DNA of 64,000 nucleotides, from assembly GCA_963753595.1 (NCBI GenBank), contig CAVWCX010000020.1, positions 1-64,000 on the forward strand, written 5' to 3'. Position 1 is the first letter of the stretch; each line of letters begins with the position of its first letter. The DNA is from Candidatus Methanoperedenaceae archaeon. Its GTDB lineage: Archaea > Halobacteriota > Methanosarcinia > Methanosarcinales > Methanoperedenaceae. Shown piece by piece: positions 1 to 64,000 of the stretch. The notes under the pieces are model-generated. The model made no database searches. It saw only the letters and a program-made list of their open reading frames with translations, and was not told the DNA's origin. The position numbers and the translations under genes are program-made.

Positions 1-61
1 CTCCCGGGGCTTTTTTAAAACATGATACATTATATAAGCAATTCCAAATGTGGCCAATCCC

Positions 62-1195
62 ATGCTCACAAAAATTATCACAGAAGGCACAACAAAGGTC
101 GAAGTTCCCGTTCCTGACGAGAACTCAAGTTTTCCGCCATCATCAGTCGCAGTCTTCTATAATCCTGCAATGAAAGCCAACCGGGACGTCGCGGTTGCGG
201 CAATATCATGTTTTTCAAAAGATGATCCTGGATACACTTATCTTGACGCCCTTTCAGCATCAGGGATACGCGGGCTTCGCATTGCCAGTGAAGTGGGTCT
301 TAATACCACAATGAGCGACTGGGAAGGAACTTCCTTTGAATTAATAAAAAAGAATATCGAACTCAATAACCTCACTAATTGCACTGCAATGAAGAGGAAC
401 GCCAATGTGGTGATGATGGATGGCAGTTTCGATATCACTGATCTTGACCCTTTCGGAACCCCTGCACCGTTTCTGGATGCTGCCTGTTACTCAACAAAGA
501 GGCTGCTTTGCGTCACAGCCACTGATACCGCGCCCCTTTGCGGCGCACACAAGAAAGCAGGGATCAGGAACTATTCAGCCGTACCCCTTAAAACTGAATA
601 CTATCCTGAGATGGGAGTCAGGATCCTGATGGGCGCAGTTGCAAGGACGCTTGCCAAATATGATAAGGCCATGACACCTTTACTCTCTTACGCCTCGGCG
701 CATTACGTGAGGCTCTTTGTATCAGTGAAAAAAGGCATCAAGGAAGCGGATGAATCCTTAAAAGAAATGGGATTTCTCTCGCATTGTTTCAATTGCGGCG
801 ATAGATTGTGGAAGTTCGGGCTGGCTGTCCACCTTAATGAAAAATGCCCTGTATGCGGGCACACCACATCACTTGCAGGGCCGCTATGGCTCGGGAAACT
901 TCATGAGCGGGAGTTTTGTGAGAAATTGTCAGGCGAGACTGAAAAGAGGGAATTTAAGGAGGCACAAAAACTGATCGCTGCATGCAGGGACGAGCTTGAT
1001 ATCCCGATGCATTATGACATTCATAAGATTTGTAAATCACTGGGTATAACCGCAATGTCAACGGTGGAGCTTATTGTTGCCTTAAAGGAGAGGGGTTTTC
1101 AAGCTTCACGGACGCATTTTACAGGGATTTCATTTAAGACGGATGCGAGTATGGAAGAGATAAAGAAGGTTGTTCTGGGTCTAAAAAGTCAGTAA
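62..1195 (+). CDS. trm1: tRNA (guanine26-N2)-dimethyltransferase
   Basis: VFYNP..NRD, LDALSASGIRGLR, DLDPFGTP, VTATD motifs and CxxC..CPxCG zinc finger. ATG at 62 preferred over GTG at 50. Confidence 0.95.
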   Translation: MLTKIITEGTTKVEVPVPDENSSFPPSSVAVFYNPAMKANRDVAVAAISCFSKDDPGYTYLDALSASGIRGLRIASEVGLNTTMSDWEGTSFELIKKNIELNNLTNCTAMKRNANVVMMDGSFDITDLDPFGTPAPFLDAACYSTKRLLCVTATDTAPLCGAHKKAGIRNYSAVPLKTEYYPEMGVRILMGAVARTLAKYDKAMTPLLSYASAHYVRLFVSVKKGIKEADESLKEMGFLSHCFNCGDRLWKFGLAVHLNEKCPVCGHTTSLAGPLWLGKLHEREFCEKLSGETEKREFKEAQKLIAACRDELDIPMHYDIHKICKSLGITAMSTVELIVALKERGFQASRTHFTGISFKTDASMEEIKKVVLGLKSQ

Positions 1196-1212
1196 AGTAT
1201 CGTTGAAAGACA

Positions 1213-1956
1213 TTAAACTATCTTTTCCTCCCCTTTTTCTTTTGTCCTGATCCTCACATCCTTTAAAAACAACACACTCCGGGCCAGGGCAACAAGTTCA
1301 TCCCTCGTAAGCACTAACTCATTCCTTATCTCGCCCTGGGGGGCATTTTCAGGAATACCCTGCTGGATCACATAGGTGCCCTCCCTCCCCACAAGTCCTC
1401 TTGCAATTCCAGAAACATCCGAAAACCGGCGAAAAACTGTTGTCCTGACTTCAATTTCAATACCATTTAAGTCAAGCGACATTCTTGCGCGACCGGCTGC
1501 ATCATCTTTCCCCCCTGTTATATAGCTGTATTTTTGCGTGTCATCAAGGGGCGCTTTGATATCAAGAAATATTTTATCAAGAAGCTTTTTCTCGATCAGC
1601 TTTGAAAGCCGCTCAGGATAGTACCCGTTCGTTTCGATGCCAACAAGCAAACCCTGTTCTTTTGCGAATCGTGCAAGATGTTCTAATGCGTCATACTGGG
1701 TCGTGGGTTCTCCACCTGAAAAAACCACGGCGCTTATAAAGGGTTTTGCATAAAGGATATTTTTTTCTATTTCTTCAATTTCCATCACGCTCCCTCCTTT
1801 ATACAGGGGCTCTATGCGCTGGTTTGCAACTTTTATGAAATTATTGTTCGAACAATATAAACATTTAAAATTACAGCCGTTAAAGAAAATCACAGATACA
1901 GACCTGCCGTACCAGTCTATAGTGGATATTGGAATGACTATGCCGCTAAAAATCAT
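1213..1956 (-). CDS. Radical SAM anaerobic ribonucleotide reductase-activating (NrdG/PflA-like) protein
   Basis: STIDWYG..FFNGCNFKCLYCSN (CxxxCxxC), SGGEPT, ETNG, DIKAP. Confidence 0.85.
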   Translation of the reverse strand: MIFSGIVIPISTIDWYGRSVSVIFFNGCNFKCLYCSNNNFIKVANQRIEPLYKGGSVMEIEEIEKNILYAKPFISAVVFSGGEPTTQYDALEHLARFAKEQGLLVGIETNGYYPERLSKLIEKKLLDKIFLDIKAPLDDTQKYSYITGGKDDAAGRARMSLDLNGIEIEVRTTVFRRFSDVSGIARGLVGREGTYVIQQGIPENAPQGEIRNELVLTRDELVALARSVLFLKDVRIRTKEKGEEKIV

Positions 1957-2157
1957 TTTAATTTCTTTTCCTTAATCAAAAAGATTATCATTTAATGAAC
2001 GCCGTTTCACCATAATTATCACAAAGCTTTTAAATATTCTCATTCAATCCACAAACATTATACAAACTGAAGCACATAAATAATATGTGTTATATATGTT
2101 ATAGACATCTGCATTAGAACAAAAACGGGGTAAGGCATTTCTAATCGGGAGATAGTT

Positions 2158-2826
2158 ATGACTACTGAGCAAATAAGAGATTTTTTGATCGATGCAATAC
2201 TACAGGGGGAAAGGGAACATGCGAACAAGTTATTGGATGATCAAGTTGCAAAGAGCAGTTATCGTAAAACCATGGAAGAAATTCTCGAGCCTGTTCTTGA
2301 AGAAATAGGGAACATGTGGAATAAAGAAAAAATTTCACTTGCACAGGGATACATAGCAGGAAAAGTGGCGGAGGATTTTCTCATCAATATCCGCGATTCA
2401 GAAGCGCATGACAAACTGAAAGAGAAAAGACCTGTCATCATGGGAAATATAGAAGATGATTTTCATTCCCTTGGAAGGAAACTTGTTTGCACTTTCCTGG
2501 AAGTAGCAGGCTGGCAGGTATTTGACCTCGGAAATGATGTAACAGCGAAGGACTTTGTTGATAAAGCCGTGGAAACCGGCGCCCGTGTTATTGGAGTTTC
2601 AGCCATGATGTTCACAACTGCCGAGAATATTAAAAAAGTCCGGCAGGAGATCGACAAAAGAAAACTCACAGGTAAGATCAAGCTTGCTGTTGGAGGCGCA
2701 GTCTTTCGGATAAGGCCTGAACTTGTCCGTGAAATAGGAGGAGACGGAACCGCATCCAACGCTCCTGAAGCACCTAAATTATTTGAAGAACTATGGAACA
2801 AGTCTCTCAAGGAGGTGCCAGCATGA
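2158..2826 (+). CDS. Cobalamin-binding (corrinoid) protein
   Basis: N-terminal helical cap, then DDFHSLG (DxHxxG), DLGNDV, GVSAMM and VGGA B12-binding motifs. Confidence 0.9.
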   Translation: MTTEQIRDFLIDAILQGEREHANKLLDDQVAKSSYRKTMEEILEPVLEEIGNMWNKEKISLAQGYIAGKVAEDFLINIRDSEAHDKLKEKRPVIMGNIEDDFHSLGRKLVCTFLEVAGWQVFDLGNDVTAKDFVDKAVETGARVIGVSAMMFTTAENIKKVRQEIDKRKLTGKIKLAVGGAVFRIRPELVREIGGDGTASNAPEAPKLFEELWNKSLKEVPA

Positions 2827-3833
2827 ACAGCATGGAGAGAGTCGTCGCCGCCTTACAGGGAAATATGCCCGACAGGCGTGCATTCACAATGACGCTGAGC
2901 TTATATGGCGCAAAACTTACAAATTGTCCTCTTACTGAATACTATACAGTTCCGGAGCTTTATGCAAAAGGACAAATAGCAGTGGTTGAACAATGCAAGC
3001 CGGATATCATTTTCACGCCTTTTGCGCTTGCGCTTGAAGCGCAGGCATTCGGAAGCGAGATAGTCTATCTTCCAAAATCCCCCCCGAATGTCAAAAAACC
3101 ATTCATAAGAAATCCCAAAGATATAGGAAAAATAAAAGTACCGGACGTGAACAGCGATCAAAGCCTTTCATACATAAGGAATTCAACAAGACTTCTCGTT
3201 GACCGTTTCAAAGGAAAAGTTCCCATTTGCGGAGTGCTTACTGCCCCAATAGACCTTCCTGCCATCATAATGGGCGTTGATAACTGGCTTGAGATACTGC
3301 TTTTTGACCGGCAGAAAGTATCAGAGATACTTTCCGTGATTTCCAGACACTTTACCAGCATGGCAAATGGCATGTTTGAGGACGGTATTGATTTTCTTGC
3401 CTTGCCGATGATGTTCTGTAATCCGAAGCTTGTTATTGAAAAAACCATCAAAGAAATCATAATTCCGGAACTGGATGCAATATTCGCAAATGTCAGGGGA
3501 CCTATTGTTTTTCACCATGGCGGAAATCCTATTGCAGGATACCTGGATATTTACAGGCAGCTCCCGAATATCGGGGGTTTTGTCCTTGATCCAAGGGACG
3601 ATTTTAGAGAGGCGCGAAAATCAGCGGGCGAAAAAATACTTCTTCTTGGCAATCTTGATGGACCCACTCTTGGTAAGATCAAACCAGAACGCGCCATCCT
3701 GATGGCGAAGAAGATACTTGATGACAGGTTAGATGACAGGCATTTTATTTTTGCGACAACAGGCGCAGATGTTGCCTGGGACACGCCAATGGAAACCATA
3801 ACGGGGATTTATGATCTTATCCAAAAATATTAA
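2823..3833 (+). CDS. Uroporphyrinogen decarboxylase / MtaA-CmuA family protein
   Basis: MNSMERVVAAL..PDR start, EAQAFG, LLGNLD. GGAGGT RBS before ATG 2823, which overlaps the upstream stop. Confidence 0.8.
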   Translation: MNSMERVVAALQGNMPDRRAFTMTLSLYGAKLTNCPLTEYYTVPELYAKGQIAVVEQCKPDIIFTPFALALEAQAFGSEIVYLPKSPPNVKKPFIRNPKDIGKIKVPDVNSDQSLSYIRNSTRLLVDRFKGKVPICGVLTAPIDLPAIIMGVDNWLEILLFDRQKVSEILSVISRHFTSMANGMFEDGIDFLALPMMFCNPKLVIEKTIKEIIIPELDAIFANVRGPIVFHHGGNPIAGYLDIYRQLPNIGGFVLDPRDDFREARKSAGEKILLLGNLDGPTLGKIKPERAILMAKKILDDRLDDRHFIFATTGADVAWDTPMETITGIYDLIQKY

Positions 3834-4446
3834 GACGGGCAAAGATGCCGGCCAAAAAATAATATGTCTTAGCTGCGGGGTATTCAGGATGGAAATCGAG
3901 TCACTTGCGCGGGAGGGTAAACCTGGCTGCAGGATAATAACCCTTGAATCCATGTTCCATATGAAACCTGAAAAACTCGAGAAGGAGATGGAAAAAGTGA
4001 TTGCTGGCCAAAAAGACAGCAAGATCCTGATCTTATACGGGGATTGTCACCCCCATATGCATGAGATGCAAAACCGGGAAAATTTTGCCCGGGTGGAAGG
4101 TGTAAATTGCTGTGAGATATTTCTTGGTAAAGAATTATATAACAAATTACAAAAAGAACAGGCATTTATTTTCCTGCCTGAATGGACCCGGAGGTGGCGG
4201 GAAATATTTCACCGGGAATTAAATCTGGAAAACCAGGAGGTTGCGGGTAGTTTCATGCGGGATCTCAGGAAGCGGCTTGTTTATGTTGACACAGGCGTTA
4301 TCCCTGTGCCTCACAAAACACTTCAGGAGATATCGGAATTTTTTGGTATGCCTGTTGAGGTATTGAATATTTCCCTTGACAATCTCCGCACTTCCCTGGA
4401 TACTGCAATGATTAAGCTCGATAATAGGTGTCAGAATGTCCAATAA
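3811..4446 (+). CDS. DUF1638-like cysteine-containing protein
   Basis: SCGVF..E, LxxxFHxxPEKL, LYGDCHP, NCCEIFLG pattern; typical neighbour of corrinoid genes. Confidence 0.7.
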   Translation: MILSKNIKTGKDAGQKIICLSCGVFRMEIESLAREGKPGCRIITLESMFHMKPEKLEKEMEKVIAGQKDSKILILYGDCHPHMHEMQNRENFARVEGVNCCEIFLGKELYNKLQKEQAFIFLPEWTRRWREIFHRELNLENQEVAGSFMRDLRKRLVYVDTGVIPVPHKTLQEISEFFGMPVEVLNISLDNLRTSLDTAMIKLDNRCQNVQ

Positions 4447-5947
4447 TTCACAGAAAGGTCTTGCAGATTCCCGGCTTATTGTTGACATGGTTGAAAATAT
4501 CCTCAGGTTTTCTGATAATCCCGGATCATGTGCGGGTTATTTGACAAAACAAATAAGGGAAATCATAGGAGTTCGGATCGTAGCGATCATAGAATTTGTT
4601 ACTGATGAGTCAGGAATAAGCCATAAACTGATAGGTATCTGCCCGCCCAGGAAAGAACCATACTGGGGCAAGCCGGAAATACAGGATTTTGTTTCAAGAG
4701 TATCTAATTATGAAAAAGCCTGCCTGATCGATCCTGTGACAGACCCTGACGGTAAACCGTTATCTACACTGGATATCGGCAAGTCATTTGTTAGTCCCCT
4801 TAATGTCGGTCCTGAAAGAGTGGGTATGATAATACTTCTTGATCTTATGGAATCCAAAGGAGCCTCGACAATTCTGGAGATGGTTGATAAAATATCAGGC
4901 GTCTTTGCATTGATATTGAAGAACTCTCTCCTTTACAGGAACCTTGAGAATACTGTAGAAATAAGAACAAGGCAGCTTGCTCAAAGGGAAAAACAATTCA
5001 GGGCGTTATTTGAGCAAGCGGCTGCAGGTGTGGCGCAGGTAGATATAATGAGCGGCAAGTTTCTTATTGTAAATAAAAAATATTGTGATATTGTAGGATA
5101 TACTAAAGAAGAAATGTTAAATAAGGACTTCCAGTCCATCACATATCCAGATGACTTAATAACCAGTCTTGAAAACATGGAACTTCTGAAATCAGGAAAG
5201 ATCCGCGAATTCAGCATGGAAAAGCGATATATCCGCAAAAATGGAGATATCATATGGGTTAACCTGACGATATCTCCAATGTGGAATCCAGGTGAGAAAC
5301 CAGATTACTACATAGCTGTTGTTCAGGATATTACAGAGCACATGCAGGCGGAAGAGAAATTAAGGGAGAGCGAATCGCGTTTAAAAAAATCCCAGGAGAT
5401 AGCCCATGTCGGCTCCTGGGCGCTGGACGTTTCAACAAACCGGCTGACCTGGTCAGACGAAGCCTATCGCATCTTCGGTTTGCAGCCGGCAGAATTCAAC
5501 CCCAGCTACGAGATGTTTCTCGATTTGGTCCATCCCGATGATCGCATTATGGTTGATGCAGCGTATTCAGGCTCGATTCGGGAAGGCCGGGATACCTATG
5601 ATATCGAGCACAGGATTGTACGCAGGCGCACAGGTGAGATCAGGCATGTCCATGAAAGATGTGAACATGTAAAAGATGATTCAGGCGCGATTATCCGCTC
5701 GGCAGGCATGGTGCAGGACATCACCGAACGCAAGAAGGCTGAAGAAGAGTTACGAAAACACCGCGTTCATCTTGAAGAACTGGTCAAAGAGCGAACAGCA
5801 GAACTGAATCAGAAGAATGACGAACTTGAAAGATTTAACAGGCTTTTTGTGGGGCGGGAGATCAGGATGATAGAATTGAAGAAACAGATATCAGAGCTTG
5901 AGAAAAAAATTGCGTCATCTGAAGATAAAAAAAATGACTTGAAATAA
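4436..5947 (+). CDS. GAF-PAS-PAS sensor protein without kinase domain
   Basis: GAF-like N-terminus; two PAS/PAC units (FRALFEQA..EKRYIRKNG..QDITE; IAHVGSW..VHPDD..QDITERK); C-terminal coiled coil. Confidence 0.85.
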   Translation: MSNNSQKGLADSRLIVDMVENILRFSDNPGSCAGYLTKQIREIIGVRIVAIIEFVTDESGISHKLIGICPPRKEPYWGKPEIQDFVSRVSNYEKACLIDPVTDPDGKPLSTLDIGKSFVSPLNVGPERVGMIILLDLMESKGASTILEMVDKISGVFALILKNSLLYRNLENTVEIRTRQLAQREKQFRALFEQAAAGVAQVDIMSGKFLIVNKKYCDIVGYTKEEMLNKDFQSITYPDDLITSLENMELLKSGKIREFSMEKRYIRKNGDIIWVNLTISPMWNPGEKPDYYIAVVQDITEHMQAEEKLRESESRLKKSQEIAHVGSWALDVSTNRLTWSDEAYRIFGLQPAEFNPSYEMFLDLVHPDDRIMVDAAYSGSIREGRDTYDIEHRIVRRRTGEIRHVHERCEHVKDDSGAIIRSAGMVQDITERKKAEEELRKHRVHLEELVKERTAELNQKNDELERFNRLFVGREIRMIELKKQISELEKKIASSEDKKNDLK

Positions 5948-6019
5948 TGATAACAGATATATCATAAAAGGCCTATCTAATAATATATAAAAACGATCCG
6001 GTAAAAGTATTGTACAGGA

Positions 6020-7948
6020 GTGCTGAGATCGATCACAAATAAAGACAATAAGAGGGTGTACTTTTTCCCTGGTTCTTTTTGGGATATTATAAGGGTAGCA
6101 TTTTTTGTAGTTGCATATTTCATATCTTTCCAGATAGCATATCTGTTTCCTGATGCCGAAAGGATACTGGTTGCCATCTGGCCGGCCGGTGGGATCGGAC
6201 TTGCGGCACTGTTACTCAGCCAGCGCCGCCTATGGTTTATTATCCTTGCAGCGTTTTTTTTGGCAGGGAACATATCCAACCTGATGATTGGCAGGCCGCT
6301 TTTCAACAGCATGGGATTCATGATCGCAAATGTTATTGAATCCTATGGATGCGCATGGCTTATCGTGCGATGGTGCGGTGAAGATATCAGGTTTACCACC
6401 TTGAAAGAAATATCGGCATTGATTTTTGGCGCGGTTTTTGTGAATGCGGGTACTGCCCTCATCGGTGGTGGCACTGCGTGGATTGCAGGTATTTCCCCAT
6501 TCTGGAGTTTCTGGAAGTTCTGGTGGATCGCAGATGGTCTTAGCATATTGATCATCGCGCCGCTCTTCGTTACATGGGGTACATTCCGGGACATATCGAT
6601 TCGCCATCAATGGAAGCTAGGGCTGGAGGGAGGAATATTCATGGTAATATGGTATGAGATTTCAAAGCTCTCATTCCATGTGCAAGCGTCTGGTGATCCT
6701 TTCACTGCGAAGCCGTATATCCTTGTGGCTTTGCTTGCCTATGCGTCTTTACGTCTTGGCCAGCGCGGTGTAACGGTCGCGCTTTTTATTCTTTTAATGG
6801 TAGCGATCACAAGCGAGGCAATGGGAACCGGTCCATCTCCTCTTGGCGGGAACACCATGAACGACCGCCTGCTATTGTTGCAGGTGTTTATGTCAAGTAT
6901 TGCTGTCACCGGGTATATTGTTGCCGCCAGTTACTCTGAATCAAAATTAGCAGAACGATCATCGCGTGAGGACCAGTCCCGCATACGCGCCCTGGGGGAC
7001 AATATCCCCAACGGGATGGTGTACCAGATCGTGCGGGAACCCTATGGAGGCATGCACTTTCTATACCTGAGCGCGGGTATTGAGAAGCTCGATGGCATAT
7101 CCGCAAAAGAAGGGCTGCGTGATCCATCAACGATTTATAACCTGTTCCTGGAAGAAGACCGACCCAAAATCGCGAAAGCAGAGGAGTTTTCCCTGAGAAA
7201 CATGAGCACATTTAATGTGGTTGCACGCCTGCGCAGACCTGATGGCCAGCTTCGATGGATGCAATTGTCTGCATCACCCCGCCGCCTGGAAGACGGCAGG
7301 GTATTGTGGGATGGGATCCAGATGGACATAACTGAGCGAAAGAATGCAGAAGATGCGCTTCAGGTTTCTTTAAAGAAACGCGAGGAATTAGAGTTTATTA
7401 TTAATAACAGCCAGGTAATTGTTTTTCTCTGGCGCAATGAGACAGGCTGGCCTGTTGAATATGTATCAGGGAACATCATGCAATTTGGATACACACCTGA
7501 GGAGTTCATGAAAGGGCGTATTCATTATGCAAACCTGATCCACACCGGCGATCTGGAACGGGTTGGAAATGAAGTGGCCATGTACAGTGAACAGGGAGTT
7601 TCCGAATTCAGACAGCAATACCGGATAATTACTAATTCGGGAGATGTCCGCTGGACTGATGGCGTCACATGGATCCGGCGCGATCAACAAGGCAATATTA
7701 CACATTATCAGGGTATTGTTATGGATATCAGCCAGCGCAAACTGGCAGAAGAAGAACTGAAGAAACACCGCGAGCATCTTGAGGAAATGGTCAAAGAACG
7801 CACTGCACAATTGAATCAGAAGAATGAAGAACTTGAAAAATTTAACAAGCTCTTTGTGGGAAGGGAACTCAGGATGATAGAACTTAAAAAGAAGATCGCA
7901 GAGCTTGAGAAAAAGATTGTGTCATCTGAAGATAAAAAAGAGACTTGA
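6020..7948 (+). CDS. MASE1-PAS-PAS membrane sensor without kinase domain
   Basis: IWPAGG, WWIADGLS and multiple TM helices (MASE1); two PAS/PAC units; same coiled-coil tail as the upstream gene. Confidence 0.85.
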   Translation: MLRSITNKDNKRVYFFPGSFWDIIRVAFFVVAYFISFQIAYLFPDAERILVAIWPAGGIGLAALLLSQRRLWFIILAAFFLAGNISNLMIGRPLFNSMGFMIANVIESYGCAWLIVRWCGEDIRFTTLKEISALIFGAVFVNAGTALIGGGTAWIAGISPFWSFWKFWWIADGLSILIIAPLFVTWGTFRDISIRHQWKLGLEGGIFMVIWYEISKLSFHVQASGDPFTAKPYILVALLAYASLRLGQRGVTVALFILLMVAITSEAMGTGPSPLGGNTMNDRLLLLQVFMSSIAVTGYIVAASYSESKLAERSSREDQSRIRALGDNIPNGMVYQIVREPYGGMHFLYLSAGIEKLDGISAKEGLRDPSTIYNLFLEEDRPKIAKAEEFSLRNMSTFNVVARLRRPDGQLRWMQLSASPRRLEDGRVLWDGIQMDITERKNAEDALQVSLKKREELEFIINNSQVIVFLWRNETGWPVEYVSGNIMQFGYTPEEFMKGRIHYANLIHTGDLERVGNEVAMYSEQGVSEFRQQYRIITNSGDVRWTDGVTWIRRDQQGNITHYQGIVMDISQRKLAEEELKKHREHLEEMVKERTAQLNQKNEELEKFNKLFVGRELRMIELKKKIAELEKKIVSSEDKKET

Positions 7949-8177
7949 AATGAACAGAAAAATTTCAAAACTTTCTCTGGAATGAATATTTGACCCGGAA
8001 GGAGTTTTTTGATGATAATCATATAAAAGTTTTTATAGCAAAGATGCCATATTTATTCTATACGAGATTGTGTCAATAATTGATACTATTATGTCAACAA
8101 AATATTATCAGTTAAACCAATTTCATATTGGGGCGTTATAATAAATCTTGCGCCTGCGTAGATAAACTGGAGGTACT

Positions 8178-8504
8178 ATGACTGAAATGTCAGATATGTT
8201 CAAGAAAATGGGATTGTTCGGTATAGGTGTAATATCCCTGACACAGGAAAAGATCGAGGAATTTTCACAGGAAATGATAAAAAAAGGGGAGATCAGCAGG
8301 GAAGAAGGGAAAAAATTCGTAAAGGAAGTTCTTTCAGAACAAGAAAAACAGATGAAGGAATTTGAAGAAAAGATAAATGAGAAAGTAAAGGAAACGTTTG
8401 AAAAAAGCGGCGTAGTGATGAAAAGTGATGTCACCGCTCTTGAGAAAAAGATCGAGAAGCTTGAAAAGATTATCCAGGCAATGTCAAAAAAAGAACAAAA
8501 ATAG
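8178..8504 (+). CDS. Phasin-like (PHA granule-associated) protein
   Basis: LFGIGVISLTQEKIEE..MIKKGEISREEGK pattern, coiled coil, GGAGGT RBS. Confidence 0.75.
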   Translation: MTEMSDMFKKMGLFGIGVISLTQEKIEEFSQEMIKKGEISREEGKKFVKEVLSEQEKQMKEFEEKINEKVKETFEKSGVVMKSDVTALEKKIEKLEKIIQAMSKKEQK

Positions 8505-8523
8505 AAATCTCAGGAATTAAATC

Positions 8524-10209
8524 GTGAGCCTGCTTGATAGACAATACGTTTATGTGAGACGATACAGGAAAATCGTCGATGTATTGATCAAGCACGGTTT
8601 CGGATACCTTGTGGACAGGTTTGGGCTTCGCCCTTTCAGATCGTTCCGGGAGAAACTGTTCGGCCCCAAACCCCTCAAGGAACAGATGCTCATAAGCTCT
8701 GAAGCAAAAAGACTGCGGCTTGCGCTGGAAGAACTCGGCCCAACGTTCATAAAATTCGGGCAGATTTTAAGTACAAGGCATGACATTATCCCGGAGGAGT
8801 TCATAAAGGAACTCGAAAAGCTCCAGGACAGTGTTCCGCCATTTGAATTTTTAGATGCGAAAAAAGTGATTGAGAGGGAATTCGGTAAAAAATTAGAAGA
8901 TATTTTTCCTGCATTTAATCCGGAACAAATCGCTTCGGCTTCAATAGGACAGGTATATCGTGCTTCGTTGTTCGGGGGAGAAGGAGTGGCGGTTAAAGTC
9001 ATGAGACCCGGGGTTGAGGATATTATCGAGACCGATCTCATAATTTTATTGAGCATGGCAAAATTTGCAGAAAGGCATATAAAAGAAAGTAAATTTTTTA
9101 ATCCCGTGGGTTTTGTAGATGAATTTTCCCGGATCATGAGGCAAGAGATCGATTATACCCATGAAGCCCAGAATGCGGACAGGTTCCACTCCAATTTTGA
9201 AGGAAGTTCGACCGTCACGATCCCAAAAATGTACTGGGAATATTCCACAAAACATGTCCTGTGCCAGGAATTTTCAGAGGGTATAAAAATTACGGACATT
9301 GAAAAAATCGAGGCGGCAGGCCTTGATAAGAAAAAAATTTCAAGCGACCTTGCAAACGCATATTTGAAAATGATATTCGAAGATGGTTTTTATCATGCTG
9401 ATCCTCATCCAGGCAATATTCTTGTCTCGCAGGAGGGGAAAATCATCTTCCTGGATTTTGGAATGGCTGGACATATTGACCCCTTGCTTCGCGAAAATCT
9501 CACAAATCTCATAATATCGATACAATTGAATGATATTGATGTTCTTATCGAAGCTTTATCTGAGCTGGGACTTATCAGCGATGAAGGAAGCGAGAGCCTG
9601 GGGCTTCGGGCAAAACTTGAGGAATTGTTGAACAAATATTACAGCCTTTCCAGTAAATTCGTTGATCCGAGCGCGTTCCTGTTTGACATCATAGATGTTT
9701 TTTCACGAACCAGAGGAAAGATCCCAACAAATTTAATGCTTTTATCAAAAACACTTGTCATAAGGGATGAGATAAGCCGAAAGCTTGATCCCGATCATAA
9801 TTTTGGAGAAATGACAAGGCCCTATGTCCAAAAAATGCTTGAAGATCGAACAAAACCCTCAAATATATTAAAGAGTGCTGAAAAAACAATACTGGATTTT
9901 GTCAATTTGATGAAAAAATTCCCAAGAAGGCTGAACCATTTACTTACAAAAGCCGAAAAGGGAACACTCAAGCTTGAACTTGAACATCTGGGGCTTGATA
10001 ATCTTGTCGAGCAAATGGATATTATGAGCAACAGGTTGTCCTTTAGCATGATAATTGCTGCATTGATCGTGGGTTCTTCACTTATTATCCAGACCAGGAT
10101 GTCACCGAGTCTGTTCGGTGTGCCTCTTCTTGGCATAATCGGGTTCCTGATTGCAGGATTTTTTGGATTGGGGCTACTTATTTCGATCATCAGGTCGGGA
10201 AAGTGGTGA
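8524..10209 (+). CDS. AarF/ABC1/UbiB family kinase
   Basis: LGPTFIKFGQILSTR, ASASIGQVY, VAVKV, HADPHPGN, LDFG; C-terminal TM helices. Confidence 0.95.
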   Translation: MSLLDRQYVYVRRYRKIVDVLIKHGFGYLVDRFGLRPFRSFREKLFGPKPLKEQMLISSEAKRLRLALEELGPTFIKFGQILSTRHDIIPEEFIKELEKLQDSVPPFEFLDAKKVIEREFGKKLEDIFPAFNPEQIASASIGQVYRASLFGGEGVAVKVMRPGVEDIIETDLIILLSMAKFAERHIKESKFFNPVGFVDEFSRIMRQEIDYTHEAQNADRFHSNFEGSSTVTIPKMYWEYSTKHVLCQEFSEGIKITDIEKIEAAGLDKKKISSDLANAYLKMIFEDGFYHADPHPGNILVSQEGKIIFLDFGMAGHIDPLLRENLTNLIISIQLNDIDVLIEALSELGLISDEGSESLGLRAKLEELLNKYYSLSSKFVDPSAFLFDIIDVFSRTRGKIPTNLMLLSKTLVIRDEISRKLDPDHNFGEMTRPYVQKMLEDRTKPSNILKSAEKTILDFVNLMKKFPRRLNHLLTKAEKGTLKLELEHLGLDNLVEQMDIMSNRLSFSMIIAALIVGSSLIIQTRMSPSLFGVPLLGIIGFLIAGFFGLGLLISIIRSGKW

Positions 10210-10287
10210 CAATGCCGAAGTAAATTTTGATATTCTTAAAATAGCAGATTCAAAGAGTATATAAAACCCTCTGCACATTTATATTAC

Positions 10288-10686
10288 GTGGAAAAAATCA
10301 TTGAAGTGCTCGAAAAAGAACCTGAAGTCCTCTTTTCTTTCCTTTTTGGCTCGTATGCAAAAGGCATACAAAATGAACACAGTGACATTGATATTGCTAT
10401 TTATCTAATTGATGAGAGCCTGATTGAAAAAGATCCATTATATCCTTCAAGGCTTGCAATAAAAATTGAAAGAGCTCTCCCTGAAAAAAAAACAGTTGAC
10501 ATCAGGATACTCAATGGTTCAACCCTGAGGTTTCGAAGTCAGGTTTTAAGATTTGGAAAGCTTCTGTTCTCAAAAGATGAGAAAAAAAGAATTGAATTTG
10601 AAACATCTTCTTTAGATCTATATTATGATTTCAAACCCCACCTTGAAAGGTACGATGCCGCCAGGCGAGCGAGGATTGGCGTATGA
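10288..10686 (+). CDS. MNT minimal nucleotidyltransferase antitoxin (MntA-like)
   Basis: FGSYAKG..SDIDIA (GSx10DxD). Confidence 0.9.
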   Translation: MEKIIEVLEKEPEVLFSFLFGSYAKGIQNEHSDIDIAIYLIDESLIEKDPLYPSRLAIKIERALPEKKTVDIRILNGSTLRFRSQVLRFGKLLFSKDEKKRIEFETSSLDLYYDFKPHLERYDAARRARIGV

Positions 10687-11099
10687 TCAGTAATGAGGTC
10701 ATAAATGCCATGGTAGATCTCATCGAAGAGAATCTTGCGCTTATCGAAGAAATCAAAATGCAGGGATTTGAATCATTCTCAAATAATTTCAGGGACATTC
10801 AGGCTGCAAAGCACTCATTGCAGGAATCCATAGAGGCATGTCTTGATATAGGGAGTCATATAATAGCTGAAAAAGGCTTCAGAAGGGCAGAAGATTATAA
10901 GGATATTTATAATGTTCTCGAAGAAGAAAGAATCATAACCCCGGTTTTATCTTCGAAGCTTCAGGAAATGGCCAAATTCAGGAATTTGCTTGTTCATAGA
11001 TATGGTAAAATAGATACAAAAAGGATTTTCATCATAATGTCCGAAGATATCAACGATATCAAGCAGTTTGTCAACACGATATTGAAATATATTTCTTGA
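10683..11099 (+). CDS. HEPN (DUF86/HepT-like) RNase toxin
   Basis: FRNLLVHRY (Rx4H) motif; overlaps the MNT stop. Confidence 0.9.
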
Positions 11100-11128
11100 A
11101 AAACTCAAAACTGGAGAAAACAAGCAAA

Positions 11129-12673
11129 ATGGCAAACGAAACATCAACTATCATTAACAAAAGACCAGTCCTCCTGATGATCCTCGATGGCTTTGGCCTT
11201 AGCGAGAAAAAAGAGGGAAATGCAGTTGCAGCCGCAAAAACGCCTAACATTGACCGGCTTTTTTCAACGTTTCCTCATTCAACCCTTGAGGCATCAGGCA
11301 TGTCTGTCGGGCTTCCCGAAGGCCAGATGGGAAATTCCGAGGTGGGGCATCTTAATATAGGGGCGGGAAGGATCGTTTACCAGGACCTGACAAGGATAAC
11401 AAAATCGATAAAGGATGGCGATTTTTTCAACAATCCAATCCTCATTGATGCAATAGAAAATGTCAAAACAAAAGGTTCATCGCTGCATCTTTCAGGATTG
11501 CTTTCAGATGGCGGAGTACACAGCCACAACACTCATCTTTACGCTCTTCTTGAAATGGCAAAAAAACACGGCATCAGGAATGTTTTTGTCCATGCGTTCC
11601 TTGACGGCCGGGATGTGCCGCCAAAGAGCGCCCTTACTTATATTGCAGATGCGCAAATAAAGATGAAAGAACTGGGAGGAGAATTTGCAACAATATCCGG
11701 CAGGTATTTTGCAATGGACAGGGACAAAAGATGGGACAGGGTAAAAAAAGCATACGAAGCAATGACATCAGCAATTGGCGAGAACGCGCTGTCAGCGCGC
11801 CAGGCCGTTGAAAAAGCATACGAGCGCGGGGAGAATGATGAGTTTGTCACCCCAACTATAATTTTGAAAAACAATGAACCGGTTTCTGCAATTTCGAATG
11901 ATGATTCAGTGATTTTCTTTAATTTCCGTTCAGACCGCGCACGTGAAATAACCCGGGCTTTTATCGATAACGATTTCAATGACTTTAAACGAAAAAATTT
12001 CCCGCGTACACATTTTGTGTGCCTGACGCAGTATGATGAGACCTTCGAAGTTCCAGTTGCATTTCCTCCTGAGTCTCTTAAAAATATCCTTGCAGATGTA
12101 TTGTCCCGTCACAATTTAAAACAGCTTCGGATAGCAGAAACAGAAAAATACGCACACGTCACATTTTTCTTCAATGGCGGACGGGAAACGCCTGTAAAAG
12201 GAGAGGAAAGGATTCTGGTGCCCTCCCCGAAAGTAGCCACCTATGACCATCAACCTGAAATGAGCGCTTATCCTGTAACCGATGAAGTTGTTAAAGCGGT
12301 ATTATCAGGCAAGTTTGATCTGATCATCCTTAATTATGCAAATCTTGACATGGTCGGGCACACCGGAATATTTGATGCCGCTGTTAAAGCCACTGAGGCC
12401 GTAGATAAATGCATTGGAAAGGTGTTCGAAGCAGTAGGAGTTGCAGGCGGACTATTGATATTGACAGCAGACCATGGCAATGCCGAGCAGATGCTTGATG
12501 AAACAGGCGGGATACACACAGCCCACACATGTGACCCTGTGCCATTTGTTTTTTGTGACGCCGGGGTCAGGCTAAAAGACGGAATACTTGCAGATATAGC
12601 CCCGACGCTTCTTGAAGTCCTGGGAATTGAAAAACCCGGGGAGATGACGGGAAAATCTCTTTTAGTGGGATAG
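11129..12673 (+). CDS. gpmI: 2,3-bisphosphoglycerate-independent phosphoglycerate mutase
   Basis: [47 protein letters not shown]. Confidence 0.95.
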
Positions 12674-12754
12674 GGACTTATAGCTAAAAAAATTAGGGTC
12701 GTTGACCGTCTTTATATAATCTATATATACTTTTTAAACATATTATTCATATAT

Positions 12755-13873
12755 ATGGATTCCAACAGCGATTTGACCATCCTGAATGGTAAACTCACTA
12801 TTCTTGTGGCTTTCGGACATGGGGGAGAACTGGATAAAACCCAGTTAAGGAGATTCATTGGTTCGGAAGTTATTTCGGAAAAATGGAATAAACCCATAGA
12901 GGTGGAACAATCCGAATGCCTTACTGTCATAGTGGCAGGCAGTGAGAAAATAACATGCACTACGAATGTATATTCCGATGCATTTATCGCAGGCGCCTCG
13001 ATACTTCGTACAGAAATAGAGATAAGGGACAGGATATTGTTAAATGATATTCTGGTAGCTCTCCATTCAAACACGATAATCGTAGAAGGTCTTGATTTCC
13101 AGTCTTTTGCGGTCAAGAAAGTAAAAGAATTGCGCAAAAAACTGAATCCTGATATTAATATTGAATATTACCCGCATTTTAAAAAATATACTCTTCTTCG
13201 ACTTAAGGATTTTACACCAAAGCTTGACCAGAAAGGCCTGAAAGAACAATATGGTGAGATAATAACGCGTTTCCTGTCAGGAGAGACATCCATCCGCAGG
13301 CTTCACAGCAAAGAGATCGCTGAAAAGCTTTCTAATGACCTCTCATACTACGATGAAGACCTTTTCCTTGCTTCAACTGAAGGCGTATTTATACTGGGAT
13401 GCGAGGATTATATCAAGGATCTTCGCGAACTGCTTGAACTTGCCATCTCACTTCTCCTTTTGTTCCAGCTTTATGACCAGAAGATCGATGCTGAGATCAC
13501 AAACGCTTTTGATGCAATAAAAAAACTTAGCAGTTCAAGGTATTATTTCCTTACGCAGGTTCCCAGAAAGCTTGAAAAATCCCTGTTGAAAGTAAGCGAG
13601 ATAGGGCTTGTTATTCTTGATGATATCGAAGACCTCATGAATCCCCAGAAAGTTACACAGGACTGGTACTACCAGTCAACCTACCAGAAAATGCTGAACA
13701 CTCTCAAAGTTGGGGACTTTGAGAAAGTTGTACAGCATAAGATCGATTCGCTGCAAGACCTCTATATCACAGCAAGAGAGTTGTCTTCAGAGCAATTAAA
13801 TATATTGCTTGAAATCGCAATCGTATTATTGATCCTGTGGGAAGTTGTTAAACCAGCTCTTGTTCCAGGATAA
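12755..13873 (+). CDS. Hypothetical protein with RMD1/DUF155-like C-terminal TM tail
   Basis: 372-aa ORF ending LNILLEIAIVLLILWEV. Confidence 0.55.
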   Translation: MDSNSDLTILNGKLTILVAFGHGGELDKTQLRRFIGSEVISEKWNKPIEVEQSECLTVIVAGSEKITCTTNVYSDAFIAGASILRTEIEIRDRILLNDILVALHSNTIIVEGLDFQSFAVKKVKELRKKLNPDINIEYYPHFKKYTLLRLKDFTPKLDQKGLKEQYGEIITRFLSGETSIRRLHSKEIAEKLSNDLSYYDEDLFLASTEGVFILGCEDYIKDLRELLELAISLLLLFQLYDQKIDAEITNAFDAIKKLSSSRYYFLTQVPRKLEKSLLKVSEIGLVILDDIEDLMNPQKVTQDWYYQSTYQKMLNTLKVGDFEKVVQHKIDSLQDLYITARELSSEQLNILLEIAIVLLILWEVVKPALVPG

Positions 13874-14572
13874 TTATTCAGTAACTTCCGGCTCTCTAAC
13901 CACTGGCTCTAATATTTCCTTGTTATATTTCTCAACGTAAATTATTTCCTTGATCCCGGTGTTATCGATCACTTCACGTGCGACCTGTCTTTTGGACATG
14001 AGCCATCTCTGGCTATATGTCATTTCAGGTTCGATCTCAACTGTTACCGTGCCATCATTTAACTGAACGGGCAAATCTTTTCCGACATATAACCCGATGA
14101 GACCTTTTACCTTGCCCTCGTCATCATCAATTTTCTCTTTTATTTCATAGTCATATATTACGGTTTGCCCTGCAAGGAACCTGTTAAAGTCAACCTGCAC
14201 CATCCTGCCGATCGCTCTTATTACAACTCCGGGGCGGCCATCTATCTCTACAGGCATTCCAACCTGGACTCTCTGGGCGAACTTTGTAGTTGGTATGCTT
14301 TCAATAAGTTCAGGATTCCTATGGCCGAAGGCTTTCTCCGGCGGGATCGTTACGCTTCCGGTATATCCAACTTCCTTTCCCACAAAATCCTCATCCAATC
14401 CTGCAATTGTATGCTTTGCACCTACTATAACGACATCTCCGCCGTATTTTCCCTTTTCATTATAAATGCTGTTTGCTTTTGCAACATCTTCCTCGGTCGT
14501 ATCAAAAACGCGGCCTTCATCTGTTTTTCCGGAATATGAAACTCTTATAAAATCGCCTTTTTCAATAGTCAT
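13874..14572 (-). CDS. FKBP-type peptidyl-prolyl isomerase (long archaeal SlyD type)
   Basis: GDFIRVSY, VFDTT, IPPEKAFG, VDFNRFLAG. Confidence 0.92.
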   Translation of the reverse strand: MTIEKGDFIRVSYSGKTDEGRVFDTTEEDVAKANSIYNEKGKYGGDVVIVGAKHTIAGLDEDFVGKEVGYTGSVTIPPEKAFGHRNPELIESIPTTKFAQRVQVGMPVEIDGRPGVVIRAIGRMVQVDFNRFLAGQTVIYDYEIKEKIDDDEGKVKGLIGLYVGKDLPVQLNDGTVTVEIEPEMTYSQRWLMSKRQVAREVIDNTGIKEIIYVEKYNKEILEPVVREPEVTE

Positions 14573-14750
14573 AATAAATCATGTCCTTTTTTTGGATTCT
14601 TCATGTATCAAAGGTATAAAATACTTACTTACTGAATAGTCTGGAAAGTTTCTGGGTTCCAGTGGTTGTGTAAATATATGATGTTCTGCTCCTTGTTTAG
14701 TGGACGCGCCTCTCGAATTTAAACCAGATCATAAACTCATTAGTTCGAGG

Positions 14751-15845
14751 TTACTTTGTCCCCTTTTTCAACCCCCCGACCACAGCATCATACCTCTGGC
14801 AGATCCTTTTCACAACATCCGTTTCTGCATTCTTATGGGTGGGTATCAGGATATCAGCCCCGCCGCCTATTTCCTTCCCTTCACTTGATGTACCGTAATC
14901 CGGCGCTATCTTCATGCCATCCCCCGATATCCCCAGTCCCATTTCATTGATCATCCGTGATACCATTTCTGTCTGGGGCATGACTTTTACAGTTATGAAA
15001 TTAGCTTTTTCGATATACTCATCCTTTAATTCCGAAATGTATTGGATGCTCCCCTTTACCTTTCTTTTACTGCCATATTCGGCAAGGATATTGATGGAGT
15101 TGATCAGGTCTTCAAAAGTTGTAGCCTGGATCTCAATTATCCTTCCGTCAAAGATCTTGCTCACTCTTTCCCTGTAGCCTTTTGAAATTACAAGAACACC
15201 CAGCTCCTGTATGCGGTCATGTTCCTCTTCGCTGGGTGTGTACGGATTAATAACATTATATTCTGCTATACCACAAAGCTCCATCAAAGATTCATACATG
15301 GGACTTACACCTATTCCCTGCTTTCCGAGCCACTTGTCAAGTCCCATTTTCTGCTCCCTGGCAAGTTCTATGATCTTTCTTTTTATGGCTTCAGGGTCGC
15401 CGGATTCAAGATTAAAATACTCAGCGAACCTCTGTGTGGTGGCAAGAAGCCGCGTTCTTCCCTGCTGGACCGCCGAGACAAAACCGCTTTCTTCAAGTTC
15501 CCTCACATGATCATAGGTCGCAGGACCTCTCCTGTCAACAAGTTCCGCTACGGTTATGGGCTGATGATAAGCTACCATTGCAAGTGTCCGAAGAACAGGT
15601 GAGCGCAGCTCTTTAGGAGCTATTGACCGTACCCTTTCAGCAAATTCGGGTTTTACCTGCATTATGAACCTGCCATCCATTTCCTTTATCTCAATAGAGC
15701 TATCGCGCGCTATGTATTCTTCCGCCAGTTGCAGGAGCAACTCCCTGGCATTCTTTCCCCGGACCAGGTTCTTAAGCTGTCCGATATCAAGAGGCTCACC
15801 AGATGCAAAAAGCGCAGCTTCTAATATTTCCTTATCCCCGCTCAT
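14751..15845 (-). CDS. scpB: SMC-Scp complex subunit ScpB with C-terminal extension
   Basis: LEAALFASGEP, LRTLAMVAYHQPIT, TTQRFAEYF. Confidence 0.9.
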   Translation of the reverse strand: MSGDKEILEAALFASGEPLDIGQLKNLVRGKNARELLLQLAEEYIARDSSIEIKEMDGRFIMQVKPEFAERVRSIAPKELRSPVLRTLAMVAYHQPITVAELVDRRGPATYDHVRELEESGFVSAVQQGRTRLLATTQRFAEYFNLESGDPEAIKRKIIELAREQKMGLDKWLGKQGIGVSPMYESLMELCGIAEYNVINPYTPSEEEHDRIQELGVLVISKGYRERVSKIFDGRIIEIQATTFEDLINSINILAEYGSKRKVKGSIQYISELKDEYIEKANFITVKVMPQTEMVSRMINEMGLGISGDGMKIAPDYGTSSEGKEIGGGADILIPTHKNAETDVVKRICQRYDAVVGGLKKGTK

Positions 15846-16534
15846 GATGCCGCCCTGCTTATGAAAAGTTCACCAAAGAATTCTTCCTGTTCTATCCATA
15901 TCTCCTTTCTTGTAGCAAGGAATAAGATCGCAAGATAAGCCATTAACATTCCCGTCCTGTCAAGAGGAGATGACAGTTCTGAAAATTTAATAGATTTTTG
16001 TTTTTCCAATAATTCATTTAATATTGACCTCATCTTATCGATCCTGCTTTCTATATCTTCATCATGTGCAACTGAAAGAACATCTTCAAGAGTTGCCCTG
16101 ATCTCATCCTTTTTATTGTCAACGCGATTAAGTCTCTTTTTTTCATATGCTTCTGCTTTCTTTAATTCAGTCAATAATTCTTCAAGCGTCACAGGTCGTT
16201 TTGAATATCGGCGAAGAGGCATGGAAGGCACCGGATAATCGCTTATTTCAAAATTATCAGACTCAAGATCAATCTCCTCCCGGGGTTCTTCCACTTCAAC
16301 CAGAGCATTTGATTTCATGCGCAGCAATATCGAAGCGTAAAGAAGAGTTCGCCCGGATACGCGAAGATCCATTTTCTCTAGTTCATCAACTTTCTTTAAG
16401 AATATATCGGTAAGTTCAACGATGTTGATATTCCATGGGTCGATCTCACCATTTTTTGCAAGATTTACCAGGATTTCAATTGGCTCTTCCAGTATATCTT
16501 CCTCCGGAATTACCTTCACCTCACCTTCAGTCAT
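15842..16534 (-). CDS. scpA: Segregation/condensation protein A (kleisin)
   Basis: IDPWNINIVELTD, LLYASILLRMKS, QEEFFGEL. Confidence 0.92.
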   Translation of the reverse strand: MTEGEVKVIPEEDILEEPIEILVNLAKNGEIDPWNINIVELTDIFLKKVDELEKMDLRVSGRTLLYASILLRMKSNALVEVEEPREEIDLESDNFEISDYPVPSMPLRRYSKRPVTLEELLTELKKAEAYEKKRLNRVDNKKDEIRATLEDVLSVAHDEDIESRIDKMRSILNELLEKQKSIKFSELSSPLDRTGMLMAYLAILFLATRKEIWIEQEEFFGELFISRAAS

Positions 16535-16575
16535 ATTCTGATGATAATAAGCATATAAAGCACATAAGCATTTTG

Positions 16576-17496
16576 TTATATATTCTGTTTCCTGCCGTCC
16601 TTTGATAACAGCACTACACGGCTTCCACTTGAATCATCTGCAATGTAATACCCTAGCGTTTGGGCAACCTGTCTTGAAAACCCAAGAACCTCATCATGTG
16701 AAGGCATATTTTCCTGGGAAAGCCGCTTTCTTGAAAAACCAAGGTGCATATAAGCTTTCAATTCTACATAATCAGGTTGGGCAAGTTCTATAAGGTGTGC
16801 GTAACCTTCCGGGTCCACCATATTCACACCTTTGGTCAGGGTTATCCTGACCGCTGTTCTTGTGCCTGATTGTTTCAGGATTCCAAGTGACTGCTTTATG
16901 TTTTCCCAGCTATTTCCGATAGGTGAACATGCTTTTTCATATATATTTTCATCGGGTGCATTAAGGCTTATATACAGCTGCGTGGGTTTTATTTTTTCTA
17001 CCATTTCAGGTATGGTGCCGTTTGTGACTACAAAAGTGGTCATGTCATTTTTATGGAACTCTTCTATGAGTTCAGGAAGGTAGGGATAGATTGTAGGCTC
17101 ACCTGATAGCGAAATTGCCACATGTTTCGGGGAAAATGCTTCTTTCCACCTTGTTTTATCCATGAATTCCGAACCGCCGTAACCTGAAATAAGCCTGCGG
17201 TGTTCATCAAAAACTCCCTTAACAATATCTTCAGGCGAATCCCATACATGAGGGACTTCTACCGGCACTTCGACCGCCCGCCAGCAATGAAGGCACCTGT
17301 GGTTACAAACCAGCGTGGGAGTCATCTGTATGCAGCGGTGAGAAGTCATTCCGTAGAACTTTGATTTATAACATGCCCCGGTATTGCGGATGCTCTTGTT
17401 AAGCCACAGGCATGTTTTCACAGCGCTATGGGTACCAGCAAGGTGATAACCATGTTTTTTAAGGATCGTTTTTGTAGTCTCTGGTAATGAAGTCAT
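16576..17496 (-). CDS. taw1: 4-demethylwyosine synthase (radical SAM)
   Basis: HSAVKTCLW, CYKSKFYG..SHRCIQMTP, CNHRCLHCWR, ISLSGEPT. Confidence 0.93.
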   Translation of the reverse strand: MTSLPETTKTILKKHGYHLAGTHSAVKTCLWLNKSIRNTGACYKSKFYGMTSHRCIQMTPTLVCNHRCLHCWRAVEVPVEVPHVWDSPEDIVKGVFDEHRRLISGYGGSEFMDKTRWKEAFSPKHVAISLSGEPTIYPYLPELIEEFHKNDMTTFVVTNGTIPEMVEKIKPTQLYISLNAPDENIYEKACSPIGNSWENIKQSLGILKQSGTRTAVRITLTKGVNMVDPEGYAHLIELAQPDYVELKAYMHLGFSRKRLSQENMPSHDEVLGFSRQVAQTLGYYIADDSSGSRVVLLSKDGRKQNI

Positions 17497-17621
17497 TTCT
17501 ATTATATGTCTGGAAATTAATTGCCCTGCAATAAATTGGCATGAATATATAGATTTACATGAACAAAAAGTTATTATATGGTAAATACCATCATTTGAAG
17601 AAAACCTTTAGAGGTAATTTA

Positions 17622-18818
17622 ATGGCAAGAAACATTCGCGTGGAAAAAATCACACAAACTCCGATCGAAAAGCAGGAGATTGAAATAGTAGAAAGAAAAG
17701 GAGTAGGGCACCCGGACAGCATGGCTGACGGCTTTGCAGAAGCAGTGAGCAGGGCGCTTTGCAATGAATATATCAAAAAATGCGGCACGATCCTTCATCA
17801 TAATACAGACCAGGTCGAAGTCGTAGCCGGCCGCTCCCATCCTGAATATAAAGGGGGAGAATTGATCTCACCGATTTACGTGTTACTCGTAGGAAGGGCA
17901 ACAAAAGAATTTAAAGATATAAAAATAGCCGCAGATACCACAGCCATAAGAGCTGCAAAGAATTATCTTAAAACTACTCTTCCTGATATTGATTCCGAGC
18001 ACGATATTATCATAGATTGTAAACTGGGTACAGGCTCAACAGACCTTCAGAGTGTTTTTAATCGCAGAAAAGCGCCAATGGCTAATGATACATCTTTTGG
18101 TGTAGGTCATGCTCCTTTTTCTGAAGTTGAGCAGATCGTTTATAATACCGAACGAAAGATGGTCTTGAATTTCAAGAAGGATCTTCCCGCCATCGGAACA
18201 GATATCAAGGTCATGGGTATGAGAAAGAATGATAAAATAACCCTCACTGTCGCATGTGCCATGATAGGTAAATATGTTGATGACCAGTCACATTATTTTA
18301 ATATAAAGGAAGAACTTCGCAGTAAAATATGCGATCTTGCTTTAGAATACACTGACAGGGAAGTAGAAGTCTTCGTCAATACAGGCGATGATGAAAAAAC
18401 AGGGTCGGTTTACCTGACAGTCACAGGAACTTCTGCTGAAATGGGTGATGACGGCTCAGTCGGGCGCGGTAACAGGTGCAACGGCCTTATAACGCCTAAC
18501 AGGCCTATGAGCATGGAAGCCACAAGCGGAAAGAACCCCATAAACCATGTTGGAAAACTATACAACCTTCTTTCTAACCAGATTGCAAAGGATATTGCAA
18601 CAAATGTCTCAGGTATCGAAGATGTGTATATCAGGATACTTTCCCAGATAGGTCATCCGATCGATGAACCCTTGATCGCGAGCGCCCAGGTCATACCGCA
18701 AGACGGCGCCAATATGAAAGAGATCAAATCAGAGTCTGAAGCGATCATTGATAAATGGCTTGCAGATATCACAAAGATCACAGATATGACTACAAGAGGA
18801 GAGCTGGAAACTTTCTAG
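17622..18818 (+). CDS. mat: Archaeal methionine adenosyltransferase (copy 1)
   Basis: [45 protein letters not shown]; GAGGT RBS. Confidence 0.95.
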
Positions 18819-19213
18819 CTTTCCATTATTTTTATATTTACAGTGCGCTTGCGTGGGCCGTCAAGTTCAACAAAGAATATTTGCTGCCATGTGCCAAGCA
18901 CAAGGTGCCCATCTTCAACAGGGACGATCTCACTCATCCCCAGAAAGACAGCGCGCAGATGAGCGTGTGCATTATTATCAATTTGATTGTGCGCATAGCT
19001 TTTGTTTTCCGGAATATGGTTTTCTAACATATCCAATATATCATTCCTGAGCCCCCGCTCATTCTCGTTGATTATTATGCTGCTTGTGCTGTGGCGCGTG
19101 GAGATGACGCAAATACCATCTGTTATCCCGCTTTCTTTTACGACAGCCCGGACGCGGTCGGTTATGTCGATAAGTTCAGTTTGAGTTGTGGTCTGGATAT
19201 CCATGAATCTCAC
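18815..19213 (-). CDS. YjbQ/UPF0047 family protein
   Basis: HSTSSIIINENE, DNNAHAHL, LGTWQQIFFVELDGP. Confidence 0.9.
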   Translation of the reverse strand: MRFMDIQTTTQTELIDITDRVRAVVKESGITDGICVISTRHSTSSIIINENERGLRNDILDMLENHIPENKSYAHNQIDNNAHAHLRAVFLGMSEIVPVEDGHLVLGTWQQIFFVELDGPRKRTVNIKIMES

Positions 19214-19280
19214 CCTATAATATAAATGAATTTAAGAAATGCATAAGCTTTTTGATTATTACAAAGATATAGCTGGTCAA

Positions 19281-19892
19281 ATGGTATCAAAAGGAAAACT
19301 AATCACTCTTGAAGGAATTGACGGAACTGGTAAATCAAGTATCACTAAGATGCTCCAGAATAAATTTCCTGGGGCTGTTTTCACGCGGGAACCCACACAC
19401 AGCTGGATAGGACGTGCTGTGAAAACAGCGATTGACTCCGATACTGATCCTCTTGCAGAATTTTTTCTATTTGTGGCAGACCATGCCGAGCATATCGCCA
19501 GGGTTATAAAACCATCCATCGCCCAGGGGAAGAATGTAATATCAGATAGATATTCCGATAGCAGGTATGCATATCAGGGGGCAACGTTATCTAATATTTT
19601 CGATGATGCCATGGAATTTGCACAGAGTATCCATAAAGGCTGGACAGTCGTCCCCGATCTTACTATTCTTTTCACTATCGATCCAGCCATTGCTGTATCA
19701 AGATGCGGTGTCCGGGGAGAGAAAACAAAATTTGAAAAGATCGAGTTTTTAAAGACCGTCCAGGGGAATTTTCTAAAGCTTGCAGAAAGAGAACCGGAGA
19801 GGTTTGTGGTAATTGATTCCGGACTGGATCTTTCATCGGTTGAATTTCAGGTTGAGAATGTTATAAAAGAATTTCTGGGAAAGCATACATAA
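19281..19892 (+). CDS. tmk: Thymidylate kinase
   Basis: LEGIDGTGKS, TREP, SDRYSDS..AYQG. Confidence 0.93.
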   Translation: MVSKGKLITLEGIDGTGKSSITKMLQNKFPGAVFTREPTHSWIGRAVKTAIDSDTDPLAEFFLFVADHAEHIARVIKPSIAQGKNVISDRYSDSRYAYQGATLSNIFDDAMEFAQSIHKGWTVVPDLTILFTIDPAIAVSRCGVRGEKTKFEKIEFLKTVQGNFLKLAEREPERFVVIDSGLDLSSVEFQVENVIKEFLGKHT

Positions 19893-19917
19893 ATAATGAT
19901 GACTTAAGCAAAAATAA

Positions 19918-20274
<357 letters not shown>

Positions 20275-20324
20275 ACAACGAGATCAAGTTCTGCGTTCCA
20301 ATTTCTCGTATTCCCTGACAGTTT

Positions 20325-20894
20325 ATGGAAACAATTATCGGAAACACCAGATTAATCCTCGTATGCGGGGATATCACAGAACAGGAAACTGATGCTATTG
20401 TCAATGCCGCAAATCCAGGTCTTATGGGGGGCGGCGGAGTGGACGGCGCTATTCACAAGAAAGGCGGTCCTGATATTTTGAAAGAATGCAAAATAATACG
20501 CAAGAGTTATCCTGATGGATTGCCAACGGGACAGGCAGTAATTACAACAGGCGGAGCACTGAAAGCCAAAAAAGTGATACATACTGTGGGTCCTGTCTGG
20601 CATGGCGGAATTAATGAAGAAAGGCAACTGCTTGCAAACGCATATAAAAACAGTCTTAAGATAGCTATTGAAAACGGGATCAAAACAATATCTTTTCCAT
20701 CAATAAGCACAGGAGCTTATGGGTATCCTGTTGAAAAAGCAAGCGTTGCAGCGCTCAAAGCGGTCATAGGATTCCTGAAAAAATATAATGGTATTGAGGA
20801 AGTGCGATTCATTCTTCACAGCTCCCATGACCTTGCGACCTATGAACGGGCATTAACCGAAATTACGGGCAGATGCGCTGATTCGACAGGATGA
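20325..20894 (+). CDS. Macrodomain O-acetyl-ADP-ribose deacetylase (YmdB-like)
   Basis: GDIT, AIVNAAN, GGGGVDGAIH, HTVGP, SISTGAYGYP. Confidence 0.93.
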   Translation: METIIGNTRLILVCGDITEQETDAIVNAANPGLMGGGGVDGAIHKKGGPDILKECKIIRKSYPDGLPTGQAVITTGGALKAKKVIHTVGPVWHGGINEERQLLANAYKNSLKIAIENGIKTISFPSISTGAYGYPVEKASVAALKAVIGFLKKYNGIEEVRFILHSSHDLATYERALTEITGRCADSTG

Positions 20895-20955
20895 TACGGA
20901 TTATGTAATTGAAAATCCGTCCGATCCGTGTCATCCGTGTTCAATTCAAACTAAA
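20868..20955. repeat. 9-nt-periodic palindromic element, CACGGAT type (left arm degenerate)
   Basis: 20911-20955 matches 23150-23194 at 42/45 nt; right arm atccgtccg-atccgtgtc-atccgtgtt. Confidence 0.8.
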
Positions 20956-21121
20956 GACCCACAATATGGTAGATAAAGAAAGTATCGATCCTTGTTTTGC
21001 TAATTTGAAAGATAATTATTATCGTCCTATAGTGAGTTCATGGAGTGAATGCTATTTTTCTTGGGACAGACCGAGGATAATAAGGCGCGAGTGAAAGTGC
21101 CATTTAGTATACCTCGGATGG

Positions 21122-22033
21122 TCACTTAAAACCAGATTTTTCTTTCATATTGAAAACATCGACATAAATAAGCCCCATGGTTTGAGCAGCTTTGACTTTC
21201 TTGTCAATCATATCTGTAAACGATGAGAGTCCATCCACTATTAAAGTCAAATCTCCTCCATCAAATAGGACAGTTTTAAGAGCTTTGCCATCCGTGAGAG
21301 ATTTAAGAGAGCCATGTGAGTACCCATTTACTGAAATAAATACTCCTCGACCATACATTTTCCCCTCCACTTTGTAGGCAAATTGATACAGAGCATCAGA
21401 AGCAGTCAGCCAGTCTTGCCATTTTGCCTCGAAAATATAGTTTTCCCCTTCGAATTTTATAACTCCATCAATTTGTTCTCCATTTATTTTGAACGGCTCA
21501 GAAACAGATAACTTTTCATGTAAACATAATTCTCGCAGAAAGGATTCTAATAAATATCCACGTTTTTGTAAAGATATTATTTTTCCTTGCTCATCTTTTC
21601 CTTGATATAGCAAGGTAAATTGGCTACGTAGATCTTCGAGTGTTTTTTTGGGCTTACTAGCTTCTTCATTTATTCTGGCAATATTCTTCTGTTGTTGTTT
21701 CAACTTTTCATCACGAATCTCTTGAAGCTCCTTGAGATGACTAATTCTACGTAAAGCATCATTTTTATCCAACTTTTTAAGTTTTTCAAAATAATAAGGA
21801 TTAAAATTGTTCCAATCAATTAATGAATGAAGCATGCTCCGAAATTGCCCCAGCCCGCCATCATCTCTATTCTGCAATTTTTCGAAAACCCTATCAACTA
21901 TTTCCGAGCGGTATATTTCAGGTTCTTTTGAATTTTGTACGTCTTTGAGATCCTGTGAAGTGCATCCATTATTCTGGAAGAAAGATATTATTTCCTTTTT
22001 TGGCCAAAAAATTGCGAGAATACAATCCCTCAT
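21122..22033 (-). CDS. PD-(D/E)XK restriction endonuclease-like (Mrr-type) protein
   Basis: RGYLLE, EQIDG..YIFEAKW catalytic motif; AT-rich. The frame stays open upstream, so the true start may lie further 5'. Confidence 0.75.
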   Translation of the reverse strand: MRDCILAIFWPKKEIISFFQNNGCTSQDLKDVQNSKEPEIYRSEIVDRVFEKLQNRDDGGLGQFRSMLHSLIDWNNFNPYYFEKLKKLDKNDALRRISHLKELQEIRDEKLKQQQKNIARINEEASKPKKTLEDLRSQFTLLYQGKDEQGKIISLQKRGYLLESFLRELCLHEKLSVSEPFKINGEQIDGVIKFEGENYIFEAKWQDWLTASDALYQFAYKVEGKMYGRGVFISVNGYSHGSLKSLTDGKALKTVLFDGGDLTLIVDGLSSFTDMIDKKVKAAQTMGLIYVDVFNMKEKSGFK

Positions 22034-23072
22034 GCTATCTTTTATATCTTTAGGAAATGTGATTTTAATTTTTATACCACCTATATATTAGATCATTATG
22101 TGGGGAATGGCATTGAATCATTTGAATCTTCGAAATCTTCTAAATCCAATCGGCAGTTAATATTAACTACTTCATCTTCCCTCTTTTCTATCAATAAGTA
22201 TATATTAGTATTTAAAGATGAAATAAGCATTTAAATTCAAGTATCGACTGCAAGCTTTTTTTGGCGTCTTATTGCAGGATTTTTATAAAATTATATGTTG
22301 TTTGGATAAAAAAAATATTCAAATGGATTGCATGTATTGGTTTCCTTTACTGAAAGGCGCAGGAAGTTATAATCACGTATTAATATTCAATAAATATCAG
22401 TCGTTAGAGTCTGATATCTATTCTATAAGCAATTAATTATATTTACCCCAACCATTATCAGGATTTTTACGGCAGGTTAAAATGTAAATAATGCAATGTT
22501 GAATTGGAAAGTACATGTTAAAATTAAGGTATTGTTTTATTCTTATGGGAATCGCACTTTTTCTCTCAGCCACTATGACTTCAAGTGAGGCTTCTGAAAT
22601 AAACCAAACGGTTTTTGATAAACCTATGATATCGTCGATAGAAACAAAGCAAGTTGTAATTGGTGAACAAAATGATGACCTATACATCACATTAGATAAG
22701 TGTTTACCTGACCAATTAATAGGACAGAATAAAGTAATTGTAATTGACGCTTCGGGGACTACCGGACTCAGAAACTCTACATCTGAATTTTCAGTTAATA
22801 GTCTTATTCTTGCTAATGCTATCAACCTTATCCGAAGAATAAATCCCAACACCAATATTGGAATAGTTGCATTTGGGGGGTCTATAAATAAAACAGGGAT
22901 TCTATCAATGAAGAATGAAACTAATAAAACATACCTTGAAAATTTCATAGGACAGATTGCTCCTAAAGGAGAAACAAACCTTGATATAGGACTTCTTGCA
23001 GCAACTGAATTATTAAATTCAACCAACGGCAAAAAAGAGATTATATTATTCTCAGATGGTTTTATAACGACT

Positions 23073-23275
23073 CATTTGTCATCGGTTAAGAGAGAAATCA
23101 TCAAATAGAACACGGATGACGCAGATGATACGGATGCGCACGGATCCGTGAAAATCCGCGCGATCCGTGTCATCCGTGTTCTATTCAAACTAAACCTGAA
23201 AAGCATGGAAAATTAACAACTCTTTGAACAATTGTATAGTACAAGCATGTTGAATTCCTTAACCGATGACCGATG
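23073..23275. mobile_element. 203-bp MITE, IS4 family / ISH8-like ends
   Basis: 18-bp TIRs CATTTGTCATCGGTTAAG (23073-23090) and CTTAACCGATGACCGATG (23258-23275), 16/18 match; 10-bp TSD TATAACGACT at 23063-23072 and 23276-23285. Confidence 0.9.
23104..23185. repeat. 9-nt-periodic palindromic element, CACGGAT type, nested in the MITE
   Basis: Perfect 17-bp IR AATAGAACACGGATGAC / GTCATCCGTGTTCTATT with internal 9-nt units. Confidence 0.9.
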
Positions 23276-25014
23276 TATAACGACTGATAATAAGAGTTAT
23301 GAAGCATTAGAAAAAATTGTGAAAGATATAAAGAAAAGGGATATTGAAATCAATTTTATCCAAATAATTACTTCAGACAAATATTTAGATTTTCTATTTC
23401 TTAGATATAATAAATTAGCTGAAGCTGTCGGTAGTCGGGTAATAATTCTGAATCCGGAAGACAGAGCGATACATTCTAAAGAACCTTCTTTGTTTGAATC
23501 CTGTTCTATGAAAACAAATGAAACAAATATAATAACGGTAACAACAAGTGATGGAACTCAAATTTCAGGCGCAGAAATAAGTTTGGACAATATTTCTATA
23601 GGGGAGACGACTCGTGGTGAACTTGGCTATACCACCCTCAGAACTGGAGAGCATTATTTTACCGCAAATAAATCTGGATACAATAAAGCTGTCATAAAAG
23701 CTGTAATCTCTTTGGAAAATATTACCGTAAAAAAAACCGACCCTTTCAATGACTCACAGTTGAAACCAGAGGTTAAAGAGGTAAAAGAACCATTAAACGG
23801 ATTCGAAGGATTTCAAAAGAAACCATCTTGGTTAGAATCCACAATACATTCAATACTTGGCTGGTTTAGGTAGATTTTTTACCTATTATTTTCAAGTTCG
23901 CTTTCTAAATCTATTTTGAGAATATTTGCTATAATGTTGTCACTTCAAGGATTTACAGGTACTGTGACTTTCTTTACTGAAAGGCGCGCAGGGTGTCTAT
24001 CTTATCCACTGAAATAAGCCCTCACCACACTTATCGCTTCTTGCTTTGTTATCGTTCCACTGAAATAATCTCTAACAGCCTGTACTGCCTCATTCTTGTC
24101 GATCTTTCCATTGCCATTCGTATCATAGCTTGTGGGAGTTGGGGTGGGAGTAGAAACTGGAACTACCTCAATAGTCCAATTTATCCAATTTAAACATGAA
24201 CCATTAACATTATTACAGGTTATATTAGTATAATTATTTCCAAGTTCAGTAAATGTTTTAAGGAAATTTCCTTCTGTTGTTTCATTTCCAGAAACATATA
24301 AACTATTTAGAGAAATCCAATCCACACTTTGATTTGAAGTTACATTAAAATAAATAGTAGTACCTTTTTTTACATTCAAAGATAATGAATCATTATTAGA
24401 TTGATTATTTTCCCACGAAATAATGTTTGGATCTGGAGGAGGAGTTATTGTTACAGAAGGTGCCGTCATTGCAGTATGATTTACCCAGGTTATATTGGTA
24501 TTACCTGCAACATCGACCGTTCTTGTATTTAAGTTATAAATTGTATTGGGGGTCAATCCAGTTGCATTGTAATATTGAATTCCTTTTGTGATATTGATCT
24601 GAAAAGATTCATTAAGATAAATCATCACTTTTTCGAAATCTTCGTCTGCAGAATCTGTCCATGTCCAGTTGATATAGGTTTGAGCATAGGAAATGTTATT
24701 CAAATTCGAGATAGTTTTTGGTGGAGTGATGTCTAAAGTGAAATTCATTGAAAGCGGTAGGTAGTCGATATTGTAAATGTCTAATGAATAGGATGAATCG
24801 CATATTCCATCTCCTTCGCTATCTATGCAGGTCTGGCTAAAACCTGTACCTTTTGGATTTACCCAGAAGTTACCACCGAAATGGAAGCCACCGATAATGT
24901 TAGTGCCCGATTTTTTCGTAATGTTCCATGTATCAATATTTGAGCCAGAGAATTCAAAATTGTTTGTATTATTGAAAATGTTGTTGTAGATCATGTTATT
25001 GGTGGAATAACTAA

Positions 25015-26312
25015 GGGATTGCCGAAAAATAACTTATCTAAATTAATTCCCTTCCTCTTTTGGGGAAAGAGAATAATTCCATTTTGGGTGTAAAGAATGG
25101 TATTCTATCTTCAATCTTGCCATATCTTCATCAGAGAATTTAACTCCTTTATTATATTCCTTTTCATCTAATAGCGATGCCACAGTAAGACCTTTGTTTG
25201 TCTTTGTGCCACTGATCAGTTCAATAATTGTTTCAAAACTAACGAGCGGTTTCCCCTTCCAATTCATTGTAATGAATGAGAACATGCGATGTTCTATCTT
25301 GTTCCATTTGCTTGTCCCAGGAGGGTAATGGCATACGGTAATAGGTATTTTTATTTGGTTCACCAATTCTTGTAAATGAAATTTCCAGCCTTTATTGCGA
25401 CTTCCATTGCTCCCCCCACCATCTGCACATATCATCAGACCTTTTGCATCTGGATAATTATTTCTTCCAAACATAAGCCACCATTGCCTTATGCTTTCAA
25501 CGGCAAATTCGGACGTATCATAACTCATTCCCACATTTACCATTCCTTCATTTCTCTTAAGATCATAAATCCCATATGGTGTCGCCCTTCCAATCCCAAG
25601 TGAAGGAAAATCATACACATTTACTTCTTTTGCCTTGCCTTTTTTCTCCCATGTTCTTCCAGGATTTTTGAATTCTCCTACATTTTCTTTCTTTTTTGCA
25701 TCAACTGATATTACGGGATACTCCTGATTTATAAATTCTTTAGCTTTTTCGTTTATATACCTGAACTGGGCATCTCTTTCGGGAACTGAAGAACCTTCGA
25801 TGTTTTTCTTATTGGCCTGAAGCGAGTAATCGTTTTCCTTCAATAAACGTCCTACTGTATCTGGATCGATTTTATGTTTTAGCTTTTTCAATTCATCAGC
25901 GATCTTGTAGGTTGATTTGTTTGTCCATTTCAGCAGGCTCATTGGGTCGCCTGAGGTGTTTTCATCCATTATTTTTTCAAGATCTCCAATTATTTCGGGA
26001 TCTTTTATTTCTACCTTTTTTCTTCCTCCTCCAAGTGCTCGAAGTCTTTCTGGAGGTTTAAGTTTCTCTGACGTTTTGAGTTCCTCTATCCCTTTATGGA
26101 TAGTCGAATGGGACATGCCTGTTAATTCTTCAACTTTTGAGACTCCACCCCACCCAATTTCAAGTGCTATGGCTCCTGCAAAACGTCTTGCTTGAACTTC
26201 ATCCGCTCCTGATAGGGCTTTTAGCCACCATGTGTACTCCTTGTTAGTATCCATGCCACTATATATGATGGCTTAGATTATATAATTTACTAATTTATTT
26301 TTAGGTATTGCC
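25015..26312 (-). mobile_element. ISAzo13-family insertion sequence (~1.3 kb)
   Basis: Imperfect TIRs GGGATTGCCGAAAAATAA.. / ..TTATTTTTAGGTATTGCC; 3-bp TSD TAA at 25012-25014 and 26313-26315. Confidence 0.88.
25043..26254 (-). CDS. ISAzo13-family DDE transposase (intact ORF)
   Basis: GGGRK, GDPMSLLKWT, YSLQANKK, ISVDAKKKE, ADGGGSNG, PPGTSKWNKIEHR. Confidence 0.93.
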   Translation of the reverse strand: MDTNKEYTWWLKALSGADEVQARRFAGAIALEIGWGGVSKVEELTGMSHSTIHKGIEELKTSEKLKPPERLRALGGGRKKVEIKDPEIIGDLEKIMDENTSGDPMSLLKWTNKSTYKIADELKKLKHKIDPDTVGRLLKENDYSLQANKKNIEGSSVPERDAQFRYINEKAKEFINQEYPVISVDAKKKENVGEFKNPGRTWEKKGKAKEVNVYDFPSLGIGRATPYGIYDLKRNEGMVNVGMSYDTSEFAVESIRQWWLMFGRNNYPDAKGLMICADGGGSNGSRNKGWKFHLQELVNQIKIPITVCHYPPGTSKWNKIEHRMFSFITMNWKGKPLVSFETIIELISGTKTNKGLTVASLLDEKEYNKGVKFSDEDMARLKIEYHSLHPKWNYSLSPKEEGN

Positions 26313-27471
26313 TAAGAGAGATGCCGTAGCCGTTGTTCGATCCATTGTTGCTGCTCAGTATATTGTAATTGCTGGAATCGTATAATACAATGCCGTAATG
26401 GTTATTCGAATTGGCATTGTTGACGCTTAGATTGTTGTTGCTGGAAGAAGAAAGATATATGCCGTAGTTGTGGTTCGAGTTTGCATTATTGTAACTCAGA
26501 GTGTTGTTACTGGAAGACCACATAAAGATACCGCTGAAGGGATTCGAGATGGCATTGTTGCCGTTCAGAGTGTTGTTGTTGGAATAGAATAGAGAGATAC
26601 CAACATTGTTGTTAGAAACATTGTTACCGTTCAGAGTGTTGTTGTTGGAATAGGACAAATCGATTCCATTGTAGTTGTTTGATGCATTATTTCCAATTAA
26701 CTTATTGTTGTTTGAAATGACCTTAATCCCGGCATACGGAGAAGAGCCAGATAGTATCGCAGTAAATCCTTCAAGAGTAATTCCATTCACAGAAAGCGTG
26801 ATAGGGCTTCCAATTCCCCTGGCATCCACTACAGGCTGACTTCCATGCAAGGTCAATTTCTTATTCACGTTCACGTTTTCTATATATGTGCCGCTATTGA
26901 CTTCGATAGTATCTCCAGGGTTTGCATTATCAATCGCATCTTGAATTCTCGTATAATCTGCACCGCCGCTATCATCAACAGTCAATGTTGCTGCATTCGC
27001 ACTGCTTGACAACAGTAATGCCAATATCGTTATTCCAACCACAATTCTAAGGGCTCCTCTGTAAAAGTTATTAGATACCATTTTTATATCCCATCCATTG
27101 GTCTTAGACCATCTTTAAATAATCCAATCAGTAGATGACCCTATAAAGCTTGTTAAAATCTGCAAATTATGAATCTTTCAATTTATTAAGGAGACAGTAG
27201 ATAAAATAAGGAACTATTTTATCGGGAATACTCCATATAGCAATATTATGCTTATCTGAGCCAAATGGGATTATGTAGTTACTTTAAAATTATCGAGACA
27301 CAGTATACCTTAATAGCTCAAATAGGGGCATGTGGTATTTAATCATAGCATTCCCGATGATGTAGTGGTGATTTACTCTTTCAAAATCAGACATTGAAAA
27401 AACATTGGTATTAATACCTGTTGAGACAACTTCAATCTTATTATTTACACAGTTCTCATTAATAATCGAAA

Positions 27472-27556
27472 CGCCGAGGGGGAGATTTGAACTCCCGCTG
27501 TGCGGTGCACAACCGGTTTTCAAGACCGGCGCCTTAGGCCGCTGGGCTACCTCGGC
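27472..27556 (-). tRNA. tRNA-Ser (UGA)
   Basis: GCCGAGG acceptor stem, anticodon arm CCGGT-CT-TGA-AA-ACCGG, long variable arm, GTTCAAATC T-loop. Confidence 0.95.
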
Positions 27557-27611
27557 ATACTTCCTGCGAAATGGTCGGCATGGTTAATAAAATCGTAGGT
27601 TAAGGGGCAGA

Positions 27612-27703
27612 GAAAAACCTTTTGCTTTACCGAGGGATGAATCTCACACCTTGTAATTGTATTACCTATGCGGGCCTCAAAGCTTTAGCGTGAGGTAGTT
27701 CAC
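27612..27703 (+). mobile_element. Non-autonomous IS200/IS605-type remnant (paired end hairpins, no ORF)
   Basis: CCTTTTGCTTTACCGAGGGATGAAT (left-end-like) and GCCTCAAAGCTTTAGCGTGAGGTAGTTCAC (right-end-like hairpin ending TTCAC). Confidence 0.55.
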
Positions 27704-27784
27704 TAATATTGCCTACATGGAAACATTTAAAACTCAATCAATGGATTATTAACCCCAATCATAGAGTTATACAGAGGAAAAAAA

Positions 27785-28108
27785 ATGACAAACCTATTAC
27801 TCGTACTGTCAAAAGACCCGTATACCACGGAAACACCCGATCTTGTGCTGGATATCGGGATGAACGCAAAAGAAAAAGGAAATGATGTCTCATTATATCT
27901 CATCGAAGATGGCATAACCGCCGCAAGAAAATCAGAGTTTGGAAATAAACTCGCTGCTGCTCAAAAGAAAGGCATCAGGATATTTGCTGATGATAAAGCG
28001 GTACTTTCAAGGTCGCTCACGAACAAATTAATTGGCGGTGTGGAAATAAAAGAAATTGGCACACTTCTTGATTATATAATGGAATATGACCGGGTAGTCT
28101 GGTTTTAG
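27785..28108 (+). CDS. DsrH/TusB-like sulfur relay protein
   Basis: LYLIEDGI..A, SRSL, YDRVVWF; DsrE-like fold. Confidence 0.75.
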   Translation: MTNLLLVLSKDPYTTETPDLVLDIGMNAKEKGNDVSLYLIEDGITAARKSEFGNKLAAAQKKGIRIFADDKAVLSRSLTNKLIGGVEIKEIGTLLDYIMEYDRVVWF

Positions 28109-28116
28109 GTGATAAA

Positions 28117-28485
28117 ATGACAGGAAAACAGCTTACGATCGTTTCAATAAACGGCCCATACAGGGATGAAGGAGTATTTACGATGATAAGACTTGCACAT
28201 GCGGCAAAAGAAAAAGGCATAACGGTCAACTTCTTTAATTACCTGGATGCAACAATAATCGCCCATAGGGACCAGGCGCCAAAAGAGTTCCCTCCCATAG
28301 AGACAATTTTCGGGACAATTGTAAAAAAAGGGATAAAACAGCCAAAAGCAGATGCTATCGCCTGCATAAAATGCACGGATGCGCGAGGCGTAACAAAACA
28401 GCAGACCGAAGGCGTCATTATCGGCGGGCTTTATGACCTTGGCGAATGGACTGCGGAATCTGATAAAACAATACTTATAGGGTGA
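28117..28485 (+). CDS. DsrE/TusD-like sulfur relay protein
   Basis: GPY, ACIKCTDARG (active Cys motif), GLYDLGEW..SDK. Confidence 0.8.
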   Translation: MTGKQLTIVSINGPYRDEGVFTMIRLAHAAKEKGITVNFFNYLDATIIAHRDQAPKEFPPIETIFGTIVKKGIKQPKADAIACIKCTDARGVTKQQTEGVIIGGLYDLGEWTAESDKTILIG

Positions 28486-28490
28486 TTAAA

Positions 28491-28865
28491 ATGAGCAAGA
28501 AAGTAAATGTAATTGTAACACAGCCCCCCTACGGAAAAGAAGATGCATTTTCAGCAGTCCCCATGGCTGCTTCACAGGTCGCGGCAGGAAATGAAGCATC
28601 TTTGATTTTCGTTAGCGGTGGCGTTCATTCAATAGTGAAAGGACAGAAAACAGGATATGGGGATCAGGCAACCTGGTTCAAGGATGTTCCGTCAGTGGAA
28701 GCTGAGATCACAAAGAACATAGAACTTGTGAGCTTCTATGCACTTGACAGGGATATTGCAAAACGCAACATATCCGATACCGAGATCATAAACGGGATAA
28801 AAAAGATAACGCTTTCAGACCTGACTGACATGATACTTGAAGCGGATGTAAATCTGGTATTTTAA
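28491..28865 (+). CDS. DsrF/TusC-like protein
   Basis: TQPPYGKE, FVSGGV..VKGQ, ADVNLVF. Confidence 0.75.
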   Translation: MSKKVNVIVTQPPYGKEDAFSAVPMAASQVAAGNEASLIFVSGGVHSIVKGQKTGYGDQATWFKDVPSVEAEITKNIELVSFYALDRDIAKRNISDTEIINGIKKITLSDLTDMILEADVNLVF

Positions 28866-28962
28866 CGCGATTGAATTTGGATAAACCTTAAAAATCATAT
28901 CTATCCCCTGACAGAGTGTGCAGGGGAGTATTTTATGATGCATCAGCTTGATATTTATAAAC

Positions 28963-29277
28963 ATGAGAACGCTCTCAGATTTTGACAAAAAAATCCTCAA
29001 TAAACTCGCCCCCGAATTTGAAGGCGCAACCGGTCCCGCGCCCGGACATGACTACAAATTCATACTTCTTCCGGTCTCGCATAAGTTATCGGAATCACCA
29101 GTTGACTTTGCGAACAGGGCTGACAGGCTGACTGATGAAGAGCTTGTTTACCTTGTCGATCTGATTTTACGCGGCGATGAGGACGTGCGCTCGCTTGCAG
29201 AAGGGGATTATGACGCGCTTGTTGAAATGATCGAAAAAAGGGTGCCAGAAAAGGCAAAAGAATTGAAAGACCGCTGA
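28963..29277 (+). CDS. Hypothetical protein
   Basis: Compact acidic ORF with plausible codon usage. Confidence 0.6.
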   Translation: MRTLSDFDKKILNKLAPEFEGATGPAPGHDYKFILLPVSHKLSESPVDFANRADRLTDEELVYLVDLILRGDEDVRSLAEGDYDALVEMIEKRVPEKAKELKDR

Positions 29278-30486
29278 TCAGCACACAGGGATCTTCCCAT
29301 AAGCCAGTTCCATGCAGAATTCCTGTATATTGCCAAGCTCCCTGTCAATAACCTCATTTATCTCTTTTTCCACACTTTCAAGCGTTCCCCTCTCCATGAT
29401 GACCTGCGCCGCCGCTATTTTTGGCTGGTCGATCGGTTCTCCTATCTGGCTCAAAAGCCACACATAGACTTCTTTTATATCAGGGACATTGACATATATT
29501 TCATTTGCGATCCTGTGGCTCAGGACATTGTAAATTTTTCCCACGTGGCTCACCGGGTTTTTCCCGGCTGCTGCTTCACTGCTTACCGGCCGGTTCAAGG
29601 GAATGATGCCGTTAACGCGGTTCCCTCGCCCAACCTGGCCTGAATCCGCATCTTCAGCAGAAGTTCCGGTTACTGTGAGATAAATCCCGCCCATGCCCCG
29701 TCCTTCCCTGTCAAGTGTGTTCAGGGAAATTGAAGGTTCAAATTCTGTCCTCTCGATAACATATGTTTTTATCTCTTCAGCCAGTTCTTCCTTTTTCCTG
29801 AAATACCCTGCTTCAGATTCAATGAACATATCAATAAGGGGATCTGCAACTGTCAAATTGAGCAAATTCTTTTCCCGCAAACCCATGATTTTAATGTCCT
29901 CACCCGATTCAGGGAATCTTTTCTTAAAATCCGGGGAGTTCAAATACCGCTCGGTTTCAAGCACTATGCTCTCTGTGGGCGTCATGGGGGCGTATCCAAC
30001 AGCTGCCGAGGTATCATTTGCGCCAAGCAAAGCATTTTTTCTCTTGAATATATCTGTAAGTTCTGCCGAACCCCTGGCGATCTCAACCTGGTAATGAATA
30101 GAATCACCATTTACAAAGCGCAGGTTCTCCTTTATCCATTCTTTTGCCGCGCCGATCGCAATTGTATTGACATCTATGAACTCATTTTCAACTTCAAAAG
30201 TAGCCCTGTCCCCGAAAATGATGCGCATCGGCTTAAGTATCACACCGCCACCGAATTTTGTTTTCACCTCGCCTGCAACAAGCATTCCCTTATCGATATT
30301 ATGGTGCATGATAGCCCCAAACCTCTCCAAATATTCCCTGCACAGGCGAACAGAAACCTGGTTCATTATGGAATCACAGATATTATCAGGATGTCCGAGT
30401 CCTTTTCGTTCAACGACTTCCACTTTTCGCTCAGTTACCGGAGTTGCCCCGAATTCTTCTATCTTGATGTTTCGCAAGGCTATCAC
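29278..30486 (-). CDS. mat: Archaeal methionine adenosyltransferase (copy 2)
   Basis: EVVERKGLGHPD, HHNIDK, GANDTSAAVG, GTSAEDADSG, GKNPVSHVGK. Confidence 0.93.
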   Translation of the reverse strand: MIALRNIKIEEFGATPVTERKVEVVERKGLGHPDNICDSIMNQVSVRLCREYLERFGAIMHHNIDKGMLVAGEVKTKFGGGVILKPMRIIFGDRATFEVENEFIDVNTIAIGAAKEWIKENLRFVNGDSIHYQVEIARGSAELTDIFKRKNALLGANDTSAAVGYAPMTPTESIVLETERYLNSPDFKKRFPESGEDIKIMGLREKNLLNLTVADPLIDMFIESEAGYFRKKEELAEEIKTYVIERTEFEPSISLNTLDREGRGMGGIYLTVTGTSAEDADSGQVGRGNRVNGIIPLNRPVSSEAAAGKNPVSHVGKIYNVLSHRIANEIYVNVPDIKEVYVWLLSQIGEPIDQPKIAAAQVIMERGTLESVEKEINEVIDRELGNIQEFCMELAYGKIPVC

Positions 30487-30992
30487 CTCGTTTTTTTCAA
30501 ATATGTCAGCGTCAATTTCTCATAATTTTTCTGAGTATTTCTTATTATCGCAAGGTCTTCTTCTGTTGCCATCCTGACTTGTTTACATGGCACACCCAGC
30601 ACCACACTGCGGGCTGGTATTTTATGACCTGGGGGCACTAACGCACCAGCTCCGATTATTGCTGATTCTCCAATTTCTACCCCATGAAGTATTGTGGCAT
30701 TCATTCCAATAAGGGCATTATTTTCAATGAGTCGCCCGTGCATAACGCAAGCATGACCTATGATAACCCCGTCGCCGATATGCATATCGTCTTGGTCTGA
30801 ATGAACTACGGAATTGTCCTGGATACTGCAATTTTTCCCTATATTTATTTTTGCCCTGTCAGCGCGAATGACTGTATTGAACCACACGCTTGTTCCTTCA
30901 CCTATTGATACGTCCCCGATAAGACATGCAGTATCCGCGATAAAAACATTTTTTGCAATGATGGGTTCTTTGTCTTCAAACGTGTACAACAT
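30483..30992 (-). CDS. Gamma-carbonic anhydrase family (YrdA-like)
   Basis: IGDVSIG..SVWFNTVIRAD, IQDNSVVH, IGH..MHG hexapeptide repeats. Confidence 0.9.
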   Translation of the reverse strand: MLYTFEDKEPIIAKNVFIADTACLIGDVSIGEGTSVWFNTVIRADRAKINIGKNCSIQDNSVVHSDQDDMHIGDGVIIGHACVMHGRLIENNALIGMNATILHGVEIGESAIIGAGALVPPGHKIPARSVVLGVPCKQVRMATEEDLAIIRNTQKNYEKLTLTYLKKTR

Positions 30993-31100
30993 TCTCCAGT
31001 TACAACCCTCCCGCATATAACAAGAACCTGTTCGCATAAATAGATTATCAGCCAACAAGACACACAATTAAATAGTTTAATCACAATAAAATAGAATGCA

Positions 31101-31700
31101 ATGGACACCATAATAAAGTTCGTTTTATATTTCCTATTTTTTGCGGTCATTCACAGCTTTCTTGCTACGGATCCTACAAAGAAGAAAGCAGAGAAGCTGC
31201 TTGGAAAAGCCTTCCGGTATTACAGGCTGCTATATTCTTTGATCACCATTCCCTTAATTGCTCCTGCTTTCATGATCTGGATGATCTATTCAAATTCCAC
31301 CCCTGTTATTTATGAGATCCCGCATAATTTTTATCCAGTCGTTCTCCTTGTGCGCCTGGGTGCGATCGGTATATTCGGGTACGCCATGCTGCAGATAGAT
31401 GTCCTTGAATTTAGCGGGATAAAACGGCGGAAGAAAAACTTCCTTATTACGAGTGGAGCCTATAGAATAGTCCGGCATCCGCTCTATACAGCGGGAATTC
31501 TTGTTCTCGTCACAAATATGAAAATGACTCTCCTTGATTTAATAGCAGTGCTGCTGATAACAGGTTATTTGCTTGCAGGCGCATTAATCGAAGAGAGACG
31601 GCTGCTTTCGGTGTTCGGGGATGAATACAGGAAATACCAGGAGCAAGTGCCTATGTTCATCCCAACGAAATGGTTTAAAAGAAAGTTATCAAGGGCCTAA
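31101..31700 (+). CDS. ICMT/NnrU/MddA-like membrane methyltransferase
   Basis: FAVIHSFLA, GAYRIVRHPLY, IEERRL..FG.EY..YQ..VPMFIP. Confidence 0.8.
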   Translation: MDTIIKFVLYFLFFAVIHSFLATDPTKKKAEKLLGKAFRYYRLLYSLITIPLIAPAFMIWMIYSNSTPVIYEIPHNFYPVVLLVRLGAIGIFGYAMLQIDVLEFSGIKRRKKNFLITSGAYRIVRHPLYTAGILVLVTNMKMTLLDLIAVLLITGYLLAGALIEERRLLSVFGDEYRKYQEQVPMFIPTKWFKRKLSRA

Positions 31701-33961
31701 CCTTTATACTCCCCGCTCACAACTTCCCTTATCCTGTCTGCTGTCTTTGGTCCCACAAGTTCCACAGCCATCAATTCCTCGCGTGATGCTGTCATGATCC
31801 GTTCAACTGTGCCAAAGTGCCGAAGCAGGTTCTTTGCCACGACTGGCCCGATTTCGGATATAGCTGAAACCACATATTCCTGCTGTTGGGGAAGCCTGGG
31901 GGCGGATTTTGTCCCGTGTAGGTTTATATCTTTTTTCGGATCGACTGCCTGTTCCCTTTTAGCAATTACGCTGATCAATGCCGCAGTGTCTTCTTCATCC
32001 TTGCTGAATAACACCGGGACGCCAAAATCAATTGCCACACTTGAAAGCGCGCCGCGAATTGCATTTGGATTGATCTGGCGCTTTGAATAAAGTCCCTCAC
32101 CCTCAATGATCAGGAGGGGACGGCTGTAAGCACGTGCAAGGTCTGATATCTGGCCAAACAGGTCCCTGCCATCAAGGAAAGTGCTAAGGAAATCTTCTGT
32201 GGTTTTTCTCTCTATGCCAACTCGGTCACTCACTACGTAATCTCCCACTTTTAGTGTTCTTAAGATCACTTCTACACCCAGCTTTTCAAGAGAATGTGCA
32301 ACATGGGAACGGATTTCCCTTTTATCGACATAGATTTTCACTTTATGGGCTTCGGATACATGCACATCAGGATAATCCATTAATTTTGTTTGCCCGTCTG
32401 ACTCGTCCGTTTTTTCTTTTTCCGGGGCATCCAGGTCAATATCGAGATTTTTCATGGTCTTGACCATCTGTCTCTCCTTGTAGTTGCTGCTCCAGTGGTA
32501 TGCCTCATCTTTTGATCCTTTTGCCATAAGGACAACAACTCTTCCGGCATGCTTTCGTCCTGTTCTTCCTTTTCGCTGTATGCTCCTTATTTCAGATGGC
32601 ACGGGTTCAAAAAATACCACAAGGTCGGTAGCGGGTATATCCAGTCCTTCTTCAGCAACTGAAGTTGCTACAAGTGTATTATACTCCCCATCCTTGAATT
32701 TCTGGATGATCTCTACCTGCTGTTTTTGCGTAAGACCCGTGTCCTTGTATTTACTGGCCTGGCCTACGAACCTGATAGGTTTTATGCCGGGAACTTCTTT
32801 GAGCGAATTTGCGACAAGTTCCGCTGTATCCCTGTAATTTGTAAATACAATAACACGCGATTGGGGCGCGTCGGATATTTGCTTTTCAACAAGCTCTTTT
32901 ATTGCATTCAATTTCGGGTTATTCCCGTCACAGCCGCCAAGATGATGCACTGCCTGGCGCATGCTCAGGTCTTCCATCAGGCGTTTTGCAGCTTTGCTCC
33001 CGCCTTTTGACAGTGCCTCATTCTCAAGCCGTTCAAAATATTTTGATAAGGCGGATGAACCCTGGGTTTCTGAAATCTCGATAGCATGGCTCACTTTGAA
33101 TATCTCAGCAAGCAGGGATATCCCCTGGTATATTTTCTGGTCAGGAAAAGAACGAAGCTGCACCTGCAAACGCCCCTGGAGGTCAAGCATTTCCCGTTTT
33201 GAGAGCCGTTTCTGGAAATTAGATATAAACCCGAGTTCCTGTAATTTCGCCAGCCTGTCATTCAGGACTTTATCCATTAGTCCCTTCAGGCTTTTCATCT
33301 CGACAGGTACGGAAACATACATCCTTTCGATGTCCTTATCAAAAATATATGGTTTGACATCGGGGTCTGAATCAGTCCTTATTTCGACTGACTTTAAATG
33401 GAGATTTGCACAAACCTCCTGTATCTTTTCAGTATTACTTCCAGGGCTTGCAGTAATTCCAAGGACGAGAGGGTCGGGGTTTTGCTCTATATACTTTTTC
33501 GCTATATAAACATAGGAATAATTTCCGGTTGCCCTGTGTGCTTCATCAAAAATGATGCATGAAACTTTTTCAAGGTTTATTTTTTTCCCGAGCAGGTCAT
33601 TCTCTATGACCTGTGGTGTGGAGATGACAAGCTGTGCTTTCTCATACATGCTTTCCCGTTTGCCAGGATTTGTATTTCCTGTAAACAATACAACGTTTTC
33701 AGTAGGGATATTAAGGATATCCTTAAAAAAAGCGGCATGCTGTTCCACAAGCGGTTTTGTCGGGGAAAGAAGCAATACTTTCCCTTTCGGGAGGCGTGAC
33801 ACCATCACGAGTAATGCTACTACGGTTTTTCCAAGACCTGTTGGAAGAACTATAAGACTTGATTTCTTAATAGCTTCCCCGGCAAGGGCAAGCTGGTATA
33901 ATCTCTGCTCGACAGTGCCGGGTTTTATGAGGGGATGTTTAATGAATTCAACATCATTCAT
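31697..33961 (-). CDS. hef: Hef helicase-nuclease (SF2 helicase + ERCC4/XPF)
   Basis: PTGLGKT, DEAH, TASP, QRKGRTGR, then GDY..ERK nuclease motif and HhH. Confidence 0.95.
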   Translation of the reverse strand: MNDVEFIKHPLIKPGTVEQRLYQLALAGEAIKKSSLIVLPTGLGKTVVALLVMVSRLPKGKVLLLSPTKPLVEQHAAFFKDILNIPTENVVLFTGNTNPGKRESMYEKAQLVISTPQVIENDLLGKKINLEKVSCIIFDEAHRATGNYSYVYIAKKYIEQNPDPLVLGITASPGSNTEKIQEVCANLHLKSVEIRTDSDPDVKPYIFDKDIERMYVSVPVEMKSLKGLMDKVLNDRLAKLQELGFISNFQKRLSKREMLDLQGRLQVQLRSFPDQKIYQGISLLAEIFKVSHAIEISETQGSSALSKYFERLENEALSKGGSKAAKRLMEDLSMRQAVHHLGGCDGNNPKLNAIKELVEKQISDAPQSRVIVFTNYRDTAELVANSLKEVPGIKPIRFVGQASKYKDTGLTQKQQVEIIQKFKDGEYNTLVATSVAEEGLDIPATDLVVFFEPVPSEIRSIQRKGRTGRKHAGRVVVLMAKGSKDEAYHWSSNYKERQMVKTMKNLDIDLDAPEKEKTDESDGQTKLMDYPDVHVSEAHKVKIYVDKREIRSHVAHSLEKLGVEVILRTLKVGDYVVSDRVGIERKTTEDFLSTFLDGRDLFGQISDLARAYSRPLLIIEGEGLYSKRQINPNAIRGALSSVAIDFGVPVLFSKDEEDTAALISVIAKREQAVDPKKDINLHGTKSAPRLPQQQEYVVSAISEIGPVVAKNLLRHFGTVERIMTASREELMAVELVGPKTADRIREVVSGEYKG

Positions 33962-33976
33962 TCTTAAAAAATGATA

Positions 33977-34204
33977 TTAATCCATCGTTTCGCCTGTATC
34001 TTTCGAGCGAAGCTCAGATAAGGAAAAAGCCACCTGTTTTAATTTGTATTGTTCTATTTCCGTGGGTTCATCACCCTTCTTTATAGCTTTTACCCTTTCA
34101 ACTGGCAGTTCGGCGTATTTAGCTACTTGTTCGTAAGTAAGTTTATGCATGTGCAATAATTCGATCAGATAACGTTTTGTTGGTGGAAGTCCCATAAGTA
34201 TCAC
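33977..34204 (-). CDS. Small HTH (Xre-like) protein
   Basis: LTYEQVAKYAELPVERVKAIKKG helix-turn-helix. Confidence 0.65.
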   Translation of the reverse strand: MILMGLPPTKRYLIELLHMHKLTYEQVAKYAELPVERVKAIKKGDEPTEIEQYKLKQVAFSLSELRSKDTGETMD

Positions 34205-34258
34205 CTTTAATATAGTATGTTTTAATACATAAGCTGGTATATCAAGGTTCTTATTGGT

Positions 34259-34588
34259 GTGATAAAAATGACAGAAAATGATAATGATGTGATCCAGACA
34301 ACCGAAACCGAGATCGGTGGAGTTAAAAAAACCTTAAAGAAATTCAAAAGGAAATGTACTGTTGTTCGAATAGCACAGGCAAAAGGCTGGAGAAACGTAG
34401 TCGTGCTGGATGGAAAGGCAGACAAAAAATACTTTTTCGGCAAAACACCCAATGCACCCCCTGAAATAAATCCGGGTGATGAATTATTCGTAGGATTTGA
34501 AGAGTTACCTTATGATCTGCCCGGTTTAAAGCAGAAGATAACCCTCATGACCCTGGATGGATTCCAGCTTGACTGGACTATGGTTTAA
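34259..34588 (+). CDS. Hypothetical protein
   Basis: 109-aa ORF with GGTG RBS; beta-rich. Confidence 0.65.
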   Translation: MIKMTENDNDVIQTTETEIGGVKKTLKKFKRKCTVVRIAQAKGWRNVVVLDGKADKKYFFGKTPNAPPEINPGDELFVGFEELPYDLPGLKQKITLMTLDGFQLDWTMV

Positions 34589-35301
34589 CGTTCAACGATT
34601 ATAGTTCCAGTCTTGTTTGTATCTTCTTTAAGATAGAAACTGAATGTTCCCGGTGTCCTGAATGTATAATTTGTACGTTTGGCATTATTCAGGAATTTTT
34701 CTTCGAAAAGACCATCGGAACTTACCAGAGTAACTGCGTATGTTCCATCATTTGTCCATACAACTTCATCGCCGGCTTTTATTGGGACTGATTTTGGATT
34801 AATACCTCTATTTGTTTCCAGTTTCACTGATATTTGCTTTCCTGATGCCGTAACTTCCGGACCTGCGGTAGGTGCTGGAGTCGGAACCAGGGTATTTGTA
34901 ATTATTGGCGTCGGAGTCGCAACTGGAGGGGAAGCGACATGTTTATCGTCAGCCGGATTGAAAAATACCCATGCAATAGCACCAACTACGAGGATCGCCA
35001 GAACGATCATGACCAGTGAATTGATACTGGATGGGGAAGCTGTTGATTTTAAAGAGGGGGCACTTGAAGCCGATGATTTGATCGGGGGTATTATCTGCGC
35101 TTTTTTCTCTTCTTTTTTGGCTTCACCTGCGTCTTGCATTACAGGTTCTGCAACTACATCTCCTGCACCGGTCAGGTCTTTGTTCCAATTGCATTTCGGG
35201 CATGTCTGGGCAATCGGATAATCAATACTGCCAAGGCCAATTTTTTTCGTAATGGTCCTGGTTAAAAGTGTTTCACCGCATTTCGGGCATTTTTCTTCCA
35301 T
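34585..35301 (-). CDS. Zinc-ribbon / TM / cupredoxin-like membrane protein
   Basis: CPKCG..CPKC N-terminus, one TM helix, PT-rich linker, IKAGDEVVWTN..TFRTPGTFSFY cupredoxin-like domain. Confidence 0.7.
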   Translation of the reverse strand: MEEKCPKCGETLLTRTITKKIGLGSIDYPIAQTCPKCNWNKDLTGAGDVVAEPVMQDAGEAKKEEKKAQIIPPIKSSASSAPSLKSTASPSSINSLVMIVLAILVVGAIAWVFFNPADDKHVASPPVATPTPIITNTLVPTPAPTAGPEVTASGKQISVKLETNRGINPKSVPIKAGDEVVWTNDGTYAVTLVSSDGLFEEKFLNNAKRTNYTFRTPGTFSFYLKEDTNKTGTIIVER

Positions 35302-35472
35302 TTCGACACCGTACTAAAAACCCTTCTTTGCACTATATAAATATATCGACTGAAATTTGAAAATTACTTGCAGTTCAGGCTTATAATCTTTCTTATAATT
35401 TTTTCGGGACTGCACAATATTTTTTTTGCTACCAAACCGTTAAATAGACTTGTGTATTATTAGGCCTACTAT

Positions 35473-35580
35473 GCTCCGATAGTGTAGCAGGCCAATCATT
35501 CTGGCCTTTCAAGTTTTATGCGCCAACCGGTGCTGAAATAAAGACAGCCAGTGACTCGGGTTCAAATCCCGATCGGAGCA
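35473..35580 (+). tRNA. tRNA-Glu (UUC) with 34-nt intron at 37/38 (35512-35545)
   Basis: GCTCCGA/TCGGAGC acceptor stem; anticodon stem CTGGC/GCCAG; anticodon TTC at 35508-35510; bulge-helix-bulge motif. Confidence 0.93.
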
Positions 35581-35705
35581 CTCAATTTAAAAAATAATTC
35601 CAATACCCTGATACCGCATTGAGGGTTTTATCAAATCACCTCAATTTAAAATAGAAGTATCTACTAATAAAAAAATTAAAAAAAAGGAAAAAGTAAAATT
35701 ATTAA

Positions 35706-35996
35706 TTAAACTTTATCCAGCAGCTCAACGCCTGTTTTCTTTACATTGGGCTTGTTGATCTTTGCTGGCATCCACTTTGGTTTGTTCTTTGGAGCAGCAA
35801 CGACTTCTGTCCATCCCTTGTAGATGTGGATCTTCTTTGTTCCTCTCTCCCTTAATCTTAATTCGACTGGTTTTGATTTTGTCCCTTTGCTGCGATTGGC
35901 TGCCTTTAATGCTGCCTGGCGCGGCTGGTGACCTGTAAATACTCCAGTCTCTTTACCATTCTTTTCCCGTAATACAAAATTTCTTATTTCTGCCAT
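35706..35996 (-). CDS. Non-histone chromosomal protein MC1
   Basis: RNFVLR..GVFTG.QPRQAALKAANR..LRERGTKKIH..PKWMP. Confidence 0.95.
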   Translation of the reverse strand: MAEIRNFVLREKNGKETGVFTGHQPRQAALKAANRSKGTKSKPVELRLRERGTKKIHIYKGWTEVVAAPKNKPKWMPAKINKPNVKKTGVELLDKV

Positions 35997-36330
35997 ATTT
36001 TATTCATACCCCGACAACGAATTGTTGTCTAGTAGTACAATCATGCATCATAGTATATAAATGTTGTTGTGAAAACTGTGGCAAAGCCTATTGTTTTAAA
36101 AAAATGATTCTATACATAGTGGTATTTCAACGGTTGAAAAAACCGAATCAGTAGGATTAAAATGAAAATTGTATGAATATAAACCAATTGTCATAGAATA
36201 GTTATACAATATAAAAATAAACAAAACAGCATGTATGGGTGGAATTTATGAATATATACATAATTCATGCAATAATTTGACAGATTTTCTTTCCAGCACT
36301 TTAATATTCCCTTCAAACAAAAAAGGGATT

Positions 36331-37446
36331 GTGCCCCTTAATAATAGAGTCAGGAAAAATGTGTTTGACCTTGTACCATGCATTCACGGCGCAAGATTAT
36401 CGGAAAGTGCCCGAACCGCTGGAAAGACTACGCAAGAGCTGCTCGATTTCAGTGTTAACATCAATCCACTGGGGCCGCCAAAATTAAGATCGATATTATC
36501 AGCCGCCTGCAAGGACATAAATAATTACCCTGATAACAGATATCCGGGTTTTAAAAAAGCAGCGGCTGATTATCTTGGGGTGGCCTCTGAAAATATAGTT
36601 CCCGGAAATGGCTCGTCAGAATTGATCCGCCTTTTTGCAGAAACGGTCATTGAGCCGCTAGATCTGGTAATTATTCCGGCTCCCACTTTCGCTGAGTATG
36701 AATTCCAGTGCCGCCTCCTGGGCGCGCGCATTGAAAATGTCAATTACGATGATCTTTTAAACACAAATATTGATAATTGTAAAGCTGTTTTCCTGTGCAA
36801 TCCAAATAATCCTACAGGAAAGCTCCTGGATCGAAAAGAAGTCCTTTTGTTTGCTGAAAAATGCACCCGTGCGGAGGTTTTTTTATTTGTGGATGAGGCA
36901 TTCATTGAACTTGCCGATCCAGGCGAAAGTATTGCAGATGTAGCAGCATATAACGATTTTGTCATAGTATTGCGTTCACTTACTAAAACGTTCGCTGTCC
37001 CCGGATTAAGGATCGGTTTTGCTGTTGCATCCCCTGTTCTGGCAGGCCTTATGAACAATATCCGCCTTCACTGGAACATGAACTCTATTGCCGCAGCAGT
37101 GGGTGAAGATCTTCTTGCTGATAATCAGGATTATATCAACAGGTCACTTGGATTATTAAAGAAAGAACGCGAATGGCTGACATCAAAACTTGCTTCCGTC
37201 AGGGGCTTTAAACCATACCCCAGCGATACGAATTTTATCCTTGTTGATATCAGGGAGTTTGGTTTAAGTTCTCTGCAGCTCACAGAACGCATGTTAAGAC
37301 ATGGCATCATTATTCGGGATTGTGCTTCTTTTGATCTTGAAAATCACATCCGTGTGGCTGTGCGAAAGAGAAGCGAGAACCGCACCCTGATCGCGGCAAT
37401 CCTTGCGCGTTATAAAAGAATGGGGAAGCGAACTTGCAGAAAATGA
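36331..37446 (+). CDS. cobD: L-threonine-O-3-phosphate decarboxylase; N-terminal part, frameshifted near 37400
   Basis: HG, LDFSVNINPLG, GNGSSELI, CNPNNPTG, DEAFI, RSLTK..PGLRIG; located in the cob operon. Confidence 0.88.
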   Translation: MPLNNRVRKNVFDLVPCIHGARLSESARTAGKTTQELLDFSVNINPLGPPKLRSILSAACKDINNYPDNRYPGFKKAAADYLGVASENIVPGNGSSELIRLFAETVIEPLDLVIIPAPTFAEYEFQCRLLGARIENVNYDDLLNTNIDNCKAVFLCNPNNPTGKLLDRKEVLLFAEKCTRAEVFLFVDEAFIELADPGESIADVAAYNDFVIVLRSLTKTFAVPGLRIGFAVASPVLAGLMNNIRLHWNMNSIAAAVGEDLLADNQDYINRSLGLLKKEREWLTSKLASVRGFKPYPSDTNFILVDIREFGLSSLQLTERMLRHGIIIRDCASFDLENHIRVAVRKRSENRTLIAAILARYKRMGKRTCRK

Positions 37447-37741
37447 GATTGGTAAAGCACTTGACCGGGGAGTTGCCGCGAGAAGCAGGATCGACTGTGA
37501 ATATTACCCGTGCCATTTTTCAGGACAGGATTGCACATTCTGTTTCTGTCCCTTCTACCCGTGTGAAAATACCAGGACAGGAGGAGAACTTATTCATAGA
37601 TCAACAGGCGGGACAGTCTGGAGCTGCGCAGGCTGCAACCTCATACACCAGGGGAATATCGCGGAAAATGTGCTAAAAGAGCTGATGAGCGGCAGGAAAA
37701 TAAAGGAAGCCTGGAAACTTGTAATGGAGCCTGTTTTATAA
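37403..37741 (+). CDS. Cysteine-rich small domain, normally the C-terminus of Methanosarcinales CobD
   Basis: CEYYPCH..QDCTFCFCPFYPC..WSCAGCNLIH; lies in a different frame overlapping the cobD end. Confidence 0.75.
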   Translation: MRVIKEWGSELAENEIGKALDRGVAARSRIDCEYYPCHFSGQDCTFCFCPFYPCENTRTGGELIHRSTGGTVWSCAGCNLIHQGNIAENVLKELMSGRKIKEAWKLVMEPVL

Positions 37742-38655
37742 TGGATTTCTGGATACAGGTTTTACTGCTTGCGGTTCTTTTTGATATTATATTAGGAGAG
37801 ATGCCTTCGTTTTTTCATCCGGTCGTGTGGATGGGAAAACTCATCAACCTGTTCGTGGACGCCGCCCCGCACCATTACAGGAAAATATATGGTCTATTCA
37901 TGGTGATTTTTTGTGCAGGGATAACGGTTTTACTGGCAATATCCCTTGAATTGACAGGAACAGGAATTTTTGGACTGGTAATTACAGCATATTTTCTGAA
38001 ATCCAGCTTTTCAATTCGCATGCTACTTGTTTCTGCCATCGGGATAAAAAAAGACCTTGATTCGGGAAAAATCGAAAAAGTAAGAAGTGACTTAAAAACC
38101 TTTGTGGGCAGGGATACATCAAAACTCAGCGAGCATCAATCGGCATCAGCTGTAATAGAATCATTGGCAGAGAGCTTTGTTGACGGCATATTATCACCTT
38201 TATTTTATTTCCTGGTTTTCGGTCTTCCGGGTGCACTTACTTACCGCATGATAAATACGCTTGATTCCATGGTTGGTTATAAGAAAGAGCCCTTCAGGGA
38301 GCTTGGGTATGCAGCGGCAAAGGTTGATGATATTGTCAATTTAGTACCCGCGAGAATGTCACTCGTGATTATTTTTATATCGTCAATTTTCTTTGGTAAA
38401 CCGCTTGATGCCCTAAAAACCTGCGTCCTTGACCATAATAAGACTGCTTCCCCAAATTCAGGGTGGCCGATGGCTGCCGTTTCAGGCGCGCTCAATGTTC
38501 GGCTTGAAAAAGTTGGATATCATGTATTGGGGGATAAATATCAGCATCCAGGGGCAATACATATAAAAAAAGCAGTGTTTTTAGTGGGTTTTTCCTCTTT
38601 AATAGTTATTGGAGTAATATTTTTAATAGGAAAGATTCCTTTAGTCTTGTTTTGA
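37741..38655 (+). CDS. cbiB: Adenosylcobinamide-phosphate synthase
   Basis: HPVVWMG, VGRDT, ESLAES..DG, YRMINTLDSMVGY, SPNSGWPMAA. Confidence 0.93.
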   Translation: MDFWIQVLLLAVLFDIILGEMPSFFHPVVWMGKLINLFVDAAPHHYRKIYGLFMVIFCAGITVLLAISLELTGTGIFGLVITAYFLKSSFSIRMLLVSAIGIKKDLDSGKIEKVRSDLKTFVGRDTSKLSEHQSASAVIESLAESFVDGILSPLFYFLVFGLPGALTYRMINTLDSMVGYKKEPFRELGYAAAKVDDIVNLVPARMSLVIIFISSIFFGKPLDALKTCVLDHNKTASPNSGWPMAAVSGALNVRLEKVGYHVLGDKYQHPGAIHIKKAVFLVGFSSLIVIGVIFLIGKIPLVLF

Positions 38656-38717
38656 ACTAAAAACCGCAAGAACATAGATATAGATTTAAATAAGGTAATA
38701 AGGGATTTATAAAATGG

Positions 38718-38858
38718 AACCGCAGATAAACGCAAATGAACGCAGATTGAATGAATCGGCTGAGCAGATCATTATGGAGAGCCATGTGTGTGGGCGATGT
38801 CAACTGGCGCAGCGTTCCAGTACAGCAAATCAGCGATTCTGGGCGTTCATCTGCGGTT
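38718..38858. repeat. 9-nt-periodic palindromic element, CGCAGAT type, framing a short ORF remnant (38714-38920)
   Basis: AACCGCAGAT-AAACGCAAAT-GAACGCAGAT ... AATCAGCGATTCTGGGCGTTCATCTGCGGTT; terminal 10-bp perfect IR. Confidence 0.8.
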
Positions 38859-38916
38859 TATTTAAATTTGAAATATTGAACACCCACAAAGAAAGTTTGA
38901 ATTATTGGAGAAACTT

Positions 38917-39531
38917 ATGAAATTATCAAATATCAAAAATGAAAAAAAGAAAAAGAACCAGCCCAATGATGTTGACACTTCTAATACGACAAGCATCATG
39001 AAAGTCTTTGAAGATGCAGGACTTTCTGAAGATGTTCTTGTTCACGCTGCCATAGAACTTTATGTACCCCATCCCGGAGTTGAAACAAAGGAAATCGCAG
39101 AAAAGGTATTTAAAAGAGAATTAAAACACGCCCTCTCTGATCCCAACCTGTGCATCCTGATATATTCAGGAATGCTTCTTGAAAAAGCGGGGGAGAAAGG
39201 CGAGCTTCCGGGAATGACCAAAGAGACTTTTAATAAAGACCTGACATTTCTTATTGTGGATGAAGTGATCGGGATGAGTATCGCAAAATACATCAGCGGT
39301 GACAAGGGGATCTTTGAATATGTGAGATTTGACAAATTAAAACCCGGTATCCTGTCAACACTTGGACCTTTTATGGATGATGTTGTCGCCGGGCTCATAG
39401 GAGGAGCATCCGCGAATATGTATTCAAGAGGAAAGGGCGATGGGGCAAAACATGAAAAAAAGAAAGTAAAAAAGACAAAACCAAGAAAGATGGATAAGCC
39501 CAATATAAAAGCAGGCGGTTTCGCCGGATGA
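38917..39531 (+). CDS. cobZ: Alpha-ribazole phosphatase CobZ-like
   Basis: LYVPHPG, DPNL, LIVDEVIG..IAKYISG..GIFEYVRFDKLKPG..LGPFMDD. Confidence 0.85.
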   Translation: MKLSNIKNEKKKKNQPNDVDTSNTTSIMKVFEDAGLSEDVLVHAAIELYVPHPGVETKEIAEKVFKRELKHALSDPNLCILIYSGMLLEKAGEKGELPGMTKETFNKDLTFLIVDEVIGMSIAKYISGDKGIFEYVRFDKLKPGILSTLGPFMDDVVAGLIGGASANMYSRGKGDGAKHEKKKVKKTKPRKMDKPNIKAGGFAG

Positions 39532-40298
39532 GGAAGTTCCTGTCAGCCATACGAAGTGGTTTTGGTTTCCTTTCAACGATACCTGTGGGAATAACCATGG
39601 AGGGGATCGAAAATCTCATGAAGCATATATACCTGTTCCCGGTAGTAGGCTCTATTATTGGTATTATTTTTGCATTAATTGTGGTCGCGTTGACAACATT
39701 TACGATATTGCCTCCAATAATGGTCTCACTATTTGTCATTATAGCGATCTATTATTTCACAGGATTCAATCATATTGACGGGCTTGCTGATTTTGGCGAT
39801 GGCCTGGCAGCGCATGGGACAAAAGAGAAAAAGATCGCTGCCATGCGTGACACCGCTATTGGTACGGGCGGCATTGTTTTTTGTATGATAGCGCTACTTG
39901 GCGTTTTCGTATCTCTTGTTTCAATCCAGGAATTAAATATTTTCCTCCTTCTTCCTTATGCATTGATAGTGGCGGAAACAAGCGCCAAACAATCCATGGT
40001 CACGGTAGCGGCTTTTGGGACGCGGCTTCATGCGGGTTTCGGGGCAATAACCGTTGATAATACGAAGCTGTCAGACTTAATTATCGGGACTGTTTTTTCG
40101 GCAGCAGTTTGTTTTTTTGTTCTTGGTGTCATCGGTATCGGAGCATTCATAATATCGCAATTGTCAGGGCTTCTTGTTCTTAATACTGCAAACCGCCATT
40201 TTGGGGGTGTGAGCGGGGATGTCGTGGGCGCGGCAAATGAGATCGGGCGACTCGCAGCCTTGCTTTATATCGGAGGTGCCGGATGGATGCTGTTGTAA
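39528..40298 (+). CDS. cobS: Adenosylcobinamide-GDP ribazoletransferase
   Basis: FLSTIP, TGFNHIDGLADFGDG, MRD..IGTGG, FGGVSGDVVGA. Confidence 0.95.
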   Translation: MRKFLSAIRSGFGFLSTIPVGITMEGIENLMKHIYLFPVVGSIIGIIFALIVVALTTFTILPPIMVSLFVIIAIYYFTGFNHIDGLADFGDGLAAHGTKEKKIAAMRDTAIGTGGIVFCMIALLGVFVSLVSIQELNIFLLLPYALIVAETSAKQSMVTVAAFGTRLHAGFGAITVDNTKLSDLIIGTVFSAAVCFFVLGVIGIGAFIISQLSGLLVLNTANRHFGGVSGDVVGAANEIGRLAALLYIGGAGWMLL

Positions 40299-40900
40299 TG
40301 GCTGGCGGTAAAGGAGTGCGTCTTGGTAAGGATGAAAAACCACTCACACTCCTGTGCGGGAAACCGCTGATACAATATGTTCTCGAAGCGCTTCTTGGTT
40401 CAAAGAACATCGAACGCATAATTGTGGCCACATCACCAAGAGTGAAAAGAACTAATGAGTGGCTTGATGATTTTAAGAAAGACCATCATGAAATTGAAAT
40501 TATTCATACGCAAGGTTCAGGTTTTGTTCATGACATGATAGGCGCGGTGGAAGAAGCAGGTATCAGGGGACGTGTACTCATTATGATGGCTGACCTTCCT
40601 CTTGTCACCAGCGGACTTATAGACAGGATAATCGAAAAATATTTTGAAGTGAACACACCTGCGCTTTCAGTTCACATGAAACTTGAGGTATTCACAAGGC
40701 TTGGTTTAAGGCCGGATACTGTTTTTCATAAGAATAGCGATTTCATTGTCCCATGCGGGATAAACATACTTGATGCAGAAAATATCCGCAATGAGCAGGA
40801 GGATTATAATCTTATCCTGGATGAGGAGGAGCTGGCGCTTAATGTTAATGCGCCGGAAGACCTTGCTGTTTGCGAGAGGCTTTTGGAGGATAGAGGCTGA
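40283..40900 (+). CDS. cobY: Adenosylcobinamide-phosphate guanylyltransferase
   Basis: MAGGKGVRLG..EKP, ADLP, LNVN; last gene of the cob cluster. Confidence 0.85.
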   Translation: MDAVVMAGGKGVRLGKDEKPLTLLCGKPLIQYVLEALLGSKNIERIIVATSPRVKRTNEWLDDFKKDHHEIEIIHTQGSGFVHDMIGAVEEAGIRGRVLIMMADLPLVTSGLIDRIIEKYFEVNTPALSVHMKLEVFTRLGLRPDTVFHKNSDFIVPCGINILDAENIRNEQEDYNLILDEEELALNVNAPEDLAVCERLLEDRG

Positions 40901-40952
40901 AATCCGCCATGGTCAGCGGCTTTTTAACTAATTCTTTATTGCAGCGAAAATC

Positions 40953-41022
40953 AACCACAGAGAACACAGAGTTCACAGAGATTGGCTGTTTATTCTCTGT
41001 GTCCTCTGTGCACTCTGTGGTT
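40953..41022. repeat. 9-nt-periodic palindromic element, CACAGAG type (between convergent genes)
   Basis: AACCACAGAG-AACACAGAG-TTCACAGAG ... TCTCTGTGTC-CTCTGTGCA-CTCTGTGGTT. Confidence 0.88.
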
Positions 41023-41057
41023 TTTACACTATCTTAACAAAATAAAAAGTATTTTTT

Positions 41058-41807
41058 TCAGCCTATGTAACTCAAATCGTCGTCTTTTTTTCTCTTTTCA
41101 TTGATCTCTTTTAAGTGTCTCTTTAAGCTGTCATCAAATTTTTTTACTTCTATCTCGATCTTACTCAGGTCAATATCGATCTCCATAAGCTCGGAAACTT
41201 TTTTTATCCCTGCGTAACATGCTTTTATATCCAGGGCTTCGGGAAATGCTGTCTGGCTGAGGAGTGAGATCCCATTTATTCCATTTCGCAATGCAGATTC
41301 TATTACAACCCCATTAACACCGCTTATCTGAAGCCTGCCATCAGATATTTTTATTCCCTTGCTCTCCAGGAAAGTTATGAGTTCGGGTGTGGTTGCAACT
41401 CCGGATACTTCCGGTTCTTCAACATAATTTTTTATATGTGTGGCAATTACCGTATAAATTATTTCAACACCCATTAGCTTTGCCGCTTCTACGATTTTCT
41501 CAGCAAGCTCGTTATCTGTTGCAGGATGGCCAAATTGCATTTCACCCGAGAATAAGATGATATTTTTTTCCTGTGAATAGTAAAATTTGAATGGGCTAAC
41601 GTCACGGTCCATAGGTATTACAAGACCCTTATCAAAACAGGCAACGGAAGGTGAAAGATAAGGAACATGAATATCCGCGAAAAATTCCGGTTTCAGGCAG
41701 TCCATAATATAGTCAATAGTGTTTTTGGCAACCATTCCCATACCTGGAAGACCCACTAACATGCGGGGTTTATCCATTTCCGGTTTCTTATGAAATCTAA
41801 TTTCCAT
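41058..41807 (-). CDS. PAC2 family proteasome assembly chaperone-like protein
   Basis: GLPGMGMVA, ISGVNG, C-terminal SYIG tail. Confidence 0.85.
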   Translation of the reverse strand: MEIRFHKKPEMDKPRMLVGLPGMGMVAKNTIDYIMDCLKPEFFADIHVPYLSPSVACFDKGLVIPMDRDVSPFKFYYSQEKNIILFSGEMQFGHPATDNELAEKIVEAAKLMGVEIIYTVIATHIKNYVEEPEVSGVATTPELITFLESKGIKISDGRLQISGVNGVVIESALRNGINGISLLSQTAFPEALDIKACYAGIKKVSELMEIDIDLSKIEIEVKKFDDSLKRHLKEINEKRKKDDDLSYIG

Positions 41808-42009
41808 AGTAGTGTTTCCTTAATTACGTCATCGTATTTTAGTATATTGGCAAAATGAGACGATTCTTGTTGGAAATTTGATAATATTAAAATTAATTAA
41901 TCAGTCTGTTTCCGGTCATAAAAGCAACTTCATAATGATAATTGTTTTGAGCATAAAAATATTATAACACCTATATAAGTTATTAAATACATTTTCGTGC
42001 CGTGGTACA

Positions 42010-44001
42010 ATGAAAAATGACGAATTAAAATGTCCGGAAAATGCAACCAGTGAAATGATCAGACACGCACATGTGCTGGGAATAGAAACAATTTTCGATA
42101 GAAATGGAAATTATAGTACAGGAGAATGCAAGAAAGCAAAATGTAATTTTGGCTCAAGAGGAATATGCTGCAAGCAATGTATGCTGGGGCCATGCAGGAT
42201 TTCCGGCCGTTCATTAAAAGGAACATGCGGTGCAAGTGCTGATACTATTGTTGCACGAAATCTTCTCATGATGATAGGAAGAGGTACTGCAGCACATTCG
42301 TCCCATGCCCTGCATGTGGCATCAACATTACTCAAGGCAGTCCGGAACAATACAACATTTCGGATAAAAGAACCGATAAAATTAGAATCGATCGCAAGGA
42401 AAATCAATTGCAACGAAGAGGGGATCAAAGCCATGGGTACAGCTGTCGCGGAACTGGCAATATCCGATATCATGGGCGATCAAGAACACATGAGATTTGC
42501 CAGATCATATTATCCCCCTGATGTTTTCAGGGATCTTTCAAATCTTAGGGTAATGCATGGATCCATAGGAAGGGAATTGCTTGATTCGGGGCATGAAACC
42601 TCTATGGGTACAATGGCCGATCCCACTGAGTTCATACTGCATGCAGCAAGGCTGGGAGTTGCGGATATTTCATCACTTATAATAAGTGCGGAATTACAGG
42701 ATGTGCTTTTTGGCACGCCAAAAATATTCTCTTCAAAGATCGGGTTCAATGTGCTTGAAAAGGATAAAGTGAATGTGGTAATTCATGGTCATGTTCCACT
42801 ACTTTCAGAGAAGATCATTGAATTTTCCGAGGATCCCCGGCTCCTGGAAAAAGCAAGATCTCTTGGTGCGAATGGAATAAATATAGTAGGCTGCTGCTGC
42901 ACAGGGAACGATGCATTGATGAGACATGGAATTCCAGTTGCCGGAAGTAATATTCACCAGGAACTTATAATTGCGACAGGACTCGCTGAAGCCGTAGTCG
43001 TTGATGTCCAGTGTATTTATCCCAATATTGAGAATGTTGCAAAGCATTTTCATACAAAGATCATATCAACTATGAAAGAAGCAAGATTTGAGAGTGCGCA
43101 ACACATACCTTTCGATGACGAAAATGCGGATGATGCTGCAAAAAGTATCCTTATTGCAGCGATCGAGAATTTTCCGAAAAGGGGCAAAATCTTCCTGCCG
43201 GGAGAGAAGCCTCATGACCTTATGGCAGGTTTCTCGGTTGAGAACATTCTTGGTGTTCTTGCTGCAATAAATCCGCAAGACCCGTTCAAACCATTAATAG
43301 AAAGTATAAAATCAGGAGATATAAATGGAATTGTCCTGATGGCAGGCTGCATAAGCCCCGAAATGACCGAGTCCAGCCAGGTGATCATTGCAAAAGAATT
43401 ATTAAAGCAGAACGTACTTGTTTTCACAACAGGATGTGCTGCGCAGGCATGTGCAAGAGGGGACCTTCTTACCCCAGAAGCTACAATGGAATTTGCAGGC
43501 GATAAATTAAAAGGGGTATTGAAATCACTTGGTGATGCAGCAGGTCTGGGAAAGCCGCTTCCTCCCGTATGGCATTTCGGGGGTTGCGTTGACAACTCAA
43601 GGGTCATCATTCTTGCAATTGCACTTGCACAGAAGATGGGCATAAGATTAAAAGATATGCCTATAGCTGCATCAGCTTCCGATTGGGTGGCTGAAAAGGC
43701 CGCTGCAATAGGAACAGGCTCCGTAGCCCTGGGTATTACAGTCCACCTGGGGAGAGCGCCGCCAATTCTTGGAGGACCTGAAGTTGTTACTTTACTGACC
43801 CGGAAATCAGAGGAACTCTTTGGTGCCAGGTTCATTATTGAAGAAGATCCGATAAAAGCATCGAAGCTGCTTCTTTTGCATATCGGGAATGCAAGGGAAA
43901 AATTGGGTCTGTCCAGTGTCAGGGTATCGGATAGATCACCAGGGCAAAACAGCGAGGGATATTTCATCTCCCCTGAACTTGATGAATTCGTCAATCCTTA
44001 A
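42010..44001 (+). CDS. cooS: Anaerobic Ni-Fe carbon monoxide dehydrogenase catalytic subunit
   Basis: CNFG..GICCKQCMLGPC, CGASADTIVARN, HGH, CCTGN, DVQC, AGC, TGC, GCVDNSR, EKA. Confidence 0.93.
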   Translation: MKNDELKCPENATSEMIRHAHVLGIETIFDRNGNYSTGECKKAKCNFGSRGICCKQCMLGPCRISGRSLKGTCGASADTIVARNLLMMIGRGTAAHSSHALHVASTLLKAVRNNTTFRIKEPIKLESIARKINCNEEGIKAMGTAVAELAISDIMGDQEHMRFARSYYPPDVFRDLSNLRVMHGSIGRELLDSGHETSMGTMADPTEFILHAARLGVADISSLIISAELQDVLFGTPKIFSSKIGFNVLEKDKVNVVIHGHVPLLSEKIIEFSEDPRLLEKARSLGANGINIVGCCCTGNDALMRHGIPVAGSNIHQELIIATGLAEAVVVDVQCIYPNIENVAKHFHTKIISTMKEARFESAQHIPFDDENADDAAKSILIAAIENFPKRGKIFLPGEKPHDLMAGFSVENILGVLAAINPQDPFKPLIESIKSGDINGIVLMAGCISPEMTESSQVIIAKELLKQNVLVFTTGCAAQACARGDLLTPEATMEFAGDKLKGVLKSLGDAAGLGKPLPPVWHFGGCVDNSRVIILAIALAQKMGIRLKDMPIAASASDWVAEKAAAIGTGSVALGITVHLGRAPPILGGPEVVTLLTRKSEELFGARFIIEEDPIKASKLLLLHIGNAREKLGLSSVRVSDRSPGQNSEGYFISPELDEFVNP

Positions 44002-44269
44002 ATCAGTTTGCAGACATATAAATAGCGATCTTGGCGATATCACCGCTGTAACTTGCTATTCTTCCAGGGCTATCCAGCATGGTTTTTTGCAGGATAGCGG
44101 ATTGGATATTTTTCTTGCATCAGTATATGCTTTTCATCAGGTAATTTGACAAAGTAAAGTTAAATATATATACTATGAAATTATTTATGATGATACTAAT
44201 CATTATTAGTCACGGATAATGTCTTTAAATTATCCGTCGAAACGCGAACCAAACAAAGGAGGATTAAAA

Positions 44270-44794
44270 ATGAAAGGTGCAATAGTTCAATGTTTAGGAG
44301 ATCTCGTAAAATCAAATTTTGGAAATGATAAATGGGAACAGTCCATGGAAACAGCTGGCATGAGTAAAACTTCCTTTTTCACACCGATTCAGAATGTGGA
44401 TGATGAAAAAGTAATGAAAATCATTGACTCATTATGCAAGGTTGCTAACATTTCGCCTGCACAGGCAGCTGATGCATTTGGTGATTATTGGGTTAATGTC
44501 TATGCTCCCAAGTTATATGGTTCATATTACAAAGGAGCAAATACCTCAAAAGAATTACTTTTGAAGATGGATGGGATCCACGATAGCGTTACGAAAAATA
44601 TTCAGAACGCTCGACCCCCCAGATTTGAGTATGAATGGAAGGATAATAAGACGTTGATCTTAAAATACAAGTCCAATCGTGGATTAATAGATATTCTCAT
44701 GGGACTTGTAAAAGGCGTAGGAAAATATTATAAAGAAGACCTGAAAGTAACGAAACTTTCAAGTGATAGATTGCAGGTAATTTTTCCTAACTGA
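44270..44794 (+). CDS. Heme NO/O2-binding (H-NOX/HNOB) domain protein
   Basis: MKG..FG..W start, FGDYW, proximal His in DGIHDSV, PP.F, YKSNR (YxSxR); GGAGG RBS. Confidence 0.85.
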   Translation: MKGAIVQCLGDLVKSNFGNDKWEQSMETAGMSKTSFFTPIQNVDDEKVMKIIDSLCKVANISPAQAADAFGDYWVNVYAPKLYGSYYKGANTSKELLLKMDGIHDSVTKNIQNARPPRFEYEWKDNKTLILKYKSNRGLIDILMGLVKGVGKYYKEDLKVTKLSSDRLQVIFPN

Positions 44795-44916
44795 GCCAGT
44801 ATTAAAATCTCAATCTTTTCTTTTTTTTATATAAAATCAACATCTTCCCGCGATATTTCAATCTCGTTTACACCAATCGTAAACTATAAATACTATCGTT
44901 CGTATATATCCGAATT

Positions 44917-44974
44917 GTAGTGGGCAGAAAACAAATTTTTTCATATACCACCACCCCCTAACCTGCCCACTTAC
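44917..44974 (+). ncRNA. Candidate small RNA hairpin
   Basis: AGTGGGCAG/CTGCCCACT stem closing a loop with CCACCACCCCC; TATAAATA at 44885-44892. Confidence 0.35.
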
Positions 44975-45034
44975 ATCCTATACAAGATCCTGAGTCGATT
45001 TTTCAATATTATGTCAATTATATCCTGACTTTGA

Positions 45035-45748
45035 TCAATCACTTACAGAATAAGTCACCATCTTCCTGTCCAGTCTCTTATCCGCAGGATCATCTTCCAC
45101 ATCAAAATGCGGGATCCCATATTCATCATTCATTTTCGAAACAATTGTCTCAAAGTCAGAACCAGCCATCAGTTCGCTTATCAACACCACCACAGGTCCG
45201 ATTATCATATAATCGCAAAACCATTTATGTAAAATAAGGTCAACCCCATCGCCTCCGACATAATTCCTGAATACATCCTTATAATACATTTCACTCTTGC
45301 AGCAATCAAGATAATACAACTGGTATGGTTTCCTGTCAGGAAGGTCAAATCCTTCTTTCATGGCATCAGTAAAATAACTCACATCATCGCTCAGGCTCAA
45401 GTGTTTACCATATCCCGCATGCGTTTTCAGGTATATGAGATCTTCATTCGCAAGACTTTCGCGCCATGTCTCCTGCAGGTTCCCGCTGAAATTACGGCCA
45501 AGAAAAAGACGTATTCTTGCCTTTATATTTTTATTATTGTAATTGAATGTTTTTTGATACTCCACAAACCCGCGTTTGCTATCGGTCAACCTGAAGCCGA
45601 TCGATATTAGTCTATGCCTTGCTTCAAGAAAGACCGTGAAATCAAAATTTGCACCCAGGGGGTCAGGTCCGATCAGGAAGGTCGCGTTGAATTTGCCTTC
45701 GCTAAAGAGCAGGTCATATCTTGGGGCAATTCTGGTTATTTTTGCCAT
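45035..45748 (-). CDS. Hypothetical protein
   Basis: 237-aa ORF; THAGYG and LDCCKS resemble a His/Cys caspase-like dyad. Confidence 0.6.
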   Translation of the reverse strand: MAKITRIAPRYDLLFSEGKFNATFLIGPDPLGANFDFTVFLEARHRLISIGFRLTDSKRGFVEYQKTFNYNNKNIKARIRLFLGRNFSGNLQETWRESLANEDLIYLKTHAGYGKHLSLSDDVSYFTDAMKEGFDLPDRKPYQLYYLDCCKSEMYYKDVFRNYVGGDGVDLILHKWFCDYMIIGPVVVLISELMAGSDFETIVSKMNDEYGIPHFDVEDDPADKRLDRKMVTYSVSD

Positions 45749-45889
45749 GGATTATGTTATTATGAAAAAAGAGTGATATTTAACCTTCGTGTCCATAAAA
45801 CATATATGAATGTTCATTGAAGTTCTATATTATGGAAAAATGTAATATTTCCTGGTATTAAAGAGAAGGAACATATCTGGAGGTATATT

Positions 45890-46759
45890 ATGATTTTTTT
45901 TAATAATTTTCAGGAAAAAATTCGAAATATCCTTAAAAAAATCGAACATGGAAATGCAAGTGAATCCAATTTGACATCTCTTTGTGAATTACTTGATAAT
46001 CACCAGAATATAATACCAGAAGCTATAGGGGCGCTCAACGATATATTGGCAAAAGGCAAAATAAAAGCGTTAAATTCAGCAATCTCAGCCTATAACAGAA
46101 TGGCGCAAAATCATATCGGAATAACACATTATCAAGTAGATGTTATCGTAAGCTGCATGAGGGATAGGAGAAATGACTTGCATGAAAACAGTATGTTGAA
46201 CATCCTTGAAATTCTTTCAAAAATAGCCCCAAAATATCCGGAACGGATGAAAATTGCAGTTCCTGAATTAATTATCGCTCTTGAAAGTACTAATACACAA
46301 AGTAGAGATATATCATATTTCATGCTTAGCATCCTTGCAGCCACCCATCATGAGTTTTTCAAAGACCGATCAAAAGAGATCATTAGGGTCCTGAATGGAC
46401 TCAACCTGGATGAGAGAATTTATGCTATCAAGTTAACAAGGCAACTTGCAGAAAAGGAACCGGCAATTGTAGCTGATACATATGATCTGTTAGAAGACCT
46501 GCGCCTTAACCATCCTGACAGTAATTTGCGTTCAGAGGCGGGATTTGCAATGGACAAATTAAAAGAAGCGGTCCAACAGAAAACTTCGCATGCAACACCA
46601 GTGCAGAAAATACAAAAACCAGATCATCTTATTAAAGAAAGAGCAGAAATTTCAGATGATCTTTTTTCCGGATTATCTGAACTCATGGCGCCAGATAAAA
46701 AGGAAATAAGAGCTCTTCTGAAAGGAATGAATCTCAAGCACTTGATTGTTGGTAAATAA
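45890..46759 (+). CDS. HEAT/ARM-repeat-like protein
   Basis: Repeated helical units (VPELIIALES, DSNLRSEAGFAM); GGAGGT RBS. Confidence 0.65.
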   Translation: MIFFNNFQEKIRNILKKIEHGNASESNLTSLCELLDNHQNIIPEAIGALNDILAKGKIKALNSAISAYNRMAQNHIGITHYQVDVIVSCMRDRRNDLHENSMLNILEILSKIAPKYPERMKIAVPELIIALESTNTQSRDISYFMLSILAATHHEFFKDRSKEIIRVLNGLNLDERIYAIKLTRQLAEKEPAIVADTYDLLEDLRLNHPDSNLRSEAGFAMDKLKEAVQQKTSHATPVQKIQKPDHLIKERAEISDDLFSGLSELMAPDKKEIRALLKGMNLKHLIVGK

Positions 46760-46892
46760 TAAAAACAAAGGGGAACTGTAAAAAAGTCTGGTGCTGGAGT
46801 GAAACCTGAAGCAATGGGCTTATCAGTCAATTCCAATGCACAATAACATCAACACCAAAAGATTTTACCACTATAACTTTATATCCTTAATA

Positions 46893-48125
46893 TTAACATA
46901 CCCCGATCTCTCCCATCGCATTCCTGACCCCAAGCGCCACACCCTCGACTTCGATCCCGCCTTTTCCTTTGGCGCCGTCACCTACAATATACAGATTCTT
47001 AACAGGGGTCTGATTTCCGTTATCACTTCCTGATGATGCTCTGTTAACAGGCCAGCCGTTGGAATATGATTGGATCAAAATTACTTCATAATTCTTGCCA
47101 GGGAAAAGCTGTTTGAGATCAAGGAGCCCAAGATTTATTTCCTCCTTAAGGTCATCTGAAATCATTGCCTGGTGCGACATCACAAGATGTTTTCCCGGCG
47201 GCGCAAGGGACGGATCTGCATTTGTAACTTCATTGATGCCATTTATCCTCTTTGCAAAAGGTGTAAAAAACACGCCGCTATGACCGATCAACGGTTCATC
47301 CGAAGAAAGACATATTTTGATTCCTTTTGAAGGTTTGACATTTGAGATCTTATCAAGGTATTCCAAATCCTTGCACTCGTACAGGCAATTTGTTTCAAAA
47401 TGTCCTATGTCACTGATCACAATGTCTGCTTCAATTGTTTTTCCATTAACGATGACTCCCTTTGCTGAATCATTTTCGATAATGATCCCTTCGACACTGG
47501 ATTGTGTATGTATCCTTCCGCCATTTGATCTTATTACACTGGAAAGTGCGTCTGTGACTGCGCCGCACCCACCGATCGGGATCCCTGAGCCTTTGTAGAG
47601 ATACATATTATCTATTATTTCAAGCATCTCCCGCGCCGGTACATCTTTTGCCGTAAGGCTCAATGCCCAGCCGCAAAAAGAATCCGCAAGTTTAAACAGG
47701 AATTCATCATCAAAATATTTCAATACCCAGTCCCTGAATGAGATATCGCTTTTTGGCTTGAATTTCAGGGAATAAGCAAGAACAGTCCCGAGTTTCACCT
47801 GTTTTGTAAGTGTAAGTTCATTCCGGAAATCATGAAATGATATTATTTCACCGTTCTCTTTTCGTATCACTGCCATCGGGTGAGAGTCAACTATGGTCAC
47901 ATCCGCATCCACTTCTTTTAATATCTGTGCCAGAGGCCCACGCGAGCCGTGCGGTATCATGTGAAGTGCGCCTGTGCTGAGTTTGAAGCCTTTATACGAA
48001 ATATTGGTGAACCGGCCTCCGATGAATGGGAGGCGCTCGAAGATCTCAACATCGTGTCCTGCTTTTGTGAGTTTTGCTCCGGCAAGCAATCCGCCAAGAC
48101 CCGCGCCAATAACTACTGCCTTCAT
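46893..48125 (-). CDS. Phytoene desaturase-like FAD oxidoreductase
   Basis: VIGAGLGGL, ER..IGGR, STGALH, LYIVGDG; ATGA overlap with the upstream ferredoxin. Confidence 0.85.
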   Translation of the reverse strand: MKAVVIGAGLGGLLAGAKLTKAGHDVEIFERLPFIGGRFTNISYKGFKLSTGALHMIPHGSRGPLAQILKEVDADVTIVDSHPMAVIRKENGEIISFHDFRNELTLTKQVKLGTVLAYSLKFKPKSDISFRDWVLKYFDDEFLFKLADSFCGWALSLTAKDVPAREMLEIIDNMYLYKGSGIPIGGCGAVTDALSSVIRSNGGRIHTQSSVEGIIIENDSAKGVIVNGKTIEADIVISDIGHFETNCLYECKDLEYLDKISNVKPSKGIKICLSSDEPLIGHSGVFFTPFAKRINGINEVTNADPSLAPPGKHLVMSHQAMISDDLKEEINLGLLDLKQLFPGKNYEVILIQSYSNGWPVNRASSGSDNGNQTPVKNLYIVGDGAKGKGGIEVEGVALGVRNAMGEIGVC

Positions 48126-48283
48126 TGCGCCTCCGAAATTGCACATACAGGGCAATACTTAACGCATGTGCCGCATTCTGTGCAGTTTTCATTCATGGAA
48201 GCATTGCCAAATACAATAATTGCATCGAATGGACAATATGCAGCGCACTGGCCGCATCCCACACAATCCTTGCTTACCTTCAT
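48122..48283 (-). CDS. 2x[4Fe-4S] ferredoxin (53 aa; absent from the ORF track)
   Basis: MKVSKDCVGCGQCAAYCPFDAI..NCTECGTCVKYCPVCAISEAQ; ATGA overlaps on both sides. Confidence 0.92.
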   Translation of the reverse strand: MKVSKDCVGCGQCAAYCPFDAIIVFGNASMNENCTECGTCVKYCPVCAISEAQ

Positions 48284-50394
48284 CCAACCCCGGCCGCTCC
48301 TATTTTTTCTGCAAGTTTTGCAAGCACTTCTTTTCTCATCCCTTCCACGAATTTGATGCTTCCTACCACAAGATGCCCTCCGCCGCTCACGCCTGCACCT
48401 TTTATCTCGCTGTGAAGTTCTTTCACCATCTGGGGGATGTTCATCCTGACGCCTTTTGAACGCAGCACTGCAAAATCAGGCCCGTATCCGATAGTGACAA
48501 GCGGCTTGCCTGCATTCTGGTTACATAATCTGTCATGTATCTCCCCGCTTGTCTTTCCAGGTGGCGGGAACGTGAATTTATGTGCAAAATTCTCAACATC
48601 GATCACGTTCATTATTGTCCCGTTAGGCAATATCTGCGTTTTAACATTAGGCATTGAGGCCTCAAGTTGTTCATTTATTGCCTCATTTGCCTGCTCGTTC
48701 AATAAATTCACGATTTTTTGATGCCTGCCATTCGAATTAAGATTAAGGATATCATTCATTATCCCCCTTCCATCGTTGAACCTCTGCATGAATGCCTCAT
48801 AATCGATCGCAAGAGCCATTTTCTTCAATTCCTCGATCTTATATTTTTCTGCCACAAGGGCTTTATAAGCATCAGCTTCAGGAGCAGACGACCTGTCGCC
48901 CATGGCTGAAACCGCTGGAAGATGTTTTATTTCTTCGGTCACATCAGGATTTATCATCCGTGCAATTTCAGTACCGATCATTCCTGTTGTCAGTCCATAA
49001 TCCCCGCCTGCGTAAGCCGGGTTCACATGTTCAAGCACCATGGAATCTATAGTCCCGTCAGGGTGATGGTGGTCAATGACCATTATATCAATTCCATAAA
49101 TAACAGCCTGTTTCATCGCAGGCATATCTTCCTCTGTCGCCCCGTTGTCCATTAATACCACAAGCGGCATCTTCTGGGAGAAACGCTCCTGGTCTTCAAG
49201 TGCAAAAGTAATGTCTTTTGTCACATCCTCTAGCTCGTAAAAAGGCGCTTTGGAAGGAGAGCGCCTGAAAAAGTGCCTGTCAGCATCAGATCCCCCGACT
49301 TCCTTAATAAGAGGCAAAATTGCGCGTTCAATTGCGATCGCAGAGGTTATTCCGTCTGCATCCGCATGATGCCTTATGATTATTGGCCTGGATTTATATG
49401 CTGCCTTCATTATGATCTTAGCGGCATTCTTCATCCTGGGTTTTAATTTCTCAAGTATATCACTTTTTACAAGGAACTGGATCTCATGGGGTTGGGCGCG
49501 CCTGTCAATAGCGGATTCGATCTGCTCTTTTATCCCTGCGGCCTCTTTCCCATCGAGCTGCCTTATGGAGCGGATCTCAACCTGCAATGCGCCGTTTCTC
49601 ATGGATGGCTCTCCGATGACTTTAACGATCGTCTCGGCCTTTATCTCAGGATAAGCGCGTTCTCCTGCTTTTTCAAATGCTGCACACTGGACTGTGCCAT
49701 CCTCATCTGAAATGGAAAATATCGTGGGACCTCCTGTCTGCTTTATCTGGATGACCTCGCCTGAGAGATGAATAAGTTTCCCAAGGTACTTTGTAAGTTC
49801 TGTAGTTTTTCTTCTGGGGATCTGTTTTTCAACATGGATCACCTGGTAATCCTTCGGGCTTCTGATAAGGAGTTCAATATTGCCATTCTGGGCAATGTTT
49901 TTTACTTCAACGAATATCTTATCGCCGATTTCCGGAGTGAAACTTAAATTGCTTGAATGAATAAGTCCCCGCATCTGCGGATTCAGGTCAATGAACACGC
50001 CAAAATTAGCATGTCCCTGCACTTTTCCCTCATAGGTCTTCCCGACCTCAAGTTCGCGTGTATCGCATTCGGGACTGAGGATATGGACATATTGTTTTTG
50101 GGCGCAATTTTCACAGAGTTCTCCCCTGCCGGGAATTTCTATTCCGCACATCTTGCATGTGATGAATTTCCCCCTGCCTCCGCATGCTTTGCAGGGTTCC
50201 GTCACTGAGAATTTGCCCGTGCCAAAACATTTTATGCATTTTATCCCACCACCCATCAGGGCACCAAGGTCTTTTTCAGAAAGTCGGTCAAGGCTTATGG
50301 ATTTTGGCTTACCCGTGCCTTTGCAGTCAGGACATTCCCTTTCACTGAGGATTATAGTTCCTGTGCCTTTACAGTCTTTACATTCAGTAGTCAT
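48280..50394 (-). CDS. Archaeal RecJ-like DHH phosphoesterase with DnaJ-type Zn finger, S1 and OB domains
   Basis: CxxCxGxG repeats, S1 (FGVFID), HHADADG, DNG, IDHHH, GGGH. Confidence 0.9.
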   Translation of the reverse strand: MTTECKDCKGTGTIILSERECPDCKGTGKPKSISLDRLSEKDLGALMGGGIKCIKCFGTGKFSVTEPCKACGGRGKFITCKMCGIEIPGRGELCENCAQKQYVHILSPECDTRELEVGKTYEGKVQGHANFGVFIDLNPQMRGLIHSSNLSFTPEIGDKIFVEVKNIAQNGNIELLIRSPKDYQVIHVEKQIPRRKTTELTKYLGKLIHLSGEVIQIKQTGGPTIFSISDEDGTVQCAAFEKAGERAYPEIKAETIVKVIGEPSMRNGALQVEIRSIRQLDGKEAAGIKEQIESAIDRRAQPHEIQFLVKSDILEKLKPRMKNAAKIIMKAAYKSRPIIIRHHADADGITSAIAIERAILPLIKEVGGSDADRHFFRRSPSKAPFYELEDVTKDITFALEDQERFSQKMPLVVLMDNGATEEDMPAMKQAVIYGIDIMVIDHHHPDGTIDSMVLEHVNPAYAGGDYGLTTGMIGTEIARMINPDVTEEIKHLPAVSAMGDRSSAPEADAYKALVAEKYKIEELKKMALAIDYEAFMQRFNDGRGIMNDILNLNSNGRHQKIVNLLNEQANEAINEQLEASMPNVKTQILPNGTIMNVIDVENFAHKFTFPPPGKTSGEIHDRLCNQNAGKPLVTIGYGPDFAVLRSKGVRMNIPQMVKELHSEIKGAGVSGGGHLVVGSIKFVEGMRKEVLAKLAEKIGAAGVG

Positions 50395-50499
50395 AGATTT
50401 GAGTGATAGATGTGTTAAGGGGTAAAATAGGTTACGCGGAAATTATGTTTGATAAAAAAGAAAAAGCTATAAATCCATACTATTCTATCATCGCTTATT

Positions 50500-50634
50500 G
50501 TGAGTAAAATGTTAGAATTGGTAAGAGAAAAATCTGGTTTCGATAAAGAAGATTCCTTTTTCAAAATGCAAACTTTCCGGGCATCCAGAGACTTATCAGA
50601 AGAGCATGATGAAATTTATGACGAAAAAATATGA
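50500..50634 (+). pseudogene. Possible orphan antitoxin C-terminal fragment (44 aa)
   Basis: VSKMLELVREK..DSFF..RDLSEEHDEIY resembles the DxSxxHDxY tails of archaeal VapB-type antitoxins; no toxin follows. Confidence 0.3.
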
Positions 50635-50660
50635 AATAGAACACGGATTTGCTCATCCGT
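50635..50660. repeat. Truncated CACGGAT-type palindromic element
   Basis: AATAGAACACGGAT is identical to 23104-23117 and is followed by ATCCGT. Confidence 0.6.
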
Positions 50661-50682
50661 AAATATTACTTTTATTGCATTA

Positions 50683-51885
50683 CTATCTGATTTCATCGTA
50701 CCCGATCTCTTTCTTTGTCAGGTAGCACGCAGGGTCATCAGCCCAGACATTATTATAGATCGCTTCTGCCCTCACGCGGAAGTTCCCGTTGCAGATATCG
50801 AACCATTTACAGTGGGCGCACCTGTCAGCGTTTGCCTTTATAAGTGGCTTGCGGTTCTTGAGTCCTGCCATTAATTCATTATTGGTATCCATCCATATCT
50901 CGCTGAATTTTCGATCCTTCACATTGCCAAATGAGTAGTGCCTCCAGAACTGGTCTGCGTGGACCGAACCATCCCAGGAAACGCAGCCTATGCCGATGCC
51001 TGTAGAGTTGCCCTGGTTCATCTGGAGTAGTTCTAATACGTCTGCGGCGCGCTTTGGGTCTTCTTTCAGGAGACGGAAATAAACATACGGGCCGTCGCAG
51101 TGATTATCAACGGTCAATACCTCGATCGGAAAGCCCTTATCGTGGAGCGCCCTGGTTCTATCCATTATAATATCAAGGGTTTTCCTGCTTTCTTCATGCG
51201 TTAGTTCCTGCTCGACCATTTTTGAGCCGCGCCCTGCGTAAACAAGATGATAGAAACAAACCCTGGGAATATTCTCCTTTTCAAGAAGGTCAAAAATAGC
51301 CGGGATATCCTTTACATTTTGTTTGTTGATCGTAAAACGCAATCCCACCTTGACGCCTTCTGCCAGGCAGTTTCGCATGCCATTTAAGGCAGCGTCGAAT
51401 GCACCTTTTACACCCCTGAACTTATCATTTGTTTCTCTCATGCCGTCAAGTGAAACCCCGACATACGACAGGCCGATGTCCTTCAGGACTTTAGCCATTT
51501 TTTTATCAATAAGCGTCCCATTCGTTGAAATGACAGCGCGCATTCCTTTTGACCTTGCATATAGCGCAAGTTCAGGAAGGTCTTTTCGCATTGTAGGTTC
51601 GCCGCCTGAAAAAAGAATTACAGGCGCGCCGAATTGGGCAAGATCATCGATAAGCTCCTTACCCTCTTGGGTCGTGAGCTCGTTGGTGTATTCAATATCT
51701 TTTGAATGGGCATAGCAATGGACGCATTTAAGGTTGCAGCGCCTGCCCATGTTCCAGACAACGACCGGTTTTTTGTCTTTTGAAAATTGCAATAAATGCG
51801 ACGGGAGTTTACTTGAGTCGCGCCCGTACCGCAGAGCGTCTGATGGTTCAACAGTCCCGCAATAAAGTTTTGAAATGCCTATCAT
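50683..51885 (-). CDS. ahbC: 12,18-didecarboxysiroheme deacetylase (alternative heme pathway)
   Basis: MIGISKLYCG..DALRY start, CNLKCVHCY, TVDNHCDG, SPASM domain C..C.W..ICNGNFRVRA..DPACY. Confidence 0.9.
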   Translation of the reverse strand: MIGISKLYCGTVEPSDALRYGRDSSKLPSHLLQFSKDKKPVVVWNMGRRCNLKCVHCYAHSKDIEYTNELTTQEGKELIDDLAQFGAPVILFSGGEPTMRKDLPELALYARSKGMRAVISTNGTLIDKKMAKVLKDIGLSYVGVSLDGMRETNDKFRGVKGAFDAALNGMRNCLAEGVKVGLRFTINKQNVKDIPAIFDLLEKENIPRVCFYHLVYAGRGSKMVEQELTHEESRKTLDIIMDRTRALHDKGFPIEVLTVDNHCDGPYVYFRLLKEDPKRAADVLELLQMNQGNSTGIGIGCVSWDGSVHADQFWRHYSFGNVKDRKFSEIWMDTNNELMAGLKNRKPLIKANADRCAHCKWFDICNGNFRVRAEAIYNNVWADDPACYLTKKEIGYDEIR

Positions 51886-51951
51886 TTTTACTCCAATATA
51901 TGTTCGTACAATCACGAATTTATTTTATATAAATCTATCCTGATTGCTTTA

Positions 51952-52221
51952 TTAGGTTAAATCAATTAATAATCCTTTGTGTTCATCAAATTTTATCCTG
52001 ATACCTGAAGTATTTTCCGCAATTTCTTTTTCCACCAGTATCCTTATCTCGCCCTCCATAAATGTTACATCTCCAGAAAGCGCTTTTTTGACAGGGATTA
52101 TCTCAAAATGCTTGCAGCACCCGCCCCCTCCAATGAAAATACGCATCGCGAACGCATTTTCTTTTATTAACTCTTTTCGGATGAGTTCGATGGCAGTATC
52201 ATCTATCAAAAGGTTTGTCAT
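51952..52221 (-). CDS. HesB/IscA-like small protein
   Basis: IDDTAIE..MRIFIGGGGCC..GD. Confidence 0.65.
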   Translation of the reverse strand: MTNLLIDDTAIELIRKELIKENAFAMRIFIGGGGCCKHFEIIPVKKALSGDVTFMEGEIRILVEKEIAENTSGIRIKFDEHKGLLIDLT

Positions 52222-52253
52222 TCATTTCTTTTTTTAATAATTCGGATATATTT

Positions 52254-52709
52254 TTAAGCTATTTCGATCTCAGGTTCTATTATGACCTGCGTCTTCATTG
52301 AGTTCGCAACAAGGCATCGTTTTTCGGCGTGATCCAGGATCATCCTGATCTTCTCTTCTGTCTCCTTTGCTTTTATTTTCGGTCTTATTATTATTTTTGT
52401 GAATATTTTCATTTTATCTACGGTTTCAAGTATCCCTTCGGCCCGGGATTCATAGGATACCAATTCAACACCCATGTTCTTGATCGTGCCAAGGAGCGTG
52501 GTCATATAACAGACGTTGGCAGATGATACAAAAAGATCTTCCGGGCTTATTATATTTTCATGCCCCCCGAATTCCGGAGGCGTTGCCACTTCTATTTCCT
52601 GTTTGCTTTCAATGAATTTGAGGTCAGCTTTTTTCTCCCCTTTCCATTTCAATGTATTATGATAGAGCCATTTATCCTGTTCCATCTGGATCATCCTTTT
52701 ACCTTTCAA
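52254..52709 (-). CDS. OsmC/Ohr family protein
   Basis: PPEFGG, SPEDLF..CY, CLVANS; exact start uncertain. Confidence 0.88.
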   Translation of the reverse strand: MKGKRMIQMEQDKWLYHNTLKWKGEKKADLKFIESKQEIEVATPPEFGGHENIISPEDLFVSSANVCYMTTLLGTIKNMGVELVSYESRAEGILETVDKMKIFTKIIIRPKIKAKETEEKIRMILDHAEKRCLVANSMKTQVIIEPEIEIA

Positions 52710-52798
52710 AATATGGCTTTCCGGATATTAAAAACTTTGTCAAAAAAGAGTTTGTCAAAAAGTTTGGTGGGGGCTATCATGAAATAGTTGGAAATAAG

Positions 52799-52867
52799 AA
52801 ACCGCAGATGAACGCCGATAAACGCGGATTGTGATAGCGTATCGCCGTTCATTTGCATCTGCGGTTT
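52799..52867. repeat. 9-nt-periodic palindromic element, CGCAGAT type
   Basis: AAACCGCAGATG-AACGCCGAT-AAACGCGGAT ... ATCGCCGTTCATTTGCATCTGCGGTTT; 12-bp perfect terminal IR. Confidence 0.85.
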
Positions 52868-53075
52868 TATTGGTTCCAACAAACACCAAAAGATTTTACA
52901 CCCATAAAAATAATATAATTTCATAATAAACACAACTACAAGATTTATCTTCGAAAAGAGGGAAAAATGGGAATAAATGTAGTTTCAAACGACTACAAAA
53001 CAATTAAATTCTTGAAGTTTGAAAATGTTTAAATATCATTAGCTCTTCATCTGACTTCCTCTAAGGGAGCAATAT

Positions 53076-53732
53076 ATGAAAAAGGAACCAATAATTCCAG
53101 AATCAAGAGACACTGCTTTCCGGGAACAGGTTTTAAAGACACCTGTCGGAGAAAAGATCCCGACCTGCATGCAATGCGGAATATGCGCGGGCTCCTGTCC
53201 TGTCAGCCACGAAATGGACTATACGCCGCGCGAGCTTGTCCGAATGGTCCAGCTTGGCTTGAAAAAGGAAGTGCTATCAAGCAACACGATATGGATATGC
53301 ACAACATGCTTCTCATGCTCTGTCAGGTGTCCCAGGGGAATTCATCCGACAGAACTTATGGAAACGTTAAAACCAATAGCTATAGCAGAAGGGATAACTA
53401 ACAGGAATGCTAAATTCGATAACGTTTTTTCAAGTGTAATAAGGAATAACGGCAGGGCTTCTGAATTCCTGCTCATCTCCAGATACAGCCTTACTGAACC
53501 TGGAATGATTAAGCAGCTCCCGTTTGGACTGTCAATGATTGCAAAAGGAAAATTGCCGTTATCTATTGACAGGATGGAAAATACCAGGGAACTGGAGGCT
53601 ATTTTTAAACTTGGAGAAAAACCCGGGGAACCAAAGGAAGAAAATAAAGAAAGTAAAGATATTAAAGAAAAAGAGCCCCACCAGACTAAAAATGAAGATA
53701 ACGAGAATACACAAGAGGGGGCCAAAAAATGA
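53076..53732 (+). CDS. hdrC: Heterodisulfide reductase subunit C
   Basis: CMQCGICAGSCP and CTTCFSCSVRCPRG. Confidence 0.9.
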   Translation: MKKEPIIPESRDTAFREQVLKTPVGEKIPTCMQCGICAGSCPVSHEMDYTPRELVRMVQLGLKKEVLSSNTIWICTTCFSCSVRCPRGIHPTELMETLKPIAIAEGITNRNAKFDNVFSSVIRNNGRASEFLLISRYSLTEPGMIKQLPFGLSMIAKGKLPLSIDRMENTRELEAIFKLGEKPGEPKEENKESKDIKEKEPHQTKNEDNENTQEGAKK

Positions 53733-54577
53733 AATATTCTTATTATCCGGGATGCGCTCAGCATGGAACTGCGGTGGATTACCGCATTTCTGTGGAAGCT
53801 GTTTTTGGCCGCCTTGGCATTGAGCTTGAAGAAGTAAAGAACTGGAATTGCTGCGGCGCTTTACATGTCCCCGATAGAACTGTAAAGACAGGGCTGTCTG
53901 CAAGAACGCTTGCATCCGCAAAAGGCCTTGATATGGCAACGCCATGCAACCTGTGCTATTCAAACCTTATGCGTGCCCAAACCGCCCTCCAGGACAGCGC
54001 CCTTAGAACAAGGGTCAATGAAGCGCTCAAAGAAAAATATGATGGTAACACAAAACCAAAACATCTTCTTGAAGTGGTCGTCAAAGATCTTGGATTGCCA
54101 AAGCTCAAAGACCTTGTTAAAAAACCTCTTAAGATCAAAGCGGTTCCTTATTATGGCTGTCTCCTGACACGGCCGGAAAACAATTTTGACAGCTCTGAGA
54201 ATCCGAAATCCCTTGATGAATTAATTTTGTGCCTTGGAGCCGAGCCTGTAAAATATTATTATAAAACCAAATGCTGTGGAGGCCCGATCCTTCTGACAAA
54301 TGAAGACCTTGCCCTGAGTCTAGCCAGGGAGTTACTGGTAATGGCAAAAGAAACAGGCGCCGATTGCATTGTTGTTACCTGCCCCATGTGCCACCTGCAA
54401 CTTGATGCAAAACAAAAAGCAGTGGAATCAAAATTTAATATCAGGATCGACATGCCGATTATTTATTTTACGCAGCTTATAGGACTTGCCATGGGTCTTG
54501 GCCCGGAGGAACTGGGGCTTTCCCGGCATCTTGTTCCAACCGATAAATTGATCGCAAAGGTTGGAGGCAAATTATGA
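53729..54577 (+). CDS. hdrB: Heterodisulfide reductase subunit B
   Basis: YYPGC, NCCGA, PCNLC, YYGC, CCGG, CPMC (two CCG domains). Confidence 0.93.
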   Translation: MKYSYYPGCAQHGTAVDYRISVEAVFGRLGIELEEVKNWNCCGALHVPDRTVKTGLSARTLASAKGLDMATPCNLCYSNLMRAQTALQDSALRTRVNEALKEKYDGNTKPKHLLEVVVKDLGLPKLKDLVKKPLKIKAVPYYGCLLTRPENNFDSSENPKSLDELILCLGAEPVKYYYKTKCCGGPILLTNEDLALSLARELLVMAKETGADCIVVTCPMCHLQLDAKQKAVESKFNIRIDMPIIYFTQLIGLAMGLGPEELGLSRHLVPTDKLIAKVGGKL

Positions 54578-56877
54578 CAGAAAATGAACCATCCAGGATC
54601 GGCGTGTACCTTTGCAGGTGCGGAGGTAATATCGGTGATGTGGTTGACCTCCAGGCAGTTGCGGATAAGCTCAAAGAAGATAAAAATGTAATCGTAAATA
54701 TCCAGGATTACCTTTGCAGCAGCGTTGGGCAGGATAAGATAAAAAACGATATCGAGAAAGGAAAAGTTGACCGTGTTGTCATAGGTTCATGCTCGCCAAA
54801 GCTGCATCTTGAAACCTTCAGGGGTATGGCAAAAACTGCAGGACTTAATCCGAATCTTCTTGAAATAACAAATATCCGGGAACAGGCAAGCTGGGTTCAT
54901 GATAAGGACAGTAAGGAAAGCGTGAACTCAAAAGTTTTGGGCCTGATAAAAGGCGCAGCCGCACGAATGGGTTCAATAGAGCCGCTGACACCTCTCACAA
55001 AAAAACTTGTGGACAGGACGCTTGTTGTGGGCGGAGGTATCGCCGGAATAACAACAGCGCTTGAGCTTGCTGATTCCCATGAAGTGATATTGATAGAGAA
55101 GCTGCCATATCTTGGCGGGCACATGATAGGTCTGTCCAAAACGTTCCCCACACTTGACTGCTCCCAGTGCATTCTTACACCGAAGATGGTCGCGGTTCAT
55201 AATAATCCCGCGATCACCCTGTTCACCCAGACCGAGGTTGCAGATGTCCAGGGAAGCCCCGGGGATTATTCCATTATCCTGAAGCACAGCCCGCGATATG
55301 TGGACATCAAGAAATGTATAAACTGCGGCGCATGCGCAAGGAAATGTCCGAGTGGAGCAATATTTCTTCCATTTGCCCAGGCCGTTCCGCAGGCGTATAT
55401 GATCGATATGTCAAAATGCAAGAATTGCGGCGTATGCGTTAAGGTATGCCCGCGCGATGCGATCAATCTTGAAGCAAAAGAAGAAACAAGTACTATTTCA
55501 GTGGGTGCAGTTGCGATAGCGACAGGATTTGAACCTATTGACCCGTCTTTCATAGAAGAATATAATTATCCATCTCCAAACATCCTCACGGCTGTTGAAT
55601 TTGAGGAAATGTTATCTGCAAAGAGCAAGACCGGAATGAGGTTACAAAAAGCTGACGGGACATTCCCGGACAGGGTGGCATTTGTCCTTTGCGCAGGGAG
55701 CAGGGATTTCACAGGCAAAGGAAGAAAACATTGCTCCAAGGTGTGCTGCATCTATTCGCAAAAGCAGGCGCAGCTTGTGAAAAAGATGAAGGAGGACGCA
55801 GAGGCATGGATCTTCTACATCGATATGCGCTCGGCAGGAAGAAGGTTTGAGGAATTTTATCATCACACGCAGGAAAAAGGCGTTAATTACGTGCGCGGGA
55901 AAGTCGCTGAAATAATCCCGAAAACCGATGGCACTCTCATGGTACAGTACGAGGATACCAACCTTGGCAGGAAAGGACGCGAAATATTTGATATGGTCGT
56001 GCTGTGCCCTGCGCTTATCCCCTCAAAAGGGACAAAAGAAATCGCGGATAAGTTTGGCGTATCTCTTGGCGATGACGGTTTTATTGAGGAAAAGCATGTC
56101 AAGCTTGACCCGGTGAATACTTTAAACCAGTCCGTATTTGCGGCAGGATGCGTGCTTGGCCCCAAGGATATCCATGATTCAGTTACTGAAGGAATAAGCG
56201 CCGCCCATAAAGTCTCACAGTTCCTCGGAAAAGGCATGATATTTATCCCGCCTGAGAAGCCGCTGATCCTTGAGTGCAACGGGTGCGGGGATTGCGTGAA
56301 AGCCTGCCCGTATAATGCGCTTGCTCTCGCGGGAGGAAAAGCAGTGCTATCGCCTCTTGCATGTACAGGCTGCGGAATATGCGTCCCGGCCTGCTCGATA
56401 AAAGGCATCGAGATACGAAATTTCACACGCGGCCAGTTAAAGGCACAGCTTCAGGGAATCCTGGATGAAGCACCGGGCGTAATAGTGTTCATCGACCCGT
56501 ATGCATATGCTGCTGCCGATATTGCGGGTGTGAACCGGAAACAATACTCCTCTCTTATCAGGTTCGTGAGCGTTCCTTCAATTCACATCCTTGATTCTGA
56601 TGTGGTCAATGCCGCTTTTGAATACGGCGCAACTGGCATTATGCTCATTGAAGGGACAACGGATGAGAAACTAACGTCACGGTCGGATGACCTGTACAAG
56701 AAGCTCAAGAAAGATACACGAAAGCACAAGAAGCCATTGAGGTATTCGCATATCGAGACAGCGCAGTATGAAAAATTGACTGATCTTTTGAATGTGTTCG
56801 CTTCGCAGGCCGGGGCAAAGGCCGAGAAGAAGAGCAGGAAGGAGAAAGGGGAAAGATCGGAAGAACAAGAGGAATGA
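54574..56877 (+). CDS. hdrA: Heterodisulfide reductase subunit A with C-terminal ferredoxin and MvhD-like domains
   Basis: VYLCRCG.NI, GGGIAG, KTFPTLDCSQC, CAGSRD..CSKVCC, YIDMR, GPKDI. Confidence 0.93.
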   Translation: MTENEPSRIGVYLCRCGGNIGDVVDLQAVADKLKEDKNVIVNIQDYLCSSVGQDKIKNDIEKGKVDRVVIGSCSPKLHLETFRGMAKTAGLNPNLLEITNIREQASWVHDKDSKESVNSKVLGLIKGAAARMGSIEPLTPLTKKLVDRTLVVGGGIAGITTALELADSHEVILIEKLPYLGGHMIGLSKTFPTLDCSQCILTPKMVAVHNNPAITLFTQTEVADVQGSPGDYSIILKHSPRYVDIKKCINCGACARKCPSGAIFLPFAQAVPQAYMIDMSKCKNCGVCVKVCPRDAINLEAKEETSTISVGAVAIATGFEPIDPSFIEEYNYPSPNILTAVEFEEMLSAKSKTGMRLQKADGTFPDRVAFVLCAGSRDFTGKGRKHCSKVCCIYSQKQAQLVKKMKEDAEAWIFYIDMRSAGRRFEEFYHHTQEKGVNYVRGKVAEIIPKTDGTLMVQYEDTNLGRKGREIFDMVVLCPALIPSKGTKEIADKFGVSLGDDGFIEEKHVKLDPVNTLNQSVFAAGCVLGPKDIHDSVTEGISAAHKVSQFLGKGMIFIPPEKPLILECNGCGDCVKACPYNALALAGGKAVLSPLACTGCGICVPACSIKGIEIRNFTRGQLKAQLQGILDEAPGVIVFIDPYAYAAADIAGVNRKQYSSLIRFVSVPSIHILDSDVVNAAFEYGATGIMLIEGTTDEKLTSRSDDLYKKLKKDTRKHKKPLRYSHIETAQYEKLTDLLNVFASQAGAKAEKKSRKEKGERSEEQEE

Positions 56878-56903
56878 AATAATTTCTTGTAATGCTAAAA
56901 ATC

Positions 56904-57605
56904 TTATTTTCGGATCATATTTTCCAGCATTTTGCGTTTTTTCTTTAGAGCCGAGATACTGAAGTGATAATATCCCCACACTATAACCGCGCAGATCAAA
57001 AGGAATCCAAACATATATGACAAAAGTTCTGTTGTATCCCTGTGGTGATATCTTACCCTGATCTTTTGCCCTGTTGGATTATCCCAGACGAGAACTTCTC
57101 TTCCTTTTGAGTCCCGTGTAATGTTATTTGGATATGGCTGGATATATCCCAGGAACCTGGTTCCAGATGTGAAATTTTCGGGCAAGACCACACGTATTGT
57201 CCCATTATCTGCCGGAATATAGGTAAAATCCTGCCCTCCTGGCCTGGTATATGCCACAAATCCTGAAAAATTGGTACTGAAATTAAAGTGCGCATAATTT
57301 CTGCCCATCATTGTCTTTATAGACACATTTACGCTGGCATTATTTCCTTTATAATCTACTGCTGCAGGATTCCTGAACGTCTGGATGCTGTCTTCTATCC
57401 TGTAATCAACAGATGTCTGGTTAATGACATTGTCTATTACCTGGGTGAAAGAAAGATTCAGATAAAAAATAGTAGTATTTTCCAGGCCGGGAAGTTCATA
57501 CTGCGAAGGATCGCCAGTTTTAACTTCAGGGGAAATGCATCCGGTGGCCAGGACCGAAAACATGACCAGTGCAATAATTAATTTCATGAATGCTCCAACA
57601 TACAC
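56904..57605 (-). CDS. Membrane-anchored lipoprotein (DUF5803-like)
   Basis: LATGCIS lipobox, VVLP..FLG.IQP motif, C-terminal TM helix. Confidence 0.6.
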   Translation of the reverse strand: MYVGAFMKLIIALVMFSVLATGCISPEVKTGDPSQYELPGLENTTIFYLNLSFTQVIDNVINQTSVDYRIEDSIQTFRNPAAVDYKGNNASVNVSIKTMMGRNYAHFNFSTNFSGFVAYTRPGGQDFTYIPADNGTIRVVLPENFTSGTRFLGYIQPYPNNITRDSKGREVLVWDNPTGQKIRVRYHHRDTTELLSYMFGFLLICAVIVWGYYHFSISALKKKRKMLENMIRK

Positions 57606-57672
57606 ATACAGCCCTTAAATATTATCCTCTGGCAGCTTAGTTGACAGCTTAATAATTCCCTCTTAATTCCCT

Positions 57673-59565
57673 CTAAACGAATAGCGTAAAAAAAAGATAG
57701 GCTATAGTCATCATAATCACCGAATGTTTAAGGCCATCGTACACGCTTTCTCCCATCATCTGGCCGACAATAATACCTGAAAAAAACCCCTGTATCACAG
57801 ATGCATGCATGAACAATAAGGAATATTCTGCTTTCTGGGAACTTATCATGAGCATTCCGGAATTTGTTGAACCCATATCCGGTATCTTTGGAAGGAACAT
57901 GGTCGCGAATACATATAATACAAGCAGGAATACCGCGAAGGACATATATACAACGATCAGGTAAGAAAAAAGGACCGTGAATTTCTGTTTCTTGAGTTTA
58001 TCCGCTAGCATCGCTTCATTTGCCGCAACACGAAGCGTTTCTTTGATATTTCCTGTGGACTCGCTTGCTTTTGTAATCAGGGTTACGATCCTTGAAATGG
58101 AGATTGTCCTGACCCTGTGCTCGAATTTTGTCATTGCCCCGAGCACGCTATTGCTCCATAAAATATCCTTATGCATGAGTTTTACTTCGGTGCTTAAAAC
58201 ACCCATGTTAATTTTGGTTATGGATCTTATGGCATCAGAAAGCGGCATACCCACATCGCTAATGGCTGCCATCCGCCTCAAAAATACAGGCACTGAGTCC
58301 TCAATTGCCCTGATGCGCCGCGTCTGTGTTTCATAAAGCAACAGGAATGGTACAAGCATTATCAATAAGCTTAATATTATTGAGTCATCCAGGACATCAA
58401 CAGTTATCTTTTTTGTGTGAATCGAAAATATAAAATATATCAATGCAGCAGGAATTGTGATATAGAAAGCTTTTACCGGGTCACCGAAAAAGCTCTTGAG
58501 GGGATTTTTTCTTATTTCTACTAAGCTTGTCCACCTCAAAGACCTCATAAGTTTTCGTATCGATCTCTCATCATCGTTTGAAACTTTTGTCCTGATATCA
58601 TCGTAATGTTGGATCTTTTTAGATACTGAATATATTTTGACCAGCTTCAAATCGCTTCCAAGGGAAACTGCACTTAACAGAATACTAAATGCGACGGCAC
58701 TTAAAGGAATTACAGCATATATAAGAATCTTAAGGTTCAGCAGGTTCCCCGGACCCATAAGTCCCATGACTATGAAAATTGTTATCAAAAACAAAGGACC
58801 AGCAACGAAAACTGTAATGTAGGTCTCAGCCAGCATACCAAGCATCTCAAGATACATGTTCTGGTCTGACTCGGCTGTATCCTGGTAATTTGAGACCATA
58901 TTCCCGAAGAATGCATCAAGGTCACCGCTTGTTTCAACGACATTTATGAGGTTTTCAAGAAAACCCCTGAACTTCTCGGATTGGGTATTGGTGGAAGCAT
59001 TTTTAAGTGCCGTTATAATATCATTGCCGTGTATTTCAGTATCCAGGACAATATATTCGATCTCTTCTGCAAATTCCCCGTAGATGCCAGTGTACTGTCT
59101 CAGAGATTTAAATATTGAAATAAGACTCAATCCGCCTTTACTCATTGCGGACATATAGGCAACGCCATGCGGAAGGGTCAGGTCTATTTTGCTTTTTCTT
59201 ATTTTTGCAACAAGTCCCGGATATGCCAGGATAAGATAATAGGATTTGAATGCAAGGTACATGCAAATGAATACAATGATCAAAACCATGAACAAAAATT
59301 CACCATATTCCCTGAAATAAAATCCCGGGATGGCTTTAAAATAATTTAAATATAAAATATCCAACAGGGGTGCAAGTAATAAACCAACTACAAAGCCAAT
59401 GAAACCAATTATTATGGAATAAAGATATGCGCTGCTTACATAAATATCCCAGGGCATTGCTATATGTGCCTGTTTGATGGATAATTTTACAGAAAAATAA
59501 CTCTCTTTATTTTTTCTTACAAAATTCCCGAAAATGGCAAATGCAAGCTTATTTAATCTATTCAT
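57673..59565 (-). CDS. Type II secretion F / TadC-FlaJ family platform protein
   Basis: Two T2SSF repeats (IDLTLP..G.D...AL; IEDSVP.FL..G..LSDA); multiple TM helices. Confidence 0.9.
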   Translation of the reverse strand: MNRLNKLAFAIFGNFVRKNKESYFSVKLSIKQAHIAMPWDIYVSSAYLYSIIIGFIGFVVGLLLAPLLDILYLNYFKAIPGFYFREYGEFLFMVLIIVFICMYLAFKSYYLILAYPGLVAKIRKSKIDLTLPHGVAYMSAMSKGGLSLISIFKSLRQYTGIYGEFAEEIEYIVLDTEIHGNDIITALKNASTNTQSEKFRGFLENLINVVETSGDLDAFFGNMVSNYQDTAESDQNMYLEMLGMLAETYITVFVAGPLFLITIFIVMGLMGPGNLLNLKILIYAVIPLSAVAFSILLSAVSLGSDLKLVKIYSVSKKIQHYDDIRTKVSNDDERSIRKLMRSLRWTSLVEIRKNPLKSFFGDPVKAFYITIPAALIYFIFSIHTKKITVDVLDDSIILSLLIMLVPFLLLYETQTRRIRAIEDSVPVFLRRMAAISDVGMPLSDAIRSITKINMGVLSTEVKLMHKDILWSNSVLGAMTKFEHRVRTISISRIVTLITKASESTGNIKETLRVAANEAMLADKLKKQKFTVLFSYLIVVYMSFAVFLLVLYVFATMFLPKIPDMGSTNSGMLMISSQKAEYSLLFMHASVIQGFFSGIIVGQMMGESVYDGLKHSVIMMTIAYLFFTLFV

Positions 59566-61184
59566 ATCTTCCCAATAAATTCCATGGTTTTTCCGGAATC
59601 AGCGTAGTAGCTCTGGATAAGAGAAACAATTTCATACTCATCCATTTCTTTTTCAACCATATATTCAAGAACTTTTTTCCTGTTCTCAAGTTCAAGGCTC
59701 ACCTGTTTTTCATCCCAGTTCCGGCTTGCCATGATATCTTCAAGAACGAATGATTTCCCTGTATTCCTGAAAGTATCATCTTTCGGGTCCCACAAATAAA
59801 GTTCATTGAATCGCAGGTCCTGGCTCTTCGGATCGATTCCAATGAATTCTATTATGCTGTCAAGGCGCCGTACTCTTTTGTCCCCGGAAATTATCATCTT
59901 CTGGATACAAAGGATATCGAGGGCCTGGATCATTACGCGGGGGACATTTATCGGGTCGCCTTCAAGCCGGCTGATAACCGTATCCACAGAATCCGCATGC
60001 ATTGTGGAATAAGTTGTATGGCCGGTATTAATGGCCTGGAACAGCGTCATGGCCTCTTTTCCCCTGATCTCCCCGACAATAATATATTCGGGACGCTGCC
60101 TGAGCGCCTGGCGCAAAAGTTCATACATATCAATATCGGCTACAGTGTCTGTTTTTGAAAACGATTCACGAGTGACGCTTCCGATCCAGTTCGTATGGTG
60201 CAGCATGAGTTCGTGCGTATCCTCGATACTGACTATTTTAGCGACAGGTGGAATAAAAAGTGAAACAGAATTTAATGATGAGGTTTTTCCGGCTGCGGTT
60301 GCGCCTGCAAATATCATGCTTTTGTTATTTTCAACAGCAAGCCACAGGTAAGCAAGTATTTCCGGAGAATATGTGCCATTCTTTATAAGATCAGCAGGCG
60401 TAAAGGCATGTTCACGGAATTTCCTGATCGTAAATGAACTTCCCCTGAAGGTAACCTCTTTTCCGAACGAGGCATTCAGGCGCGAGCCATCAGGAAGTGT
60501 GCTGTTGACCAGAGGCTCGCCAATGGATATCTGCTTGCCGCATCTTTGTGTAAGCTTGATTACGAATGAATCAAGCTTCTGTCCTTCGAATGAGATATTA
60601 GTCTTGAGATTATGGTATTTCCTGTGATACACAAATATCGGAACACCCGAACCGTCACAGGATATATCTTCTATTTGCGGATCCTTCATAAGTGCATCAA
60701 GCCTTTCGTATCCGATATAATCCCGTTTGATATAATAGAGAATCTTATAGATGGCTTTTGTATCTATTTCCATTGAATAACTGTCGATCAGCTCAAGAGT
60801 TTTAGTCTCGATGATCTCCTCTTTTGTCTGGCTTGAACTTTCATAAACAGTAAGGGTGTCCAGGATATTTTCATAAACAGTCTCAAGCACCATCCGTTCA
60901 AAAACACTGAGTTCCGGCTCTACTACCTGGTATTGATATTCATTTTTCTCTTCATTATAGAGGATTGAAACAAATACATAAGGTTCATTGACCGGGTAAA
61001 TCTCTTTTTCAATAAAACCAGCTGATCCTTCAAAATCGATCAGTTTCCCGGACTTTTCCACGGAATAAGGTGGAAGTATGGGTTTTTTCCGGGTCAGGAT
61101 ATGGAGGTAACTCCTGAGGTCCTCATATTCTTCTTTTATTTTTTCTTTGAAACTTATTTTTGAAGTTTCACGTTTTAATTCCAT
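59562..61184 (-). CDS. Type II/IV secretion (FlaI/PilB/VirB11-like) ATPase
   Basis: IEDISCDG, LPDGSR, GATAAGKTS, ALRQRPEYIIVGEIRG, TGH..STMHA. Confidence 0.93.
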   Translation of the reverse strand: MELKRETSKISFKEKIKEEYEDLRSYLHILTRKKPILPPYSVEKSGKLIDFEGSAGFIEKEIYPVNEPYVFVSILYNEEKNEYQYQVVEPELSVFERMVLETVYENILDTLTVYESSSQTKEEIIETKTLELIDSYSMEIDTKAIYKILYYIKRDYIGYERLDALMKDPQIEDISCDGSGVPIFVYHRKYHNLKTNISFEGQKLDSFVIKLTQRCGKQISIGEPLVNSTLPDGSRLNASFGKEVTFRGSSFTIRKFREHAFTPADLIKNGTYSPEILAYLWLAVENNKSMIFAGATAAGKTSSLNSVSLFIPPVAKIVSIEDTHELMLHHTNWIGSVTRESFSKTDTVADIDMYELLRQALRQRPEYIIVGEIRGKEAMTLFQAINTGHTTYSTMHADSVDTVISRLEGDPINVPRVMIQALDILCIQKMIISGDKRVRRLDSIIEFIGIDPKSQDLRFNELYLWDPKDDTFRNTGKSFVLEDIMASRNWDEKQVSLELENRKKVLEYMVEKEMDEYEIVSLIQSYYADSGKTMEFIGKI

Positions 61185-61220
61185 TTGATCAAGCCCGATG
61201 AAGACTATATATTTATATAT

Positions 61221-61300
61221 TATATCATTATCAATATTTTATTACAAACTATATCATTATCAATATTTCATTACAAACTATTTCATTATCATTATTATCA
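61221..61300. repeat. 29-bp tandem repeat (2 copies plus a partial) in a divergent intergenic region
   Basis: TATATCATTATCAATATTTYATTACAAAC at 61221-61249 and 61250-61278 (1 mismatch); degenerate third copy from 61279. Confidence 0.85.
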
Positions 61301-61367
61301 CGATAATTTCATATACTTTTCGCTTCATCAATAATATACATTTAAATTTCGTAAGGAAGAAAATTTC

Positions 61368-62192
61368 ATGGACTTAAAGAAAAATCCAACCTGTATCGAG
61401 TCACTTGACCCTGTGCTACAGGGCGGTTTTCCTTCGGGTTCCCTGGTGCTGTTACTGGGCGAGATCGGCGCTGGAGAGTTCGAATTTGCCATCTCATCGA
61501 TCGCAAGACTGCTCAACAGGCCAAAACAGGGAACAGGTACGCTATTTCCGGATAAGGTTTGTTATATTTCATTAACCCGTGGAAAAGATGATATTATGAA
61601 AGAGATCGCATTCTCATTCCCGGAATTTTACAATATGATCAAGGATCGGCTGGAATTCAAAGATTTTTCTGAGGCTTTTTTTGCAAGATCTTTCATTCCC
61701 ATTAACTGGCGTTGCTCTTTACAGACCGAGCTTTCATTTGATTCCCTGAAATGGGACAATGAGGAAGAAAACCTTGTTGTCGCACTCATCGATTATCTTG
61801 ATAAGAAAGCTCATGGAAGCATTGTAATAATTGATTCTTTAACAGTACTTGCAAAGCATTGCCTGGAGCGCATGGAATGGAAAGATCTCATAATGTTCTT
61901 GCGCGGGCTTCAAAAAGCTTCAAAAAAATGGGACGGTCTTGTGTATACTATGCTGGGCGAAGGGATTTTTGAGAAAAATAAGCAGGAAGAAATACAGGAT
62001 TGCATGGATGGAGTGATCGTTTTTGAATGGGATAAACAGGGGAGTTCAAAAAGACAGCGTGTTATGTATATGAAAAAATTCAGGGGACTTCTACCGGTAT
62101 TGGACCAGGATAATATTGTCAATTTTGAGACCCAGATAAGTTCACAAAAAGGTTTCGAAGTATCGAATATAAAAAGAGTCAGAGGGAGATAA
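61368..62192 (+). CDS. KaiC/RAD55-like ATPase, degenerate Walker A
   Basis: LDPVLQGGFP.GS..LLGEIGAGEFEF (no Lys), IIDSL, DGVI, KKFRG. Confidence 0.8.
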   Translation: MDLKKNPTCIESLDPVLQGGFPSGSLVLLLGEIGAGEFEFAISSIARLLNRPKQGTGTLFPDKVCYISLTRGKDDIMKEIAFSFPEFYNMIKDRLEFKDFSEAFFARSFIPINWRCSLQTELSFDSLKWDNEEENLVVALIDYLDKKAHGSIVIIDSLTVLAKHCLERMEWKDLIMFLRGLQKASKKWDGLVYTMLGEGIFEKNKQEEIQDCMDGVIVFEWDKQGSSKRQRVMYMKKFRGLLPVLDQDNIVNFETQISSQKGFEVSNIKRVRGR

Positions 62193-62890
62193 TGGAAGTA
62201 CTGAACACCGGAGTGGCAGGACTCGATGAAATGTTAAAGGGCGGGATCCCGAAAAAACATATTGTTGCGGTTCTTGGTTCACCCGGTACGGGTAAATCCA
62301 CTTTTGCATTGCAATTCATATATGCAGGACTTTTAAAAGGCGAGAACTGCATTTACCTTAGCCTTGAAGAAAGCGAGGACATGATCGTCAATACCGCTTC
62401 TATCTTCGGCTGGGACCTGAAGCCGTTCATTACAAACAAAAAACTGGTTTTGATACGTTTAAGCGCCTTGAATATCAAAGTAACAGCCGCCCGGGTCGAA
62501 AATGATTTGCCCCGACTCTTTGAGTCATTTGGGGTTAAAAGGCTCGTTATTGACCCGATAACATTGTATGAAATGTTGTATGAGACTGAATCTTTGCGCC
62601 GCGAACATCTCTTTAATTTTGCGGAAAAGATCAGGGAACATGGGATAACTTTGATTATGACTTCAGAAACTAACAATACCAATCCATATAATTCAAAATT
62701 CGGGCTTATTGAATATATAGCGGATGGAGTTATTTTATTAAGGCAGGTAAGGCAAAACGACCTTCGATCAGTCACAACAGTGATCGAAGTCTCAAAAATG
62801 AGGCGGATTGACCATTCAAGGGATATCAAACCTTACGCCATATCAAAAAATGGGATAGTTGTACATTCTGAGGCTGAGGTTTTCAGTTAG
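62192..62890 (+). CDS. KaiC/RAD55-like ATPase
   Basis: TGVAGLDEML.GGIP, GSPGTGKS, SLEE, VIDP, ADGVI, KMR. Confidence 0.9.
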   Translation: MEVLNTGVAGLDEMLKGGIPKKHIVAVLGSPGTGKSTFALQFIYAGLLKGENCIYLSLEESEDMIVNTASIFGWDLKPFITNKKLVLIRLSALNIKVTAARVENDLPRLFESFGVKRLVIDPITLYEMLYETESLRREHLFNFAEKIREHGITLIMTSETNNTNPYNSKFGLIEYIADGVILLRQVRQNDLRSVTTVIEVSKMRRIDHSRDIKPYAISKNGIVVHSEAEVFS

Positions 62891-62903
62891 GGGATTCAAA
62901 CCA

Positions 62904-64000
62904 CTAACTCCACATCTGGCCGCCGAGTATCGTTTCGGTCTTATCGTTGGTGCTCTGGTGAATTTTTTTGATCCTGACAAGAAATTCATTTCCTATTTTC
63001 TCAGGCTGCTCAAAAACAGCATCTACTCCCAGTAATCTAAGGAACTCTTCAAATTCCGTAACGGTTTTAAGGCTTTTCACCCTTATCTGTACATTTTCAG
63101 CAATTCGTTCTCCATATTTCTTCTTTTTAATTGTGGAGATCATGGGCAGGAGTATGCTTTCCCCAAGTTCCTGGCATCTTTTCCTCGCACTATCCTCATC
63201 TTCATCCCATTCTACTGACTGGAATGCTTCCCTGCAAACCCTTCCGAAGAAAAAATCCCGTCCAAAATCATTGTAGAATTCAAAAGCATATTTGAGATCG
63301 GCGCAATTACTGAGCGAGCTTGTGTACTTGACCGGGGGCACGATCATTTGAGGGTCTTTAATGACAACGCCTTCGCGTAATGTGTCACCAAAACCCTTTA
63401 TGATGTCCGTAATTGCATCATGAGCCTCTGGGACATCGAATTCACCAAAAAGATGCACGGATTTTATCCCGTATTCATCCATAAGTTTTCGCCTTTCCGT
63501 TACAGGCATGGGATTTCCGGAATTTTTTTCCCTGACATCAAAAACAAAAAAATCCAGGGATTCTATGTTATAAAATGTTTTAGGTACATAAGGGCTGTCC
63601 GGTCCTACCATCTCGCCGGCCAGCACAAGTTCCGGATGGTCATGGAAAAAGTCCAGCCCGATCAGGTCATTTGCCTTCTGCGTTGTATAAGGACATATAA
63701 AACCGCCGCGAGTAAGCGCTACAAGTTTATCGCCGATCAGTGTTACCCTGACGTTGTACCCGTTCATTTTCTCTTCAACCGCCACTTTATTGCAGGAAGA
63801 AAAATGCTTAATGAGCGCTGGATACAGCATCAAGGTGCGTGATATCTTAGGAAAACCCCGCACGATCCCGAATGGTTCAAGAAATACGCAAGTTCCTCCT
63901 TCGACAGAGGAAACCGGCTTATCGAACCTGAATAAATCCAGTTTCCCATATACATATTGTAAAGTCTTTCGTCTCAGCGCCCCTGTAATGCTATGTTCGG
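62904..64000 (-). CDS. ATP-dependent RNA ligase, Pab1020/Rnl3 family (5' end beyond the window)
   Basis: RGFPKI.R, EEKMNGYNVR, TRGG..CPYTT, GEMVG, REGVVIK; frame open to the window edge. Confidence 0.9.
   Translation of the reverse strand, partial: EHSITGALRRKTLQYVYGKLDLFRFDKPVSSVEGGTCVFLEPFGIVRGFPKISRTLMLYPALIKHFSSCNKVAVEEKMNGYNVRVTLIGDKLVALTRGGFICPYTTQKANDLIGLDFFHDHPELVLAGEMVGPDSPYVPKTFYNIESLDFFVFDVREKNSGNPMPVTERRKLMDEYGIKSVHLFGEFDVPEAHDAITDIIKGFGDTLREGVVIKDPQMIVPPVKYTSSLSNCADLKYAFEFYNDFGRDFFFGRVCREAFQSVEWDEDEDSARKRCQELGESILLPMISTIKKKKYGERIAENVQIRVKSLKTVTEFEEFLRLLGVDAVFEQPEKIGNEFLVRIKKIHQSTNDKTETILGGQMWS

Follow-up and report, generated by a model that had tools for sequence, protein, structure and literature searches.

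A corrinoid, MtaA-like, DUF1638 and GAF-sensor cassette in a Methanoperedens as a candidate sensor of B12 state

The known roles of vitamin B12 are those of an enzyme cofactor, a riboswitch ligand and, in a few regulators, a light sensor. Catabolic corrinoid systems consist of a first methyltransferase (MT1), a corrinoid protein, a second methyltransferase (MT2) and the activase RamA, while the B12 sensors CarH/LitR and AerR use light-labile B12 and, as single proteins, act on transcription. We analysed a window of 64,000 nucleotides from a Candidatus Methanoperedenaceae archaeon (GCA_963753595.1, CAVWCX010000020.1:1-64000), in which a corrinoid protein and an MtaA-like protein of the uroporphyrinogen decarboxylase (URO-D) family are encoded together with a DUF1638 protein and a GAF-type signalling protein. 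The best reading of this locus is an undescribed B12-state sensor, and on balance we think it probable that these four genes represent a sensory cassette, widespread and uncharacterised, in which a protein-bound cobamide does the sensing for the signalling protein. A search of open articles, supplements and subscription journals aside, found no description of the cassette; in the available text of PMC7894505, GSU2386/2387 are named solely as speculative parts of the acetyl-CoA pathway, undetected in proteomes.

Gene layout and the first three proteins

Five open reading frames lie on the plus strand (2158-2826, 2793-3833, 3811-4446, 4436-5947 and 6020-7948), and their features are collected in Table 1. 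The sequence-only reading of this DNA had described four genes overlapping stop-to-start in 2158-5947, and the coordinates bear this out: genes 1 to 4 overlap successively and gene 5 stands apart, behind an AT-rich spacer of 73 nt. For the second gene, whose first ATG is at 2793, homologues back a start at 2823 and hence an ATGA overlap with the corrinoid gene; the overlaps thus measure 4 nt between genes 1 and 2 (34 nt if the first ATG is used), 23 nt between genes 2 and 3 and 11 nt between genes 3 and 4. All the parts named in that reading were found, namely a DxHxxG corrinoid protein, a UroD/MtaA-like protein, a DUF1638 protein and a GAF-PAS-PAS sensor, followed by a MASE1-PAS-PAS sensor.

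Table 1. Features of the locus, in window coordinates
Feature	Position	Strand	Basis
Left copy of an imperfect direct repeat of ~20 nt, insertion boundary	1978..2000	+	Alignment with relative G046, in which the NrdG/phasin spacer is uninterrupted
AT-rich DNA upstream of gene 1, holding TATA-like boxes and a ribosome-binding site (GGGAG)	2001..2157	+	Read from the sequence; promoter putative
Corrinoid (B12-binding) protein, 222 aa, helical cap and Rossmann domain, DxHxxG	2158..2826	+	Pfam, NCBIfam, motif alignment
URO-D family, MtaA/CmuA-like protein, 336 aa, without zinc cysteines	2823..3833	+	Pfam, TIGR01463, profile alignment
DUF1638 protein, 211 aa, alpha/beta fold, conserved Cys22, His50, Cys79, Cys100	3811..4446	+	Pfam, alignment, model
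Cassette-specific GAF domain and long exit helix, sensor residues 1-189	4436..5002	+	Homology, fold
Two PAS domains of the sensor	4994..5755	+	Pfam PAS, PAS_9, PAS_3; residues 187-301, 337-424
C-terminal coiled-coil tail of ~65 aa, no kinase domain	5741..5944	+	Common to 7 proteins of the genome
Membrane sensor, MASE1-PAS-PAS, ending in the same tail; inside the insertion	6020..7948	+	Pfam MASE1 85.9 bits and PAS
Imperfect direct repeat, right copy; from here the relative is homologous again	8097..8117	+	Alignment with the relative

The corrinoid protein matches Pfam B12-binding_2 (35.1 bits) and B12-binding (78.9 bits) and has the architecture of the MtaC/MtbC/MtgC type, a cap followed by a Rossmann B12 domain with DxHxxG, here D101-x-H103-x-x-G106. 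Across 56 aligned homologues D100, D101 and G106 are invariant and H103 is present in at least 90%. Its top NCBIfam match is the methyltransferase-cognate family TIGR02370 (95.4 bits, under the cut-off of 215.3); the CarH model gives 50.6 bits (cut-off 400), and the DNA-binding domain is absent.

The second protein matches Pfam URO-D (PF01208) with 179.6 bits and falls below the curated cut-offs of TIGR01463 (95.7 vs 235.4 bits) and NF040654 (78.4 vs 400 bits), with MtaA (4ay7, E 1.8e-17) as its best solved relative by profile alignment. At what we take to be the zinc-ligand positions of MtaA, H-x-C has become H-H-G and the second Cys has become Asp/Ala, and no Cys is conserved there among 19 orthologues. 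In the available text of PMC539065, it is a two-cysteine zinc site that activates the thiol in MtaA, MtbA and MtsA. The name pseudo-methyltransferase, given to this protein in the sequence-only reading, is nevertheless not borne out: the zinc-thiolate site is gone, yet 58 columns, including H231 and H232, are invariant in the 19 orthologues, which suggests a working protein.

The third protein was fairly described as Cys-rich, with 7 Cys in 211 residues, and scores 92.1 bits with DUF1638 (PF07796), for which the Pfam cut-off is 27. In an alignment of 51 homologues C79 and C100 are invariant and C22 occurs in at least 90%, and the quartet C22/H50/C79/C100 is retained even in distant paralogues at 22% identity, which adjoin a flavodoxin and a B12-radical-SAM gene. 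With its structural model (pLDDT 93.6), Foldseek returned only weak alpha/beta matches (TM about 0.3), and a wide structural search gave generic flavodoxin-like or receiver-like folds (top Z 7.9) and no specific relative; a protein-atlas look-up returned DUF1638 clusters alone.

The cassette in 80 loci

A gene-neighbourhood survey, as the sequence-only reading had proposed, was run on 80 loci anchored on the URO-D subfamily and fetched by peptide patterns specific to it, a set which includes related species, hence not independent samples, and from which the detection profiles were themselves built. Retrieval by URO-D patterns makes the survey silent on DUF1638 or GAF genes outside the cassette. 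The loci come from many bacterial phyla and from Methanospirillum, and the cassette is common in anaerobic bacteria. Corrinoid, zinc-less MtaA-like, DUF1638 and GAF-type signalling proteins are inherited together in this order. The corrinoid gene is upstream of the URO-D gene in 77/77 loci, and DUF1638 and the GAF-type signalling gene each lie downstream in 74/75, the pattern being broken by L040 (without DUF1638) and L072 (without the GAF gene); all four parts occur together and in the same order in 70 of the 72 assessable loci. The four proteins have diverged from the window copy in a correlated manner (rho 0.44-0.74).

Fourth genes mostly start within the preceding gene, and the GAF region of the window matches the N-terminus of 61/61 of them. 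Their outputs are interchangeable, a kinase, a GGDEF domain or PAS domains with a tail: the 57 that were scanned, the other 4 reaching contig ends, comprise 53 kinases (31 with a receiver domain and 10 of HisKA_2 type), 1 GGDEF, 2 PAS-only forms and 1 without a Pfam domain. DUF1638, GAF and kinase are fused in a single polypeptide at five loci (L045, L053, L058, L061 and L075), and URO-D and DUF1638 at one (L074). A corrinoid/URO-D fusion in L012 was discounted because both domains are truncated at the junction. No MT1, MT2, RamA, transporter or DNA-binding regulator is a conserved neighbour in the 80 loci; beyond the four parts, a single neighbour recurs, a lone receiver gene (16 loci). A complex prediction for the four chains, with the GAF domain as partner, scored 0.00 (mark 0.32) and was given no weight.

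The sequence-only reading had proposed that the first three genes are a sensory input, not a catabolic module, wired to PAS sensors. The first half is supported, because a signalling gene follows the trio in nearly every locus, the four parts keep their order, MT1, MT2 and RamA are not conserved and DUF1638 is fused to the sensor in five cases. Coupling through PAS domains is not: the link is made by the cassette-specific GAF domain, and the usual partner is a histidine kinase (53/57).

An ordinary two-part corrinoid methyltransferase with an unrecognised substrate, whose second methyltransferase is encoded elsewhere and whose expression is merely regulated by the adjacent sensor, would account for part of these observations, and the strong constraint on the URO-D protein would suit it. 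Proteins of the URO-D family are methyl-donor methyltransferases elsewhere, and two-component regulators occur in corrinoid clusters (available text of PMC9768040 and PMC10418091); for the mec dichloromethane cassette the PocR kinase is proposed as an expression regulator in the portion of PMC9768040 available. The kinase gene at the operon end could likewise be simply the operon's regulator, which counts against the sensor reading. We nevertheless consider such a methyltransferase rather unlikely. A second methyltransferase, transporter, activase or DNA-binding regulator is not conserved beside the cassette, the outputs vary (hybrid kinases, a GGDEF, PAS-tail forms) and DUF1638 can be part of the sensor polypeptide. 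The sequence-only reading had rightly reported MT1 (MtaB/MttB) and RamA as absent from the cluster, and the whole 92%-complete genome likewise gave no match to MtaB, MttB (MTTB) or RamA (RACo_C_ter). The host has no second URO-D or corrinoid-cap protein either, the sole URO-D match and the only match to B12-binding_2 in the genome being the cassette proteins. The locus is no leftover of a methylotrophic pathway.

The GAF sensor, its tail and the insertion

Pfam gave no match, GAF included, in residues 1-180 of the gene 4 product, and weak GAF matches in its homologues L020, L082 and L085. By fold, the earlier assignment as GAF is correct, the model (pLDDT 91.8) matching many GAF domains (among them 3p01, 6ozb and 3k2n) with a Foldseek probability of 1.0 and TM about 0.6. 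In a representative library the window GAF region matched 424 clusters at E<=1e-30. R41, P70 and P121 are invariant and R72 is present in at least 90%, and the alignment holds no conserved Cys or His; a GAF domain that appears to offer no such residue for ligating cobalt counts against the B12-sensor reading.

The same residues bear on another explanation, that of a chromophore-maturation operon in which the real sensor would be the GAF domain, and the trio would supply it with a tetrapyrrole or corrinoid by synthesis, modification or loading. The URO-D family acts on tetrapyrroles, bilin-binding GAF domains are among the GAF model matches, and the arginines R41 and R72 could hold carboxylates. 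We judge this explanation improbable, since the GAF domain lacks a conserved Cys/His for attachment or ligation and its matches are generic, while the corrinoid protein carries the complete base-off/His-on motif with which methyl carriers bind B12, and has methyltransferase-cognate proteins as its top matches.

Neither window sensor contains HisKA/DHp or HATPase_c by Pfam, and the lack of a kinase counts against the sensor reading in this archaeon. The description of both as output-less PAS sensors holds as far as the kinase domain is concerned, but gene 4 encodes a minority variant with a conserved C-terminal tail. This coiled-coil tail is C-terminal in each of the seven proteins of the genome that have it and occurs in 65 proteins elsewhere, 63 of which are without HisKA/HATPase; the tail DNA of gene 4 is 80% identical to 7712-7939, in the tail of the MASE1 gene. 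The GAF-PAS-PAS-tail form is a stable variant, because it recurs in L006 (45% identity) and in P0123. The MASE1 sensor, which the sequence-only reading had counted as part of the same system, was rejected as a cassette member, as 0/80 loci carry MASE1.

The cassette reached this Methanoperedens by horizontal transfer on a 6.1-kb insertion, which is absent from the closest relative. A mis-binned bacterial contig was rejected because the flanking Trm1/NrdG-like and phasin/ABC1 genes lie next to each other in a congeneric genome, at 86-93% identity. That the cassette is here the inert, functionless cargo of a recent transfer, its kinase lost, would agree with its presence in 1/53 genomes of the family, its location on the insertion and the missing kinase domain, but is very unlikely with all five frames open, every residue invariant in the family alignments retained in the window copy, the same sensor form present in L006 and P0123, and a tail that is a widespread module.

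Proposed mechanism and comparison with known systems

If the cassette is a B12-state sensor, the URO-D protein would dock on the corrinoid protein, by analogy with MtaA on MtaC, and would reversibly shuttle a methyl group between the cobalt and a small molecule. By means of its putative Cys3-His metal or cofactor site, DUF1638 would keep or read the reduced cobalt state and relay to the GAF domain next to it whether the cobalt is methyl-Co(III) or Co(I)/Co(II); the long exit helix of that GAF domain would drive the PAS domains and the output. In the archaeon this output would be the C-terminal coiled-coil tail instead of phosphotransfer, and the tail probably binds a partner protein. As the sensed signal, we tentatively put forward the balance of methyl donor and acceptor; redox or oxygen seems less likely, and light and B12 supply are each distinctly unlikely.

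The boldest form of this proposal, which we offer as a possibility, is a new signalling input in which reversible methylation and re-reduction of protein-bound cobalamin reports methyl-donor balance (or oxygen/redox, or light with enzymatic resetting), DUF1638 and the dedicated GAF domain passing the state to kinases and, here, to a previously unrecognised tail that replaces the kinase on many kinds of sensor. If true, corrinoid methyl-transfer proteins coupled to histidine kinases would be a new kind of sensory input, and DUF1638 would gain a role, as would a large group of zinc-less proteins of the "uroporphyrinogen decarboxylase family", which are routinely mis-annotated. The hosts of the cassette are anaerobes of many phyla important in sulfur, iron and methane cycling. 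Its archaeal copy indicates that the cassette moves as a whole from one domain of life to another and that a small coiled-coil tail, itself apparently an undescribed signalling module, can take the place of its usual output.

MtaC/MtaA and MtbC/MtbA of methylotrophic methanogens have the same two folds side by side and share DxHxxG with the cassette. Compared with MtaC/MtaA, the cassette lacks both zinc cysteines, scores far under the family cut-offs, has no MT1 or RamA in cluster or genome, and joins the pair to DUF1638 and a signalling protein. Of the three-component set of MT1, second methyltransferase and RamA, no member lies in the cluster and none is conserved in the 80 loci, and the genome gave no match to MtaB, MttB or RACo_C_ter.

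DUF1638 is likewise encoded beside a B12-binding protein in Phaeobacter inhibens and Ruegeria pomeroyi, where, in the available text of PMC5764234 and PMC12478193, genetics links it to the split B12-dependent methionine synthase, a corrinoid methyl-transfer enzyme; in those bacteria it supports metabolism and is found together with a RamA-like protein; as given in the accessible part of PMC5764234, the Phaeobacter DUF1638 mutants have the same phenotype as mutants of that synthase. The cassette DUF1638, in contrast, comes without RamA and is linked to a GAF sensor, in some species by fusion.

Orphan clusters of MtaA-like and corrinoid proteins in non-methanogens are also represented by the type 1 mlp clusters (PMC10418091) and by the mec cassette, which has a two-component system as well (PMC9768040). 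As these sources describe them in the text available, the former combine two or three Mlp proteins with a Ram/RACE activase, mostly in Firmicutes, and the latter several methyltransferases with the PocR kinase; DUF1638 is named in neither paper, and identity with our cassette was rejected on the differing gene content. With CarH/LitR and AerR, finally, the cassette would share the use of a B12-binding domain for sensing and not for bulk catalysis, but its B12 protein is a separate one, which stands with an enzyme-like partner and DUF1638 and would feed kinases.

Gene layout and origin of the insertion

Between 2158 and 7948 the window carries five open frames on the + strand, whose overlaps and domain content are as the sequence-only reading had described them. 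The URO-D and DUF1638 genes overlap by 23 nt and the DUF1638 and sensor genes by 11 nt, and the MASE1 gene is preceded by an AT-rich spacer of 73 nt. Since the URO-D homologues are 336-342 aa long and their alignment to the window protein begins at Met11, the true start of this gene is probably 2823, which would give an ATGA overlap with the corrinoid gene.

Features of the cassette region, with further loci of the window and of other contigs
Feature	Position	Strand	Details
Corrinoid protein	2158-2826	+	222 aa; Pfam B12-binding cap and Rossmann domains
URO-D family protein	2793/2823-3833	+	Pfam, 179.6 bits
DUF1638 protein	3811-4446	+	92.1 bits (cut-off 27)
Sensor	4436-5947	+	503 aa; two PAS domains; residues 1-180 unannotated
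Tail of sensor	5741-5944
MASE1-PAS-PAS protein	6020-7948	+
Tail of MASE1 protein	7748-7942
Insertion	roughly 2001-8096		~6.1 kb
Imperfect direct repeat	1978-2000 and 8097-8117		~20 nt
Nucleotidyltransferase (MNT)/HepT genes	10288-11099		overlapping; toxin-antitoxin pair
Open frame	12755-13873		372 aa; without Pfam or NCBIfam match
Nitrospirae locus L006, upstream of full cassette	53-3790		second URO-D-like gene, then a pair of PAS genes whose products also end in this tail
Own-genome contig C24	52577-66871		cluster of four sensor genes with the tail, one of them the only other MASE1 paralogue
Loci of the two longer DUF1638 paralogues (own-genome contigs C1, C30)	L005 8975-10501, L004 10390-12857		277 and 285 aa

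The closest database protein, 98% identical, is labelled Candidatus Methanoperedens sp. The own genome (92% complete, 37 contigs, 2.89 Mb) has its sole URO-D match and its sole B12-cap match in this cassette, and a profile search of 53 genomes of the family found a gene of this URO-D subfamily here and in none of the 52 others, 48 of them of the same genus. In the closest relative searched, the congeneric genome G046 (Trm1 91% identical), the Trm1, NrdG-like, phasin-like and ABC1 kinase genes are contiguous with a spacer of ~105 bp, whereas in the window the insertion, which contains all five genes, lies between those flanking genes. The direct repeat bounds the insertion and matches the single copy of G046, and no integrase or transposase was found within the 6.1 kb. 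This comparison marks the cassette as horizontally acquired and the contig that carries it as genuinely archaeal. Among named sources, the nearest relatives of the cassette are in Nitrospirae genome bins, with a URO-D protein 72% identical.

Co-inheritance of the cassette and its interchangeable outputs

Two peptide patterns of the URO-D subfamily were searched for in a single genome from each species, and the best 80 of 86 confirmed places were kept. The bacterial sources are Desulfobacterota, Nitrospirae, Bacteroidota, Spirochaetota, Planctomycetota, Chloroflexota, Acidobacteriota, Verrucomicrobia, Omnitrophota, Riflebacteria, Wallbacteria and Ignavibacteriae, and the archaeal ones are two Methanospirillum bins. 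Profiles from first-pass alignments were run across six frames, counting only loci with sufficient flanking DNA. Among these best 80 of 86 places, the corrinoid gene is directly upstream of the URO-D gene in 77/77 loci and DUF1638 lies downstream in 74/75; the adjacent sensor that the earlier note had proposed to look for, recognized by the N-terminal domain of the window sensor (the cassette GAF domain), is likewise present downstream in 74/75. All four parts occur in 70 of the 72 assessable loci (L040 is without DUF1638 and L072 without the sensor), a count from a sample that is defined by the URO-D subfamily, yielded the detection profiles itself and includes related species as non-independent samples. 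Across loci, the four proteins diverge from their window counterparts in a correlated manner (rho 0.44-0.74), as co-inheritance predicts, which is not independent proof of it.

Every one of the 61 fourth genes from the first pass is matched by residues 1-185 of the window sensor. Pfam was run on 57 of these, the remaining four reaching contig ends, and 53 are histidine kinases (31 with a fused receiver, 10 of HisKA_2 type); the others are one GGDEF protein, two PAS-only proteins (L006, L070) and a short one without domain. The kinase-less output of the archaeal copy is unusual for the cassette. DUF1638, GAF domain and kinase share a single open frame in five loci (L045, L053, L058, L061, L075), and in L074 the URO-D protein is fused to DUF1638 with both domains full length; a corrinoid/URO-D fusion in L012 was not counted, both domains being truncated at the join. 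In a representative library the GAF profile found 424 clusters at E<=1e-30, with the domain nearly always at residues 1-190 of host proteins of widely differing length; in a few, fused forms, it stands at ~residue 200.

Clustering of all neighbours gave the lone receiver as the only other recurrent gene (16 loci), a further recurrent cluster being rejected as an antisense shadow of the URO-D gene. Neither an MT1, a second methyltransferase or an activase nor a transporter or a DNA-binding regulator is conserved among the neighbours of the 80 loci, and the 92%-complete own genome gave zero matches to RamA (RACo_C_ter), MtaB or MttB; the earlier observation of a cluster without MT1 or RamA holds. 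The cassette is co-inherited, has some of its parts fused in a few loci, has interchangeable outputs and brings no further pathway genes.

Protein parts and the C-terminal tail

The DxHxxG motif of the corrinoid protein is D101-x-H103-x-x-G106; among 56 homologues D100, D101 and G106 never vary and at least 90% retain H103. At family level it comes closest to methyltransferase-cognate corrinoid proteins, scoring under the cut-off in every case, and a URO-D profile of 19 orthologues has MtaA (4ay7) as its top match (E 1.8e-17). In MtaA-type enzymes a thiol is activated by zinc held by two sulfurs, according to the available text of PMC539065. The URO-D family has an invariant H-H-G against the H-x-C of MtaA and Asp/Ala against its second cysteine; both zinc-cysteine positions being replaced, the protein fails the defining MtaA-type feature. 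With 58 columns invariant among orthologues as little as 49% identical, it lacks the look of an enzyme in decay. That the cassette encodes a methyltransferase of catabolism or biosynthesis together with its regulator seems unlikely. A sensor equilibrating with a methyl donor/acceptor pair would need no more than one reversible methyltransferase, so that the absence of a second one is easier to reconcile with sensing than with catabolism.

The DUF1638 model (pLDDT 93.6) has an alpha/beta fold, for which a structure search found no specific solved relative. H50, C79 and C100 are invariant in 51 homologues, at least 90% of which retain C22, and all four are present in the two 22%-identical paralogues of the own genome. 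The model places this quartet just past strands 1 to 4; it may form a metal or cofactor site. The genes of these two paralogues adjoin those of a flavodoxin and of a radical SAM protein with B12-binding domain, neighbours that hint that the family might have a more general B12/electron-donor function. The N-terminal model of the sensor (pLDDT 91.8) matched many GAF domains with probability 1.0. R41, P70 and P121 are invariant in this domain, and the homologue alignment has no conserved Cys or His; that the operon matures a cofactor for the GAF domain is accordingly given little weight.

The sensor ends in a ~65-residue coiled coil without histidine, which opens like the signalling helix ahead of a kinase phospho-acceptor helix and continues with a VGRE[IL]RM[IV]ELK-type motif. 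The MASE1 protein ends in the same tail, the tail-coding DNA of the two genes being 80% identical over 228 nt; MASE1 occurs in 0/80 cassette loci. The tail is common to seven own-genome proteins, C-terminal in every one, and a tail-only database search listed 65 proteins at E<=1e-5. Kinase domains are absent from 63 of those listed, and their inputs include receiver, dCache-HAMP, MASE1, MEDS, PocR, GAF and PAS. PAS proteins with the tail also adjoin the cassette in L006, L030 and L032, and the L006 sensor is GAF-PAS-PAS-tail like that of the window (45% identity). Both sensors, which the sequence-only reading had called output-less, therefore end in a recurrent modular tail and are not so; the tail looks like an undescribed modular output and probably binds a partner. 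That the cassette is inert cargo in this host appears very improbable.

A proposed cobalamin-based input and the closest known systems

We favour the view that the corrinoid protein, its URO-D partner and DUF1638 form the input of a GAF-led signalling protein and that the chemical state of cobalt would be read. The earlier interpretation of the trio as a sensor input, not a methylotrophic pathway, is partly supported, by the four-part loci, the fusions and the lack of a conserved MT1 or activase; its view of the sensors as output-less is not borne out. The URO-D protein would dock on the corrinoid protein, methyl transfer by the cassette proteins would be reversible, DUF1638 may have a redox or metal role, and the signal could be transmitted via the GAF exit helix. 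The window copy, which an archaeon acquired horizontally, would then quite likely belong to a so far undescribed kind of sensor cassette built on a B12 protein.

No published description of the cassette was found in the main texts of open-access papers and preprints. Among the closest known systems are B12 photoreceptors and MtaC/MtaA. To these belongs DUF1638 as linked to split B12 methionine synthase in the available text of PMC5764234 and PMC12478193; the mlp clusters (PMC10418091) and the mec cassette (PMC9768040), as far as the available text of these papers describes them, are assemblies different from that of the window.

Follow-up and report, generated by a model that had tools for sequence, protein, structure and literature searches.

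The stretch of DNA analysed here (the window) comprises 64,000 nucleotides of contig CAVWCX010000020.1 from a Candidatus Methanoperedenaceae archaeon. Six palindromic stretches had been predicted from its sequence, and all six were found, at 20868-20955, 23104-23185, 38718-38858, 40953-41022, 50635-50660 and 52799-52867. The following elements were resolved at these sites.

20868..20942, no strand assigned: worn CRCGGAT hairpin with a 9-nt period; left arm eroded, right arm (20915-20942) intact
23073..23275, no strand assigned: 203-bp MITE whose terminal repeats are those of a ~1547-bp IS
23108..23181, no strand assigned: intact CRCGGAT hairpin with a 9-nt period, cargo within the 203-bp MITE
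38714..38773, plus strand: first 20 codons of a GxxExxY gene, the reading frame passing through the left arm below
38718..38747, plus strand: left arm of a CGCAGAT cassette relic with a 10-nt period, between cbiB and cobZ
38773..38842, minus strand: remnant of a second small element, which inserts inside CGCAGAT arms
38843..38858, minus strand: outer part of the right arm of the CGCAGAT relic at 38718
40954..41021, no strand assigned: intact CRCAGAG hairpin with a 9-nt period, between the convergent cobY and a proteasome-chaperone-family gene
50635..50660, no strand assigned: truncated CRCGGAT remnant with one unit per side, after ahbC
52800..52867, no strand assigned: CGCAGAT hairpin with a 10-nt period and a shortened right arm, between divergent OsmC-family and hdrC genes

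The palindromes are real. Folded as single-stranded DNA, four of them performed far better than shuffled sequences (z = -7.6 for 23104-23185, -7.0 for 40953-41022, -5.0 for 52799-52867 and -3.1 for 38718-38858), and the other two are weak relics (-1.4 for 20868-20955 and -2.1 for 50630-50665). Intact left arms begin with AAC, as had been claimed. The Rfam search of the window returned two tRNAs only and no RNA-family match to the palindromes. The eroded left arm at 20868 overlaps the stop of a macrodomain gene (gene end 20894); no hairpin follows the same gene in G044, G057 and G046, and the left part is common to G060. A remnant similar to the one at 50635 was present in G004 and none in G060. 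At the 52800 site, osmC and hdrC were not neighbours in the relatives examined.

The variable spacer of the original prediction needed amending at 38718, where the 79 nt between the arms are not random sequence: they consist of the start of a GxxExxY gene and the remnant of the second element. The peptide encoded by 38714..38773 shares 76% identity across 21 residues with an intact protein (L018), and in relatives the whole GxxExxY gene sits at this site. Elsewhere in the source genome, GxxExxY relics lie between arm pairs at C30:60863-61371 and C2:122568-122947, and relics from four clades are each accompanied by the arm type of that clade. All copies in this genome (also handled as G000) are broken, and no intact GxxExxY gene was found in its assembly, which is 92% complete. 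A weak blastn match at C24:150911, without arms, was left out of the relic count.

The enclosed gene scored above the curated cut-offs of TIGR04256 (111 bits vs 35) and PF13366 (139-151 bits vs 22) and is a member of the GxxExxY or PDDEXK_3 family. The available part of the published account of this family (PMC3424549) describes its function as unknown, reports multiple transfers and draws no link to repeats. Residues E36, D75, E85, K87, Q99 and Y103 were invariant, and the catalytic E, D and ExK were kept in 25/25 aligned proteins. The structure model (pLDDT 94) gave Cas4 SSO0001 and lambda exonuclease as best Foldseek matches, and in a wide structural search the matches were spread over PD-(D/E)XK proteins with a middling best Z of 8.3; searching solved structures by sequence with the GxxExxY protein produced one chance match only. 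The protein is predicted to fold as a RecB/Cas4-type PD-(D/E)XK enzyme whose E-D-ExK-QxxxY site is intact. Reads from four RNA runs on an intact cassette (G041) covered arm-like bits and not the gene, and are uninformative on its expression.

That arm pairs would enclose a nuclease-like gene was confirmed at C30 and C2 and, across archaea and bacteria, by inverted periodic arms beside 78 of 105 GxxExxY genes compared with 3 of 185 controls; the remaining 27 genes had no detected arms. When the seven arm labels were placed on the protein tree, six changes were needed, which is the minimum, whereas 2000 shuffles gave at least 11. The arm variant was predicted correctly from the protein clade in 20 of 21 new loci, including in this out-of-sample test four ACGAACT loci that were read by eye, with arms pointing outwards from the gene in the ACGAACT clade. 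Each heptamer being tied to its own protein clade points to sequence-specific arm-protein pairs, and the proposal that the arms are recognised by shape or period rather than sequence is not supported. The 29 archaeal cassette loci were spread over 22 neighbourhoods, and viral contigs yielded 3 loci only. A pairing of mirror-image arms with a GxxExxY nuclease gene was not found described in the literature searched.

The genome-wide search for inverted periodic arms recovered 207 arms at 154 loci with seven patterns and none in three shuffles; a three-unit scan with a 9-nt period gave 42 exact matches vs 0 in each of three shuffles. At least six sequence variants were present instead of the three first described. 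Nor is the 9-nt period universal: it holds for the CACGGAT (23104) and CACAGAG (40953) copies, and the CGCAGAT copies (38718 and 52799) have a period of 10. Variants pile up together, 71 of the 154 loci lying within 300 nt of another variant when 17.7 were expected (500 draws gave 37 at most). This archaeal lineage has been colonised by at least five or six cassette lineages.

According to rough gene calls, 96 of 112 arm clusters were intergenic, with 43 in tandem, 29 in convergent and 24 in divergent gaps. The view that the repeats are not simply terminators was borne out by this distribution, and identification as an intrinsic terminator or Rfam RNA was rejected, the clusters not being confined to 3' ends. 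The same placement bears on the idea that the element acts at the RNA level, with arms that pair in the transcript and a protein that acts as an RNase; removal or processing of the insert by this enzyme would render it harmless in operons, and its spread would go via RNA. Cassettes do often lie just past stop codons or between operon genes, arm pairs covary at variable positions (0.64 vs 0.32, in a register picked for identity), arms at three loci directly adjoin ends that resemble those of group II introns, and splicing endonucleases appear low in the fold-match lists. Against this, hairpins occur in every gene orientation, including the divergent gaps, the conserved QxxxY and the best fold matches point to DNases, and no reverse transcriptase lay within the cassette at the loci examined; we regard an RNA-level element as very improbable.

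In gene-less hairpins, linkers were paired less often than expected for CRCAGAG (6/52 vs 19.8) and ACGAACT (19/55 vs 26.8). Deliberately unpaired linkers were rejected as a general feature, as the effect is absent in CRCGGAT, ACAGGAT and gene-flanking arms at large, and they were not counted as evidence because the hairpin copies are related.

CRCAGAG units without the gene that have a 12-13-nt spacer in common were encountered repeatedly at unrelated loci, where the shared flank measures 3-66 nt. No target-site duplication was detected at stand-alone hairpins, the repeats around 46 pairs being no longer than in the control, which agrees with the original prediction. The ends are ragged: shared flanks beyond the arms vary (1-66 nt or more) and inserted segments extend 100-300 nt past the arms, as judged from filled and empty pairs too distant to give exact ends. 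The only precise recent moves observed were made by the IS-derived MITE that carries a hairpin. As predicted, the 23108 copy lies inside such a MITE, which is bordered by a 10-bp target duplication (23063-23072 and 23276-23285), occurs in three identical copies in the genome and is flanked by a VWA-domain ORF and the next ORF. Such copies, together with two more pairs in related contexts, would suit repeats that are passive, spreading only via IS-derived MITEs, duplications and transferred DNA while the gene merely travels along. Arms also persist without the gene: 32 of 86 genomes lacking a GxxExxY match still carry CRCAGAG arms, and one of them, G056 (99% complete), has 57. However, most copies have neither MITE ends nor duplications, and passive spread leaves unexplained why arm sequence tracks the protein clade and why inverted arms of three units are maintained in many phyla; we give this explanation little credence.

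Orthologous sites were polymorphic, and the reading of the palindromes as a REP/REPIN-like, non-autonomous mobile family is supported. Among 25 linked cbiB-cobZ junctions, 18 were empty, five contained the gene and two arms only; at cobY, three of seven junctions were filled (G060 and G044 among them) and four empty (G057, G046, G004, G045). At one further orthologous site, G000 has a CRCGGAT-clade relic and G057 an intact ACGAACT-clade cassette; the site is empty in G060, G046 and G004. At two empty sites the initial bases of an arm remain, a pattern that resembles loss. Of 43 genomes, 8 carried the GxxExxY gene upstream of cobZ, and their scattered positions on the host tree require nine changes. 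Because most pairs diverge about as much as host genes do, the cassette is mostly inherited in place at the cobZ site. Two pairs differ from this pattern in synonymous differences: G019 and G051 (cassette gene 12/111 vs ~148/305 in cobZ and cobS, P 2e-13) and G053 and G058 (~5/116 vs 119/648, P 5e-5). In these pairs the similar tract stops at the right arm, with no co-conversion of cobZ. The cassette was likely swapped laterally in place in both, although all genomes are assemblies from mixed samples and chimeric contigs are possible for the two swaps.

Mostly vertical inheritance at the cobZ site would also be expected of a domesticated SsnA-like system, in which the host retains the nuclease for a purpose of its own, for instance to restrict or process arm-bearing single-stranded DNA that enters the cell, and the hairpins are a by-product. 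The gene is under strong purifying selection (dN/dS 0.03-0.26 in 41/41 measurable pairs), and these low values would fit a host function equally well. The repeat-gene-repeat layout is likewise that given for SsnA, a modulator of transformation, in the accessible part of its description (PMC11893778). Domestication is nevertheless unlikely in our view, as the gene is often broken or lost (all G000 copies are broken and 18/25 linked cobZ junctions empty), is nearly missing in family f4 (1/48) and is replaced by different clades at one site.

We consider it fairly probable that the palindromes are gene-less deletion derivatives of arm-flanked GxxExxY cassettes. In the original cassette, inverted three-unit arms would flank the gene, and internal deletion would convert the whole-gene cassette to a bare hairpin; a deletion series of this kind was observed. 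The GxxExxY protein is likely to bind its own arm sequence and cut nearby DNA, probably in hairpin or cruciform form, and recombination repair may then copy the cassette or hairpin into the break, so that the nuclease itself would mobilise the hairpins. Copying via recombination repair would explain the ragged ends, the missing target duplication, the in-place exchange and the piled-up variants. A wider reading, advanced tentatively and somewhat doubtful, is that GxxExxY proteins, 125 residues long, make up a large nuclease family whose sequence specificity can be read as a code (an own heptamer array per clade) and which spreads by break-and-copy repair. Its classes would compete within one genome through insertion at or within one another's hairpins, building mosaic arrays and hot spots of which other cargo, IS110 elements and group II introns included, takes advantage. 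If this were true, RAYT and Ssn would be joined by a third replicator that pairs a nuclease with repeats, of independent evolutionary origin and without precedent in archaea. A family of unknown function across bacteria and archaea gains a predicted substrate for every clade, and enzymes cutting as predicted would provide very small nucleases that cover many specificities present in nature. About 150 intergenic repeats of a methane-cycling archaeon, which might otherwise be taken for terminators or regulatory sites, would be accounted for, and the repeats mark hot spots of gene gain and loss.

The cassette resembles REPIN-RAYT and Ssn-NTS in its workings without belonging to either. As far as the available part of the Ssn-NTS/SRM report goes (SsnA, GIY-YIG ssDNA nucleases; PMC11893778), both have a small single-domain nuclease gene between inverted repeats of its own, dispersal of the repeats through the genome and protein-repeat pairs that differ by lineage. 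The GxxExxY enzyme, as judged from sequence and model, is instead PD-(D/E)XK (PF13366) and not GIY-YIG, its arms are three tandem units of 9-10 nt, and six classes coexist in one archaeon. Ssn was rejected as the partner: the sole GIY-YIG match lay in a frame of 595 aa that begins like UvrC, and its contig has no arm. With REPINs and BIMEs, as presented in the portion of the source at hand (PMC3116915), the elements share inverted doublets that form hairpins, dispersal outside genes, no target duplication, several flavours with a separate gene for each, clustering as mosaics and use as landing sites by other elements. RAYTs are described in published abstracts as single-copy and mostly vertical, whereas the GxxExxY gene occurs at many sites and is likely exchanged laterally. 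The arms also have no adjoining HUH/Y1 transposase, the ends are ragged and the hairpins form a deletion series of a gene cassette. A RAYT partner was rejected, as the flanked gene belongs to PF13366/TIGR04256 and the three Y1 matches in the genome all lie at least 13 kb from arms.

Homing endonuclease genes are small nuclease genes that enter a fixed site by break repair, decay, are lost and are re-acquired laterally, and the GxxExxY gene, which likewise encodes a small nuclease, decays and is lost, likely also enters a fixed site by break repair and may be re-acquired laterally; unlike them, the cassette lies outside introns and inteins, has cognate inverted arms and leaves many gene-less copies. 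Like IS-derived MITEs, the hairpins are gene-less, internally deleted derivatives with inverted ends, but they have no target duplication, DDE transposase or sharp ends, and the true MITE in the window provides the contrast.

All six palindromic stretches predicted in the window were recovered; four form strong hairpins, with z between -3.1 and -7.6, and two are worn (z -1.4 and -2.1). Neighbouring genes are cbiB, cobZ, cobY, ahbC, hdrC and that of a Hef-associated nuclease. In the source assembly (2.89 Mb, 40.5% GC, 92% complete), to which the window belongs as contig C20, the three-unit pattern gave 42 exact matches against none in three shuffles. A search with seven patterns, derived from arms already observed in this genome and at relatives' loci, returned 207 arms at 154 loci and none in three shuffles. 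The original prediction of several sequence variants holds, with their genome-wide number raised from three to six; the supposedly shared 9-nt period does not extend to the CGCAGAT copies, whose period is 10.

Arms in the genome by heptamer core
ACGAACT, 55 arms
CRCAGAG, 37 arms
CRCGGAT, 34 arms
ACAGGAT, 30 arms
CGCAAAG, 28 arms
CGCAGAT, 23 arms

CGCAAAG arms also occurred in pairs that face outward across a conserved 12-nt link (C2:19740-19807, C7:23560-23627 and C24:84531-84598), the layout that a tandem array or circle junction would give.

When the sequence between paired arms was inspected, relics of a GxxExxY gene (PF13366/TIGR04256; 111 bits for TIGR04256) were found enclosed on contigs C30 and C2, frameshifted at C30:60863-61371 and internally deleted at C2:122568-122947. 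Three other clades are represented by relics at C27:47971, C10:3776 (ACAGGAT arms on both sides) and C24:15522 and by one in the window, where the reading frame runs through the left arm of the element at 38718 and retains the gene's first 20 codons (76% identity over 21 residues to the intact L018 protein). No intact GxxExxY gene was found in this 92% complete assembly. Flanks were surveyed in relatives, 80 named genomes and three viral contigs. Arms are paired with the gene: inverted periodic arms surrounded it at 78 of 105 full-flank loci, a sample in which L028 is a weak match and one site contributes several copies, versus 3 of 185 control window pairs drawn from the same loci. The arms mostly point inward; in the ACGAACT clade and at L013 they point outward, so that the gene is bordered by two hairpins in partial decay.

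The 25 aligned proteins have E36, D75, E85, K87, Q99 and Y103 in common, the RecB-type arrangement. The confident structure model (pLDDT 94) matched Cas4 SSO0001 and lambda exonuclease best in Foldseek (E 2e-4 to 1e-3), and a wide structure search returned PD-(D/E)XK proteins with Z no higher than 8.3. In 41 of 48 pairs dN/dS was 0.03-0.26, the other pairs being saturated.

Arm variant follows protein clade. At 29 archaeal loci, labelled by eye, every arm label was confined to one group of the protein tree. After seven rows with a shared site or identical sequence were dropped, the 22 rows and seven labels left required 6 changes, the minimum, and 2000 shuffles needed at least 11. Because kin share labels, this agreement alone is not proof of co-evolution. 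Among 22 further loci, 21 had a nearest labelled protein at least 76% identical, and the predicted variant was present on at least one side in 20 of these (16 by script, 4 by eye in reversed orientation); the remaining locus had a CACAGAT arm, one base off the prediction. Since a tree of 111 rows, though weakly resolved, scatters the archaeal clades among different lineages of bacteria, the cassette, i.e. gene plus arms, likely colonised this archaeal lineage several times.

Comparison of orthologous loci revealed polymorphic sites at the cobZ and cobY junctions. The region upstream of cobZ was read in 43 genomes; in the 25 with linked cbiB, the junction was empty in 18, carried the gene in 5 (one broken) and arms only in 2. 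Three more genomes, in which cbiB is not close by, also have the gene upstream of cobZ. All cobZ-site cassettes belong to the CGCAGAT clade, and gene presence there requires nine changes on the host tree. The empty sites of G060 and G046 retain the first bases of an arm, which suggests cassette loss. Of 7 linked genomes, 3 have a filled cobY junction and 4 an empty one; more distant genomes carry other arm variants after cobY. At the C2 site, G057 (flanks 93% identical) has an intact cassette of a different clade, complete with that clade's arms; the site is empty in G060, G046 and G004 and occupied by two unrelated genes in G044. Altogether, the 29 archaeal loci represent 22 neighbourhoods.

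Gene divergence at cobZ matches host divergence in most genome pairs. Between G019 and G051, synonymous differences were 0.11 in the gene versus 0.46 in cobZ and 0.50 in cobS, and the similar tract spans the gene and stops at the right arm; between G053 and G058 they were 0.04 versus 0.17-0.19 (Fisher P 2e-13 and 5e-5, from counts reconstructed from the fractions). We read both cases as probable lateral cassette swaps in place; assembly chimeras may also account for them. The G051 junction bears further cargo between cbiB and the cassette, a 1231-residue gene (L250:3064-6759) that is restriction-modification-like, going by its motifs.

Gene-less units are copied as well. CRCAGAG hairpins with an identical 12-13-nt spacer recur at unrelated loci with 3-66 nt of common flank, and ACGAACT hairpins recur likewise; as first observed, no target duplication was found around hairpins. 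That the hairpins are passive hitchhikers appears improbable. With rough gene calls, a neighbour of a different variant lay within 300 nt at 71 of 154 loci (17.7 expected), and intergenic arm clusters were modestly enriched in convergent gaps (29 of 96 versus 216 of 1225). The hairpin at 23108 is a special case, being indeed carried in a MITE:

23073-23275, 203-bp MITE in three identical copies, bearing the ends of an IS that is itself multicopy and accompanied by a 10-bp duplication

The IS concerned is ~1547 bp long with ~11 genome copies (contigs C24, C34, C28, C25, C19, C18, C15, C4). The MITE separates a VWA-domain ORF from the next ORF, and the two may be one split gene.

Arms also receive other inserts. 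A single-copy 1.75-kb insert (G000:C18:29751-31553) splits a CRCAGAG hairpin inside the left arm; its 410-residue frame resembles an IS110 transposase in its motifs. Ends that are group II intron-like by their motifs adjoin arms at three loci, L036 with L153 (G044), L019 (G017) and L261 (G044), in each case just before an A in either the last or the second unit, and arms may be a target of one such intron lineage. A second small palindromic element, with about 8 matches in the genome, has a fixed insertion point in CGCAGAT arms (window 38773-38842, L032, L062, L066, L240, L250) and apparently a repeated 4-nt core on both flanks.

The hairpin/cassette system is real, a predicted nuclease gene with cognate repeats, and adds a third enzyme family to such systems. 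Ssn-NTS (PMC11893778) and REPIN-RAYT (PMC3116915) work similarly, but their enzymes differ from the GxxExxY protein. A domesticated, SsnA-like function of the nuclease is an unlikely alternative to mobility, and an RNA-level element is a still weaker candidate. We favour, as the probable route, spread by break-and-copy repair, for which we infer binding, cutting and repair: the protein likely binds its own three-unit arms and likely cuts DNA nearby, repair of the break would copy in a cassette or hairpin, and deletion between arms would leave a bare hairpin. In earlier work, PF13366 is listed as unknown with multiple transfers (PMC3424549) and GxxExxY is named once, next to a reverse transcriptase (10.1101/2021.01.26.428298). 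No description of the arm-GxxExxY pairing was found in the search listings of freely available literature.

Across the order, CRCAGAG arms were present in 92 and the gene in 65 of 151 genomes; in family f4 each occurred in 1 of 48. CRCAGAG arms were found in 60 of 65 gene-bearing versus 32 of 86 gene-less genomes; one of the latter, G056, has 57 such arms and is 99% complete.

Further window features are:

21122-22033, ORF of 303 residues that weakly matches an Mrr-type nuclease and is flanked by CRCGGAT elements on both sides; a search of 48 genomes of the genus found no counterpart
26404-26682, four repeats of 66-69 nt within a minus-strand ORF, probably a surface protein's beta-helix repeat
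27472-27556, tRNA gene
35473-35580, tRNA gene of 108 nt, which may contain an intron
61206-61296, three AT-rich tandem repeats of 29 nt, located in an intergenic gap
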